Below, in pieces: positions 1 to 64,000 of a DNA stretch of 64,000 nucleotides. Numbering within the stretch: the stretch's first letter is position 1; each line of letters starts with the position of its first letter. The notes under the pieces are model-generated. The model saw only the letters and a program-made list of their open reading frames with translations, did no database searches and had not been told where the DNA came from. The DNA lies in contig NC_069003.1 of NCBI RefSeq assembly GCF_001194135.2, forward strand, positions 37,418,265 to 37,482,264. Direction: 5' to 3'. Both the position numbers and the translations under genes were made by a program. This DNA is from Octopus bimaculoides (taxonomy: Eukaryota).

Positions 1-1171
1 TATGGATTTAGCTAACAGCAACACAACTGGTGTTTGAAGCATTTGTTAGTGAACCATCCCACACAAGTGTCCAACAGACAACATGTGACATGACTCTATG
101 ACGTCTTCAAATGAATAAGGTAAATGTCTGGACAAAGTCCTGGGAAAAGAGGTATTGGAAAATTATGAAGGGAGAAGAGGTTGAGTAATAGCAAGGAATG
201 AATAAGGAGGAAGCTGGTGAGAAAATCTGAGGTTAGCTGAAGATTGGAAAATGGTTGAGGGGGGGGAACAGGTTGTGTCCTCCCTAAGGTACAGATTTTG
301 ATTGGTTCAAATGAGCTATTTGACTGTTAATTATCTTCAGCCATTTTGTTACCACATACCTGTTGAAATACACCTCCTTTGTTTCAATTAATGTTGAAAA
401 TAAAGGAAGAATTGAGTAAAATAACTCATTATTAGGTTGAATGTTTTGAACATAAATTAACCTGAGAGTTTGATGGAAGCAATTAATGTGGATCACTTTA
501 AACAGGAAGTTTTTATTATAGAACCAGGGAAAGTGGTTTCAGGTAGGTTGGTATCAACAGGGTAATCAATGATATAGTGCAGTATTGATGAATAGCTGTG
601 AGCCATTGATTCTTCAGATGGCAGCAATGTGACATCTATCCATTTATCGGCTTTTCATGTAACACAGTATAGGATAGCATTGTAGTATCATTGTGTTGTG
701 TGATATTGCAAGAGTAGAAATACAGTGTTGTGAAATCCCAAAACCCTTAAAACCTTCTTCTTCACTAGTTTCTGCTCAATCTTCCTTCTCTGATCATCCC
801 CATGTGTTTTTCATTAGTCCTCTCCTGTCCTACATCAATTTTGTTATAATTCTCCAATCTCTGCCTGACCCCTTCCTCAATTAATGTCCCTTCTTTCCTG
901 CACCTGTTCTCCATCACCATTCACATACCATTCCCTCCACTATTCACACACCACCTCTCTTAAACAATTTACAGACAACTTCACCAGTATTTCCATACCA
1001 GATACTCTATTATACATAAAGCAAACCCTCAGCCCTCTTCTATTTCTCCACTGTCCCCACGTGCCACCAATCTCATATTCCACCCACAGTGATCCCTGCT
1101 GCCATTACTAATGTGCTGACTAACAGTCATGTGTTCATACTCGCATTTACTACCGATCTTTCTTTCCACAG

Positions 1172-1288
1172 TCATTGATGTACCCCGCAATGAAGTTGCT
1201 GAAATCTGTGTCCCAGTAGAAAATACTGAAATGTCAATGCTAATTGACCTGGACGGCCAAAAGGCAAAACTCAAAGATCCTGAAGGAG
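1172..1288 (+). CDS. Gene A internal exon (uncharacterised acidic low-complexity protein; 5' end not found)
   Basis: ctttccacAG|tcatt ... gaaggag|GTagct; 117 nt, phase 1-1, open: (V)IDVPRNEVAEICVPVENTEMSMLIDLDGQKAKLKDPEG. Confidence 0.7.
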
Positions 1289-1417
1289 GTAGCTACCAAA
1301 TTATCAAATGTTCTTATTATAAACGTGTGTGTGTGTGTAGATATATAATTGTTGAGGTAAACCACTACAAGTTGGAAATAGAGGAGTAAAATCAAAAGCA
1401 GAACAAAGACAATCGAG

Positions 1418-1695
1418 TATATATATATATATATATATATATATGTCTATATATATATATATATATGTCTATATATATAGGTGTGTGTATGTCTCTCTCT
1501 CTCTCTCTCTNNNNNNNNNNNNNNNNNNNNNNNNNNNNNNNNNNNNNNNNNNNNNNNNNNNNNNNNNNNNNNNNNNNNNNNNNNNNNNNNNNNNNNNNNN
1601 NNNNNNNNNNNNNNNNNNNNNNNNNNNNNNNNNNNNNNNNNNNNNTATATATATATATATATATATATATGTCTATATATATAGGTGTGTGTATG

Positions 1696-1742
<47 letters not shown>

Positions 1743-1765
1743 GTCTATATATATAGGTGTGTATG

Positions 1766-1798
<33 letters not shown>

Positions 1799-1823
1799 GT
1801 CTATATATATAGGTGTGTGTATG

Positions 1824-1860
<37 letters not shown>

Positions 1861-1910
1861 GTCTATATATATAGGTGTGTGTATGTCTCTCTCTCTCTCT
1901 ATATATATAT
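1418..1910. repeat. Compound microsatellite with higher-order unit (TA)n-TGTC-(TA)n-GGTGTGTGTATG-(TC)n, interrupted by gap 1511-1645
   Basis: Unit visibly reiterated several times. Confidence 0.9.
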
Positions 1911-2319
1911 GGCTGTATGTATCTGTCTGTCTGTCTATCTATCTATATAAATATATATACATTATTATATCAACGGCTATTACTATAAGTAATGCTTCAT
2001 GCTGTAATGGGACTCTAAAGTAGTTTGACTTAGGGTCATCCCATTCCAGTGTGAGATGTTATTTATAGTAATAGCCCTCGATATAAAAATGTATTTTATA
2101 TTTAAGGAAAAAATTATATACTTTGTATTAATTTTTCTCTCAAATGGTTTCCCACATTGTTTACTTGATAAATCTTGTATAGATTTTATCCTTTTATTAT
2201 TATTATAATTATATATATGTGTGTGTGTGTGCATGTGCATTCATAGCAACCCCTGTATATACATATTCATATAAACTATAATCTAATTGTCCTCAATCTT
2301 CTTTGTTTACAATGTTCAG

Positions 2320-2904
2320 ATACCTTTGAAATATATGATTCAGAAGAGACGTCTTCAGCCGCTCCCAGCTCAGTGTTGCTGAGCAGCCCCACCTGCCAGT
2401 GTCATGAGGGGGTGGTGCAAGATGACAAAGAAGCTGAACAGAAGTGCATTTGTACCAATTACCACTCCGCTGGTGTCACAACGGAGAGCTCACATTCACC
2501 ATGCTCGGCTGAATCCCCTGTCGATGAAGCTGCAGCCGAGAAGCAAACCTCAAACACGTCGTGCGCCTGCTCTCAACACTCTGACCACCACCACCACCAC
2601 CACCCCTGTCATTGTTTGCAACATGACACCTCCTTCTCCTCCAATGCTCCTCAAGGTGTCCGTATTGGTGGAGGTGGCAATAGTAGTGGTTCTGGTTGTG
2701 AGTCTGTTGCAAGTAATATTACAGGTGGTGCAGTCAGCACAGGTGAAAAAGCTAATGCTGCCACCAATGAGGATAGCAATTATGAAGAGGATAATGAAGT
2801 TACTGCTGGTGGTGGCAAAGATGATGACATTGCTGTTACACAAGTAGAAGAGAAGGATTTCGATGGTGACGATGAAGACAATGCTTCTGCTGGTGATGAT
2901 GTCC
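2320..2904 (+). CDS. Gene A exon (Cys/His-rich then D/E-rich)
   Basis: aatgttcAG|atacc ... gatgtcc|GTgagt; 585 nt, phase 1-1, in frame with ORF 2373..3068. Confidence 0.8.
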
Positions 2905-3099
2905 GTGAGTCTTTGTCAGTTTTTCTTTCATTTCACATTAATTTTTGTTGTGTCTTTCCTTTCTACAGTTTGTTGCATCACCTCCTGTTTTTGTTCACAC
3001 AATCTGATATGTTGAATGTATTTCTGTTATTTGTTCCCCACTTCAGTACTTTCAGTTTGTTATATTGATGGCAGTAATTTGGTACTTCTTCTATCAACC

Positions 3100-3890
3100 T
3101 TTGGAGGAGGAATGGCAATATGGAGCTGGGCAGAAAGGGATGTCATGAAATACTGCTATGTTGTATGTTTTCATTCCATTTCACCACTCCTGCTGTTTAC
3201 CAAATCTTTCCTTAAAAGCCATTGGCCAAACAGGGGCTATAGTAGAAGGGAAGATACTTGCCTAAGGTACTATGATTGCAAAGGGAATTTCTTAACCACA
3301 CACACTTATGCCTGTGCCTTGTTTTTATTTGCTAGGTCTGGAGGAAGGGCTATGCCCATAACCTTAAGTAGACACTCATAGATCAGTGAGATCCTGTTAA
3401 TGTTCTGTGTAAATTATTGCAGTAGGAAGACCTGAGCAACAAAGAGATTGCAAAGAGCCAGTGCTCTGGGGAGGAAGGATTGGACACTATTGTTAGTGCA
3501 GGGGGTGAGGTGGACACAACAAGGCTGAAAAGAAGGGAGAGGTGAGTGGTTTGGGTGCGTGTCGGTGAGTGATTTTATGCCAGTCAGTCTAGTAGCTCTT
3601 CTCTGGATGTAATCCAGAATGTTTGTGTGTGTGTGCAAGGCAGCATGCCTGATAGGGGAGCAATATTTCATTAGGGACCTCAATTGGATTTTATAAAGTG
3701 TCGGTAAGTGTTGAAAGCTGAAATATTTGTGGGCAATGAAGAGAGTAGACACAATACCAATAGTAATTGGCATGCTTGGAAGTACTCAAATACAAACATG
3801 GCTCAAAGAGATTGCAAAGAATGTAAAGATGGAACATCTACAAAAATCAGCGTTCCTTTGAATTGCAAGAATTCTTGGCAGGGTTCATGA
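3100..3890 (-). mobile_element. Decayed non-LTR retrotransposon (Jockey/L2-group-like) RT C-terminal fragment
   Basis: LYKIQLRSLMKYCSPI...LDYIQRRATRL resembles LYKAQIRPxLEYCSxIW...LDRIQxRAxRL; boundaries approximate. Confidence 0.55.
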
Positions 3891-4859
3891 AGCATGACCA
3901 GTAAACAGTCTGCTGGCTGTGGATAGATGACACTTTACATCTTCTAATAATAGTTATTTTGATCAAACTTTTTTGTCAAACTTTACTGACAAACTCTGTC
4001 AGAATCCTTGATTGTTCATGAATCTTGAAAAGATTTTGTGAACTTTTTTGGCTTGTACAAACACAAGTTGATGGGCCCTGGTCTCCTCATTCACTCACAC
4101 AGCATGCTACTCTTACATATCAACCGGCAATAATACAATACAAACCCTTACTCTTACATAATTGATCCCTGATGCTATATTACAGTCCACACTCCACACA
4201 ATAGAAGTGCGATATTGAAAGGGGAAAAATAACATCGGTCGATATAAATGTTGCGGTTAGTTTGCAGGCCCTAAAAATACAAAGGACATTTTTAGTTGTG
4301 ATGGATGTAGAGAATGGAATTAGGGGTAACATGGATTAGGGACTAGAGTATTTCATTAAACTATGGTAAAAGGGCTGACAATGATGACGGTAGCAGCAAT
4401 GAAAGTAATAATGTTGGTGAGTGATGAGGTGTATGAGAGGATAGTAATTATAATGATGATGATGATGGTGATAGACATTGGTTAAATACATACTGGAGGG
4501 ATAGATTTGGACTTGTTGCCAAATTAAAAAAAAACCCCTAAAACTAGAAAATAGAGCTGCTTGTATTTTGGCTGGCTGGTCTAACACTCAACCCTTTATA
4601 ACAGCTTCTGATCCCTTAGATCCTCGGGTGCCTTTAACAGTCATCTATATATTATCCCCATCTTTTGGATGTTCTGGTCAAAAGGATCAACAAACATCAT
4701 GAACTCTGTTCTTTTCACTGAATCTTACAAAGAAAATTCTGAAAAGTTTTCCTCTTTCTATTTTTCTTCTCCCCATCTTTTTCTTTCTACCTGGTTTAAT
4801 ATTCAAATGTGTATACAAACCAATCCCTGCTATCATTACAAACCAATCCCTACCATTAG

Positions 4860-4985
4860 AATCTGAGTCACAACATGAGATCAGTGAAACTGAGCAAGGA
4901 GGAGGACAACAGCAGTCTCCACAAATGGTACTTTACTATCAGAACTCCAATGAAAACAATTCATTGAAGAGAACTTCACCTCAAG
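4860..4985 (+). CDS. Gene A exon
   Basis: taccattAG|aatct ... cctcaag|GTaagg; 126 nt, phase 1-1, SESQHEISETEQGGGQQQSPQMVLYYQNSNENNSLKRTSPQ. Confidence 0.75.
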
Positions 4986-5032
4986 GTAAGGCACATTTAT
5001 TATTATTATTATTGTTGTTGTTGTTTTTTCAA

Positions 5033-5250
5033 GGTGGTGAGCTGGCAGAAATGTTAGCACGCCGGGTGAAACGTTTAGCAGTATTTCGTCTGTCTTTATG
5101 TTCTGAGTTCAAATTCTGCTGAGGTCAACTTTGCCTTTCATCCTTTCAGGGTTGATAAAGTAAGTACCAGTTGCATACTGGGATCGATCTAATTGACTGG
5201 CCCCCTCCCGCAAAATTTTGGGCCTTGTGTCTCGAGTAGAGAAGATTATT
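5033..5250 (+). mobile_element. tRNA-derived SINE (further copies near 47270-47385, 52390-52600, 62020-62380, 62815-62980)
   Basis: ggtggtgagctggcagaa..gttagcac..gagttcaaattc..gaggtcaactttgcctttcatcctttc..ggttgataaa..agtaccagttg recurs several times in the window. Confidence 0.7.
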
Positions 5251-5820
5251 ATTGCTTCTTCTTTTTTGTCTCAACCATGGAACATACCAGCAGGGTGTGG
5301 TTGTGCAGTGTGTCTAGGAGGGTGGTTGTTCCATTTAAGAATCAACTTAGACTGTGACAACTAAAGCAATCCATACCAGCACGGAAGGTGGGCATAAAAT
5401 GATGATGATGATGATGATGATGATTGTTTTAAGGCTTAAGAGACCCTACCATTTATTTTCCTTTCTTCACTCTCAGACGAAGAGTAAGAACAGGAAATGG
5501 TGGAACCTTTTTTATTCTGTATTATCAGCTAAATTCATCAAACTGTTTCCAAAACTTGTCTCATGGGTCAGTTGTAGCTGATGCCACAGACTGACACCAG
5601 TGGTCCCAGGATTCTAGACCTTATTCTTTGTTTTTAATATCATCATCATCATCATCATGATAACAAGGAGGAGGTGGAGAGGGATGAAGAAGAAGCAGAG
5701 GAGGAGGAGAAATATTGCTGATGATGTTAATGTTGATGACAATGGTGAGAGAATGAAAATGTGGTGTTAGATTTGATGATGATGATGATGGTACAGGTAA
5801 CTTTCTTTTGTCTCTTTAAG

Positions 5821-6000
5821 ATTCTGTTTCTCAGGTGTTATATCTCGACACAAATTTACTGAGCATGAAACTAGAGCAGCTTCAACAACAGCAGCAGGAA
5901 GGCCTACAAGTAGAAGAACAAGATCAATCAAAAGAGCAGGAGGATCAGAGTCATGAAAAAAGAAAAGAGAGAGATCTGTTGAGAGCAGACGCCATCCAAG
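5821..6000 (+). CDS. Gene A exon (Q/E-rich)
   Basis: tctctttaAG|attct ... atccaag|GTaatt; 180 nt, phase 1-1, DSVSQVLYLDTNLLSMKLEQLQQQQQE... Confidence 0.75.
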
Positions 6001-6836
6001 GTAATTGTCTAAGGTGGTTAGGGTTAGGGTTAGGGTTATTGTTGTTATGTAGCCCAGGTCAGTCCTGACATGTTGGGAGATAACCAAATGATTGATCTAT
6101 GACCCTACAGATCCATCTTGCCAGATATGCCTCTTCCTTGTTCACCACCAATACTGTTCTCTCTAATAAGCACTGATGAATCCTATATGATGCAGTGTGA
6201 CAGTTGGAACTTATTCTACTCTCTCCACTCTCCACTCAGTTTGCTCATAGATTCTGGTGCTGGTCACAGTAGAGGCGGGCAAAGTGCACTGAGCCAGAGC
6301 GTGACAGTTTCTTTCCCTCTGCACTTGGCAGCATCAAATATTTCAGGTATCAACATCATCCCACCGATGATGTTTGAGTAACTTTTGGTTAGTTAGAAAA
6401 CCAGTTGTTATCAGTGTGCATCCAGAGTAAGTCATTGAGATAAGTTATTACATAACTACTTTTCATTTTGACAGCTTATAAGTGCTGTCTTTATTTAGAC
6501 ATGACTGGTCCTCACACAGAGCACCTTATATAAGCAGTGTTTATCACAACCTAAGTTTGTAGACCACCTACAAAACCACTTCATATTTGAACCATCTTTT
6601 ATTAGAGAATCTATACAACTAGTTCTGATTTAGATCACTGACAAGACCTGTCCTTATTTAATTCACCTACTTCCAAGACCAGTTCCTGTTCACACTACTT
6701 ACACAATTAGCTATAGATTTGCTTACCCTAGTATAAACCAGTCACAGTTCAGCCCAGTTTGCTAGAACTGTGGAGAAATTTTGTCAAGTAGGAAAGGCCG
6801 AGATAAAAATTCATTGAATTCCTTTTCGATTTACAG

Positions 6837-7288
6837 ACACAGACGAGCTGCATGAAATGATGGAACCAGTGCCAGAAGAAGAAGATAATAACACAATTCA
6901 CACCAGCAGAAGTAATAATAACAACAGTGATGGCAATGTGAATGCAACAACAAACAACCACACCAACAACAACGACCACAATAACAACAATACTGGAAAC
7001 ACACCATTAGATCTGGTGCACAAATCAACACAGGCGATGCTGTTGGATGAACAATGTACTGTAGCTAAGGCAGAGATGGGTGCATGCACTTCTGAAAGGG
7101 GCACACAAGTTATTGTAAAGGACATGCAAAAGCAACAGTTGGGCAAGAGCAGGGATTTCAGGAAAAGCAAGAATGAAGAAGACACTGTATCCCTTATCAC
7201 AAAATTTGAGAACTCAGTACTTTGGAAAAATAGCAATCTTGTTCTTCCAGAATCTGCACTGAAGAAACAGAAGACAGCACCATCATAA
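6837..7288 (+). CDS. Gene A terminal coding exon (Asn-rich; KSTQA and RGTQV motifs)
   Basis: cgatttacAG|acaca, phase 1, in frame with ORF 6857..7288, TAA stop; AATAAA at 7372 and 7441. Confidence 0.75.
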
Positions 7289-8924
7289 TTTTGGGGACAC
7301 ATCAACAAGATCCGTTAGACAACTAGACCATCACCTTGGCAAGTAGATCAATTACTCTGCATAATCTCTTCAATAAAAAGATAATCAACTATAACAATGA
7401 TAATGACAACGATGATGATGATGGAGACAATGATTGCAGTAATAAAAATGACATTGGTGTTATCAAGAAGAAAGAGTAATATAGGAAGAGTTAAACTCAT
7501 TTCCTTTTTCTACATGCTCCATCCTCTTACAGTTTAGACTTTTCCCTTCTTCTCTTTGAATTTTAAACAGAGAAGAAAAGAAAAAGTAAGAGAACAATTG
7601 GAGAGACAGGATGAAGAATCTTCTGGTCTGGTTGCAAATAAAACTCACGTCAATGTTTCTATTGTCTCTCTTTGCCATCTCTTCTTCTCAACTTTTTGAT
7701 TTTTCCTTTCCTAATTTCTATCTCTTTGTCTTTTTATTTGTTCATCGTTGTGTGTCCTGGATTCCAGCCATCAATTACACAGAGACATTGAAACTTGCAG
7801 CAGTGTCAGGTCCTTCTTCTTAAGATTGTAAGGTGTGATTTGAGGGTAATTTAGCTGTTATTTCTAGCAGGTTGAGAGATGCTAATAATACTCTTTCCAT
7901 GTTGTGCTTCAGAAGAAGACCCAACAAGCCACATAAAATTGCAGTCATGGCAGATACTGGTGTCACACAAATGGCACCCATGCCACTGGTACGTAAAAGC
8001 ACCCATTACATTCTCTGAGTGGTTGGCTTTTGGAAAGGCATCCAGCCATAGAAAACCATGTCAAATCAGACTGGAGTCTGGCGCAGCCTTCCAGCTAGCC
8101 AGCCCTGGTCAACGGATGCTAAATGAAGATGATGATGAGGATATCACCTTTAACTTTTTCTTGTTTTATCTGAGTTGATCCTAGTTTTCTATGTCTTTAA
8201 AGGATGTTGGAGTTGTATGCAGTCCTTATCCTCACTGTAAATATTTCTTGCTTAGTCAATAAGTTTCTATGGTTGAGTTATATCCTGTCTCACTCTAACT
8301 CCACTCCACCTAGATGTAATATAAATAAATCTTTATAGGTTTTGATGATGAGAATCCAGTTGTTTGATCAGCTGAACACCTAGGCTCATTGCATTCCACT
8401 GACATTTGTACTCTTAATAGAATTTGCATGATCCAGAGCTTTAAATTACAGTTCCAATTCCTCTGATGACTTTTTTCACAGGTTCCATCCACTCGGTTGA
8501 CTCAGGGCCCTGGTAAAAGGTGTCCAAGACATCTTTTAGTAGACAATCATTCAGTATATGTGGTCAGATTATACGCTAGAAACCACAGCAAAATCTCCTC
8601 CAAATCACACACTGTTGCCTTAAATAATGAAAGGACATATCAAGATAATGTTGTCCTAGATACCCCTTCAATACCTTTGATCAAAAGTTTTCTCATTCAG
8701 GGCTGATCCAGGGTTCAGCTTTCTCATAACAACCCTTAATAAATTCAACCACATTTCATTACTTCTCAACAAACAAGCCTTTCTGTGATTGCTTCACTTG
8801 CTAAAAATCACAGCCAATTCTCCTTCGACTTGAACCCTGTTGTCTTAACATTCTGGGGAAAAAAAAAATAGACGGGAGGATCATAGCTGGTCTCACGGTC
8901 ACAAATTTAGGCAAGATAGTTACT

Positions 8925-9250
8925 GGTCTCTTTCCTTGGCTGCAAACGTTGCTTCAGTGTCACAAAACGTGCTTCATATGACATCAATACAGATTTGAGA
9001 CCATGACCACCATCCTTGAGTGAGCCAGTCTATGTCTTCATCGATGTTGAAATTTCCTGAAACACTGGGCAGCTTCTGAGTTCAAACATCTTCTCTCATG
9101 GTGACCGGTTCAGAAGGCTTTGGTAGGCACGAGGACAGTCACTGCAAAGGTGTCGAGGACAATACGCTTGTTGTCAGCTGAGAGTTCAGATGACCATTTT
9201 TTTTTCAACCTCTCGAGATACTTATTCCTTGTCCTCTGCGTTATGTGTAG
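8925..9250 (-). mobile_element. R4/Dong-clade non-LTR retrotransposon fragment (RT C-terminal region, frameshifted)
   Basis: Manual translation: RNKYLERLKKKWSSELSADNKRIVLDTFAV ... SGNFNIDEDID ... KDGGHGLKSVLMSYEARFVTLKQRL. Confidence 0.7.
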
Positions 9251-10178
9251 GTGTGTGCGTGCAGAGAAGGTAAAACGACGAGCTTCTTAGATAAGTCCAT
9301 TAGAAAGGTTCTCAACAATGATACAATAGGCTAAGGTCATTGAGAGAACTTGATGACCGGAAAAGAAATAAATTTTTTTTTAAATGGAAGTGGTGAAGCT
9401 GAAACCAGTGAAGACAGGACGATACACAAATCGCCTAACCAGCTGGCACTAGGGTGACTGGCCAAATAAAGTTGTGTATGGGAAAGGCGGGCATGATGGG
9501 ATGGTCTACGACCGCTGACTCCAAAAGGCATGATACATGAAAATCTAGCTACGCAGAGAGAGAGAGAGAAAGAGAGAGAGGGTGATGTAATTAAGCAAAA
9601 CAAAACAATAAGCATCAAAAGCCATTTACTAAATTTGTCATTTAATTTCATGGATGAAATTAAAATTTTTTATAATGAACTGGAATGTTTTTGGCTTAGG
9701 TTGAACAGACATTGCTTCCGTTGGTTAGCCAGATAGTCCGTTCTTAGACTATTTGGAGACAATATTGATTTTTGGGGGGAGATGTCGGTTCTCTCTTCGG
9801 ATGAAGGACGAAAAGTCATGAAGCAGCTAAAATCGACAAATATATGCAAAATATTCAGGAACTGCGCATTTTCTTTCCTGTCATAAACTATAAATCTCGC
9901 TTTCCTACAGTTTTTGTTTTTTAATCAGCATCAGAATTATTAAATAAATAAAGCAAACAAGTTATCGAAACTCGAACGTTTCCCTCCATCGCTTCGACCG
10001 TTAAATGAAAGCGTCTCATCTCACGCGCATTCTTATTTACCTCCCTTGAACCATTGGACCCCGCTTTGCGCTCATACTCTTTCCCCGTCTCTATCCTCAA
10101 TCTCCCTTCACCTTTCTGCATCTATCTATCTGTCTGCCAATTATTTAACTAGCTCTCTCTCTATCTATCTATCTATCG

Positions 10179-10231
<53 letters not shown>

Positions 10232-13200
10232 CTGTTGCCCTTAACAACAAAATAACAAATACACATAAAATAAATAAAAAAAAACCATGATTCAATAAAT
10301 AAATTTTAAATAAAACGTTTGTCATTTTACGTTCAAATTACGTAAATATCAGACCCGTTTTTTATACTTTCCCTTCTTCCCATTTTTGTGGACAAGATTA
10401 TTTATATTTATTAATAATATTAATTTAGATATTTATAACTGAATTACACCATCAGTTGATAAACTCGGGAAAACATTTTAAAAAAAATTGAAAAAAAAAA
10501 TCATTAGAAATATATCGAGAAAAATAGTCTTGTGGGGGAAAAAAATAACAATTTGAAACTTTCGGTAAGTTAACTTCTTGAAAGCTTGAATATTTTTCAT
10601 ATCCTTAAACATATTATCATTACAACAATCATAATTATTGACAAATATTGTAACAATTAGCAAACTTTCAGGAGAGTTTTTATATAGATATTTTTGCTTT
10701 TTTAAATTTCTAGTCTTGATTTTTTTTTTTATTTTTCGCTTTCTAATCTCTCGTCTCTGAGAAGTGAGGACGCATGAATGAGGGCTATTATCGTTTAACC
10801 CCAGATAAATTAGTCTATGCAAAAAGACATTGTATCTACGACCATTCCATCCGTTTGTTCAAATAGCTATGTAATGTCTTCCTTTTTTTTTTTTTTTTTC
10901 GAATCCAGATAGAAAAGTCACAAGGGTTTTGTCCGGGGAAGGGTCCGAATCTCATAAATTAGTTGTGACTTTATTACCGGAAACCACAAACTGTGACTTT
11001 TTTTCCTAGCCAAAAATTGTGACTTTTTTTCCTAGCCANNNNNNNNNNNNNNNNNNNNNNNNNNNNNNNNNNNNNNNNNNNNNNNNNNNNNNNNNNNNNN
11101 NNNNNNNNNNNNNNNNNNNNNNNNNNNNNNNNNNNNNNNNNNNNNNNNNNNNNNNNNNNNNNNNNNNNNNNNNNNNNNNNNNNNNNNNNNNNNNNNNNNN
11201 NNNNNNNNNNNNNNNNNNNNNNNNNNNNNNNNNNNNNNNNNNNNNNNNNNNNNNNNNNNNNNNNNNNNNNNNNNNNNNNNNNNNNNNNNNNNNNNNNNNN
11301 NNNNNNNNNNNNNNNNNNNNNNNNNNNNNNNNNNNNNNNNNNNNNNNNNNNNNNNNNNNNNNNNNNNNNNNNNNNNNNNNNNNNNNNNNNNNNNNNNNNN
11401 NNNNNNNNNNNNNNNNNNNNNNNNNNNNNNNNNNNNNNNNNNNNNNNNNNNNNNNNNNNNNNNNNNNNNNNNNNNNNNNNNNNNNNNNNNNNNNNNNNNN
11501 NNNNNNNNNNNNNNNNNNNNNNNNNNNNNNNNNNNNNNNNNNNNNNNNNNNNNNNNNNNNNNNNNNNNNNNNNNNNNNNNNNNNNNNNNNNNNNNNNNNN
11601 NNNNNNNNNNNNNNNNNNNNNNNNNNNNNNNNNNNNNNNNNNNNNNNNNNNNNNNNNNNNNNNNNNNNNNNNNNNNNNNNNNNNNNNNNNNNNNNNNNNN
11701 NNNNNNNNNNNNNNNNNNNNNNNNNNNNNNNNNNNNNNNNNNNNNNNNNNNNCAACACGCTTACCATCTTTGACTCGCTCTTTTACATGTGTGAGAGTTT
11801 GGTGACTTTTATGTTACACCAAAAGAAAAAAAAATTAAAACCCTGAAAGGTGACGCTGAAGAGTTTACGCTTCTAAAAAGACATTTTAGCAAAATGGTGG
11901 AACTTTATCAGATTTTATTCCTTCACAGATCACATATACTTACGGCACTGCTGGTGGCGTAGCTAAAAGAGCAACGACTGTTCCTCCCAAGTACATTTTT
12001 CAAAATTGACACCTTTTATAGAATGTATAATCGATGAGTTAATTGTTTGCTATGTGCTCGCTCTTCCTAACTTTAGAACCTGGTTATGCCCCTGGGCGCA
12101 ACCACATGGATACTTGAGCAAACTAGGGAAATCTATATGTTATTGCTCGATCTATCAAAGATAGCCTTTAAATTCTCCTTCACGGCATACCCTACACTCA
12201 TAAAAAAAACTACGAAGGACACATTGGACGGTCTTTTCCATTTGATGTATTTCTTCCCATTTCCTTGAAAATCTCAACACAAATGGAGTTTTTCCAGGCC
12301 AATTACGAAAATCACGATTCTTTGGAGAAATTAAACAAAAAAAGTTATGAACCTTTAAAGCTTGGGTAAACAAACATACAAAAATCCTGTCTCTTTCCAT
12401 TGTTTCTGGTTAATCCCACTGGCTCCAGAACTGAGGGAATATTAATCTCAGCCAGGGCTACATTTTCTCTCATTAGATATTTTTTCAGTTTTAAAGGTTT
12501 TATAATTTTTTTAAATTAATTTTTTCGAAAAATATCTAAAACAAAAATGATGCCTTCCAAGTCATCATGGGATATTGAGGGATTCAAAAGCTTATTAAAT
12601 TCTTCAAGAAAGGATTGCAATTTTTGTAATTGGTATGAAAAAGTTCAACTGCAAAGAATTTTTCCAAAGATTGAAAGGTGTGTGAAACCAAAACAAAAAA
12701 AATCTCACATAGGATGATGTTGTTCAAATATGTCTGAAGAAAAATAGAAGAAGAGACCGCTTTTGGTAACAGGTCTACTGGATCAGAGCTAAACAACAAT
12801 CACTTCATGGCTATGGATGCTGCTGCTGCTACTACTACTGGAGCTTGTAAAGAGAAAGATTTCAGAGAAACCCATATAAAACTGAAGAACTTTAGGTCAT
12901 CTTGGTGTTCAAACACAACACACAAATACACCAAGAGATCTGTGACAATGCAAACATGAAAATATGTCATTCATTGAAATTTGCAGCAGCAGAAGCTAAT
13001 TATTTGCATCCTGAGAATGGAACATTTATTGCAAGCATCACCACCAGTTTTGTCCAAGAAGATAAAGTTAGGAGAATAATAGAAAGAAAGGAGAAGGAAT
13101 GCAAAAGAAGATTAATGCTGTTAAGGATCCGTTCAGACTATTGCAGATCAACAACAGCAAGAAAAAAAAAAACATGGGAGGAGATACCAGAGAAGTGATG

Positions 13201-14939
13201 TTCTGGGATTGGGAATGATGGTTAGTGTAGGGAAAGAGTGACAAGGGGTGGAATGATGAATGGGTCAGGGGTGCCTGAGTGATGGAATAAGAGACTAGTC
13301 TGTTCTAAGAAGCAGAGACCATTGCAGTAGAAAAGACAGAAAAGGAGAGGAGATAGCATGCCTGTTGGTGAGAGGCTGAAGAAGTTTGTCATTAATGATG
13401 GAAAGCCAATCAGCCAAGTGGCCCTTATCTAAATGTAGTCAAGATGCTAGTGTGCACAGCTACAACACTTGTCCCAGACGTGAGCACAGTGCTCGATTGT
13501 GGGTTTCACTTGAGCTTTGTAGAATGTCAACAGCTATTGGGGCTGAAATAGGTTTTAAAGCTATTGTAACGCCATGACACATCAACCTTCACCCATCATC
13601 ATCATCACAACACATACCTCAATGAACAAAAATTACTTTCGTGAACTTCAAAAGAATTAAGGTTCATAGAACATAACAACACCTCAATGTAATGAGGAAG
13701 CCTACATTGTTATTGCTCAAACTGATAGTAATAGCAGCCCAATCTTTGTAAAATGTCACTTCAAAAAAAAAAAAAGGACATGAATAATGTCATTGTAGAT
13801 GTTCTTTAAAAAATGAGATGGTCATGCCTGGAATGGTTTTGATCTGCTTGATGAAAGGTGATCCATGGATAAACAACAATACCACAATCCTCATCAAAGA
13901 CTCTTCAATGTTTATATTCAACAACAAGGGAGGGTTTCTAAAATCATGTCTCCAGGTCAATAAACTAATGACCATCTGAAATTATCCATTGGCACCATAC
14001 ACAACAGAAATGAAATTCAGTTTCAAGAAACTAAGCAATGGATATAGACGAACAGGGAGCTGGCAAATATTTGTTTCCAACATAAATTACAAAACTAACA
14101 GGAAATTACTTATACAAGCTAATTAATAACATCAACAAAGCCACACCACTTAACACGTTTTAATAAAAATCTCAGATTGCGCTCCAACAGGAAACAAATA
14201 GTCAGATATTTTTCAAAACTCAGTCATTAAAAGGTGGTGACACAAAATGTAAAATATGCCTGTTCTAACTTGAATATGACATCTACAACTTTGTGTTAGC
14301 AGAAAACTGATAGAGCAATCCCCAAACTCAACTCTTGAGCACAAAGACCAGAAAGAAATCACTGACATCAAGATTTCTAGCTACACATACCAATACTTGT
14401 CAAATAGAATCTGTAAAAGGTAAAAATCATATCAGTTTTATACCTCAACAAAGGCCTAAATGAAGCAACATTACACAAATCCATCACTTAACTATGTGTG
14501 TCCTTAAAAATTTTAGAAAAATTCAATCCTTGACAGCAATCATTTGCATGTTACTCAAACTTTACCATAATTTCAAGACTACTACTCTTCTCACAAAGCT
14601 CACCATTTCAAACCATTTTTACTACCAGTGATATTAGCAAAACTTTTAACTTCATTTGTAACAACTTGACAAAAAGCATAACTTTTGTTGTTGGATAGTT
14701 AACTATGTCTCAGGTTTTGAAAATGCAATTTCCTAAAAAGTGCACCACAAGGCTCTGCATCCTTCCATTATTCCCAGATGCAGCTTCTTCACTTATCAGA
14801 TCCTGCACAAAAACCCACTTGGTTCAAAGTAATGCTTTAAATAGTTCATTCCTACATGATCCTTCCTCACCAGTAACACCAAAGGACTTTCGTTACAACC
14901 TGCCATCAACATAAAATAATGCATATGCACCTACAAATA

Positions 14940-15560
14940 TGAAGTGGTATCAAAAAGGTTCTTGGACTAATTATGATTAATAAAAAATAACTTATTTACC
15001 TAAGTTTTAACATCATCTCCTTCACAAAATAGTGACCTTGCACAGCAACACACTAGTCTCAGTGTTCCTACCGCTTTTATACTTTTCAAGTCATTTTCTG
15101 TAAGCAAGTCAAGGACCTACTGTGATTTGCTATGGATCTCGACAACAGTGTTAAAACAGCAACCTTTGAGTTGAATTTTCATCTCGGGGAAGAGATGGAA
15201 GTCTGCAGTGCCAAACCTGGTGAATAGGGGGAGTGCAGAAGTGATACCATGTTGTTTTTGGCAAGAAACTCACAAGTGAGGAGAACTCTGTGAAGAATTG
15301 AATTCTTCATATTCCATAGCTCCAGCTGCTTTCACTGAACCCTTCAAAAGGTTGCAGTAGAACTCTCGATTGATGGTCTGGTCTTGGTGGGGGGGGGGAG
15401 TTCTTGATGCACGATACCACAGATGACAAGAAAAACAATGAGCATGTTCTTGATTGAGCTGTGGCAGTTGCCTGCTTTGGAAGTGCCTGTCCCTCTCAAA
15501 ACATTGCATATGAACCACTGCCTTGTTGCCGTAAGCTTTCCAAAGGCTGTCTACATCTAC
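14940..15560 (-). mobile_element. Mariner relic (3' part)
   Basis: TA followed by TIR tgaagtggtatcaaaaaggttc, the reverse complement of the 3' end of the 22549 element; decayed transposase. Confidence 0.7.
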
Positions 15561-16574
15561 TCATGACTAAATAGCTACCTAAAATAACTAATGAACGTAT
15601 GGTACACACAACCAGATCCTACTTGATCTGTGAGTGATGGCTAAACATTCAACAAGATGAAGGTTTGTCATGTCTGGAGCTTTGGATCTGTGTATTGGCC
15701 CTTAGGTTTTTTTTTTAGCTAATGATCTACTTATCATAGATATGGTCAGACATGCACTTACATCTACACACACACACACACACACACATGCATACAAATG
15801 CAACATCTCATTTTTTTTTTTCGTTGTAAAAATACATTGTTCTAAACAACACATGTCAGCTTTCCTTTTTATTTTTTTGTGTTTTAATTATAGTGTAAAG
15901 AATCTGAAAGTAATTTGGTAAATATTTCTGAAAACTGACAGACTCCACATTCCATCAAAGAAACCAAAAGAAATATGGGTGTTGATGAAAATAACATGGA
16001 TTTTATAGAAGGTAATTTCTTTGGCTCACTTTGTCTCTTTCTACTGCTTCTTTCTTTTATTCACTTGTCATCTTTTACTTGTTTCAGTCATTGGACTGTG
16101 GCCATACTGGGGCACTACCTTGAAGAATTTTAGTGAAAACAATCAGCCCCAGGACTCTTTTAGTAAACTTGGTACTTATTCTGTCAGTTTCTTTTGCCAA
16201 ACTGTTAAGTTATGAGGATGTAGACGGCATCACTGGTTGTCAGGTGGAATGAGGACAAACACAAAGACACACACACACACACACACACACATGCATATAC
16301 AACAGGCTACTTTCACTTTCTCTCTACCATGCTATGGAAAATACTTGGCAAACTTGGATGTCCAGATCACTTTGTATCTATAATTAAATCATTTTATGAT
16401 GGGATGGAAGCTTGAGTCAATGCTGGTGGTGGCATGGCAGGACCCATTCCTTGAGAGAATGGTGTCAAGCTGGTTGACATCCTTGCCCCAACTCTCTTTT
16501 CTTACTACGTTGCTGCTGCTGCTTTTACTCATGCTTTTGCTGAGGTTAGCTCTCTCGGAATATATGTCAGGTTA

Positions 16575-17620
16575 TTGATCTTCTGGCTGCCTCTTTAATC
16601 TGTGTCAATTTGCTGCCAATTCAAAAGTTTTCCAGTCTATTATTCCTGACCTCCTTTATGCAGACGACTGTGACTCAGTCACTCATACAGTGGATAACGT
16701 GCAAATACTTATGAATCATATTTCTGCTTCTTGTAAGGCATTTGGACTCAGCATTAGCCTGGATAAAACAGTTGTAATGTTCCAGTCTGCAACAGGAAAT
16801 CCATATGTGGAATCAGCTATCTTAGTTGAAGGAACAATTCTGAAAGTGGTCGACAAGTTTGTCTACCTGGGCAGCACACTCAGCCGTTCTTGCTCCCTGG
16901 ATGATGAAATTATCTTTCAGGCTGCAGAGAGCAACTGATTCCTTCTGGTCTCTTGAATCTTGTGTCTGGTCCCAGCATGACATCACAGGGTGAACAAAAA
17001 TTGCTGTGTACCATGCATGTGTATTGACATCACTCCTTTATTTGTGTAAGACATGGACCCTTTATAAACGTCATATCAGGGTCCTTGAATGCTTCCATCA
17101 GAGATGTATGAGACACATTCTGAATGTTGGCTGGACCTTGAAAACTCCAGATACACAGGTCCTGAGGACAGCCAATATCCTGAGTATTGAGGCAATGGTG
17201 CACAAAGACTGGTTACATTGGACTGGAGACTTTGTTAGAATGAATGATAGTAGGATCCCCGAACAGATGCTATATGGGGAACTTGTTAGTGGAAAGCAAC
17301 CCTGGCAGAAGCCAACACTGTGATTTAAGGACCATGTAAAGACCTCATTAAAGGCCTGTGAAATGTGTGTGGGGGGGAGGGGTCTGACTGGGACAATAAT
17401 GCTTGTCATCGCAACTGGTGGAGAAAACAGGTGAAGGAGGGAGTTGATACCTTTTGAAAGAGCACGTATTCTTCATGAAGAATTTAAGCATGCTGCTCGA
17501 AAATGCACTGCTAGTGTAATGAATGGGGAAAGCTTCGTCTGCAATATTTGAAGTCGTGTATGTTAGTCAAGAGCAGGCCTCATTAGTCATCAGTGGAGCC
17601 ACAAGTGTAAAGTATAAGGG
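16575..17620 (+). mobile_element. RTE (BovB-like) LINE 3' fragment, pseudogenised
   Basis: LLYADDC..., FGLSISLDKTVVM, VDKFVYLGSTLS, WTLYKRHIRVLECFHQRCMRHIL, QMLYGEL; C-terminal Cys/His finger. Confidence 0.9.
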
Positions 17621-18019
17621 AGTTTTGAGTGCACAATGTTCCTAAAGGTCAGTAATGGTTTTTCTTGATCATGAATGGACGGCCATCATGTGTGTATGCA
17701 TATGTATATATATGTATGTATATGTCCATTCCTTTGTTTGTCTATAGTCTGAAAAATTGATGTAGCTATATTAGTGTAACTTGGAGCAGTTTAACAAATA
17801 GAGATTAATAAATGATGTACGAGATTGAAGAATAGGTTCTGGATATAAATCAATTAAAAAAAAATTAAATTTAAAATTAAATAGGTTCTTGATATAAATC
17901 AATTAAAGAAAACAAACTTGAAGGCATAGCTCCAGCATGGCTGAAAATCCAGTGACTGGAAACTTTAAATGAATAAAGACTATAAACACACAGGCATGCA
18001 CACATGCAAACACATGCAT

Positions 18020-18067
<48 letters not shown>

Positions 18068-18305
18068 ATTCAAATGATATAACTCTGTAACAACTGCCAG
18101 AAATTATGATTGCTTGTGCTAATTATATAGTTTAAATTTAAGAATCCTTAATTTTGTGTTGTCTTCTTATATGTATTATTAACAATAGTCGTTAATAAAG
18201 TTAAATACTCTGTTATGAATCTAACTCTAAAAAAGTATTAGGCCAAACAGTATCATGCTCTATTAGTCTTCTAATCATGGTATATCTCTTCATTCCTTCA
18301 TTCAG

Positions 18306-18389
18306 ATAAAGAAATGAATGAAATACTTGACTCAGCCATTTCAGAGATGCTAGGAAGAATTAAGCGGTCACTCGAAGAAGAAATTCCAG
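18306..18389 (+). CDS. Gene B exon 1 (first exon found; predicted amphipathic helix)
   Basis: ttcattcAG|ataaa ... attccag|GTaaat; 84 nt, phase 1-1, DKEMNEILDSAISEMLGRIKRSLEEEIP. Confidence 0.7.
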
Positions 18390-19246
18390 GTAAATGAATT
18401 TTGTTGTACTCTTTTTAAAAAAAACATTTTTTAATGACTTATTTGAAGGAAGTAGGAAGGGAAGTAACCATGAGCTTTTGGTGGTCTGTAAGCTCTGGTG
18501 AGAAGAAGGGAAAAAAAAAGCTCTCCCCATACAGGAGATCTGAGCTGAATGCTTGCAACAGAGTGGAATTTTAGAGGCCAGATGATAAGAATGCTAAAAT
18601 GAGCAATGGATGGAGTCTTTTGGGAAATTTTCACACAGTACCTGTCTGTCAAATGTTGCTCAGAAGATTTGAGTTAATCCAAAGGACACTTGCCTAATTA
18701 GATGTGCCATGGGGCTGAACCAGAAATCATGCAACTATGAAACAAACCTATTAACTACATAGCTATGCCTGCTTTTCAAACACCAGTCAAGGGGGAAAGA
18801 ATAAGTGGTTGAGAAATTGAGCTATTAGGGCATCGGTCACAAGTTCAAATCAGTTGTAAACTTTTTGCCATGCTTCTGGAAAGGGCACTTTAACTTCACC
18901 TGGTCCTTGGTTGCTATCAGCAAAGTACTCTCAATTGCAAACATTCACATTGAACCCTCAGTTCCTTTCTAGCCCATGTTTTGGTTAGTTATCAAATACA
19001 TCATTCTCACACAGCTGGGTAATATCTGGGCACTGTCTCTCATCCTCTAACTTATAGGATGTGTGGTTAGTCAACAAGAACTAATCGTTTCTATGTCAGG
19101 TCTTTAATTTCAGCTCGTAGTAATATACATTGTATACAGGCTGTTGGTCACAACATGCAATTAACTTTACTCTTATAAATGCAGAACTTAGTGATTTAGT
19201 AAAGAACAAATAATCAGTGCTATTGTTTGATTTTCTTTAATTTCAG

Positions 19247-19504
19247 CCAAACCACTGCCACCAATGGTCCCCATACCCATACGAGAGGAAGAGCCACAAA
19301 AGTTAGCGAAAGTTCTTGAGGACTTAGGAGTACAGACAGATGCAGTAGCCATGGATGGTGAAAAGAAAATGCAGTACCAGATCAACATTCAGGAGCATGC
19401 ACGCCCAGCATGCTCACCACTCCATATCAACTTGAGCCTGCCTCCTCATACTTGCCCATCAACGCCACCATCCAGTTCTCCAGCTCCAGTTAAATCGACT
19501 GCAG
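19247..19504 (+). CDS. Gene B repeat exon 2 (EDLGVQTD; PLHINLSLPPHTC)
   Basis: ttaatttcAG|ccaaa ... actgcag|GTaact; 258 nt, phase 1-1. Confidence 0.85.
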
Positions 19505-20012
19505 GTAACTAAAGTACAGGGTTCTCTATCTGATTGTTTCTACCTGATTGTCAGTTTGTCTGATTGTCTATTTGTTTGTCTGTCTGTTTGATCATCATCT
19601 GACTGTCATTTTTGTTTGTTTGATCCTCCGACTGCTCGTCTCTCTGACTGTCTCAGGGTTCTAACAGCCTAATTATCTCAACAGCCATCTGAAAGTCTCC
19701 CTATATTGGCTGTCTTTCCATCTAACTCTGTTCGATACCTTCAACTCTGCCTGCCTGCCTACCTACCTACCTACCTACCTACCTACCTACCTACTACATG
19801 CCTGTTTGTCTGTCTGTATGTCCCTCTGTATGTATGTATGTCTACTCGCCTGTCTGTCTGCTTATCCTTCAGTCTGTTTAATGAATTCATGAAGTGGAAT
19901 AAATTAGTTTCCAGTGAGAAAGAGTTGTTTAATGTTTCAGGCAGGTCCCTTTGTCCGATTGAAATAATTGAGATCCATTCCTCACAACAAACTAGTTTAC
20001 TTCCTTTTGTGA

Positions 20013-21020
20013 ATCATCATCATCATCATCGTTTAACGTCCGCTTTCCATGCTAGCATGGGTTGGACGATTTGACTGAGGACTGGTGAAACCGGATGGCA
20101 ACACCAGGCTCCAGTCTAATTTGGCAGAGTTTCTACAGCTGGATGCCCTTCCTAACGCCAACCACTCAGAGAGTGTAGTGGGTGCTTTTACGTGTCACCC
20201 GCACGAAAACGGCCACGCTCGAAATGGTGTCTTTTATGTGCCACCCGNNNNNNNNNNNNNNNNNNNNNNNNNNNNNNNNNNNNNNNNNNNNNNNNNNNNN
20301 NNNNNNNNNNNNNNNNNNNNNNNNNNNNNNNNNNNNNNNNNNNNNNNNNNNNNNNNNNNNNNNNNNNNNNNNNNNNNNNNNNNNNNNNNNNNNNNNNNNN
20401 NNNNNNNNNNNNNNNNNNNNNNNNNNNNNNNNNNNNNNNNNNNNNNNNNNNNNNNNNNNNNNNNNNNNNNNNNNNNNNNNNNNNNNNNNNNNNNNNNNNN
20501 NNNNNNNNNNNNNNNNNNNNNNNNNNNNNNNNNNNNNNNNNNNNNNNNNNNNNNNNNNNNNNNNNNNNNNNNNNNNNNNNNNNNNNNNNNNNNNNNNNNN
20601 NNNNNNNNNNNNNNNNNNNNNNNNNNNNNNNNNNNNNNNNNNNNNNNNNNNNNNNNNNNNNNNNNNNNNNNNNNNNNNNNNNNNNNNNNNNNNNNNNNNN
20701 NTAATGTTCAGCTTTTCTCTCAAGATACTTACACTCTGACGGGTATTCACATTGACATTACACATCCAACGGAGCATACTGGCTTCATTCCTTGCGAGCT
20801 TACGTATGTCCTCAGCAGTTACAGCCCATGTTTCACTGCCATGTAGCATGGCTGTTCGTACGCATGCGTCATACAGTCTGCCTTTTACTCTGAGTGAGAG
20901 TCCCTTTGTCGCCAGCAGGGGTAAGAGCTCTCTAAACTTTGCCCAGGCTATTCTTATTCTAGCAGCTACACTTTCAGCGCACCCACCCCCACTACTAACT
21001 TGGTCGCCCAGATAGTGAAT
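20013..21020 (-). mobile_element. RTE-X-like LINE 3' fragment with (CAT)n tail, interrupted by gap 20248-20701
   Basis: AKFRELLPLLATKGLSLRVKGRLYDACVRTAMLHGSETWAVTAEDIRKLARNEASMLRWMCNV; tail ggcgttaggaagggcatccagc...gttaaacgatgatgat. Confidence 0.85.
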
Positions 21021-21836
21021 GGTTTTGTATTTACCATTTGCTAGCCATCACTTGTTTTGGCAACCCTACCCTACTCTTCCCACAACCACTTCCCTCCCTC
21101 ATTCTCATTGTCGTCCCTTCCTGCACAATGTCTCTCAATCATCTCTTCCTTTCTGTACCTTCAGCCCTTTCTTTCTCTCACTCCCTCCCCTCGCTCCCAC
21201 ACTCCATTCTTGACCCCTCTTATACCTGCTACCATTCTCCATACCCTCTCATATACATCATCATGCTCCACTAGACCTTTTGAACCTCTTTATCTCCACC
21301 CCTCCACTGCTCCTACACCTTGCACATCATTCCACTACTTTCTGATCTCTTCTCCTCCCTAATCCTAACCCTTACCTTCTCCACCTTCACCTTCATTCAT
21401 TACTCACTACATTCATCTCTACCCCCATCTCTAATCATCTGTTCTTCTCTCCTCACATCTTCTTATGCTCTGACATCTAGTCACAACCATCTCTATCTTC
21501 ATTCCAGCTATTCCCACTCGCATCTATGTAATGTGGGATTGCCATGTATCTCCCCTATTACAAGACACCTGGGCTTTCCCACCCCCTCAATATCCCTCCC
21601 TTGTTCTTTCTTGTCATGCAAGCTACCCGTTGACCTTATTAATGTTGGTGGCATGAAAAAAGCACCCAGTACACACAATAAAGTGGTTGGCATTAGGAAG
21701 GGTATTTAGCCATAGAAATCATGCCTAAGTAGATACTGGAGTTTGACACAATCCTGTCAAACAACCAGATCCTGTAAAATCATCCAATCTATGCCAGCAT
21801 AGAAAACAAAAGGTTAAACGACGACGATGATGATGA

Positions 21837-21882
<46 letters not shown>

Positions 21883-22056
21883 GTATGTATGTATACATTT
21901 AATAATAGAAAACTTATACAAAAATGTATAATTACATGATGAGTAAAGCACTGGCACAGTTTAGACTACCTGTTGTTATATGTAGATTTACTTCAGAAAC
22001 TAAACATGTCATGCTTATTAAAATTCTAATACAAATTCCATCTCCTGCTTCATTAA

Positions 22057-22093
<37 letters not shown>

Positions 22094-22548
22094 AACTGTA
22101 GCATGTGCAGCAAGTCATAAGTGGAAGAAAACCTAGAGTAACATTACCCAGTCTGCATCAAGTTTTAATTTTCTCATTTGTTTTTCAGGCATGAGAACAA
22201 TCTCAACATGGCAGCTTCTAATATGACATGGGAAATGAAAAAGTGTGCATTGCTCATGGCCGTAGCTGTCAAATCTTAGCAATTCAGAAATCTTGACTAT
22301 GACTGGGGCCTGCATATTCTGGGTTGGGAAAAAGCTACAGGAGAAAGTAATTCCTTGTTGACAATCTGGACATATGAATTTATCCAACGGGTCTAGGAGA
22401 TCATCAATGACAACCCCAGTAGGTTGAAGGGGCCCATTGCTGAGTAAGGATGGTAGAGTTGAGTATCAAATGAGTGGTGCCTAAGTATGAATCCTATGTG
22501 TTGAGGAGAGGGGCAGCTGATGCCTAACAAGACCCAAAAGAACCACTA

Positions 22549-23367
22549 TGAGGTGGTATCAAAAAGTTGCTGGACTAATTCTGTAGCGTGCCAAAAGATG
22601 GTAGCACATGGTTGCATGCACAGTGAGAGCTAGCAGGGACCTTCATGAAGCAGTGAGCTGAGTGATGTTGCTGTGTTTACATTGCAAGTTGTGAAATTTT
22701 GCATTAAACTTGGGAAGTCTGCTATGGAGACATTGAGCATGCTTACAGCAACAGCAACAAGACAATGGGGTTATATGCAATGTTTTGAGTGCTTCAAAAG
22801 TGGAAGAACATCCCTGGAAGATGATGAGCAATCTGGGAAACCTGGCATGAGTGTCACCCCCAGAAATTTGGAGGAAATTCATCAGTTTGTACATGAAGAT
22901 CATTGGAGGACAATCAATGACATTTTGAAATGTTTGAAGGAGGACAATTGGCAAAAGAGATTGGCTCTGTGAAGCACGAAGAATTGGATTCTTCATGACG
23001 ACAATGCACCCTGTCACTTGTGAGTTTCTTGCCAGAAACGACATGGTATTGCTTCCACACCTGCCGCCCCCCACCCCTATTCACCAGATTTAGCACCTGC
23101 AGACTTTCATTTCTTCTCCAAGAGGAAAATGTAGCTCAAAGGTGACTGTTTTAATACCATTGTCAAGATGCAGAGCAAATCACAGAAGGTCCGTGACCCA
23201 CTTACTGAAAACAACTTCCAGGTTGGATTGCAAAAGTGGCAGGAACACTGGGACCGGTGTATTGCTGTGAAAGGGAACTATTTCAAAGGAGATGATGTTA
23301 ACATTTAGGTAAAGAAATTATTTTTTATTAAACATAACATGTCTGGGAACCTTTTGATGCCACCTCA
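22549..23367 (+). mobile_element. Internally deleted mariner element with both TIRs and TA flanks
   Basis: TA|tgaggtggtatcaaaaagttgctggac ... gtctgggaaccttttgatgccacctca|TA; transposase remnants (ECFKSGRTSLEDDEQSGKP, LHDDNAP, PYSPDLAPADF). Confidence 0.85.
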
Positions 23368-23691
23368 TATGTGACTATATGACCCCTCAAATTATGTGCC
23401 CTCCAAGCTGTCCTGAATTGGAAACCCTAGACAGCTGCATCAGGGGCATATTTGGTGGGTGGGAGGAGGTGTAGTTAGTTCCCTCACAATGACAAGCTTT
23501 AATTTGAGGTTGTCGTTGTCGACATGATACATGGGATGGGCAGATGTAAGCTGATGTTTGCATGCAGCCAATTACATGGTGCCATGAAGGTCGACATTGA
23601 ATATGTGCTATTTAACAGGGAGTGTGATTTAAGTTCAGTGTTTTGTGTTTTACCTTGTTTTGTCTTGTTCTTGGTTACATGGCACACCCTG

Positions 23692-23751
<60 letters not shown>

Positions 23752-24250
23752 CATACATACATGCACACACAGCACATACACACATGCATACACATACACA
23801 TATGCACATACACATATTATACACATACACATAAATATATATGTATATTTATATACATAAGTAAAAATTTACACATACAAACAGGTGTGTGTGTGTATGT
23901 GTGTGCGTGTGTTCGTGCATGTATATAAGTAAATAATTTTTGTTGTCAAAATATTTTTACATAGTCTCTCACAATGATGTGGCTTTTTGTTGACAATTAA
24001 TGCTTATTGCCTAATTTAAGTAGATATTTACAGTATGCACATTATATGTGTATACATATATGTGTGTATGCATATATATATTTACATGAAGATAAACATA
24101 TGTCCATTGGTCATAGAGTGACCAATGGTTTAACACCCATAAAGTGAAATTGGTCACTCATTGACCAGACATATATTTATCTTCGTCTAAATACATTATT
24201 GCTCTAACTTTTAGAGTGTACTTCTTTTCCAAATATATGATCCACTGATG

Positions 24251-24315
<65 letters not shown>

Positions 24316-24317
<2 letters not shown>

Positions 24318-24442
24318 TTATTTAAAAGCAGCAGAAATATAACAAAAAAACCGTTACTCTGAGTTTCACGTTCCCGATGAACGGGAACGTGAAACTCAGA
24401 GTAACGTTTTTTTTGTTATATTTCTGCTGCTTTTAAATAAAG
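24316..24442. repeat. Near-perfect palindrome, 61-bp arms, 5-nt loop
   Basis: ctttatttaaaagcagcagaaatataac...ttcccg atgaa cgggaa...gttatatttctgctgcttttaaataaag; one mismatch seen. Confidence 0.9.
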
Positions 24443-24512
24443 CATATTACTCTACCTCTGGTATTTGAGTACTCTTTTTTCCACCTTGTTGCACATTTTA
24501 TGTGCTTACTCC

Positions 24513-24565
<53 letters not shown>

Positions 24566-27500
24566 ACACACTCACACACACACACAAACACACATACATA
24601 TAGACATATACATCTGGCTGTAGAAAGTGGGAAAAGGTTGCTTAATGTATGTAGTGGTGGTTTTTATTTCTTCTTCCAAATCTTACGAGATTCAATTTGT
24701 TGTTGCTCCTCATGCCCGAATCAAGGACAGCACCAATCATCAGAGTTTGGTCGGGTTTAGGAAATCGAAACCTATTAGGGATTCAAACTTCAATGGATTC
24801 TTCTCTGGAGAGTAGGAGCCCTTATATTATTTTAGGGAACACAAACAGCAAGAGAATCTTAACTGGTAATGAAATATCTGGGGACACTATAATTTAGATG
24901 AAGGAAGATGAGGAGGTGGAGCAGTTTCAGGATGTGCAAGTATATGTTCCTTAAAGAGACAGAAGTAATAAACTCAATACTGATGAAAGTTTCAACAACA
25001 GAAACAACAACAACAGTCCCTACAATAGTGAGTGCTGTGGAATGATCCAAAAAGAAGCAAGAAAACAGCTGAAACAGCAGAACCTATAAATATGCATTGC
25101 ATCCAGGAAATAGTACTAATACATACCACACGCACACGCACACGCACACATGTGTGCGTGTGTGCAGGAAACACTCTCAGCTCAGTAAAAGATTCAAAAC
25201 TAAAACACTGCACATAGCCGAGGTACATAGAGCTTGCTTGGTAGTGAGAGCAATAGAAATAAGAGGGCTTAGTATCATCATCATCATCATCATCGTTGTC
25301 ATCATTATCATTGTCGTCATCATCATCATCATCAATGTCCATTTTCCCATGCTTACATGAGTTAGATGGAATTTGTTGCATCAGATTTCCCACTGGATAC
25401 TCCACCAGTTACCAAACCTCACTTGCTTCCAAGTAATGTAATATTTTCCTCTTGAGCAGACATGTTTCCCGGATGACTGGAAATTAATGACACTGTTTGT
25501 ATGATGTTGGCAATTGATTTTACCTTTATGACATGATGCCCAGTTGATGAGGCGCGCACACACACACACACAGAGACACACACACACACACACACACACA
25601 CATATTAATGGTTTTCTTTCAGTTTCCAGTTACCAAATCCACAAACAAAGAGGCTTTGGTTGACCAAGGGCTATAGTAGAAGAAATATACTCAAAGGGCA
25701 ACATTGTGGGATTGAATCTAAAATCACATGGTTGGGAAGAAAACTTCTTGGTCACTCAGTCATGATGACAGCAATGATGATGATGACGACGATGATGATG
25801 ATTTTGGTACCCAGAAACAAACTTGTAGTGAAAGGGCAAAGTTGAGACTATTTCCCAAATGTATTAGTGGCAATGATATCTATTTATTGATTCTGGAGGG
25901 ATGAAAGTCAAATTTGAACATGGAAATTGAAAAGATAACTAAATATTATTTCTAATGTTGGCAGAAGAATACACATTTGAGAAGCTACAAGGAAATAAAT
26001 TTACACACACACACACACACATATAATATATATATTTATATATATAATTTATTTCCCTTCTAGTACATATGCAAGAAAATGAGGAAGCCCCCACATGCTC
26101 AGCAAAGTTTCTGGAAACAGTAGCCAAATATATGTCAATTATTATTATTAGTGTGTGTGTGTGTGAGAGAGAGAAAGAGACAGAGAGACAGAGAGAAAGA
26201 TAAAGGATCAACTAATTCCAGGTAACTTTCCAAGCAATTTCAAAGGCTTTATTTCATCGGTGCAGGCATGGTTAACAAGTTAAATTCCCAACCACATGGT
26301 TTTGGGTTCAGTCCCACTTTGTGGCACTTTGGGCAAATCTTTTTACCATAGCCCCAGGTTGACCAAAGCCTTGTGAGTGGATTTGGTTGGGAGAAACTGA
26401 AAGAAGCTCATCATATATTTGTGTGTTCGTGTTTATGTCTCATTGTCTTGATATCACATGATAGCTGCAAACAAGCATCACCGTGTTAGAAGCAGTGTCA
26501 TTAGTTTCCAAGCTTTCGTGAAAACATGTCTCGTTAAGGGGAAATATTACATTACCTGGAAACAGGTGAGATTTGGTGACTGGAAGGGCGTTCCAGCTTT
26601 AGAAAATCTGCCCCAACAAATTCCATCCAACCCATGCAGACATGGAAAACTGGACAATAAAATGATGATGATTGTGATTGTGATGATGGTGATATTTAAA
26701 AGGAAGGAAATACTGGATAATGTAGACCTTGATGTGCAAAAGGACAGATGGTCAAACTTGGAGTGTCTTTGATCATAAGATCTGCTCAATCAGGCTAACC
26801 TGGGTCTAAACAACAGCAACAATACTTGGACTTAATTTCTTGACTCAAAGACAACTGCCAGTGAGATCTGAACCCAGAATGTATAGGGGCCATAATGTTA
26901 AAGAAGGAGGAAACTCCATCCTACCAAAATGTTAGTCTTTCAATATTGATGTGATTTTTTTCTTAATTGTGTTGTTTTGCTATTTCTTTCTTATTGGCTG
27001 CCATGTCATGTCATGCCCTGCTGTCTGTCCAAGGAGGATGAAGTGTTCTTACCGTGAAAAACCTATTGATGTCAAGATTCCAGATGAAGATGTTGTTATT
27101 GTGGTATCTAATTGTAAACAAACACCCCAACAGAATTGTTGCATTACCATGAAACGAAATCAGAAGTAAAAAGGAAATGGCTAATAACGGATAATAAAAG
27201 AATATAACAATAACAACAGCACTAGTATTTGTTTGAAATCTATGTATTCGTCTCTTTCTCTCACTTCGTCTCTCGTCACCTTTCTCTCTTCACATACAGA
27301 CATGACTGTAAGTATATATGTCTATGTGTGTGTGTGTGTGTGTGTATATTTAGTATTAGCTGAAGCTTTGTCATCTCTCATCACTCAGAATATCTTCCCT
27401 GGAAGCAATCCTCAGATGAGGACAGTGGATGGTGCTTCAGTATGTTTGGATGATACAGCAAGATTTCAACTTGTTGCAAGCTTCCAGTTTATGACTTGTT

Positions 27501-27961
27501 TTAGAACTCCTGCAATCTCTGTATTGAGGAAAATTCTCCAAATACTAACTAAAACCAAAAATCTTGAAAAATTATAAATAGGGAATCTGAATTAATCCTC
27601 AAGTGTCATCATAAGAAAAAACTTTAATTATGACAAAGCATTCAAATTAGATTAAGCTAACATTCTGTTGACAGTGAGACCTGGATGCTGAAAACAAAAT
27701 GCCTGATTCATGCTATACCAACTAAACTACTCAAAAATTGTCATCTCTAATCATTTCTGTCTGAGAGCTGTTTCTAGACAAGAAACACTGAGCAATGAGA
27801 TGTGAAGTGGCCTGAGCTAATAATATACAGAATAAATTCAGAGTACAGACATACTGAGTTCTATTCTCAATTAGTCTCTAAGAAGCATTTGCAGGCACAA
27901 CCAAGTAATAACACACATGCTCAGATATATACACATGCAACATACACGCACACATACACAC

Positions 27962-28007
<46 letters not shown>

Positions 28008-28221
28008 CACACACATACATAAAAGCTTTGCACTGATTAAAGTACAGCCAAGCTTGGCTCATATGTTCTTCAATAAAGCATCTTTAACAAAGCTTTTAAA
28101 TCACATTTACTCTTTTAAAATAGATATATTGAAATTTACTCCATGTATTATGTTTTTTGTTTAGTCTAAGCCTCTTTCTTTTATCTAATTAAGAAACAAT
28201 CAATATATATATAATTACATG

Positions 28222-28317
<96 letters not shown>

Positions 28318-28406
28318 TATATACATATGTATATATGTATGTATGTGTATGTTTGTGTATGTATATATATCTGTGTGTATATACATATGTGTGTGTATGT
28401 ATATGT

Positions 28407-28865
28407 ATCATCATCATCATTGTTTAACATCTGTTTTCCATGCTGGCATGGGTTGGATGGTTTGACTGAGGGCTGGCTCCAACCTGATTTGGCAAAGTTT
28501 CTACAGCTGGATGCCCTTCCTAATGCCAACCACTCCGAGAGTGTAGTGGGTGCTTTTTACATGCCGCCGGCACGAGACCCAGTCAGGTGGGCCTAGCATC
28601 GATCATGTTCGGATACTACTTTTTACATGCCGCTGGCACAGGAGCCAGTTAGGGGACACTGGCATTGACCACGTTTGGATGATAAATTTTATGTGCCACT
28701 GGAATGGAAGCCACTCAGGGAGCACTGGCCACAGCTACGATTTTGGTTTTACTTGACTCAACAGGTCTTCTCAAGCTTATCACATTGCCCAATGCATCAA
28801 GGGTACTGTTAAATGGGCTGGACTTGCAATACTGGCATCGGCCATGGCTGCGATCTCACTTTAGT
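28407..28865 (-). mobile_element. RTE-X-tail-related SINE/LINE 3' end with internal tandem subrepeats (related copies near 7900-8140, 21620-21840, 30360-30620, 45440-45600, 60205-60465, 61505-61680)
   Basis: (CAT)n, ccatgctggcatgggttgg, ctggatgcccttcctaatgccaacc, repeated ttttacatgcc...ggcac blocks. Confidence 0.7.
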
Positions 28866-28867
28866 TG

Positions 28868-28909
<42 letters not shown>

Positions 28910-31275
28910 CATACATATACCGTTTAATAATCTGAATGGAGGCAATACAAGCAGAAACTAGAGAAACATAATTAATAACCACACACAAAATCCAATATAT
29001 ACACATATATATATATATATATATATATATTCTTCTACATTTATAACACTGGTATAAAAATGCATCAGAATGAAATACCTGATGAAGAACAGAGGTCAAT
29101 TGAAATGTAGCAAAATAAACTATCAAAAAACAATTAAGTTCTCAAAACGAGGCTGGAAGTCTCAAATATAATCTTCAAACGAGCAATAACTCATCCCATA
29201 CATTTAACATTTAATCAGTAAAAAAGTGACACTAGTAAGACACTAGTAAGACACTAGTAAGACCATTGTGAGACCATTGTGAGACCATTGTGAGCTGTGG
29301 AATGGATCGTTCAACGCTATCAAACGTATTACTTGCACATCTCCAGCCATAAGAAAAGAAAATATAATATAGAAAGCATTTGTAAATATCTTGCCGAAAA
29401 GGATTAAAAAAGAAAGTAAAAAAAAGGTGGGGAAAGTGCAGGAGACCATTCTATGATTACTGTGTTTATGGAGATTATTTCACAGTTAGATTATTAGGAA
29501 TAGGAAAGACGTCTAATTGTAAAACAACTGCTTTAACAAAGGCTAAAATAAAAATCTAGAAAAATAGATATAAAACAGGGGCCTTCCAGAATTGAACCAA
29601 CACACCTCATTACCTCTCACCTTGTATCCATCGGACTTGGTTCTTGATAACAGTCTCTCAAAGCTGAAGAATATGTCTGTCTGGTAAGAAATATTGTTCA
29701 ATATGGAATGGACTGATGAACATGCCGGACATCACATGCTGCTTTTAATGTGTTCAGAGTTCAGATCTAATGACTAAAGTCCTAGACAACTAACGTGTGC
29801 CCTTGACTGAAACTGATTACTAGAATGGCTTCTCCAGACCCCGTATACAATGTAAGATAACAGATAATTAGTTAAATCTATAGTTTTACCCCAGCTGGAG
29901 TTATTTAATTCCCCCCCCCCCCCATGGTAACTACTTTCAACTTGATGGAGTGGTCCAATTAAGAGTTTACCTTGGAAACATTGAAAAGTCACTGACAGGA
30001 TGTAAACATCTGGTTGGTTGTCCAGTATTCTGGCCATCTGTGCATTCATGTTCTCTGGACATTGTAGTTTGTTCATTTGTTTTACATCTGTTTTTCCATG
30101 CTTTCATGGGTTGGACAAATATGTTGAAGAATTGTTTTGAAGCTGGATGTCCTTCCTGGCACTGACACTCACCTGGTTTTCCAGTAAATGTTTTGTTAAT
30201 TCTAATCCATAAGCTTTGAAGGCACAAAGTGTCCAAATGTTTTGTTGACAGGTGGAGCTGACAACACCACCATCTGCTGCACTGTCACACAAGTGATTAC
30301 AGACGTAAACAAACGTACAGACATCAATGAATATGCATGTGTGTGTGTGTGTACATGCACTCACATCATCATCATCATAATATTTGTATGGATCAGATAG
30401 AATTCTTTGAGGCAGATTTTCTATGGCTGGATGCCCTTCCAATTGCCAATCCTCACCTGTTTCTAAGCAAGGTAATACTCTTCCAGAGCTTGACATTTTT
30501 TCCCCAGAAGATTGGTAATGACGAAGTACACCACTTGTATGATGGTGAAGCTCATCTACAGCCATCATGTGATGTGAAGACTAGTAGACACAATCAGACA
30601 CACATGCACACACACTTGCAGATATTTTCTTTCAGTTTCCATCATTCAAATCTACCTACAAGGCTTTGTTAAAAGACACCTGCCCAAGGTGCTGCAGAGT
30701 GGGTCTAAATCCAAAACTATGTGGTTGACAAATGAACTTCTGGATCACATTGCTGTGTTTGATTGCTTTTTAATTTCATCTATGACTTTCTTCCTTTTCA
30801 GGTCAATGTACCACTTGTAGGCAGTGCATTAACAAGAACAGTAATCCCCTCAGACCTGGTGCCATGTGCTATTTGTCCTGGTTCTTGTCTTAATTAGTTC
30901 AAATCTTGGCATGGCCTACTTAGGTGCTTAGGTAATAGATTTAATCCATTCTATAGTTCAGTACTCCCATCCAGCACCTTGGATGACCGAAGTGAAGTCT
31001 ATTGTTTTGCAAGTATTTGAGCCTGGTTTCCAGTTTGAGGATACTATCCTCTAACCCTTCCATAAGTTTGAGGGACCTCATAAAAGTCATGGGTTCTATT
31101 TTTTCTTGAGGAAGATTAAAAATAGAAAAAGTCAGAATTGTAAACAGAAATATTTGAAGCCATGAGTGTCACAACATCTCACTGCCTCCCTTTGCAACTA
31201 TAATATTGTGTGCTTAGTGAAAAAACAAAACAAAACTAATCAATCCTATGTGTGAACTTCTTCAATTGACTACAG

Positions 31276-31461
31276 AGCCAAGAAAAGAACCTAAAAGTAC
31301 AGAGAACGCCAGTGTGCAAACTGTTAAGATAGGTGATGTTGCCAATTCACCGAAGACACAAAATGATACCCAGAGGGAAACGAAACCAGGTGTTTTACCA
31401 ATCCATATCAATGTGACCATGCCTCACATCTGTCAACCGACAACAGACAAACCCACTCCAG
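31276..31461 (+). CDS. Gene B repeat exon 3 (ENASVQTV; PIHINVTMPHIC)
   Basis: gactacAG|agcca ... actccag|GTaagt; 186 nt, phase 1-1. Confidence 0.8.
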
Positions 31462-32779
31462 GTAAGTAAATCACTGATCGATCTCTCTCTCTCTCTCTCT
31501 GATTGTGTCAACCATCAACAGCTCAAACTGACTCCTGGGAGGTAAATCACTGGTCTCTCTGATTGTGTATCTGCTTGTCTGTGAATTTGTTTGATTACCT
31601 CTTTAATCATCTGACCATCAACTTGACTGTCTGTCTGACATCAGCTCTTGAAGAAATGTTGACAGTTGTCTATGGTTTGTTTCACTTTGACTTCTGTATA
31701 CTTCATGTCAAGCTATTTGGCCCCTGACACCCAACGAATAGTTTGTTGTTGTTGACAACCTCTGAATTCAACCTTTATTGAGTAGAATGATGATCAAGAG
31801 CATTCCTGCAATAGTAATACTGTCCTTTCCTCACCTCCCGCCCCAACAGGGACCTGGCAATTAGAGTGCTGTTAGTGATATTTGGCCCCTTATCACTTCT
31901 GACTAAGCAGTTCTATTATCAGAACAATTCAAGTTCAAATCATCTCATCTTTTTCTTATTTAAAATGGAAGAAGTGATTTTTGAGGAAGATTTAGCTGCT
32001 CTTTCTAGAAAGAGAGGTTAATCATACAAAGAAACTTTTGTCGGTTTATGGGATTTACGGAATCAAACATGAATAGTGGATAAAAAGACACATTGAAGAC
32101 AAGGAAATTCCTGGTGGAGATCCTAGGTTTGATAGAATTATAACAGAACAGTGGTTCCCAACCAAATGCATGAACCCTTGGGGTTTCAGAAGATAGTATT
32201 TAGGGTCCATGAGCTGAGTTTAAATGGTTGCAGTGCAAAATGTCTAATTACTCACTATAAGGTTCATAAAAAATATGCCTAGAACTTTATACAGTTCTAG
32301 TCCAAGGTTAACTTTGACCGGGTTCACAGCACAAGATAGAAGACTTCTGGATATGCAGTAACTGTAGCTGTGTGTTTGTTTGATTTCTGAATTTTGACAA
32401 TTGAATTAGGAAAGGTATTAATGATATAGCAAGGTTTGAAACTGTTGCTATGAATATTGTATATTGTGAATATGGCATATGACATTCCATCTTGTGCATG
32501 CTCATCCAGAAATTGCTTACAAGTGATATGAACATGAGACATAATGTTTTCACTGGCCTTAATTTAAAGGATCACATGTAAACACCAAATATTTTAATAA
32601 ACTCTGTATGATACATGAATATTTATGAATTATTCTCTTCATAACAGTTTTGACATCAGTAAAAATTCTTTATATACCTGGCTAAAATTCTTTATGCATC
32701 TGACCATGGAAATCCATCTAGGTTAAATGAAAAAAATTCTAGTTTAAGTTTTATGAAATGGATAACTTATAAATCTTGT

Positions 32780-33260
32780 GACAAGTACATATCTTTTGGA
32801 TTTCTATACAGCTACCATAAAGTTGAAAAAAAGCCACATTGTGTTGTGTTTTATGAAGCATTGTCCAACGACAGCATGAAGCCAACCAAATGTGACTGAC
32901 ATTTAAAACTAAGCATAAAGGAAACAATGAATATTTTCCAAGATTGCAGAAACTACTTTGACAACAAAAGTCAATGGAAAAACTTGTAACTGACTGATAA
33001 TAAAAATACTGTTTATGTTGTATGATGTGTCTCTTTTAATAGCAATGAGTGGAAACTACACACAACAGCAAAGGAACTAATTCTGCCTGCTGCCAAAGCA
33101 ATTACCACCAGAATACATGGAAACAAAGTAGGAAGGAATCATGATAGGATTCCATTACCAAACAGCACTGAAGCAGCATTGATAAAAGACATGTCTGATA
33201 TTCATAAAAATTAGTGAAAAGAGTAATTAAAAGTGAAAAGTATTTGTTATGATTAGGTAT
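32780..33260 (+). mobile_element. Decayed hAT (Charlie/Buster, ZBED5/8-like) transposase fragment
   Basis: Frameshifted remnants of LSNDSMKPxKLxRHL, SYxVSLLIAxxGKPHT and ELILPAAK; boundaries approximate. Confidence 0.5.
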
Positions 33261-33486
33261 TTCTAATTGTGACAATTTAGCTTGTATTCCTAGTATGGAT
33301 TTTGAAATAGAATTAACAAATAGTTTATGTTTTGCCAATCATTCTAATCCACCACATACAACTGATTCATTATTGTAAGTAGGAATATTTCAGGTCATGT
33401 GTGTCACTACTTCACACTGTCTCTCCTTTTAAAGCTAAAAAATGTGACTAATCAAAAAATATTAATTAATGCTTCTTTAATTTCAG

Positions 33487-33609
33487 CTGCATCACAGCCA
33501 GACACTGCAGCAGAGCAAAAAAAGAAGCCTGCACTTAAGGAAATCAGTGTGCAAACTGATGATATGGTTGCTGACACAAAGGAAGATGTGGCCCCTGAGA
33601 CCACTCCAG
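33487..33609 (+). CDS. Gene B repeat exon 4 (KEISVQTD)
   Basis: ttaatttcAG|ctgca ... actccag|GTagcg; 123 nt, phase 1-1. Confidence 0.8.
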
Positions 33610-33897
33610 GTAGCGAAACTTATGAGTTCTCTATTTGACTAAAACCTTGTATATCCATCAGTTTGTGTGATTGCCTCTTTGATCCTCTGACTGCCAGCTC
33701 AAACCATTTGACTGCCTCTCCAATGGACTATCAATCTATTTGTCGGACATCAGCTTCATTGTCTCTCTGTCTGTCTGATCAATTATGTTTGCCTGCATAC
33801 CTGCCTGCCAGTCTTATTGTGTAACAATCTAATTACACTGTAACACATTTTGTTTTTGAATAAACTAATTACTGCTATGTGTAATCTTTAATTTCAG

Positions 33898-34020
33898 CTG
33901 CATCACAGCCAGACACTGCAGCAGAGCAAAAAAAGAAGCCTGCACTTAAGGAAATCGGTGTGCAAACTGATGATATGGGTGCTGACACAAAGGAAGATGT
34001 GGCCCCTGAGACCACTCCAG
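33898..34020 (+). CDS. Gene B repeat exon 5 (KEIGVQTD), near-identical to exon 4
   Basis: Same splice sites as exon 4; 123 nt; two substitutions seen relative to exon 4. Confidence 0.8.
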
Positions 34021-34298
34021 GTAGCGAAACTTATGAGTACTCTATTTGATTAAAACCTTGTATATCCATCAGTTTGTGTGATTGCCTCTTTAATCCTCTG
34101 ACTGCCTCTCCAATGGACTATCAATCTATTTGTTTGTCTGACATCAGCTTCATTGTCTCTCTGTCTGTCTGATTGATTATCTGTTTGCCTGCATACCTGC
34201 CTGCCAGTCTTATTGTGTAACAATCTAATTACACTTTGTAACACATTTTGTTCCTGAATAAACTAATTACTGTTATGTGTAATCTTCTTTAATTTCAG

Positions 34299-34445
34299 CT
34301 GCATCACAGCCAGACACTGCAGCAGAGCAACAAAAGAAGCCTGCACTTAAGGAAATCGGTGTGCAAACTGATGATATGGGTGCTGACACAAAGAAAGACA
34401 TGCACCCACCATTAACAGTTCAACTTATCGTAGAAGAGAGTCCAG
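34299..34445 (+). CDS. Gene B repeat exon 6 (KEIGVQTD, divergent 3' end)
   Basis: ttaatttcAG|ctgca ... agtccag|GTaact; 147 nt, phase 1-1. Confidence 0.8.
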
Positions 34446-35504
34446 GTAACTAAGCTGCTGTGTTCTCTATTTCACTAAAACCTTGTATATCCATCAGTTT
34501 GTGTGATTGCCTCTTTGATCATCCAACTGCCAGCTCAATCATTTGACTACCTCTCCAATGGACTATCAATCTATTTGTCTGTCTGATTGTCTGATCGATT
34601 ATCTGTTTGCCTGCATACCTGCCTGCCAGTCTCATTGTCTAACAATCTAATTACACTTTGTAACACATTTTGTTCCCAAATTGTGTTATTTGCTTATTGC
34701 TTATGATGAAAAAGTATAGAAAATAGTTGCCTTTTCCTTCAAACTTTACTCTTGCAACCTGTTTGATGAGATTTTGAAATTTACCTATTTTTTTCTGTGG
34801 GAAAAACGAGTGTATTTATACATTTTCATTCGCATAAGATCAGAAAAATCAACAGATGAATCAACTTTAACATGTACATACGGTTAGGTTATATAAAAGC
34901 GAACACAAAAGTTCAAAAGTGAGTGGAATTGAAATATAAATTACTTTCAGATTCAGCCTCAAAAAAATCTCCCCAGTTTTCATTATATGCTCCATGCTAG
35001 CAGTGTTCAAAGTCCAGGATATCCTAATTAAATCACTTGCCTTACTTCATTAAGTATGTCTCCTTATTCTCTCCTTCAGTTTATCAAGATGGGCAAAAGT
35101 AGAATTGAACTAAGAATTGTAAGATAACAAACCATTTGTTAATTCTTACAGAAACTAAAGCAATGTTTCTGCCCCGTAGTAAACTACTTTCAGCTGAATG
35201 GAGTGGGTCAATTGAGAGTTTAGTATCATTGTCATAGAGACAATGAAATACCAGTGTCAAGGAATAAGTCACTGACCTCAGATTGGTTGTCCAGTATTTT
35301 GGCCATCTACACATTCATGTTGTCTGCACTTTGTGGTTAATCAAAAAAAAAATCACTCCTGACACTTTTATCCTTCTTCAACCTCATTACATTAGCTAGG
35401 GATCCCACATTGTATATTAAAAAACCCTTAATTACAATTATAGAGCATTGGGGGTTGGTAAATAAGAAGTAATCAGTGCTATGTTTGACTTTCTTTAATT
35501 TCAG

Positions 35505-35738
35505 CCACAGCAGGGTCAGCAGAGACCCTTGAGCCACAAAAAGAGGGTAAACCTGTTGAAACTGTAAGTGTACAGACTGAGGAGACAGCTGCTGACAGAG
35601 AAAAGCCAGTACTGTACGATATCAACATCCAAGAACATGCACGGCCAGAAAATACGCCACTTCGTATCAATTTCAACCTGCCTCAGCATACTTGTCCAAA
35701 ATCAGCAGCTGAACCTCCTTCAGATGAGGAATCTCAAG
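35505..35738 (+). CDS. Gene B repeat exon 7 (ETVSVQTE; PLRINFNLPQHTC)
   Basis: ttaatttcAG|ccaca ... tctcaag|GTattt; 234 nt, phase 1-1, open. Confidence 0.8.
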
Positions 35739-36224
35739 GTATTTATTCCATTGGTCTCTCTGTCTGATTGTGTGTCTGTATTATCATATAAGTGTCAAAA
35801 ATATATTATTGTAAAGTGCCTTCACAGTTTTAAAAGGATTCTATCACTGTATTGCATGAGATGGAGATTTTTGTGAACAGATCTGCCAGAAATTGCTCAA
35901 AATTGTACATCTCCAAATAAATCACCAACCTTTTAATGAGCACCTTTGCCAAAATCTTAAAATTCTTGTTGAGTTGGGCTTTAGGTATGAAGTTGTATAT
36001 AATAGTCATTGCGTCATCCTTCACAACTATTGTCCTTAGCTGTTTAGTCCAAAATCTGTTTTTATTTCAGAAATACCACTTCAACCAGACATCCAAATTT
36101 TATATAGAAATGCTGAAAGTAATGAATGTTACCATGTACCATTGTCTTATCTTTTTATAATTATAGGAGACAAAAAAAACTAATCAATGCTATGTTTGAC
36201 TTTCTTAAATTTCATCTCCACCAG

Positions 36225-36425
36225 AATCCTCTGACTCACAAAATGAAGATGAAGTTACTGATGGTGTGGGTGTACAAACTATTGAGACAGGTGATGATAG
36301 GCCGAAACCAGTGCAGTACAAGATCAACATCCAAGAACACAAGCGCCCAGCTACCTCACCACTCCATATTACTCTGAACCAACCTCGTCATACCTGTCCA
36401 GCATCAACAGTTCAATCCCCTCCAG
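36225..36425 (+). CDS. Gene B repeat exon 8 (DGVGVQTI; PLHITLNQPRHTC)
   Basis: ctccaccAG|aatcc ... cctccag|GTaaca; 201 nt, phase 1-1. Confidence 0.8.
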
Positions 36426-36868
36426 GTAACATTTGGATTCTCAGTCCAATTTTGGGTCAGTCAGTTTGTCTGTTTGTTTGATCATCTGACCACCAGCTTC
36501 ATTGTTTGTATAACTGTCTATCAATCTGTTGATTCATCTGATATCAGCTCAGTTGTTCAACTATACACATCTGTTTAACCTTCACTTATACAAGTGTTGG
36601 GAATAATAAAAAAAAAATCATTAAAAAAAAATAGATAAACTACAAAATACAAAATCATCAACACAAATATTTCGAGAAAGGGCAGAGATATTTTCTTTCT
36701 AAAGGACTCATGGTGATGACTTCACAGTTAAGGATTGGGGAAATATCCAGGTGTAAAAATGTCTGCCCGCCCCAACCAAAAAAAAGAACTTAAATGCGGA
36801 TAGTGAGAGAGAGATATAAAGCACTAAAATAAAATAAAAAATTAACTTAAAAACTTGCTTAATTTCAG

Positions 36869-37087
36869 CTACACCACAGCCTGCCAAAAAACCTAAAATT
36901 ATGAAGGACCTGAGTGTGCAGACAGGTGAGAATGGTGCTGAAAAGTCAAGCCCAAACCAGTACCAGTTCAATATCCCAAAACAGTCAGGCCTGGAATCCT
37001 CACCAATACGTATCCATGTGAATGTACCTCCTCATGACTGTCAATCGCCATCAACAGTTAAACGGCCATCAGTCAGAGACATCTCAG
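36869..37087 (+). CDS. Gene B repeat exon 9 (KDLSVQTG; PIRIHVNVPPHDC)
   Basis: ttaatttcAG|ctaca ... atctcag|GTaagt; 219 nt, phase 1-1. Confidence 0.85.
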
Positions 37088-37109
37088 GTAAGTAAATTGG
37101 TCCAGTCCA

Positions 37110-38213
37110 GCCGTGTGTTTGTGTTGTAGTGGAAATGGTATTCCCCTTCCCATGTATCAGTGTCAGAGAGGTCAGCAGAAGTAGAGTCATTGTATGAGTT
37201 CTCAGTTGGAGTCAGTGTCAGTTCCATGTGATATACGAGTTTGAGTTCCTGCCAAAGTAGCTGTTTAAGAGTCATTGTCTAGCAGATGAGCCTCATCCCG
37301 AAAGATCTGTAGAGCTCAACCAGGATGTCCTGCAAACCCTGGGGGAACAAAATTCCATAATAACTGTTGAGGAATTAGCAGAGGAGTTTGGATTTGGACA
37401 TTCAACCATTCATCAACACCTTCATGCCATTGGAAAAGTCAGGAAATTGGGTCAATGGGTTCCTCACAAACTTTCCAAGTTTAATCGCATGCATAGAATG
37501 AATGTATGCTCTTCTTTGCTGTTGCATCACATGAATGAACCTTTTTGGACCGAATAGTGACAAGTGACAAGAAATGGGTTCTCTATAAAAATGTCAAGTG
37601 CCTAGGACATTGGGTAAGGAAAGGAGAAACACTGGCACCCCAGGCTAAAGAAGGTCTTCACCCATGTAAGTTGTTGTTAACTCTTTTGTAGAATATGAAA
37701 GGTTTAGTCCAGTTTGAACTTTTAAACCCAAACCAAATGAAAAGAAAGAAGATCTACTGTGAGCAGCTTGAGTGGCTTAAGTCAGCGCTAGAAGAAAAAT
37801 GACCATCTTTGGTTTCAAGGCAAAAGGTATTCTTCCATCAGGATAATGCTCAGCGACATACAGGGAGGATGACATTCCAAAGGCTGGAACAGTTTGAATG
37901 GGAAACGGTGCCCCACCCACCATATTCACCAGACATTGTCCCATCTGATTATCATTTATTCTGTAATCTTCAAAATCATTTGGATGGAAAAATATGAATC
38001 CTGTAGACAAGGTCAAAACAATACTAGAGGACTATTTTTCATGAAAGATATGTGAATTTTGGAAGAGGGGCTTTGCAAGTCTACCAGATAGATGAAAGAG
38101 CATTGTAGAAAATGAAGGAGAGAATATTTTAGATTAAAAAAGAACTTTGCTTATCTTAATTTTGAAAAATAAAAGAAGTATAAAAAAAATCAACATTATT
38201 TATGGGATGACAG
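37110..38213 (+). mobile_element. Mariner (Mos1/Hsmar-like) transposase pseudogene inside a gene B intron
   Basis: WVPHKLS, RIVTSDKKWVLY, FFHQDNAQRH, HPPYSPDIVPSDYHLF with stops and frameshifts. Confidence 0.88.
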
Positions 38214-38637
38214 AAAAGTTAAATAAAGAAGAACCAATCAATTCTATGTGCAAACCTCCTGTATTTCTTGCACAACTAGAGACCTCATACACTGAATAAA
38301 GAAGTGCACATTGGTTTGATGGTTACAGCATCACATTGCCTTTCCTTTTACAACTACAGAACTTGTGATTAATTTAAAAGAATTAATCAATGCTGTGTTT
38401 GAAACTTTTATTTAATTCAGCCACATTTATGATCAACCATGAGGGTTAATCATAATGTGATATATTTAGAAATAGTTATGGAGGGGAATGGCACAATATC
38501 TCATTGCTTTTTCACCTTAAAACTACAAAATAAAAAGAACTAATTAGTGTTACGAAGAACTAATTAGTGTTACGAAGAACTAATTAGTGTTACGAAGAAC
38601 TAATTAGTGTTATGCTTGATTTTTTTTTTCCTTTCAG

Positions 38638-38823
38638 ACTCATCACAGCCACCAAAACGACCTAAACAAGTTGGGGACATGAGTGTACAGACTGATAATG
38701 AAACTAGCAAATCAAAGATAACTCAGGCAGACAAGCATGGACATGTGTATATCAATGTGAAGGTACCTCCTCACACCTGTACCCTGCAGACAGCTAATCC
38801 CAACTTAGACAAGAGCACTCAAG
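38638..38823 (+). CDS. Gene B repeat exon 10 (GDMSVQTD; VYINVKVPPHTC)
   Basis: cctttcAG|actca ... actcaag|GTaact; 186 nt, phase 1-1. Confidence 0.85.
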
Positions 38824-39084
38824 GTAACTAAACTCCCTTGCATTCAGTTCAGCTGTGTGTCTGCCTGCCTATCAATTTGAAGGATTGCCTCTTTGATCAT
38901 CTGACCACCAGCTCAATTATATATCTGTCTGTTTGTCTATTAACTGGTCTTTGTATCTATCTCTTCATCAGTCTGGCTGCATGTCTAACAGTCTGTCTCA
39001 CATAAATACAGTCAAATCATCCAACCCATGCCAGCATGGAAAGTGGATGTTAAACGATGATGATGATGATACACACACATACAC

Positions 39085-39127
<43 letters not shown>

Positions 39128-39192
39128 CATACATGCACATATAATGGTTTAATGATGAACTAATCAGTGCTATATTTTATCTTTAATTTCAG

Positions 39193-39399
39193 CCACCCGA
39201 AAGCAATCAAAACCAGCTACATATAAGGGTGAAGGTATGCAGACCAGTATGGCATCTACTGACGATTCAAAGATGATACAGACTAAAAATCAGTATTATG
39301 TACTCCCAGATGGCACACCTTTCTATATCACTTTGAACACAGCTTCTGTCACCAATCAACAAGCAGCAACACAACCCAACTCTGTTGGCAAAAGTCCAG
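39193..39399 (+). CDS. Gene B repeat exon 11 (KGEGMQTS)
   Basis: ttaatttcAG|ccacc ... agtccag|GTaact; 207 nt, phase 1-1. Confidence 0.8.
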
Positions 39400-41644
39400 G
39401 TAACTAACAAATATGTAACATAGAAATGGAGAGAAGTTTTGAAATCAGCATGAAAAATTAGTCTCAAAGAGTTGGTCTGCATTCATGATGAGTATAATAC
39501 ATTTAATTTTGTTGGCCAGTGTTATCAATCCGATTGCTTGTCTGTCTGTTTGATCATCTGACTTCCCTTTTACTTGCCCACTTCACTGTTTAACTGTCTA
39601 ATTATCTGTCTAGCTGTCTGCCTTCTAGGCACTGCCTGCCTCCACCTGTCTCCAAGAGCCTATGTTTTACTGTCTGTGTGATTGATAGCTTACATCCACA
39701 TTGAGGGGGGGGGGCTTCTGAAAGTAATTCTGAGAATAATGAAAAACATTTAAAATGGACTATGAAAATAGGAAACTTCCCAACATAAATATTGTAGAAA
39801 TCAGTTTATTTAAGGATAAATAATCTTTATTAAGGATTATATCATTAAAGACAAAAAAATAACCTGTATACATACTTCAAATCTCCAGCATTAACACATA
39901 TTCCTGCAAACAACTCATGCATAAGACACATGTATACACATGGTAGTTACATAGTACATACACAATATGTGCAACTCACATGCATGCATACACACACATA
40001 CAAGATACATATACATGCATTCAGACTACCACACATACATAGCACAAACACAGCAAATGCAAACACGAACAAGTTTGGCACAAACACATCACACAGACAT
40101 GAAATAATTATAGGAAAGTGGTTATACACCATTAGGTGTACACCCGCTTTCCTATNNNNNNNNNNNNNNNNNNNNNNNNNNNNNNNNNNNNNNNNNNNNN
40201 NNNNNNNNNNNNNNNNNNNNNNNNNNNNNNNNNNNNNNNNNNNNNNNNNNNNNNNCTATATTAAATTCTAAATAAACAACGAAACGCTGACTCCGAACTA
40301 TCAACGCAACAATATTTATTTATGGTGAAAATTTGTGAAGCTCTGGTGCTGACATGTTAGAGAGCTCCGCTGTTGGACATCTGTCCTCGTCACCGGCCGG
40401 CGAGAAAAGAGAAAGAATCAGGGCACCAAACTTGGATATTGATGACTACGCATGCGCACAAGACAAGGCTTACTACATAATCATTAAAAACTAGATATTT
40501 ATGCCTAAAAGAAGAGAAAAGGTCATGCAGACCGAAATCAGCTGTGATCGAACTGCTAACCACTCATGTACATCTGCCACTGAAAGTGATTCCATTATAC
40601 CTTGTGTACTTATAGTTCACATTGTCTACACTGTATGGAGTCAACTCCTTTCCTGCATAATAAATAAAAACCATTTCTCTGAGGGTAGCAGAGTTGTCTC
40701 TGCTTTTCAGTTGACTAAAACTTTAGTTGATGTCAAGTTTATTCTGAACTGTCTTGATTTTAGGTTTGGCTTCTTCCAGGTCTAGAATTCTTCTCTACGT
40801 CTGCTCTAAGGAGTAGGTTATCAGCATATAGGAGTGGCCATGGACGGCTGGTCTTAATCTTCTCTGTAATATCTTAAAGAACTCTAACTGGGAGCCAAGT
40901 CATGTGGAACATCTTTTTGCATGCTAAATTCCCCATTATCAACTCTCACTTTTCTACTTGCTAAAACTTTGGTCTTTGCCTCGATCAATCCTTATTGCTA
41001 GAACTATAATTGCAGTCGTCATGTCCTTCAACCTGGTCATCATGGTGCTTCCCAAAATAAGCAATGAAAGTCACTAGTCAAAGACATTCCGTTGAGGTGA
41101 TTCACAAAAAGGGCCTCATAAAACCCACTCCTTTTGCTCATTAGACAGTTCTGTTTATGGTACATATGCAAAGATAATAATTGCTGTTGCTTTACCTGCA
41201 ATTAGCCGAAACTTAATTATTCTCTTACATTCTGTATACTTTAATTACATTACCTGTCCAATCTTCCCCCACCAGTATTCCTCTCGTAAACCAACGTTGT
41301 TACCTGCCCCTCCAAAGTATGTACCTGGTTTCATTACTGAAGTTCCTTTTGCATGCCATTTACTGTAGACATCTACTTGCCCCCACTCCGGCATCTCTGT
41401 ACTTGCACAATTTTACCTTTCATTGTGTAGACGGAGATAATTACAACCTTGGGTTGTGACTAGTTTAATCCTCAAGGTCTGTCCTCTGCATTTGAAAGAA
41501 ATGTGCATGTACTTAATGATGGTCAAGAGGTTCATGCACACTGTCATGTTTTTACCCTAACCATCCTATTATCATGTGTAGCATTAGCACGGTAAGGGCT
41601 AATCCCTCTCTCTCAGTTCAGCTATGTTTGATCTCTAATTTCAG

Positions 41645-41854
41645 CCGCTCAAAAGCAATCAAAACCAGCTACATATAATAAGGATGTAGGCATGCAGACC
41701 AGTATGACATCTACTGACGATTCAAAGATGATACAGACTAAAAATCAGCATTATGTACTCCCAGATGGCACACCTGTCTATATCACTTTGAACACACCTT
41801 CTCTCACCTGTCAACAAGCAACAACACAACCCAACTCTGTTGGCAAAACTCCAG
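41645..41854 (+). CDS. Gene B repeat exon 12 (KDVGMQTS)
   Basis: ctaatttcAG|ccgct ... actccag|GTaact; 210 nt, phase 1-1. Confidence 0.8.
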
Positions 41855-42445
41855 GTAACTAACAACAAGCTACTCCTGTGTGATTATGTCAGATTACTTG
41901 TCAAATTGTGTGTCTAATCCCCTGATTACACTGGTCAGCAAGTATTTTTCATCAAGCATATGTCAAGGTGTACCTAGTGTAGTTTTTAACACTGGTTTCA
42001 AATATAGAAATTAGATTTTTGACATCATGTACAGATCAGGAAGTTTTTTGGTTCTAACTCATGCATTATCAAGAAATTCCAATTAATGACGTGTATGCAT
42101 GCATTTCATTTACTTCATGGAAAAATACCTTTAAAATAAACTATGTTATTCATTGCTGCATAGTTCAGATGCAGTATTTCATCTTCTTAAATTAAACAAT
42201 CAAGTTTTGTCTGATGAAATGGGTATTGTATTGCTAAAAATGATATTGTATCCATATGTGTTCCATAATGGCATCGCATCCGGAAGTATTTGGTTAGAGT
42301 TCTAGAGTGAACCTTTTAAGTACACAGCTGTACCTGTACATGTATCAATGTGTGTGTGTGTGTGTGTGCACGCGAGTGTATGAGTGTGTGTATATGTACA
42401 TGCATATACATATATATACACACATATATACATACATATGTATAC

Positions 42446-42478
<33 letters not shown>

Positions 42479-42783
42479 NNNNNNNNNNNNNNNNNNNNNN
42501 NNNNNNNNNNNNNNNNNNNNNNNNNNNNNNNNNNNNNNNNNNNNNNNNNNNNNNNNNNNNNNNNNNNNNNNNNNNNNNNNNNNNNNNNNNNNNNNNNNNN
42601 NNNNNNNNNNNNNNNNNNNNNNNNNNNNNNNNNNNNNNNNNNNNNNNNNNNNNNNNNNNNNNNNNNNNNNNNNNNNNNNNNNNNNNNNNATATATATATA
42701 TATATATATACATGCATACATATATGCATATATAATGGTTTAATGATGAACTAATCAGTGCTATATTTGATCTTTAATTTCAG

Positions 42784-42993
42784 GCACCCGAAAGCAATCA
42801 AAACCAGCTACATATAATAAGGATGAAGGTATGCAGACCAGTATGGCATCTACTGACGATTCAAAGATGATACAGACTAAAAATCAACATTATGTACTCC
42901 CAGATGGCACACCTGTCTATATCACTTTGAACACACCTTCTCACACCTGTCAACAAGCAACAACACAACCCAACACCATTGGCAAAACTTCAG
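42784..42993 (+). CDS. Gene B repeat exon 13 (KDEGMQTS)
   Basis: ttaatttcAG|gcacc ... acttcag|GTaact; 210 nt, phase 1-1. Confidence 0.8.
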
Positions 42994-43560
42994 GTAACTA
43001 ACAACAAGCTACTCCTGTGTGATTATGTCAGATTGTGTGTCTAATCCTCTGATCATCAATCCGATTGCTTGTCTGTCTGTTTGATCATCTGACTTCCCTT
43101 TTACTTGCCCACTTCACTGTTTAACTGTCTAATTATCTGTCTAGCTGTCTGCCTTCTAGGCACTGCCTGCCTCCACCTGTCTCCAAGAGCCTATGTTTTA
43201 CTGTCTGTGTGATTGATAGCTTACATCCACATTGGGGGGGGGGGCTTCTGAAAGTAATTCTGAGAATAATGAAAAACATTTAAAATGGACTATGAAAATA
43301 GGAAACTTCCCAACATAAATATTGTAGAAATCAGTATATTTAAGGATAAATAATCTTTATTAAGGATTATATCATTAAAGACAAAAAAATAACCTGTATA
43401 CATACTTCAAATCTCCAGCATTAACACATATTCCTGCAAACAACTCATGCATAAGACACATGTATACACATGGTAGTTACCTGCACATGTACCCATATGT
43501 GTGTTCTTGTGTGTGTGTGTACATGCATACATATAGATATATACATGCATACATGCATAG

Positions 43561-43805
43561 TGAAAAAGAGAACACCTATTCTGAACTATTGAGAAATCTG
43601 CAGTCACTCTATCCAGATTACAAGTTCAGATTTATACCTGTGATTATTGGAGAACTTGGGTATATTACACACTGCCTAAATACCAATCCTGAGAAATTAG
43701 GCTTCTAAAAATCAGAAAGGAGAAAACTAATTCGAAGACTACAGATCCAGTCCATCACTGGAACTGTAAAAATCTGTAAAACTTTTGCAGAAATTTATCA
43801 TTTAA
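43561..43805 (+). mobile_element. R4/Dong-like LINE 3' (restriction-like endonuclease) fragment
   Basis: EKENTYSELLRNLQSLYPDYKFRFIPVIIGELG...LQIQSITGTVKICKTF. Confidence 0.7.
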
Positions 43806-44112
43806 ATATATATAATCATGTCTAGATATGCAAATATATGCATGAGAATACATACAGAAAACAAAACATACAAATCTGCACATATACATACATATATACA
43901 CACAAAAATACCCTGTTGTTGATGTTGAAATTTCAATGAAAGAGCCTTGGATCTAGGTTAGAAACTGGCTCTTTCTCTGTTGGCAAGAAATCTTGAAATA
44001 AAAATGAACAATGACGTACATACATACATACAAACATCCATACATACAAGTATACACACACACATACATACACGCATGCAAGTGTGTGTGTGTGTGTGTG
44101 CCTATGTATGTA

Positions 44113-44755
44113 TGTGAGGCCTAACCAACAGGTATCGGGACTGGTGTTATAAAAACAAAACTACAACATGTACCAATTTGGCCTTTAATCTACTTCAAAG
44201 TAGTCCCCTTCAGAAGCCACACACTTAATCCAGCATTGTTTCCATTGATGGAAGCATTCCTGGAACTCATTTTCTGGGATAATCAGCAGATGCCTTGTGG
44301 CATTCACTTTGATTTCCTCAATATCCTGAAATCTTCTCTCTTTCAAGCGAGATCTGATTTTTGGTAAGAGGAAAGAGTTGCAAGGGGCAGGATCTGGGGA
44401 ATACAGTGGCTGTTGGGCCTGGGGAATGTTGGGCCTGGGGAATGCTGTGCCTCGACAAAAACTGCTGCACTGCATGGGTAGGTGCATTGCCATGGTGCAA
44501 TTACCTCTCACTGAACGCATGCAGTTGTGGCCTTTTCCGATGCATAGCATCCTGCAATCACTGCTAAACGCCACGGCAGTACTCTTTGTTTCCTCTTGGC
44601 CAGCTGGAGCCTACTCATCATGAATAATCCCCTTGAAGAAAATGGTCAACAGTTTCTTCACATTGCTTCAGTCTCGGAGAGGTTGGGAGTCTTCCACTGC
44701 AAAGATTGAGCCTCTGTTTTGGGGTCATAGCCATAGACACATGATTCATCACCCA
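44113..44755 (-). mobile_element. Mariner relic (3' half)
   Basis: HHGNAPTH, YSPDPAPCNSFLLPKIRSRLKERRFQDIEEIK...FQECFHQWK...CVASEGDYFE. Confidence 0.85.
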
Positions 44756-44779
44756 TTATGACTGTTTCTTTATTTTCAG

Positions 44780-44989
44780 CTGCCCAAAAGCAATCAAAAC
44801 CAGCTACATTTAATAAAGATGTAGGCATGCAGACCAGTATGACATCTACTGACGATTCAAAGATGATACAGACTAAAAATCAGCATTATGTACTCCCAGA
44901 TGGCACACCTGTCTATATCACTTTGAACGCACCTTCTCTCACCTGTCAACAAGCAACAACACAACCCAACACCATTGGCAAAAGTCCAG
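44780..44989 (+). CDS. Gene B repeat exon 14 (KDVGMQTS)
   Basis: tattttcAG|ctgcc ... agtccag|GTaact; 210 nt, phase 1-1. Confidence 0.8.
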
Positions 44990-45758
44990 GTAACTAACAA
45001 CAAGCTACTCCTGTGTGATTACGTCAGATTGTCTAATCCTCTGATCATCAATCCGATTGCTTGTCTGCCTTTTGCTTGCCTACTTCACTGTTTAATTTCT
45101 TCTCTCTCTCTCATGTGTATGTATGTATGTATTTATGTGTGTGTGTATATGTGTATGTTTGTATGTGGGGTCACTTATGAGGCTCTCATAAGTGCTACTG
45201 GTAACATGTAATCCAGTACAACCTGTTGCATGGTCGGGTTGCCGGCAACTAAACTGGCACCCCCACCAGGCTACCCTGGTGAGGGGGTTGCTAGAAACCC
45301 AACAGGATTAAAAACAAGACCTGTTGAAAGCTCGGATGGACCTAGTGCAGGCTCAACGGCTATCTGGCAATAGCACGGGTACGCAGAAATACCGGGATGG
45401 TGTCCGGCGTGCTGAAAGACCACTGGGAGTGAGGCACCCCTCAGCTTTTGTTGAAGCATGTTTATGTGGGGAAATATCTGTTTGCTTGAAAACAGGTGAT
45501 AGGAAGGGTATCATGTAGAAAACTTGCCACAATGAACTCTGAGACCCATGTAAGCATAGAGAATGGACCTTAAAATGATGATGATGACGACGATGATAAT
45601 GATGATGATAATGGCTACCCCGATCCAGAATTGAAGACAGAAATATTTCAGTTCATGAATGTCACACCATCCCATTGTCTCTTCTCTTTTAACAACAGAA
45701 CTTAGTGATTTAGTGAAAAACTAATCAACTCCATCTTCAATTTTTTTTAAAATTTCAG

Positions 45759-45965
45759 CCAGTCCAGCCCAGTCAAAGAGATCTAGACTGAAGGAGGATG
45801 TAGGTGTGCAGGCTGATGAGATATCTGACAATTCAAAGATGACACAGGTCAACAGTCAGAACTATGTGCTTCCAGATGGCTCGCCCCTCCAGTTCACTTT
45901 CAACAGGCCACCTAACACTCATCCAAAAGCAACAGTGCAACCTACTTTGAATAGAAAAATTCCAG
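45759..45965 (+). CDS. Gene B repeat exon 15 (EDVGVQAD); last exon found, no stop codon
   Basis: aaatttcAG|ccagt ... attccag|GTaact; 207 nt, phase 1-1. Confidence 0.8.
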
Positions 45966-47017
45966 GTAACTAAACCACCTGTTTCTCTGTGCAGCTGTGT
46001 GTCTACCTACTAATTGTCTGATTTAATCTCTTATCTGCCAGCTTGCTTGGTTGCCTGTCTAATCATTTATCAGTTCATTTGTACCTCTGTTTATCTGAAT
46101 GTCGGGCCTGCTGGCCTGACTACCTGTCTCACTGTCTGTCTGTCTTTTGGTTTGTGTGTCAATTTGATCATTTGACTCCCTGTCTCTCTGTCTGCCTCCT
46201 GACTGTTTGCCTGCCTGTTTATCTGTTTGTCTGTTAGATAGACTTGTTATCTACATTTTAATATTTTCCGTGGCTACTTTGCTTATCACTGTCTGGCTGT
46301 CTCTTTGTCTCTGTTCAACTGACAGAATGATCATTTGTGTTTTTGTCCATCAGCCTAGACATATAATACTACTGTCTGCTTTCTGTACATACATATGATT
46401 AATGGCCTGCCTTTCACTGTTTGTATGCCTGTCAATCTACACCAACATTGGAGTTATCTTTCATTAAAGAAATGCTAAAAGTATTTTAAAATATTTCAAA
46501 AACAACCCCCCACAAAATAGGAATCTCATTCACACAAATATTGTCGAAAATAGCTTATTTAGGAGAATATACATCCTTATAAGGATTATATCAATACAGA
46601 AAAATAACCTTACACAAGGAAACTGTTCATCCGTGTAGAAACTGTTATATGTACAAACATAGCGCATATACAAACACACACACACCACACATATGAATAC
46701 ACATGCACACACATAATGTACACGCCCATCCAAGTCATAAATACATAATACATTCAAGGTGCACACATACATGTTTTGTACAAACATATCACATACACAT
46801 AGGGATGTGTTGTTGAAAATAAGATATTTATTTACACATATTACTGATACTGCTGTGAGAGGTGAATAAACAATATCACAGGCTGAAAAACATTAGCAAA
46901 TATGAGTTTTTCTAAACATTCCATTAAGTATCTTCCAATATTCAACAACCCTGGCAACTGAACTCAATACCACCAGGCGTTTTATCTGGTGCTCTACTGT
47001 TTCTGACAGTGGCCACC

Positions 47018-47048
<31 letters not shown>

Positions 47049-47050
<2 letters not shown>

Positions 47051-47270
47051 CCTAATAACTGATGTATCAATCGTAACAGATGACAATATATTTCTAAAAG
47101 AAATAGAGAAACTATTGAACTGCTAAGATATAGAAATCAAAATAACTCAAATGTGGAGCCTGGAAACAGAAACAATCCCGATAATAATAAACGCTTCAGA
47201 TGTGATAAAAAAACATGCAAACAAATACATAGCAAAAACACAAGGACCTATGAATATACATAACTTACAA
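47049..47270 (+). mobile_element. R4-like LINE endonuclease fragment
   Basis: DVSIVTDDNIFLKEIEK...EIKITQMWSLETETIPIII. Confidence 0.6.
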
Positions 47271-48347
47271 CCCTTGACCCTGAAAAGATGAAAAGCAAAG
47301 TTGACCTCAGCAGGATTTGAACTCAAAATGTAAAGGGACAGAAAAATATAGCAAAGCATTTTTCTAACATGCTGAGGATTCTACCAGCTGCTGTTATTGT
47401 TGCTTTTATAAGTTTCCCCCCTTTTTGTAGCATGTTGGTGCTGCTGTTTTAGGGTTGACAGCAGTGCCAACCTTATATATTTTGCCCTCTGCTGTGGACA
47501 GTAGATCCTTAGGTTGTGATTGGTACCACATATGTAGTATTTAAGTCTTTCCCTTTCTACACGCAAAAGCAGATGGTTACTGTTTGGGAGCTTGATCAGA
47601 CTGGAAATGCTTTCAAGTTTTTCCTGGTACATTTGGATCAGAAGCTCCATCCCTTTTCCTGATCAGCTCCGATCCTCTCCAAGATGACTACCTTGTCCTT
47701 CACATCGATCAAAATCACTACCACCACTCATCTGGTGTTTATTTCCAGCAGCATTATTCAACATCCTCATTATCACTGACTTGCCTATGTATGAACAATG
47801 ACAATGAACTATCCACTGTTGATTAAGGCAGGATTGGCGCTTTACTTTGTCTTCGGTGAGGAATTTAAACATCCATTGTTCCACATCACCAGGATTGGTA
47901 GCTGTTCCTCTATAGCCACACTTCTCTGAAACATTCTTCCACCAGCACATATTGCCTGTGCACCAACATTTATGCCGATACATATTACGATGAATTTTTT
48001 TACATTCTACATCAAATGGAATGGCTGATAATGACTTTTCTGCCATATTCTTGTATGAACTCTGATTTCTTTCAATTGTTTTCTCTGTGAATCAATTGTT
48101 CTGTGGGTCCAGCTTCACCAACAAAGGAGTTAATCCCAGCAGCAGCAGCCGCCTTTCAATAGCTTCTGTTGTTGCTACAGGCTGCTTCAGTGGAAGAGAG
48201 GATGGTGTTGAGGTAATTTTAGATGTTGCTATTATTTTTGCCACTTGCCATGTTATTGTTGTTGTGGTTGCTGCAGTTGCAATCAGCATTGCTATTTTTA
48301 ATTGTGTTGTTTTACTATTTCTTTCTTATTGGCTGCCATATGGTGTC

Positions 48348-48494
48348 ATGCCCTGCTCTCCATCCAAGGAGGATGAAGTGCTGTTGCCACAAATAAGCTT
48401 GTTGACAACCAAGATTTCAAAGGAAATGTTCATCAACTGCCAAAACTCACCACTTTCAAAGTGTTGTGTTTCCAAGAAAACGGAAATCAAGTAA
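48348..48494 (+). CDS. Candidate 48-aa Cys-containing small ORF (MPCSPSKEDEV...KCCVSKKTEIK); could instead be a conserved 3'-end cassette
   Basis: Diverged paralogue at 27013-27169 ends at the same AAG TAA; AATAAA follows in both copies (48516, 27193). Confidence 0.3.
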   Translation: MPCSPSKEDEVLLPQISLLTTKISKEMFINCQNSPLSKCCVSKKTEIK

Positions 48495-49149
48495 ATAGGA
48501 ATGGCAAAAAAAGTCAATAAAACAATATAACAACATCTACACAAACAGTATTTGTTTGAAATTTATATATTCATTTCTCTCTCTCTTTTTCCTTTTATTT
48601 ATTTTTTTTATCACACTCTGCCTTTACATATATAAAATATAAATGTAAATATGTAAGTATATCAATTTACAATACCAGGAGGTCTTAAATTTCTCGACCA
48701 AACAGAATCCGAAACAAAATTAGGTATAAAACATTGGTGATAACATGATTTAGAATCCTAGTGGAAACCTGATGAGTAGCAAAGGAAGCAAACTAGAAAC
48801 CAAAAATCATCAAACAGCACTTGGAATAAACTTTTGGTAATACAGAGTTAAATATTAAACAATTTTAAAAATATACATGCATAAGACCAGCAGTCTCTCC
48901 TCTCCATGCCATGAAATGTTATCCAAAGGAAAGGCAAAGGCACCAAGTGACGTCGCAACTCATTTCTACAGCTGAGTGAACTGGAGCAAGGTGAAGTAAA
49001 GTGTCTTGCTCAAGAACACAACAGAAAAGCCTGGGAATTAAATTCACTATTTCTTGATTTTGAGCCTGACCCCCTCACCACTGAGCCCTGCGTCTTCACA
49101 CACACACACACATTGATTAGTTATAGGACTAAATAAAATCAACACATAA

Positions 49150-49370
49150 GTGGAGACATGTGGCTTAGTGGTCAGGGTGTTGGACTCATGATTGTAAGAT
49201 TGTGATTTCAATTCCTGGACTGGACAATGCATTGTGCTCTTGAGCAAGACACTCTTTCACGTTACTCCAGTCCACTCAACTGGCAAAAGTGAGTAATCCT
49301 GCAAGAGACTGGTGTCCCGTCCAGGTGGGGAATATTATACATCATTGAAACTGGGAATGGCTCGAGAAGG
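49150..49370 (+). mobile_element. tRNA-derived SINE (second family)
   Basis: gtggcttagtggtcagggtgttggactc...gatttcaattcctgg (A/B-box-like head), then cttgagcaagacact; a related reverse copy lies near 48950-49080. Confidence 0.6.
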
Positions 49371-50056
49371 AGACATTTTATTTTACATCAACACAAAGGA
49401 CGCCAGAAATGGCTAGGTACAATAACGTAGGGTTCACAGTGAAGTAAAACAACAAATGAAAGTATCATGTTTTGGTAGGAGACTTGTAGATATGTAAGTC
49501 CCAAATCCAGTTTAAACCATAGATCCAACTCAGGACTGGTTCTAGGAACAGTGTAGGTATAAAAAAAGAACACAAATAGAATTTAAAACTTTGGAAGAAT
49601 TTTATTGATGCATTCATAGATTACATCACAGCATTTAATCCACCATCTTCAGGTAAAATTTTAAACACATATAAACAGGTGAGATAATACCTTGATTATG
49701 ACAAGTCCAACCAACGTTTTTAGATAAGTGGTATTTTAAAAAATAATATTTGAATTCATAGAGAAATAAGGAGTGGCTTTGACAAGGATGTGAGCAGCAA
49801 AGAGATCAAATGACTCTATCAATTCAAAATATTTATCTTAAGAAGTTTATAGCCAATCCTGGCTATGAGAACAGACAAAAATCACAGAGATGCTGTAGCC
49901 AAAAGACGTATTTTAGGTCATGAAAGGCAGGAAGATGAAAGTCAATTGAGTGAGATAAAAGAAAGTAAACATCAGGGCAGCAGAAAGTCATAAAACTCAT
50001 TGCCTTTTCATGAAGGTAGATATCCACCCTGACCACCACCACCACCACCACCACAC

Positions 50057-50435
50057 ATGCATACAAAGTTATCAGTGAAAGTAATGTTCATATGTGGAAG
50101 ATGCACAGGGGCCATAAAAACTACAGATACTCAAGAAATTGATTTTCTCAAGTGCTCCAGAGGCTCATTAGAGGTAGTGGATAATTTCTGCTACCTGGGG
50201 GACCAAATTAGTCATGGGGGAGGATGCACAAAGTGTGTAATAGCTTGAATAAGAAAATTGAGAGGGTTTTACCACTGTTGACAACCAAATGCTTCTCTCT
50301 CAGAGTAAAAGGAAGATTGTATGATGCAGGTATGCAAAACAGCAATTCTACATCATATTGAGTTGTGGGCTCTGAATGCAGAGGACAGGTAAAAACTGGA
50401 GAGGAATGAGGCTTGTACGCTTCATTGAATGTGTA
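50057..50435 (+). mobile_element. RTE-X-like LINE fragment
   Basis: CGRCTGAI...LEVVDNFCYLGDQISHGGGC...LPLLTTKCFSLRVKGRLYDA. Confidence 0.8.
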
Positions 50436-50866
50436 AAGAAAGAAACGTGTGTGTAGTGGTTAGCGATCTATATATGTATATGTATGTATGTGTGTATATA
50501 TTTGTGTGTGTGTCTGTGTTTGTTCCCCCACCATCGCTTGACAACCGACGTTGGTGTGTTTACATTCCTGTAACTTAGCTGTTCGCCAAAAGAGAATAAG
50601 AACTAAGCTTACAAAGAATAAGTCGATTTGTTCCACTAAAGGCGATGCTCCAGCATGGCCGCAGTCAAATGACTGAAAGAAGTAAAACAATAATTGCTAC
50701 TATTTAGTGTCATTTTCCCCATCAATCTAAGAATTCACAAGTGTAGATAACTCTTGTCTTACTCCATTCATTATATTTCAGACTTATCTTTCCTGTTTAG
50801 GAAATTTTCTCTCTCTCTCTCTCTGTGCTTGTGTGTATGTGTGTATGTGTGGTGGAGAGAATGTTT

Positions 50867-50899
50867 GTTTTCTAGCAACGAAGTGGACACTATGGCAAC
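50867..50899 (+). promoter_or_regulatory. RFX X-box-like motif pair upstream of the ERICH3 start
   Basis: GTTTTCTAGCAAC (50867-50879) and half-site CTATGGCAAC (ending 50899), about 135-165 bp before the ATG at 51033; CpG cluster gtgcgcacgcgc nearby. Confidence 0.5.
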
Positions 50900-51032
50900 A
50901 GACATGACTAACTTTCTGATGCCACTATAATTCGCGTATATTTATTTATTCAAGCACATAACAGAAACGCATGTGAATTCTGACGTGCGCACGCGCTTAT
51001 ATTCTCCAAGCTTAAACTTTGTCGTTTCAATT

Positions 51033-51052
51033 ATGATTAGTAACCAACGTTT
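51033..51052 (+). CDS. ERICH3: ERICH3-like first coding exon (MISNQRL)
   Basis: ATG ATT AGT AAC CAA CGT TT|GTAAGT: consensus donor in phase 2, matching the phase-2 acceptor at 55479. Confidence 0.65.
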
Positions 51053-51151
51053 GTAAGTAAATGTGTTTTTTTTCACACTTCATAAATTTAAGAGCGTCAT
51101 TTACATGTCTCAGTATATATATATACCACGAACAGACATACCCACACACGC

Positions 51152-51198
<47 letters not shown>

Positions 51199-51199
51199 C

Positions 51200-52030
51200 A
51201 TAGGGGTTGAAAAAAATGGAAACCCCTAGCATCATAATTTTGAAATATCTATAAAACTGTCAAAAGCTTGTTTATTTTTATGTTTTTCTTTTATTTATTG
51301 TTAGTGTTGCTTAATATGATTTGCTAAAATTGCTGTTTCTTTTTAGATATCATCAGCAAAAGGTAATTAAATTTCATTAAAATAACAGATCTATCGGACT
51401 TTCAAAGAGGTCAAATTGTTGGTGCTCGTATGGCAAGCGCTAGCATAACGAAGACAGCCGAAATGTTTGGTGTATCAAGAAGTATTGTCTCGAAAGTAAT
51501 GACAGCCTTTGACAAAGAGGGAAAAACCTCCTTGTCAAAGCAAAACTCTGGAAGGAAACCAAAACTTTCAGATAGAGACCATCGGACTCTTATGCGAATT
51601 GTTAGAAAGGATCACAAAAGTAGAGATCCCAAAATTACTGCAGAGCTTCATGACCACCTCAAGAACCTAGTTTCCACGAAAACTGTTCGCTGGGAGCTGC
51701 ACAAAACCGGATTTCACGGGCTGAAATCAGAAAAACCACTACTTTCAAAAACAGACATTGCAAAGCGTTTAGAGTGGAGTAAAAACCTACAGAATTGGTC
51801 CTTAGAGGATGTGGAAGAATGTTATTTTCTCATCCTTTCCCTTATTTCCGACCACCGGCCAAATATATATATATATATATATATACATATATCGTTTATA
51901 AAATCATCAGTATATTTGTTGAGAGAGGACTTCACCATTTACATCCTAATTCAATGAGCAATGTTCAATTGATTAAAAAACTGAATAGTCATCATTGAAA
52001 CTGGTGGAGATCCATTTACTTGGAAACATT
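51200..52030 (+). mobile_element. Tc1-like transposon, deleted and truncated, in ERICH3 intron 1
   Basis: TA + ggggttgaaaaaaatggaaacc terminus; DLSDFQRGQIVGARMASASITKTAEMFGVSRSIVSKVM...NSGRKPKLSDRD (Tc1 HTH region). Confidence 0.85.
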
Positions 52031-52734
52031 AGGTAACCTCAAACAAAAGTGTAACTGATGTCATTGACTCCAATAATTGTACTGGTTCAACAAGCTTTGA
52101 ATTCTAACAATCTTTATACTAGCAGTTCACTAATTAATGTTGATATTGACGTTTGTGAATTACAGTGTCGATAAAATAACAATGTGTATAACATTAATAA
52201 TGAATATACAGATGTAACCAGCAGAATAATTCAGCTAACACCATTCCATGTTTGTATCTACATTATAAATGTTGTTTAATCAACAATTTAATATGCATTT
52301 GTATATACAATACAAATGCTAGACACATTATCATTTTAATATAACGCTGTTTCATGTGTGTGTCTGTTAATGTTGATAATGAAAACTGCGAATAATATTG
52401 GTTTCAAATGTTGGTACAAGGCCAGCAGTTTTGTGGGAGAGGCCGAATCAATTACTTCAGGGCTCAACTGCTACTTTTCTATTGACCATGAAAGAATGAA
52501 AAGCAAACATCTACTTCAGCAGAATTTGAACTGGGAATGTAAAAACGGACAAAATGCTGCTAATTCTTATGCCCAGTGAACTAACGGTTCTGCCATTTTG
52601 CCACCTTAAAACTGTGAATAATATTGATCAAGAGGACTGAATGGTAATGTTAATAATCTGGTCTAATGTTCGTAGTGATGGTTTGAATGATAATGTTGAC
52701 TGCGTAATCTATGGAAGATAATGAATGATAGAAA

Positions 52735-53690
52735 TGAGTAGAATGATGACGGGGTGGATTGAGTGGGTACTATGAATGACAGAGATGAGTAGAATGATGA
52801 CGGGTGGATTGAGTGGGTACTATGGATGACAGAGATGAGTAGAATGNNNNNNNNNNNNNNNNNNNNNNNNNNNNNNNNNNNNNNNNNNNNNNNNNNNNNN
52901 NNNNNNNNNNNNNNNNNNNNNNNNNNNNNNNNNNNNNNNNNNNNNNNNNNNNNNNNNNNNNNNNNNNNNNNNNNNNNNNNNNNNNNNNNNNNNNNNNNNN
53001 NNNNNNNNNNNNNNNNNNNNNNNNNNNNNNNNNNNNNNNNNNNNNNNNNNNNNNNNNNNNNNNNNNNNNNNNNNNNNNNNNNNNNNNNNNNNNNNNNNNN
53101 NNNNNNNNNNNNNNNNNNNNNNNNNNNNNNNNNNNNNNNNNNNNNNNNNNNNNNNNNNNNNNNNNNNNNNNNNNNNNNNNNNNNNNNNNNNNNNNNNNNN
53201 NNNNNNNNNNNNNNNNNNNNNNNNNNNNNNNNNNNNNNNNNNNNNNNNNNNNNNNNNNNNNNNNNNNNNNNNNNNNNNNNNNNNNNNNNNNNNNNNNNNN
53301 NNNNNNNNNNNNNNNNNNNNNNNNNNNNNNNNNNNNNNNNNNNNNNNNNNNNNNNNNNNNNNNNNNNNNNNNNNNNNNNNNNNNNNNNNNNNNNNNNNNN
53401 NNNNNNNNNNNNNNNNNNNNNNNNNNNNNNNNNNNNNNNNNNNNNNNNNNNNNNNNNNNNNNNNNNNNNNNNNNNNNNNNNNNNNNNNNNNNNNNNNNNN
53501 NNNNNNNNNNNNNNNNNNNNNNNNNNNNNNNNNNNNNNNNNNNNNNNNNNNNNNNNNNNTGACGGGTGGATTGAGTGGGTACTATGAATGACAGAGATGA
53601 GTAGAATGATGACGGGTGGATTGAGTGGGTACTATGGATGACAGAGATGAGTAGAATGATGACGGGTGGATTGTGTGGGTACTATGGATG
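52735..53690. repeat. 50-bp minisatellite spanning gap 52847-53559
   Basis: Unit gatgagtagaatgatgacgggtggattgagtgggtactatggatgacaga; period 50 (53561, 53611, 53661). Confidence 0.9.
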
Positions 53691-54325
53691 AAAGTGATTA
53701 TATTCAGAACTGCTTGATGTTGATGTGATGACTTGTGAATGATATTAAGGTTCATACCTGTGAATCACAATGTTGTTCTTATTATTGCACAGCCCCAAGC
53801 GCACCCTTAACCAAGCAGATCTATATTCAGAGACAATCCAGTCATGACCTTTTCCCACACTTGTCTCTTCTGTTTCAAGATGTTATACGTATTTTGAGGG
53901 AGATTTAACTCTATTGCCCTACGGGTTGTGTAACCCCAAAGAGGTGCCCTCGTGGGCTCCTGAATGATACTTCTGTCTGCAAGGATGCATAAAAATGATG
54001 GTGATTTTCAAGAATCCAGCTTTACAAACCAAAGCAGACAATTGAGCTTGGCACAGTCCTTGGGCTCTTTGATTCTTGTCAAGCCATTCAACCTATTCCA
54101 GTATGGATGATGAATGCTAAATAATGATGATAATGATTATGATGATGATGATAACAGTGACGATGATGATGATGCTGGTATGCACAACTGCATGTTAAGT
54201 GTAGACAGTGACTGATAAATTAGTAATGAAGGCTGAATAGTAATGTTGGACTGTGAGAACTGTGTTGATTTGATAAAACAAGCTGTGACATGTTACAAAT
54301 AAATCTGACAATAGATCAGCCACAA

Positions 54326-55260
54326 TCAATACCAATAATTTTTCCATGTTAATTTTCTTTTCCTTTTTTTATTATTTTTTTCTTGCTTCCATACCTGGAA
54401 CTTCTCTAGTTCTTGTTGAGATACAGTAATAAGAGCAAGGTCATCAGCATAGAGGAGCTTCCAAAGGCAGCCTGTCTGAAATTCCTTTGTTATTGCCTGG
54501 AGGACTATGATAAACAAGAGGGGGCTGAGCACTGATCCTTGGTGAACCCCTACATGTACCCTGAATTCTTTGCTGTGCTCATTGCCTCACTTTACTGGTA
54601 GCATCCCTGTACATAGCTTATACAGTTCTCACCAATCACTCATCTATCCCTAGCTTCCGCATCAACCACCAGATAAGGGATCGGGGGACCCTGTCAAAGG
54701 CTTTCTCCAAGTCAACAAAGGCCAAGTACAGAGGTTTATCCTTGGCTAGGTATTTCTCCTGCAGCTGCCTTACCAGAAATATAGCACCAGTGGTGCTTCT
54801 CCCTGGCACAAAACCAAACTGCATCTCGTCTAAATAACTCTCTCCCTAATTAGTTGGGCTGTGACTCTCTCTGTAACCTTAATTACCTGATCCAACAATT
54901 TGATACCTCTGTAATTATTTCTATCTAAGGCATCACCTTTACCTTTGTAGCAGTTGACTATGGTGCTGCTACACCAGTCATTGAGTATGACTCTTTCATA
55001 TAACACCTGATTTACAACATGGGTGACTAGACCGTAACCTACACCATCAGATATTTTAAGCATCTCAGCAGTGATTCCTGATGGGCTGGGGGCTTTCCCT
55101 GTCTTCATATCCTTAATTGCTTTATCTATCAAGGAGCTGTCAATTTGGGTAGCTGGTCCCTAAATTGGGTCAACATTTGGCAGCCTCTCCTCTTCCCATT
55201 CATTCTCCATGTTCAGCAGTCTTTCATAATGACATTTCCAAGCCTCTTTCTTTGCAGTAT
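54326..55260 (-). mobile_element. RTE-X-like LINE RT core fragment
   Basis: MKTGKAPSPSGITAEMLK, NYRGIKLL, QFGFVPGRSTT, AFVDLEKAFDRVPR, GVHQGSVLSPLLF, LLYADDL. Confidence 0.92.
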
Positions 55261-55478
55261 TCTTTACCGACAGATTATATTTTGATAGTGAGAGTAAATA
55301 TATGTTTATTAAACAAATTGTTCATCATTTACACATACACACACACACAACTTATACTATACGCACAAATGCACACATATATGCAAACACATGTAATGTG
55401 CACTCATGTAGATTATATGTTATATAATGTTGTGTGTGTGTATACAGATGTTTTTGTTATTAATCAAACTCGTTACAG

Positions 55479-55569
55479 AATCAGCGAGTACAACAGTCTC
55501 ACCGACTCCAACCTCACTGCGTATTTTAGCAACAGATATCTTCGGAGGCATTTAAGGAAAATTGGATTG
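55479..55569 (+). CDS. ERICH3: ERICH3-like exon 2
   Basis: ISEYNSLTDSNLTAYFSNRYLRRHLRKIGL resembles vertebrate ERICH3 AAYNSLMDKHLAGYFNNTRIRRHLLRSGL (recalled); ttacAG| ... ttg|GTaagt. Confidence 0.9.
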
Positions 55570-56559
55570 GTAAGTACTTTTAATTGTAATTGCTCCATAA
55601 CATACTGTAGAGATGAAATAGCATATTGCATAACATATGCAAATCTGTTCTTCTATGCTTCACCATTGGTCAAGCATACATGTCACTTAACTACCCTGCT
55701 AGTCATTTGGTAATTCTCCCTACTAATAGGGAAAAAATTAGTCTAAAGTATGGATGGTATCATTCTTTAGTTTATATATACAAGTATAAATGATCTTTGA
55801 CTTCTCCCAAATAAATAAAATCATATGCTGCTTATAGAAATATAGATGTTCTTGCATCTATCTTGCATTTGACTTGGCAGAATCGTTTTATGTCTCAGCT
55901 AAAATCTGTCAATGCATTTTCATTTATACGAAAAGGTAGGCTCACATAAGGTTACAGAATTTATTTAGAAGGGTTTGGATTGAACATCAAGAACCAGCTA
56001 CATATGCTTGGATTGAACATCGAGAACCAGCCACATACACTATTTATATATCATGACAAGTGTTCTATTATGTGTGTTCTGTGTTCTTTCAGATGCTCTT
56101 GCGAAGAGGCCATGTGAACAGAAAGGCTAGGCACTCCTGGCCGGTGAATAGGGCCATGTGACAAGTGAAAAATTGTTAAGAGCCAAAATTATAGTTAACC
56201 TAGTTGACAGTAAGCTTAAGGATATATCTTCATGCATGAATGCATTTACATGGTATATAAGCGTGTGTGTGTGAGGAGGGTATTATTTACATGTGGAAAC
56301 ATTGGGTGGCAAACAAGGTGATCCCATTGAGATGGGATGCTGCACACACACGCACACATATTCAGGCATGGTTGTATGGTTTAGAAGTTTGCTTCCCAAC
56401 CACAGGGTCTTAAGCAAGTGTCTTCAACTAATGCCCTTGGTTGGCCAAAGCCTTGTGAGTGAATTTGGTCACATGTAATCTAAAAGAATCCCATTATATG
56501 TGTGTGTGTATTTACTTATATATACACACTGCTGTGCTTACCTCCCCTCTATTACATAG

Positions 56560-56757
56560 ATCAATAAAAGAGGTGAAATTATTCCTGAGTCAACATATCG
56601 GGCGAACATCAGCCGTGCTGAACAGCAGGAGCAAGTGAAGGAAGCATTAGCTCAAGCCATTGTACATAAATCTGTTGATCTGCAACTGAAGAGAGAAAAT
56701 GAAATCAACCAGAAAGTGGAAGAAATATCTAAGCTGGAACTGGTTCGAAAAATGAGG
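56560..56757 (+). CDS. ERICH3: ERICH3-like exon 3
   Basis: INKRGEIIPESTYRANI...EALAQAIVHKSVDLQ...KLELVRKMR resembles ERICH3 ITRSGRILSEKEYK...ECLAQAIFHKVLDME; phase 0-0, 198 nt. Confidence 0.9.
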
Positions 56758-56984
56758 GTAAGAGTTTCATTTTAAACTTTTTTCTATAGAACCCTTTCTA
56801 TATAATCCTTTCGTATATAATGTATGATATAACACAGTATTATGTAGTGGTTCTTACAACAATATTACACTATACAGTATATCAGGGTTATTTATTGTAC
56901 CTCATTTATGTTTGCTGGTTATTCAAATGGTGTGCGCTGCATCACAATTATATACAATGTCTCACAGTTTTATTTCATGAATCA

Positions 56985-57618
56985 TTTGAAATGTGCTGGC
57001 TGTTACATCAAAATACACTGTATCACAACAATGAGTTGTGGCAAAGGTGCTTGAAAACCAGAAGAACATCTCTGGAAGACAATAAGCGATGTGGAAGACC
57101 TACCATGAGTGTCATGCCCGGAAATGTGGTATTGTGCCTTGAGAATATGTTCTCCAGGACCAGGCCATCAATCGAGAGTTCTACTGTAACATTTTGAAGC
57201 ATTTGAGGGAGGAGGACATTTGGTGAAAGTGACTGGATCTGTGCAGCACAAAGAATTAAATTCTTCACTGAGCTCTCCTCATGAGTTTCTTGCCAAAATC
57301 AACATGGTATCACTTCTGCACCTGCCTGGTTCACCATATTTAGGACTTGTGGACTTCCATCTCTTCCCTAAGATGAAAATGCAGCTCAAAGGTCATCATT
57401 TTAACGACATTGTTGGGATCTAGGGCAATTGAAGAAAGTCCTCAACTTGCTTATGGAAAACGACTTCCAGGCCAGATTCCAAAAGTGGCAGGAACACTGG
57501 GACTGGTGTATCGTTGCACAAGGTAACTATTTCGAAGGAGATGATGTTAAAACTTAGGTAAATAAGTTATTTTTTTATTAAATGTAACTGGTTCAGGAAC
57601 CTTTTGATAATTGCCTCG
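56985..57618 (+). mobile_element. Mariner relic, same family as 22549-23367
   Basis: RTSLEDNKRCGRP, HLPGSPYLGLVDFHLFPKMK; 3' end gaaccttttgata. Confidence 0.8.
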
Positions 57619-57689
57619 TTTGTAGAAATATCACAGAAATATAGTGTCATCGCATCATACAGTGTTTCTAGATTGTTATAGTTTATGAA

Positions 57690-57880
57690 GATATACATTC
57701 CACACCTGCTACGAACAGAACAGGATTGCAGAAGCACAAAGAAAATGTGAACTACACAAGTCCAGGGTCAATTACTTGCCTTCAGTTCCAACAGTCCACT
57801 AGTGTCCGAGCAGCAGCAGAGACTTCTGAGAATGCATTGGAATAATCGACCACAGCCGGACACGCTGTGCCCATGTGATG
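57690..57880 (+). mobile_element. RTE LINE extreme 3' ORF fragment
   Basis: CYEQNRIAEAQRKCELHKSR resembles the RTE/BovB C-terminus. Confidence 0.5.
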
Positions 57881-58301
57881 TCCTTTCTTCATTAACAATG
57901 ATGGATGGATTAATATATTCCAACAGTTACAACAGTCGGAGCTATGATTGAATATCACCTATCCTGATACTGTCACCATATATATCTTGTTAAAAATAAC
58001 AAATTCCCTCAAATTACACCATACTGTCTGAGTAATATGGGCACATAGGCTTAAGTAATTCTGCATCAAAAAAAGAAGACAAGATGGGCATGAATGAAAG
58101 ATTTTGTTTTTTATTTTTATCATACATCTGCTCACTCAGGGCTGATTTGTGACTAAATAACAATGATGACCACAGCTATCATTTTATCCCTACTACTGCT
58201 GTTGCATCCCCATTCTATCCTACCACCTCAACACTACAATAAATTACCAACTTCCCAAATGGCAACATCAAATCAGTATTGCAGTTCTGTTTCATTTTCA
58301 G

Positions 58302-58469
58302 TCAGAGCGCTATACAGCCAGAAGCCACACATTACTCACGTCTGCAACAAGTCGAGAGTCTCTGTCAAGGCGTGCAAGCTCTGTAGCTGGAAGCATGCGA
58401 CACCAGCCTTGGACCAATTCACGACCACGGACTGCATATGAGCAACAAGGCACTCAGAACTCAGACATG
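58302..58469 (+). CDS. ERICH3: ERICH3-like exon 4
   Basis: ttttcAG|tcaga ... gacatg|GTaagt; 168 nt, phase 0-0; contains RPRTA (compare ERICH3 RPYTA). Confidence 0.75.
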
Positions 58470-59750
58470 GTAAGTTTTTAAAGTAGTGTAGCCTTATATG
58501 ATTGTACTGTTATAGCTACGTCTTACCCACATCCACTACTATCACAATTTACTCAACTAACCAATGCAATGAAAAAGCCTCTGGGCTTAGGCTCCTAGAA
58601 ATTACAGCCAAACTGCTGTGTCACTATGGCAATTTTAGATATTGACATGGTCCACTTAAATAAAAAAAAAGAACTGTATCAGAAGTGTGTCACAAGGAAC
58701 TCTATCTCCTTAGCCAAGGGGTTTTTCAAGAGCTGGCAAGATGACAGTGGACATACTGGTTTCCCAATGAAAGTGAATAATGTTGTCTACCGCTCCACAC
58801 ACACTTTTGATAGCAACCCAACTGAGACCACCCCTTCTGGTTCTGTGATACCAACTTGCCGTTTTAAAGTGATCTAAATTTAAATCTTTCATCAAAATTT
58901 CATTTTCATTAATTTTCCAACCTCAACTTTATTATGTTATATAAATAAAGTTATTTCATTAAATTCCACATTTTAAAAATTACAGAAGGCAGTGTATTTC
59001 AAGAGAAATATGGTATCAAAAGGGTTAAAGGTCAAACTGAAAGAGATCAATGCCAGCATGAAAGATATTATCTTGTCTGTTGTGAGAGGCTGAGTATACT
59101 GTAGTGTATGCTAGGTTTTCAGAAGTGAGAGCAAAAGATAAAAGCAGAAAGCAGAGATAGTGAGTTCCATACCTGGTCACAAACTTGCACTGAAATACCC
59201 AAAATGCAAAATAATGGCAGTAACACTGCTCCTTGTTGCCTTTGCAGTGCAGATATGAGTGAATGGTTAATGTAGAGGTGACAAAGAATGATATATGATC
59301 TGGAGGAAGGATAGCATGAATTCGAAAGTCCTTGTAACACCTTTGGTACAGAAACACAAGTTGTAAGACCATTGACATTGGGCACAGAACAGAATTGTTA
59401 CACTTGTGGCAACAAAAACCTATTCAAGGGCCACCCAGAATTTGACTGGTTCACTCTTGTGCTGTTGTTAGGGGCCACTGCAGAATTGTTAGAACAGCTG
59501 ACAAAAAATACATTGTGATATTTCTTTTGACTCAATCCTGCCAAGGCCAACTTTGCTTTTTATACTTTGGGGATTAATAAAGTATAGGTGAAGTTCTAAG
59601 AGCAATACTATCAACTAAAACCTCTCCTCAAAATTGCTGGCCTTGTGCTTAAATTATCCTCCTCCTCATCGTCATCGTCATCACCATCATCACAATCATC
59701 ATCATTAATGTTTTGGCCTTTGTTGTTCTCTATTTATTTATTTATTTCAG

Positions 59751-59855
59751 AGTTTTTCCAGCCTTGATTTGGAAAGCAAATGCTCAACCATTTCAAGGGA
59801 TCATTCAACTTTACAGACCCAAAATTCTTCTACTGAAAGAGATCAGTATTTTCCG
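59751..59855 (+). CDS. ERICH3: ERICH3-like exon 5
   Basis: tttatttcAG|agttt ... tttccg|GTaagg; 105 nt, phase 0-0. Confidence 0.7.
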
Positions 59856-60624
59856 GTAAGGTATTTTATAAGGAAGGTGGGAGTTTTTCAATTTGTCACT
59901 GTTATTACAATGTTGGGAAATCTTTCAAAATCGTATAAGCGATCTTCCATATTGCTGATTTTGTTCAGCCCTGGTTGAGTTGACCACTTCATCTTTAAAT
60001 ATTGTTTATCTCATATCACATTAAACAGTATGTCATTTTTTCCTCTGTAAAGCTAGAAGGATATGATTTGAGATGTGGTTATTGTTTTTAGCAAGTTTAG
60101 GGATCATGTAGAGCTCCCTCATTGACTTGTGGTAGGTGTTTGTTTGATGATGTTTAACTGTCGAAGTTTTTTGTAAATAACCAATCTCCTTTTCCTTTAC
60201 CCAAGATCAGGGTCTTCACTCCGCGAGTGTAGTGGGTGCTTTTTACATGTCACTGGCACGAGGGCCAATCAGGCAGTACTGGCATCAACCATGCTTGAAT
60301 GGTGCATTTTACATGCCACTGGCATGGGAGCCAATCAGGTGGCACTGGCAACGGTCACACTTGAAGGGTGGTTTTTACGTGCCACTGGCACAGGTGCCAG
60401 TCAGGCAGTACTGGCATCAGCCATAACAATGACTTCACTTGACTCAACAGGTCTTCGTCACATTATTATTCACTGGATTCTTGCTTTTCTCTTTTTTTTT
60501 TTTTAGAATGATACAGTTAAATTTGAAAGAGATTTGCCTTATTTTTATAGTTACAATGTCGAGGCTCATGCATTAATTTGTAATAGCAATGATGTTAATG
60601 CTATTGTTGCTGTTGTTGTTTCAG

Positions 60625-60810
60625 TTTTATTTGGATGTGAACAATTTGAGGCAGTATGGCCTAAAACTGGCCCCACTTCATGACACATGGAAAAAACAGC
60701 TGAAGTCACCTTACCTTGCGACTCACCCTTCTACAGGAGACAGGATGAAGCCTATACGGCCAAAGACAACCCCCAAACTAATGTCAAACCATAATGTAAA
60801 CAAGGCAGAG
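60625..60810 (+). CDS. ERICH3: ERICH3-like exon 6
   Basis: gtttcAG|tttta ... gcagag|GTgatt; 186 nt, phase 0-0, contains KSPYL; the donor is weak, so the end is less certain. Confidence 0.7.
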
Positions 60811-61052
60811 GTGATTGTTATTTTGTTTTCCATTTTTTGTTCAAATTTCCTCTTTTTCCAAAGTTTTTCCAATTTAGCACTAACGATTGATGGGAAAGTC
60901 AAAATAATCAGGTCATTATCATTGCCATCATTATCACTGTGATCCTCATTATTTCATTCATCTTCCTCAAGGTCAACCATGTCACAAATGGTATCATCAT
61001 CATCATCATCATCATCAACAAGATTCTTATTGTCAATCTTATTCTGTTGCAG

Positions 61053-61227
61053 AGATATAATGCTGAGGCCAGAATGAGGACCAACTGCAATGTGACCATG
61101 AAGTTTTTGGGTAAACATGTGACAAAATTGCCAGGCTACTCTGTTCGTGAAACTGAAGTTGTTGTGCAGCAACAACACTGTGGTGGCAACACTGTGTGTG
61201 TTTACCATGGCAAACTTTTACCCCAAG
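61053..61227 (+). CDS. ERICH3: ERICH3-like exon 7, DUF4590 N-terminal part
   Basis: CNVTMKFLGK...VVVQQQHCGGNTVCVYHGKLLP matches the DUF4590 signature (ITMIYLGK...VYQQHCGGENLCVYKGKL); phase 0-1. Confidence 0.92.
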
Positions 61228-62489
61228 GTAGAAACCGGACACTTTTTAATCTTCTTTGCTTTTGAGTTTAATTTTATGGCTGTGTTACAAGTTCAAATTC
61301 TGCAAAGTTGACTTTGCTTTTATCCCTTCAGGTTCAATAAAATGAACCACAAAGTAAACCAAATCATAGCCCCCACTTGCAAGCCTTTATGACTTGGTAG
61401 CATTGTTTTCGGTGCCTGTATAGTCATGAGCAGACAGACACCTTCTCAGTGCTTTCACCCTTGATTCAGTGCAACGTCCAGGATGTGACAGCGAGAGACA
61501 GAACTGCATTTGTCATCATCATCATCCACATTTTACATCCATTTTCCATCCTGACACGAGTTGGATGGTGTGACAGGAGGTAGGCAAGGCTGGAGGGCTG
61601 CACCAGGTCCCATAGTCTTGTTTCAGCATGGTTTCTACAGCTGGATGCTCTTCCTAATACCAACCACTTTACAGAGTGAACCGGGTTTAATTATATTAAA
61701 ACTGAAAATAATTATTTTGAATTCTACAAATTAAACAATTGAATAAATTTTAGGAAAAAAAAAAAAAAAGACCTGACAGACATTGACAGAATTTGTTTTT
61801 TAACTTCTTCACTGTTCACTTCCTGTACATATTCTATTTACTGCTCATGCCCTTGTGGCTACTATTTCTGATGTGTTATAGTCCACCTGAACACTGTACA
61901 CAATAAGTTCATTATACAAAACTTTTAACTGGGAAATCTGGAGGTTTCGAACCCACTTGAAAAGTGTTGATATAAATGATTAAGCATCTTTCTCTTTGAT
62001 GTAGGAAAACATCAAGTGATACATTGACAGAATCAGGAGACTGTCAGATAAAATGCCTTGCAGTAGTTTTTGTTTTTTTTCTCTTTACACTGAGCAAAAT
62101 GCTTAGTGGCATTTTGTCCCTCTTTACATTCTCAGTTCAAATTTTTTTGTCAAGGTCGACTTTGCCTTTTATTCTTTTCGGGGTTGATAAAACAAGTACC
62201 AGTTGAGTATTTCACCTGTCGCTACATTCTGAATTCAAATTCCGCCAAGGTCGACTTTGCCTTTTATTCCTTTCAGGGTTGATAAAATAAATTCCAGTTG
62301 AACACTAGAGTCGATGTAAGTGACTCGTCTCTCCACCTCCCCCTAACTGCTTTTGTGGCAAAAATTTGAAATAATAATAATTATTACTTTATCATTACTA
62401 TTATTTATTGTCTTTGCACAGCTTCTAACACTGGAAATGTACTATACTGCCAGCTGTTCACTACTAGTGAACTAAGGTAACACTGCTTA

Positions 62490-62790
62490 TTTTTTGAACA
62501 CCATCTGCAGTATTCAAGCAGTTCCAAGCAGTGCTGTTTTTTTGCTTATTGCAGCCCCTATTTGTTCCATGTACTTCTCAAAATTTTTACTCACTGTTCC
62601 CAGGACTCCGACAATCATTGGTACTACTACCACCTTTTCCATCGACCACAACTGCTTGACCTCCCAAGCTAACCTGTTATATCTCTCGACTTTTCTTTCT
62701 TCCTTATCGCATACCTTGTTGTCAGCTTGGCATGCTATATCCATGATCCAGCATCGTTTGCTTTCTTTCTCAATTAACACTATTATTATT
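62490..62790 (-). mobile_element. R4/Dong-like LINE endonuclease 3' fragment
   Basis: CWIMDIACQADNKVCDKEERKVERYNRLAWEVKQLWSMEKVVVVPMIVGVLG...ALLGTA. Confidence 0.85.
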
Positions 62791-63065
62791 AGTATTATCA
62801 TTATTATTCATTAAGGCAGCAAGCTGGACGAAATATTAAGTGGTATTTTACCTGTCACTATGTTTTGAGTTCAAATTCCTTTCAGGGTTGATAAAATAAG
62901 TACCAGTTGAACACTGGGGTTGATGTAAACAACTTATGCCCTCCCCCAAAATTGCTGCCCTTGTGGCTAACTTTGAAACCATTATTATTATTACTGTGTC
63001 ATTTAGTCCAATAAAACCCACAAAAACAATCCGTAAGAACGTGTCTCATCTGGTTTCCATTTCAG

Positions 63066-63252
63066 AAAACTTCACATTCATATCTCACCGCCATATCAAC
63101 TTCCCATTCAGCCTCAGTGTTTACTTGGATGGTATTTTACACTTGCGAGTTAGTGTCTGCTGTGAATATAGGCACCAAAGAGGTGGCATCATTGGTGGAC
63201 CACAAGGTCAATTCATTCTGGTCAGTGTGAAGGGATCAATGCCTTGTGCCAG
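63066..63252 (+). CDS. ERICH3: ERICH3-like exon 8, DUF4590 C-terminal part (gene continues beyond the window)
   Basis: ENFTFISHRHINFPFSLSVYLDG...RVSVCCEYRH...GG..GQF....V.GSMPCAR matches ETFQFISKRHHGFPFSLTFFLNG...RLSSCCEYKH; phase 1-2. Confidence 0.92.
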
Positions 63253-63699
63253 GTTAGAACGAGTTTTATTTTTGTGTTTTTTGTTGTTGTTTTTCAGAGG
63301 TGAGAATGGGGATATGGCAGTGACCGTAGAGCAGCAAACTAAAAGGGGAATCTTACTGAATTGACTTCACCTTTCCTGGGGGTTACTTCTCTTGATCGTA
63401 CTTCTTCCTTAACAAATTTATTTTCTTGATGTCAAAGTAATTAAATTATCATCGTTATGATGATGATGAGGGCAACAGTTGATGACAAAATCAGTAGATC
63501 ATTGGAGAAATCACCTGACTGTATTAAGTCATAATCCTTTATGTTCTGGGTTCAAGTCCTGCTGAGGTTAACTTTACCTTTTATCCCTCTGGGAATCAAT
63601 AACTATAAGGCGCATACTGGGTTTGATTTCCTTGATTACACCCTTTCCTGAAACTGGATGGCAGAATTGGTAGAAATATTGAACACTGTGTAGAAGGAT

Positions 63700-64000
63700 C
63701 AGTATCTGGTACCAAGCTATATGGTTAAGAAGTTTGCTTCATTATCACATGGTTCCAGGTTCAGTCTCACTGTGTGGCACCTTGGGCAAGAATCTTCTAC
63801 TATAGCTCCAAGCTGACCAAAGTCTTGTGAGTTGATTTCATAAATGAAAATTGTGTAGAAGCTCATTGTATATTTGCACGTGTGTGTGTGTGTGTGTGCG
63901 GGTCTTTGTGTTTGCCCTCACCACTTGACAATCGATGTTGGTTTGTTTATATCCCCATAATCTAGCAGTTTGGCAAAAAGAAAACAGTAAAGTAAATCCC
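63700..64000 (+). mobile_element. tRNA-derived SINE composite (related copies near 26260-26420, 50450-50690, 56360-56500)
   Basis: ggttaagaagtttgcttc...ggttcagtctcactgtgtggcaccttgggcaag...gaccaaagtcttgtgag. Confidence 0.65.

Follow-up and report, generated by a model that had tools for sequence, protein, structure and literature searches.

An octopod-restricted gene with 14 exon-encoded repeat units and predicted LC8 docking sites

Do 14 consecutive exons of Octopus bimaculoides, each with a Q-T octapeptide, belong to one gene, and is the octapeptide a docking site for LC8 (DYNLL)? The window is the whole stretch of DNA that was analysed (64,000 nucleotides; contig NC_069003.1, positions 37,418,265 to 37,482,264); all coordinates refer to it. 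The 14 octapeptides listed by an earlier note, one per exon, are all found on the + strand where it placed them, each in its own exon. The coding exons are sorted by position. Block 2: second conserved element of the unit, described below.

15975-16011, + strand: coding exon A; start codon, MGVDENNMDFIE, phase-1 donor GAAG/gtaat; conserved in O. sinensis.
18306-18389, + strand: coding exon B; DKEMNEILDSAISEMLGRIKRSLEEEIP, amphipathic helix.
19247-19504, + strand: unit 1 exon, 258 nt; EDLGVQTD at 19318-19341; YQINIQEHARP..SPLHINLSLPPHTCP.
31276-31461, + strand: unit 2 exon, 186 nt; ENASVQTV at 31302-31325; LPIHINVTMPHICQP.
33487-33609, + strand: unit 3 short exon, 123 nt; KEISVQTD at 33537-33560; without block 2.
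33898-34020, + strand: unit 4 short exon, 123 nt; KEIGVQTD at 33948-33971; without block 2.
34299-34445, + strand: unit 5 exon, 147 nt; KEIGVQTD at 34349-34372; degenerate PPLTVQLIVEESP.
35505-35738, + strand: unit 6 exon, 234 nt; ETVSVQTE at 35558-35581; YDINIQEHARP..TPLRINFNLPQHTCP.
36225-36425, + strand: unit 7 exon, 201 nt; DGVGVQTI at 36260-36283; YKINIQEHKRP..SPLHITLNQPRHTCP.
36869-37087, + strand: unit 8 exon, 219 nt; KDLSVQTG at 36904-36927; SSPIRIHVNVPPHDCQSP.
38638-38823, + strand: unit 9 exon, 186 nt; GDMSVQTD at 38673-38696; secondary SKITQAD; HVYINVKVPPHTCT.
39193-39399, + strand: unit 10 exon, 207 nt; KGEGMQTS at 39225-39248; secondary SKMIQTK; YVLPDGTPFYITLNTA.
41645-41854, + strand: unit 11 exon, 210 nt; KDVGMQTS at 41680-41703; secondary SKMIQTK; YVLPDGTPVYITLNTPSLTC.
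42784-42993, + strand: unit 12 exon, 210 nt; KDEGMQTS at 42819-42842; secondary SKMIQTK; block 2.
44780-44989, + strand: unit 13 exon, 210 nt; KDVGMQTS at 44815-44838; secondary SKMIQTK; block 2.
45759-45965, + strand: unit 14 exon, 207 nt; EDVGVQAD at 45794-45817; secondary SKMTQVN; YVLPDGSPLQFTFNRPP.
48332-48396, + strand: RefSeq terminal exon; GCHMVSCPALHPRRMKCCCHK and stop; doubtful, acceptor dinucleotide TG instead of AG.

The array is one gene: the joined exons are identical to the RefSeq protein XP_052831867.1 (O. bimaculoides, 968 aa), whose exact join is 15975-16011, 18306-18389, the 14 units and 48332-48396. That the exons are joined, as had been proposed, is borne out by independent RefSeq models in two species and by conserved splice signals; the evidence for splicing and expression consists of predicted gene models, and the 3′ boundary of the gene is uncertain. 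All 14 unit exons are of phase 1-1, have a length divisible by 3 and are bounded by conserved signals (acceptor ttaatttcag/, branch-like ctaat, donor CAG/gtaa). In unit 7 the usual tttcag has changed to tttcat, so the acceptor ccaccag/ is used in its place; O. sinensis relies on the same one. The ATG of exon A is preceded, 12 codons earlier, by an in-frame TGA. The three assembly gaps (N runs) are all intronic, with the nearest exon 95 to 10575 nt away, and their length has no effect on the reading frame because each exon is self-contained in frame; the gap 42479-42689 stops 95 nt upstream of the acceptor of unit 12, which is intact. An extra unit may be hidden inside a gap; the gap-free O. 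sinensis locus has exactly 14 units.

The O. sinensis units are the same 14, with 28/28 splice sites kept and 4/4 length differences being multiples of 3; the RefSeq model of that species leaves out units 10-12. Unit 1 has 94 % aa identity to its O. sinensis counterpart. A third, more distant cephalopod species has an orthologue of unit 8 with the same splice sites (61 % identity overall), in which both blocks are retained and the middle of the unit is scrambled. No relatives of the gene were found outside octopods, in agreement with the lineage restriction that had been suggested. The gene is a real, octopod-restricted protein-coding gene of undescribed function.

The terminal exon is similar to a dispersed repeat (73 % to L001:40536-40831), and no counterpart was found at the orthologous position in O. 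sinensis. If a canonical AG at 48285/6 were used instead, an in-frame hydrophobic stretch, LLFLIVLFYYFFLIG, would be added. It is highly improbable that the array is the 5′ part of the ERICH3 transcription unit and not a separate gene. ERICH3 is on the same strand with exons that begin ~9.5 kb downstream, no start codon of its own lies directly before its visible N-terminal exon, and the RefSeq terminal exon of the array is unconvincing; however, a direct join would be out of frame because the array donors are of phase 1 and the ERICH3 acceptor (~55475) is of phase 2, and the two genes are separate in the RefSeq models of two annotation rounds. The link to sperm or cilia, for which adjacency to ERICH3 was the sole argument, is not supported: as a distinct gene 9.5 kb downstream, ERICH3 (DUF4590) is uninformative on the function of the array.

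The product is predicted to be intrinsically disordered; a short amphipathic helix at its N-terminus precedes the 14 repeat units. It is rich in P/T/K/Q/S, and searches of Pfam and PDB gave no match. AF2 places a helix at residues 13-37 (exon B region); the N-terminal 41 residues differ from O. sinensis at 5/41 positions, every change being conservative. The disordered context described in the earlier note agrees with the low-confidence AF2 predictions (mean pLDDT 33 for a 668-aa model; pTM 0.18 and no secondary structure for one unit). In the model of unit 6, pLDDT reaches its maximum, 82, over block 2.

XP_052831867.1 was named "proteoglycan 4" by machine annotation. The novelty claimed for the array holds for its function and not for its gene models, which exist under this misnomer. 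The name implies a secreted proteoglycan akin to mucin or lubricin, a reading that can be given almost no credence. The likeness to PRG4/lubricin is one of Pro/Thr/Lys-rich repeat composition only; it extends to KEDVAPETTP in units 3-4, which resembles the PRG4 repeat KEPAPTTP. Against it, the acidic N-terminus (MGVDENNMDFIEDKEMNE) lacks a signal peptide, Pfam shows neither a somatomedin-B (SMB) nor a hemopexin domain, and conservation falls on Q, T, I and P and not on S/T runs of the glycosylation type. The name is an artefact of composition.

Each unit has one main linear motif of beta-strand type, with the consensus K-[DE]-x-[GS]-[VM]-Q-T-[DES]. [GS][VM]Q[TA] occurs 18 times in the + strand frames (1.8 +/- 1.4 in shuffles). 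Q is the sole invariant column among long units; over 28 units, Q fills 96 % of the Q column and T 89 % of the T column, and only V or M occurs at position -1. The claim of exactly one motif per exon stands for the main site only: units 9-14 have a weaker second Q-centred site (SKITQAD, SKMIQTK, SKMTQVN), 13 residues downstream of the motif.

Judged on its residues, the motif has the hallmarks of an LC8 recognition site in the nNOS/GKAP/SON subclass (G/S-V/I-Q-T/V-D), as had been claimed. Of the 14 motifs, 12 comply with every exclusion rule set out by Jespersen 2019 (polar at -4, large at -3, non-aromatic at -2, non-hydrophobic at +2, free of internal Pro). The flanks are weakest in unit 2 (A at -3, V at +2), whose O. 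sinensis counterpart is DNVSVQTD. Near-identical cores are found in ITC-validated LC8 binders (SON RCVSVQTD, MAST1 RHQSVQTE, ZFPM1 SDKGVQTP), and nNOS MKDTGIQVD and GKAP LSIGIQVD/QSVGVQVE are also close. A PSSM trained on 28 published LC8 binders and 33 non-binders (leave-one-out AUC 0.77) places 14/14 motifs on the binder side; units 3, 4, 5, 8 and 9 outscore every non-binder. The anchor is no guarantee: many TQT and 3/3 IQT peptides tested by Jespersen et al. were non-binding, M at -1 (four units) was not found in any validated LC8 binder, and unit 14 has A at +1. On sequence grounds the array has a slightly better than even chance of being a multi-site LC8 partner.

Block 2, which the earlier note overlooked, is present in 11/14 units (P-x-x-x-P-Φ-x-I-[NT]-Φ-N-x-P-x-H-T-C) and is often preceded by Y-x-I-N-I-Q. 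Among paralogues it is as conserved as the Q-T anchor (P.96, P.91, I.92, P.96), so the part of the earlier note that had the rest of each exon diverging strongly applies only outside these two islands, where evolution is near-neutral. Between O. bimaculoides and O. sinensis, 1/30 residues of the anchor triplet changed (dN/dS 0.33; Fisher vs rest, p = 0.04) and 9/115 of block 2 (dN/dS 0.27; p = 0.012), vs 73/419 (17 %; dN/dS 0.75) in the rest of the protein; the comparison draws on positional orthologues of two species that are close relatives (dS about 0.1), with modest p-values. The anchor is thus constrained, as had been proposed; the five flank positions of the 8-mer (dN/dS 0.73) are no more constrained than background. 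With block 2 under equal constraint, LC8 docking cannot account for all of the function.

The gene grew as a symmetric phase 1-1 exon was duplicated in tandem, along with its intron flanks. Units 3 and 4 have 98 % nt identity and belong to a ~405-nt tandem triplication; units 10-13 cluster by species, which indicates concerted evolution. It is unlikely that this is a young and repetitive ORF, drifting fast and having little or no function, in which the motif likeness reflects recent copies under gene conversion. Such an ORF would account for dN/dS of 0.75-1.1 outside the two blocks, the within-species homogenisation of units 3-4 and 10-13, the O. sinensis changes (QT to QY in unit 3, a stop codon in place of the Q codon in unit 13), the failure to find non-octopod relatives and the dubious terminal exon. 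It does not account for the old units: their mutual identity is just 25-50 %, yet Q is retained in all and T follows it in all but unit 14 (A at +1, in both species). The conserved splice sites, the in-frame indels, the two discrete low-dN/dS islands and the third species, which retains both blocks of unit 8 despite its scrambled middle, also argue against drift.

A functional array with another partner is possible, though doubtful: the Q-T strand may dock on Tctex/DYNLT, a light chain related in structure, or another beta-augmentation domain, or the strands GVQT, YxINIQ and PLHINL may self-associate into beta structure. Block 2 and YxINIQ show alternating Φ-x-Φ-x-Φ, AF2 draws strands and has its highest local pLDDT solely there, and the constraint on block 2 matches that on the anchor. 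The Tctex site of the dynein intermediate chain likewise contains a V-Q-A/T strand. However, AF2 gives no strand at the Q-T motif and no compact fold (pTM 0.18-0.26), K-D-x-G-x-Q-T-D agrees with LC8 ligands position by position, and the literature search found no comparable Tctex motif definition.

Among known multivalent LC8 clients (Nup159, 5 sites; KANK1, at least 15), ASCIZ/ATMIN is similar in its long disordered region with many LC8-type sites and variable, sometimes long linkers; human ASCIZ has 11 TQT and 3 SQT/VQT sites and forms heterogeneous beads-on-a-string duplexes. The octopus protein has no sequence homology to it, no zinc fingers and no SQ/TQ cluster; its sites are VQT/MQT of K-D-x-G class, one per exon at a regular ~70-residue spacing, with a second conserved block, and it is octopod-restricted whereas ASCIZ is pan-animal. 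nNOS, GKAP, SON, MAST1 and ZFPM1 share the motif subclass (G/S at -2, V/I at -1) but are unrelated proteins with one or two sites each, not an exon-encoded array. The Nup159 DID and KANK1 L2 resemble the octopus array in that tandem LC8 sites dimerise a disordered segment (predicted in octopus), but their linkers are of 4-5 residues or otherwise short and uniform and give stiff rods; the single motifs of KANK1 are weak and non-canonical, whereas most of those in octopus look competent on their own. The N-terminal region of the dynein intermediate chain is disordered, with an LC8 site beside a beta-strand site for dimeric Tctex. It is a model for the two-motif unit, although each site is present there just once, the two being adjacent and in opposite order, and no homology to it was detected.

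A polymer scaffold like that of Nup159, as in the earlier note, is unsupported or overstated: units are 41-86 residues long and inter-site linkers 33-65 residues, vs 4-5, and long linkers give flexible, heterogeneous complexes in known systems. LC8 dimers would dock on the Q-T sites and link two chains lying in parallel register, as a ladder of up to 14 rungs with 33-65 residues between rungs; linkers of this length would make it a flexible beads-on-a-string dimer, not a rigid Nup159- or KANK1-type rod. Block 2 may form a hairpin or an inter-chain strand after LC8 aligns the chains, or may recruit a second partner. The best explanation of the locus, favoured by a little over half of the weight, is a disordered octopod protein with 14 predicted LC8 docking sites and a constrained second block.

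The array gene encodes a disordered protein of 14 exon-encoded units, each with one LC8-type strand motif (primary 8-mer, Q at position 0) and most with a second constrained block. All 14 octapeptides named in the earlier note were found, on the + strand and where that note had placed them. The exons that carry them are listed below.

Unit exons of the array gene (precise mapping; positions are those of the window)
19247-19504, + strand, unit 1 exon
31276-31461, + strand, unit 2 exon
33487-33609, + strand, unit 3 exon
33898-34020, + strand, unit 4 exon
34299-34445, + strand, unit 5 exon
35505-35738, + strand, unit 6 exon
36225-36425, + strand, unit 7 exon
36869-37087, + strand, unit 8 exon
38638-38823, + strand, unit 9 exon
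39193-39399, + strand, unit 10 exon
41645-41854, + strand, unit 11 exon
42784-42993, + strand, unit 12 exon
44780-44989, + strand, unit 13 exon
45759-45965, + strand, unit 14 exon

All 14 exons are of phase 1-1 and have a length that is a multiple of 3, so that any subset splices in frame; joined, they form an open frame of 907 aa. The open frames of the units begin with the translated acceptor (…SLISA, corresponding to tctttaatttcag) and close with the translated donor (…PGN and a stop, corresponding to CCAG/gtaact). In the + strand frames there are 18 matches to [GS][VM]Q[TA], versus 1.8 ± 1.4 in shuffles. The exon arrays were not reported by Tandem Repeats Finder; a separate repeat search did report them. 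The three assembly gaps within the array are intronic (nearest exon 95-10575 nt away) and do not affect the reading frame, because every exon is self-contained in frame. The count of 14 refers to units outside these gaps; the gap-free O. sinensis locus (L001) also has 14.

When 15975-16011, 18306-18389, the 14 units and 48332-48396 are joined, the product is, residue for residue, RefSeq XP_052831867.1 (P0003; 'proteoglycan 4 [Octopus bimaculoides]', 968 aa). The independently derived exon joins are therefore those of RefSeq. This protein falls in the cluster of P0001, an identical older model covering units 1-10 that was recovered by database search. The search for orthologues proposed in the earlier note returned O. 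sinensis XP_036368543.1 ('proteoglycan 4-like'). The description of the scaffold as undescribed thus holds for its function only, since RefSeq models of the gene exist.

Splicing of the unit exons is supported indirectly, by these models and by conserved splice signals. Paralogous units whose proteins are only 25-50 % identical still share the acceptor region (TTCTTTAATTTCAG), the donor (CAG/gtaact) and a branch-like ctaat element. O. sinensis keeps 28/28 splice sites, with four differences in exon length (+3, +6, +3, -12). A Logan genomic contig (SRR11869390) from a third, more distant cephalopod carries a unit-8 orthologue with identical acceptor and donor.

The 18306-18389 (+) exon encodes an N-terminal helix (NEILDSAISEMLGRIKRSL) with a PhiPhi-xx-PhiPhi-xx-PhiPhi-xx-Phi pattern. 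It recalls AKAP-type amphipathic docking helices or a dimerisation helix, which is put forward as an idea only.

The true 3′ end is uncertain. The RefSeq terminal exon (48332-48396, + strand) has the acceptor dinucleotide TG instead of AG in the window, its segment resembles a dispersed repeat (73 % similar to the O. sinensis intronic repeat L001:40536-40831) and it was not found at the orthologous O. sinensis position. Its frame stays open upstream (48223-48396, + strand) across a markedly hydrophobic segment, LLFLIVLFYYFFLIG; with the AG at 48285/6 as acceptor, the product would resemble a tail-anchor followed by a Cys-rich end (KCCCHK). As an alternative 3′ exon, 47272-47388 was rejected: it shows 96 % identity to O. 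sinensis against a background of about 84 %, but it lacks an open frame and has a tRNA-like GGATTTGAACTC core, and is therefore probably a SINE.

The motifs were compared with the published LC8 rules (Jespersen et al., PMC6607443). These place Q at 0 and a mid-sized branched or H-bonding residue at -1 and +1; they prefer P/D/E and disfavour hydrophobics at +2, call for a non-aromatic residue at -2, one at least Val-sized at -3 and a polar one, often D, at -4, with a slight basic preference at -5, and bar internal proline. The LC8 anchor (Gln at 0, T/V/I at -1, T/V at +1) was found: V-Q-T in 9/14 motifs, M-Q-T in 4/14 (units 10-13) and V-Q-A in 1/14 (unit 14, A at +1). None of the exclusion rules is broken by 12/14 motifs; the exceptions are unit 2 (A at -3 and V at +2) and unit 7 (I at +2). 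Nearly the same cores occur in ITC-validated VQT binders: SON RCVSVQTD, MAST1 RHQSVQTE and ZFPM1 SDKGVQTP (PMC6607443, Table 2). nNOS MKDTGIQVD and GKAP LSIGIQVD/QSVGVQVE are also confirmed (PMC12797016). No validated MQT anchor (M at -1), the type of units 10-13, was found among published LC8 binders. On a simple PSSM that contrasts 28 published binders with 33 published non-binders (leave-one-out AUC 0.77), 14/14 motifs fall on the binder side, at 0.6 to 9.0 (binder median 2.9, non-binder median -1.65), and units 3, 4, 5, 8 and 9 outscore every non-binder. Many published anchor-bearing peptides, including three IQT and one LQT, are non-binders. A different beta-augmentation partner, or self-assembly, is a rather unlikely alternative reading.

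An alignment of the 28 units of both species has two conserved islands. Island 1 is the QT motif: Q makes up 96 % of its column and T 89 % of the next, V or M stands at -1 throughout, and position -2 is G or S except in O. sinensis unit 11 (D). Among the 11 long units, Q is the sole invariant column. Island 2, which the earlier note overlooked, reads P-x-x-x-P-Φ-x-I-[NT]-Φ-N-x-P-x-H-T-C, as in SPLHINLSLPPHTCP or TPVYITLNTPSLTC (column conservation: P.96, P.91, I.92, P.96). It lies mid-linker and combines an alternating hydrophobic pattern with flanking prolines. Units 3-4 lack it and unit 5 has a remnant only. A segment of the Y-x-I-N-I-Q type precedes it in units 1, 2, 6, 7 and 8 and is degenerate in unit 2. 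Readings of island 2 as PxIxIT (calcineurin), LIR, SIM or RVxF were rejected, as register or key residues misfit these motifs across units; a literature search gave no usable motif definition for Tctex/DYNLT light chains. A second Q-centred site, [DS]-K-x-[TI]-Q-[TVA], lies 13 residues downstream of the primary motif in units 9-14 (XP_052831867.1 residues 628-634, 698-704, 768-774, 838-844 and 907-913 in units 10-14). Its sequences (SKITQAD, SKMIQTK, SKMTQVN) look canonical; conservation of the site in O. sinensis is poor, and its PSSM score is non-binder-like.

Constraint was estimated between O. bimaculoides and O. sinensis (dS about 0.1) on the positional orthologues, units 1-9 and 14.

Residue changes between the two species, by region (p, Fisher test against the rest of the protein)
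Anchor triplet (-1, 0, +1): 1/30 residues changed; dN/dS 0.33; p 0.04
Five flank positions of the 8-mer: 9/50 changed; dN/dS 0.73; p 0.85
Island 2: 9/115 changed; dN/dS 0.27; p 0.012
Rest of protein: 73/419 changed; dN/dS 0.75; reference

Over all 14 units, the anchor is changed at 2/42 residues versus 134/594 for the rest (p = 0.005). The anchor is conserved relative to its surroundings, on the basis of two close species and one fragment. The earlier note had made its reading depend on QT positions more constrained than their flanks, and such an excess is observed (anchor 1/30, rest of protein 73/419). Constraint on the motif is confined to the anchor, and island 2, which is unrelated, is at least as constrained. 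In unit 8 of the third species, MKELSVQTGENG and SPIHINVDLPPHDCQSP are kept and the intervening segment is rewritten.

Some units have changed at the motif itself. In O. sinensis unit 3 (L001 54692-54814), QT has become QY; in unit 13 (L001 91672-91881), a stop lies exactly at the motif Q codon (KDVGM-stop-T) and the RefSeq model, which skips units 10-12, ends there. In O. sinensis, the distal array is possibly in decay or subject to alternative splicing. Units 3-5 form a tandem triplication of about 405 nt (33474-34681), in which units 3-4 are 98 % identical. Units 10-13 (39000-45100) are 90-96 % identical within species versus 83-89 % between species, and units 3-4 are likewise more alike within species than between. 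This indicates ongoing gene conversion, unequal crossing-over or parallel expansion. A nearly neutral young repeat would also show such turnover and motif loss; given the constraint on the anchor and on island 2, this explanation is distinctly improbable.

The LC8-type motifs are predicted to sit in an intrinsically disordered, accessible segment. Both AlphaFold2 models are single-chain. That of one unit (paralogue alignment) has pTM 0.18 and no secondary structure, with pLDDT rising locally to 82 over island 2. That of 668 aa has a mean pLDDT of 33, a helix at residues 13-37 and short low-confidence strand pairs at YxINIQ and island 2, none at the QT motifs. A PDB profile search returned 0 hits, and Pfam gave nothing above cut-offs for the models, the C-terminal units or XP_052831867.1.

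In composition, P, T, K, Q and S predominate. Neither the somatomedin-B nor the hemopexin domain, hallmarks of PRG4/lubricin, was found by Pfam, and the N-terminus is acidic and non-hydrophobic, with no signal peptide. The name 'proteoglycan 4' is a compositional artefact. A mucin-like secreted protein would share that composition, and without a signal peptide it is scarcely credible, the least probable of the readings. ASCIZ/ATMIN is defined by N-terminal C2H2 zinc fingers and a C-terminal SQ/TQ-rich LC8-binding domain. No zinc-finger Pfam hit was obtained for the array protein, and no ASCIZ-like protein was present among the profile or sequence hits.

ERICH3 lies downstream on the same strand. 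DUF4590 (PF15257), the defining domain of ERICH3, is encoded at 60939-61265 and 62936-63364 (+), with hits at E = 1e-7 and 1.6e-23, and an exon at about 55475-55570 (+; …LTAYFSNRYLRRHLRKIGL; ...EYNSLTDSNLTAYFSNRYLRRHLRKIGL) presumably encodes the ERICH3 N-terminus. The array could be taken for the 5′ part of ERICH3 on account of this arrangement. This is very improbable: the N-terminal exon has a phase-2 acceptor, incompatible with the phase-1 donors of the array, which makes ERICH3 a separate gene, and Pfam found no DUF4590 in XP_052831867.1. The possible function in cilia or sperm that the earlier note suggested from this neighbour finds no support, because adjacency in an animal genome is no evidence of shared function.

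Other open frames of the window are as follows. Upstream, 2373-3068 and 6857-7288 (+) are long, acidic and rich in His and Asn, without database or Pfam match; the latter holds an LC8-like SERGTQVI. Both were considered as 'ERICH3' and rejected, since the sequence search gave no hit and ERICH3 proved to be downstream. Between the array gene and ERICH3, 51430-51957 (+) encodes a Tc3-type transposase HTH (PF01498, E = 2e-11) and is a Tc1/mariner remnant. ORFs 17006-17323 (+), 20166-20849 (-) and 54830-55132 (-) were read as reverse-transcriptase/LINE fragments; 20166-20849 spans the assembly gap 20248-20701, and a Pfam scan of the other two gave no hit at E <= 0.01.

The family appears restricted to octopods, in agreement with the lineage specificity proposed earlier. 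A word-indexed search with the 907-aa concatenation returned only the O. bimaculoides and O. sinensis models, and one with a broader unit profile returned the Logan fragment alone. An exhaustive HMM search of 1.84 billion representatives gave only Octopus proteins, one Logan fragment and motif-only chance hits. P0006, which matches island 2 (CSPLWITLWIPSYTHPS), was rejected as a relative because it is located on dense prokaryote-like metagenome contigs. P0007, an unrelated protein of 871 aa, is encoded on a eukaryote-like contig (L005 10001-12616; ENA ERZ24894558 ctg23433l). LME[ND]MGVQTDP recurs in it about 8 times, with a coiled coil at the N-terminus and a hydrophobic segment at the C-terminus. 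This 'GVQTD' array seems to be an independent one, and the protein is possibly a convergent multivalent LC8 client. No paper mentioning the accessions or SRA runs was found by literature search.

The exon-modular motif array is real and tidy, and its product is plausibly a new high-valency LC8 client. It is slightly favoured that the motifs are bound by LC8 dimers, which would keep two chains in parallel register. Rigid LC8 rods have linkers of 4-5 residues, or otherwise short and uniform ones, whereas the array linkers span 33-65 residues (Q-to-Q spacing 41-73); a flexible beads-on-a-string duplex is therefore likelier than a rod. Island 2 could pair between the aligned chains or bind a second partner. 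A precedent for LC8-promoted self-association of neighbouring segments is suggested by the title of PMC3995210 and the discussion of GKAP in PMC12797016. A more elaborate and rather unlikely proposal makes each exon a two-part module: an LC8 docking strand and a second constrained element, strand or hairpin (Y-x-I-N-I-Q ... P-Phi-x-I-[NT]-Phi-N-x-P-x-H-T-C). Two chains would be aligned by LC8 and then either zipped up by the second element or joined by a further partner that it recruits. The number of symmetric exons included would determine scaffold length, varying by alternative splicing or rapid change in copy number, and a membrane anchor is conceivable if the last exon does have the hydrophobic reading. 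If true, the module would represent a design new to LC8 clients, and linear-motif valency would here have evolved exon by exon.

LC8 clients with comparable numbers of sites are already known, and no medical or broad mechanistic consequence follows unless the second block is a new interaction motif. The misleading database name 'proteoglycan 4' is corrected. If the motifs bind LC8, the protein would join ASCIZ and KANK1 among the LC8 partners of highest known valency and be the first in which every site is a separate, symmetric, duplicable exon. It would offer a natural system for the effects of valency, linker length and a conserved linker element on multivalent assemblies, and would illustrate how exon duplication and gene conversion build and tune a disordered scaffold specific to one lineage.
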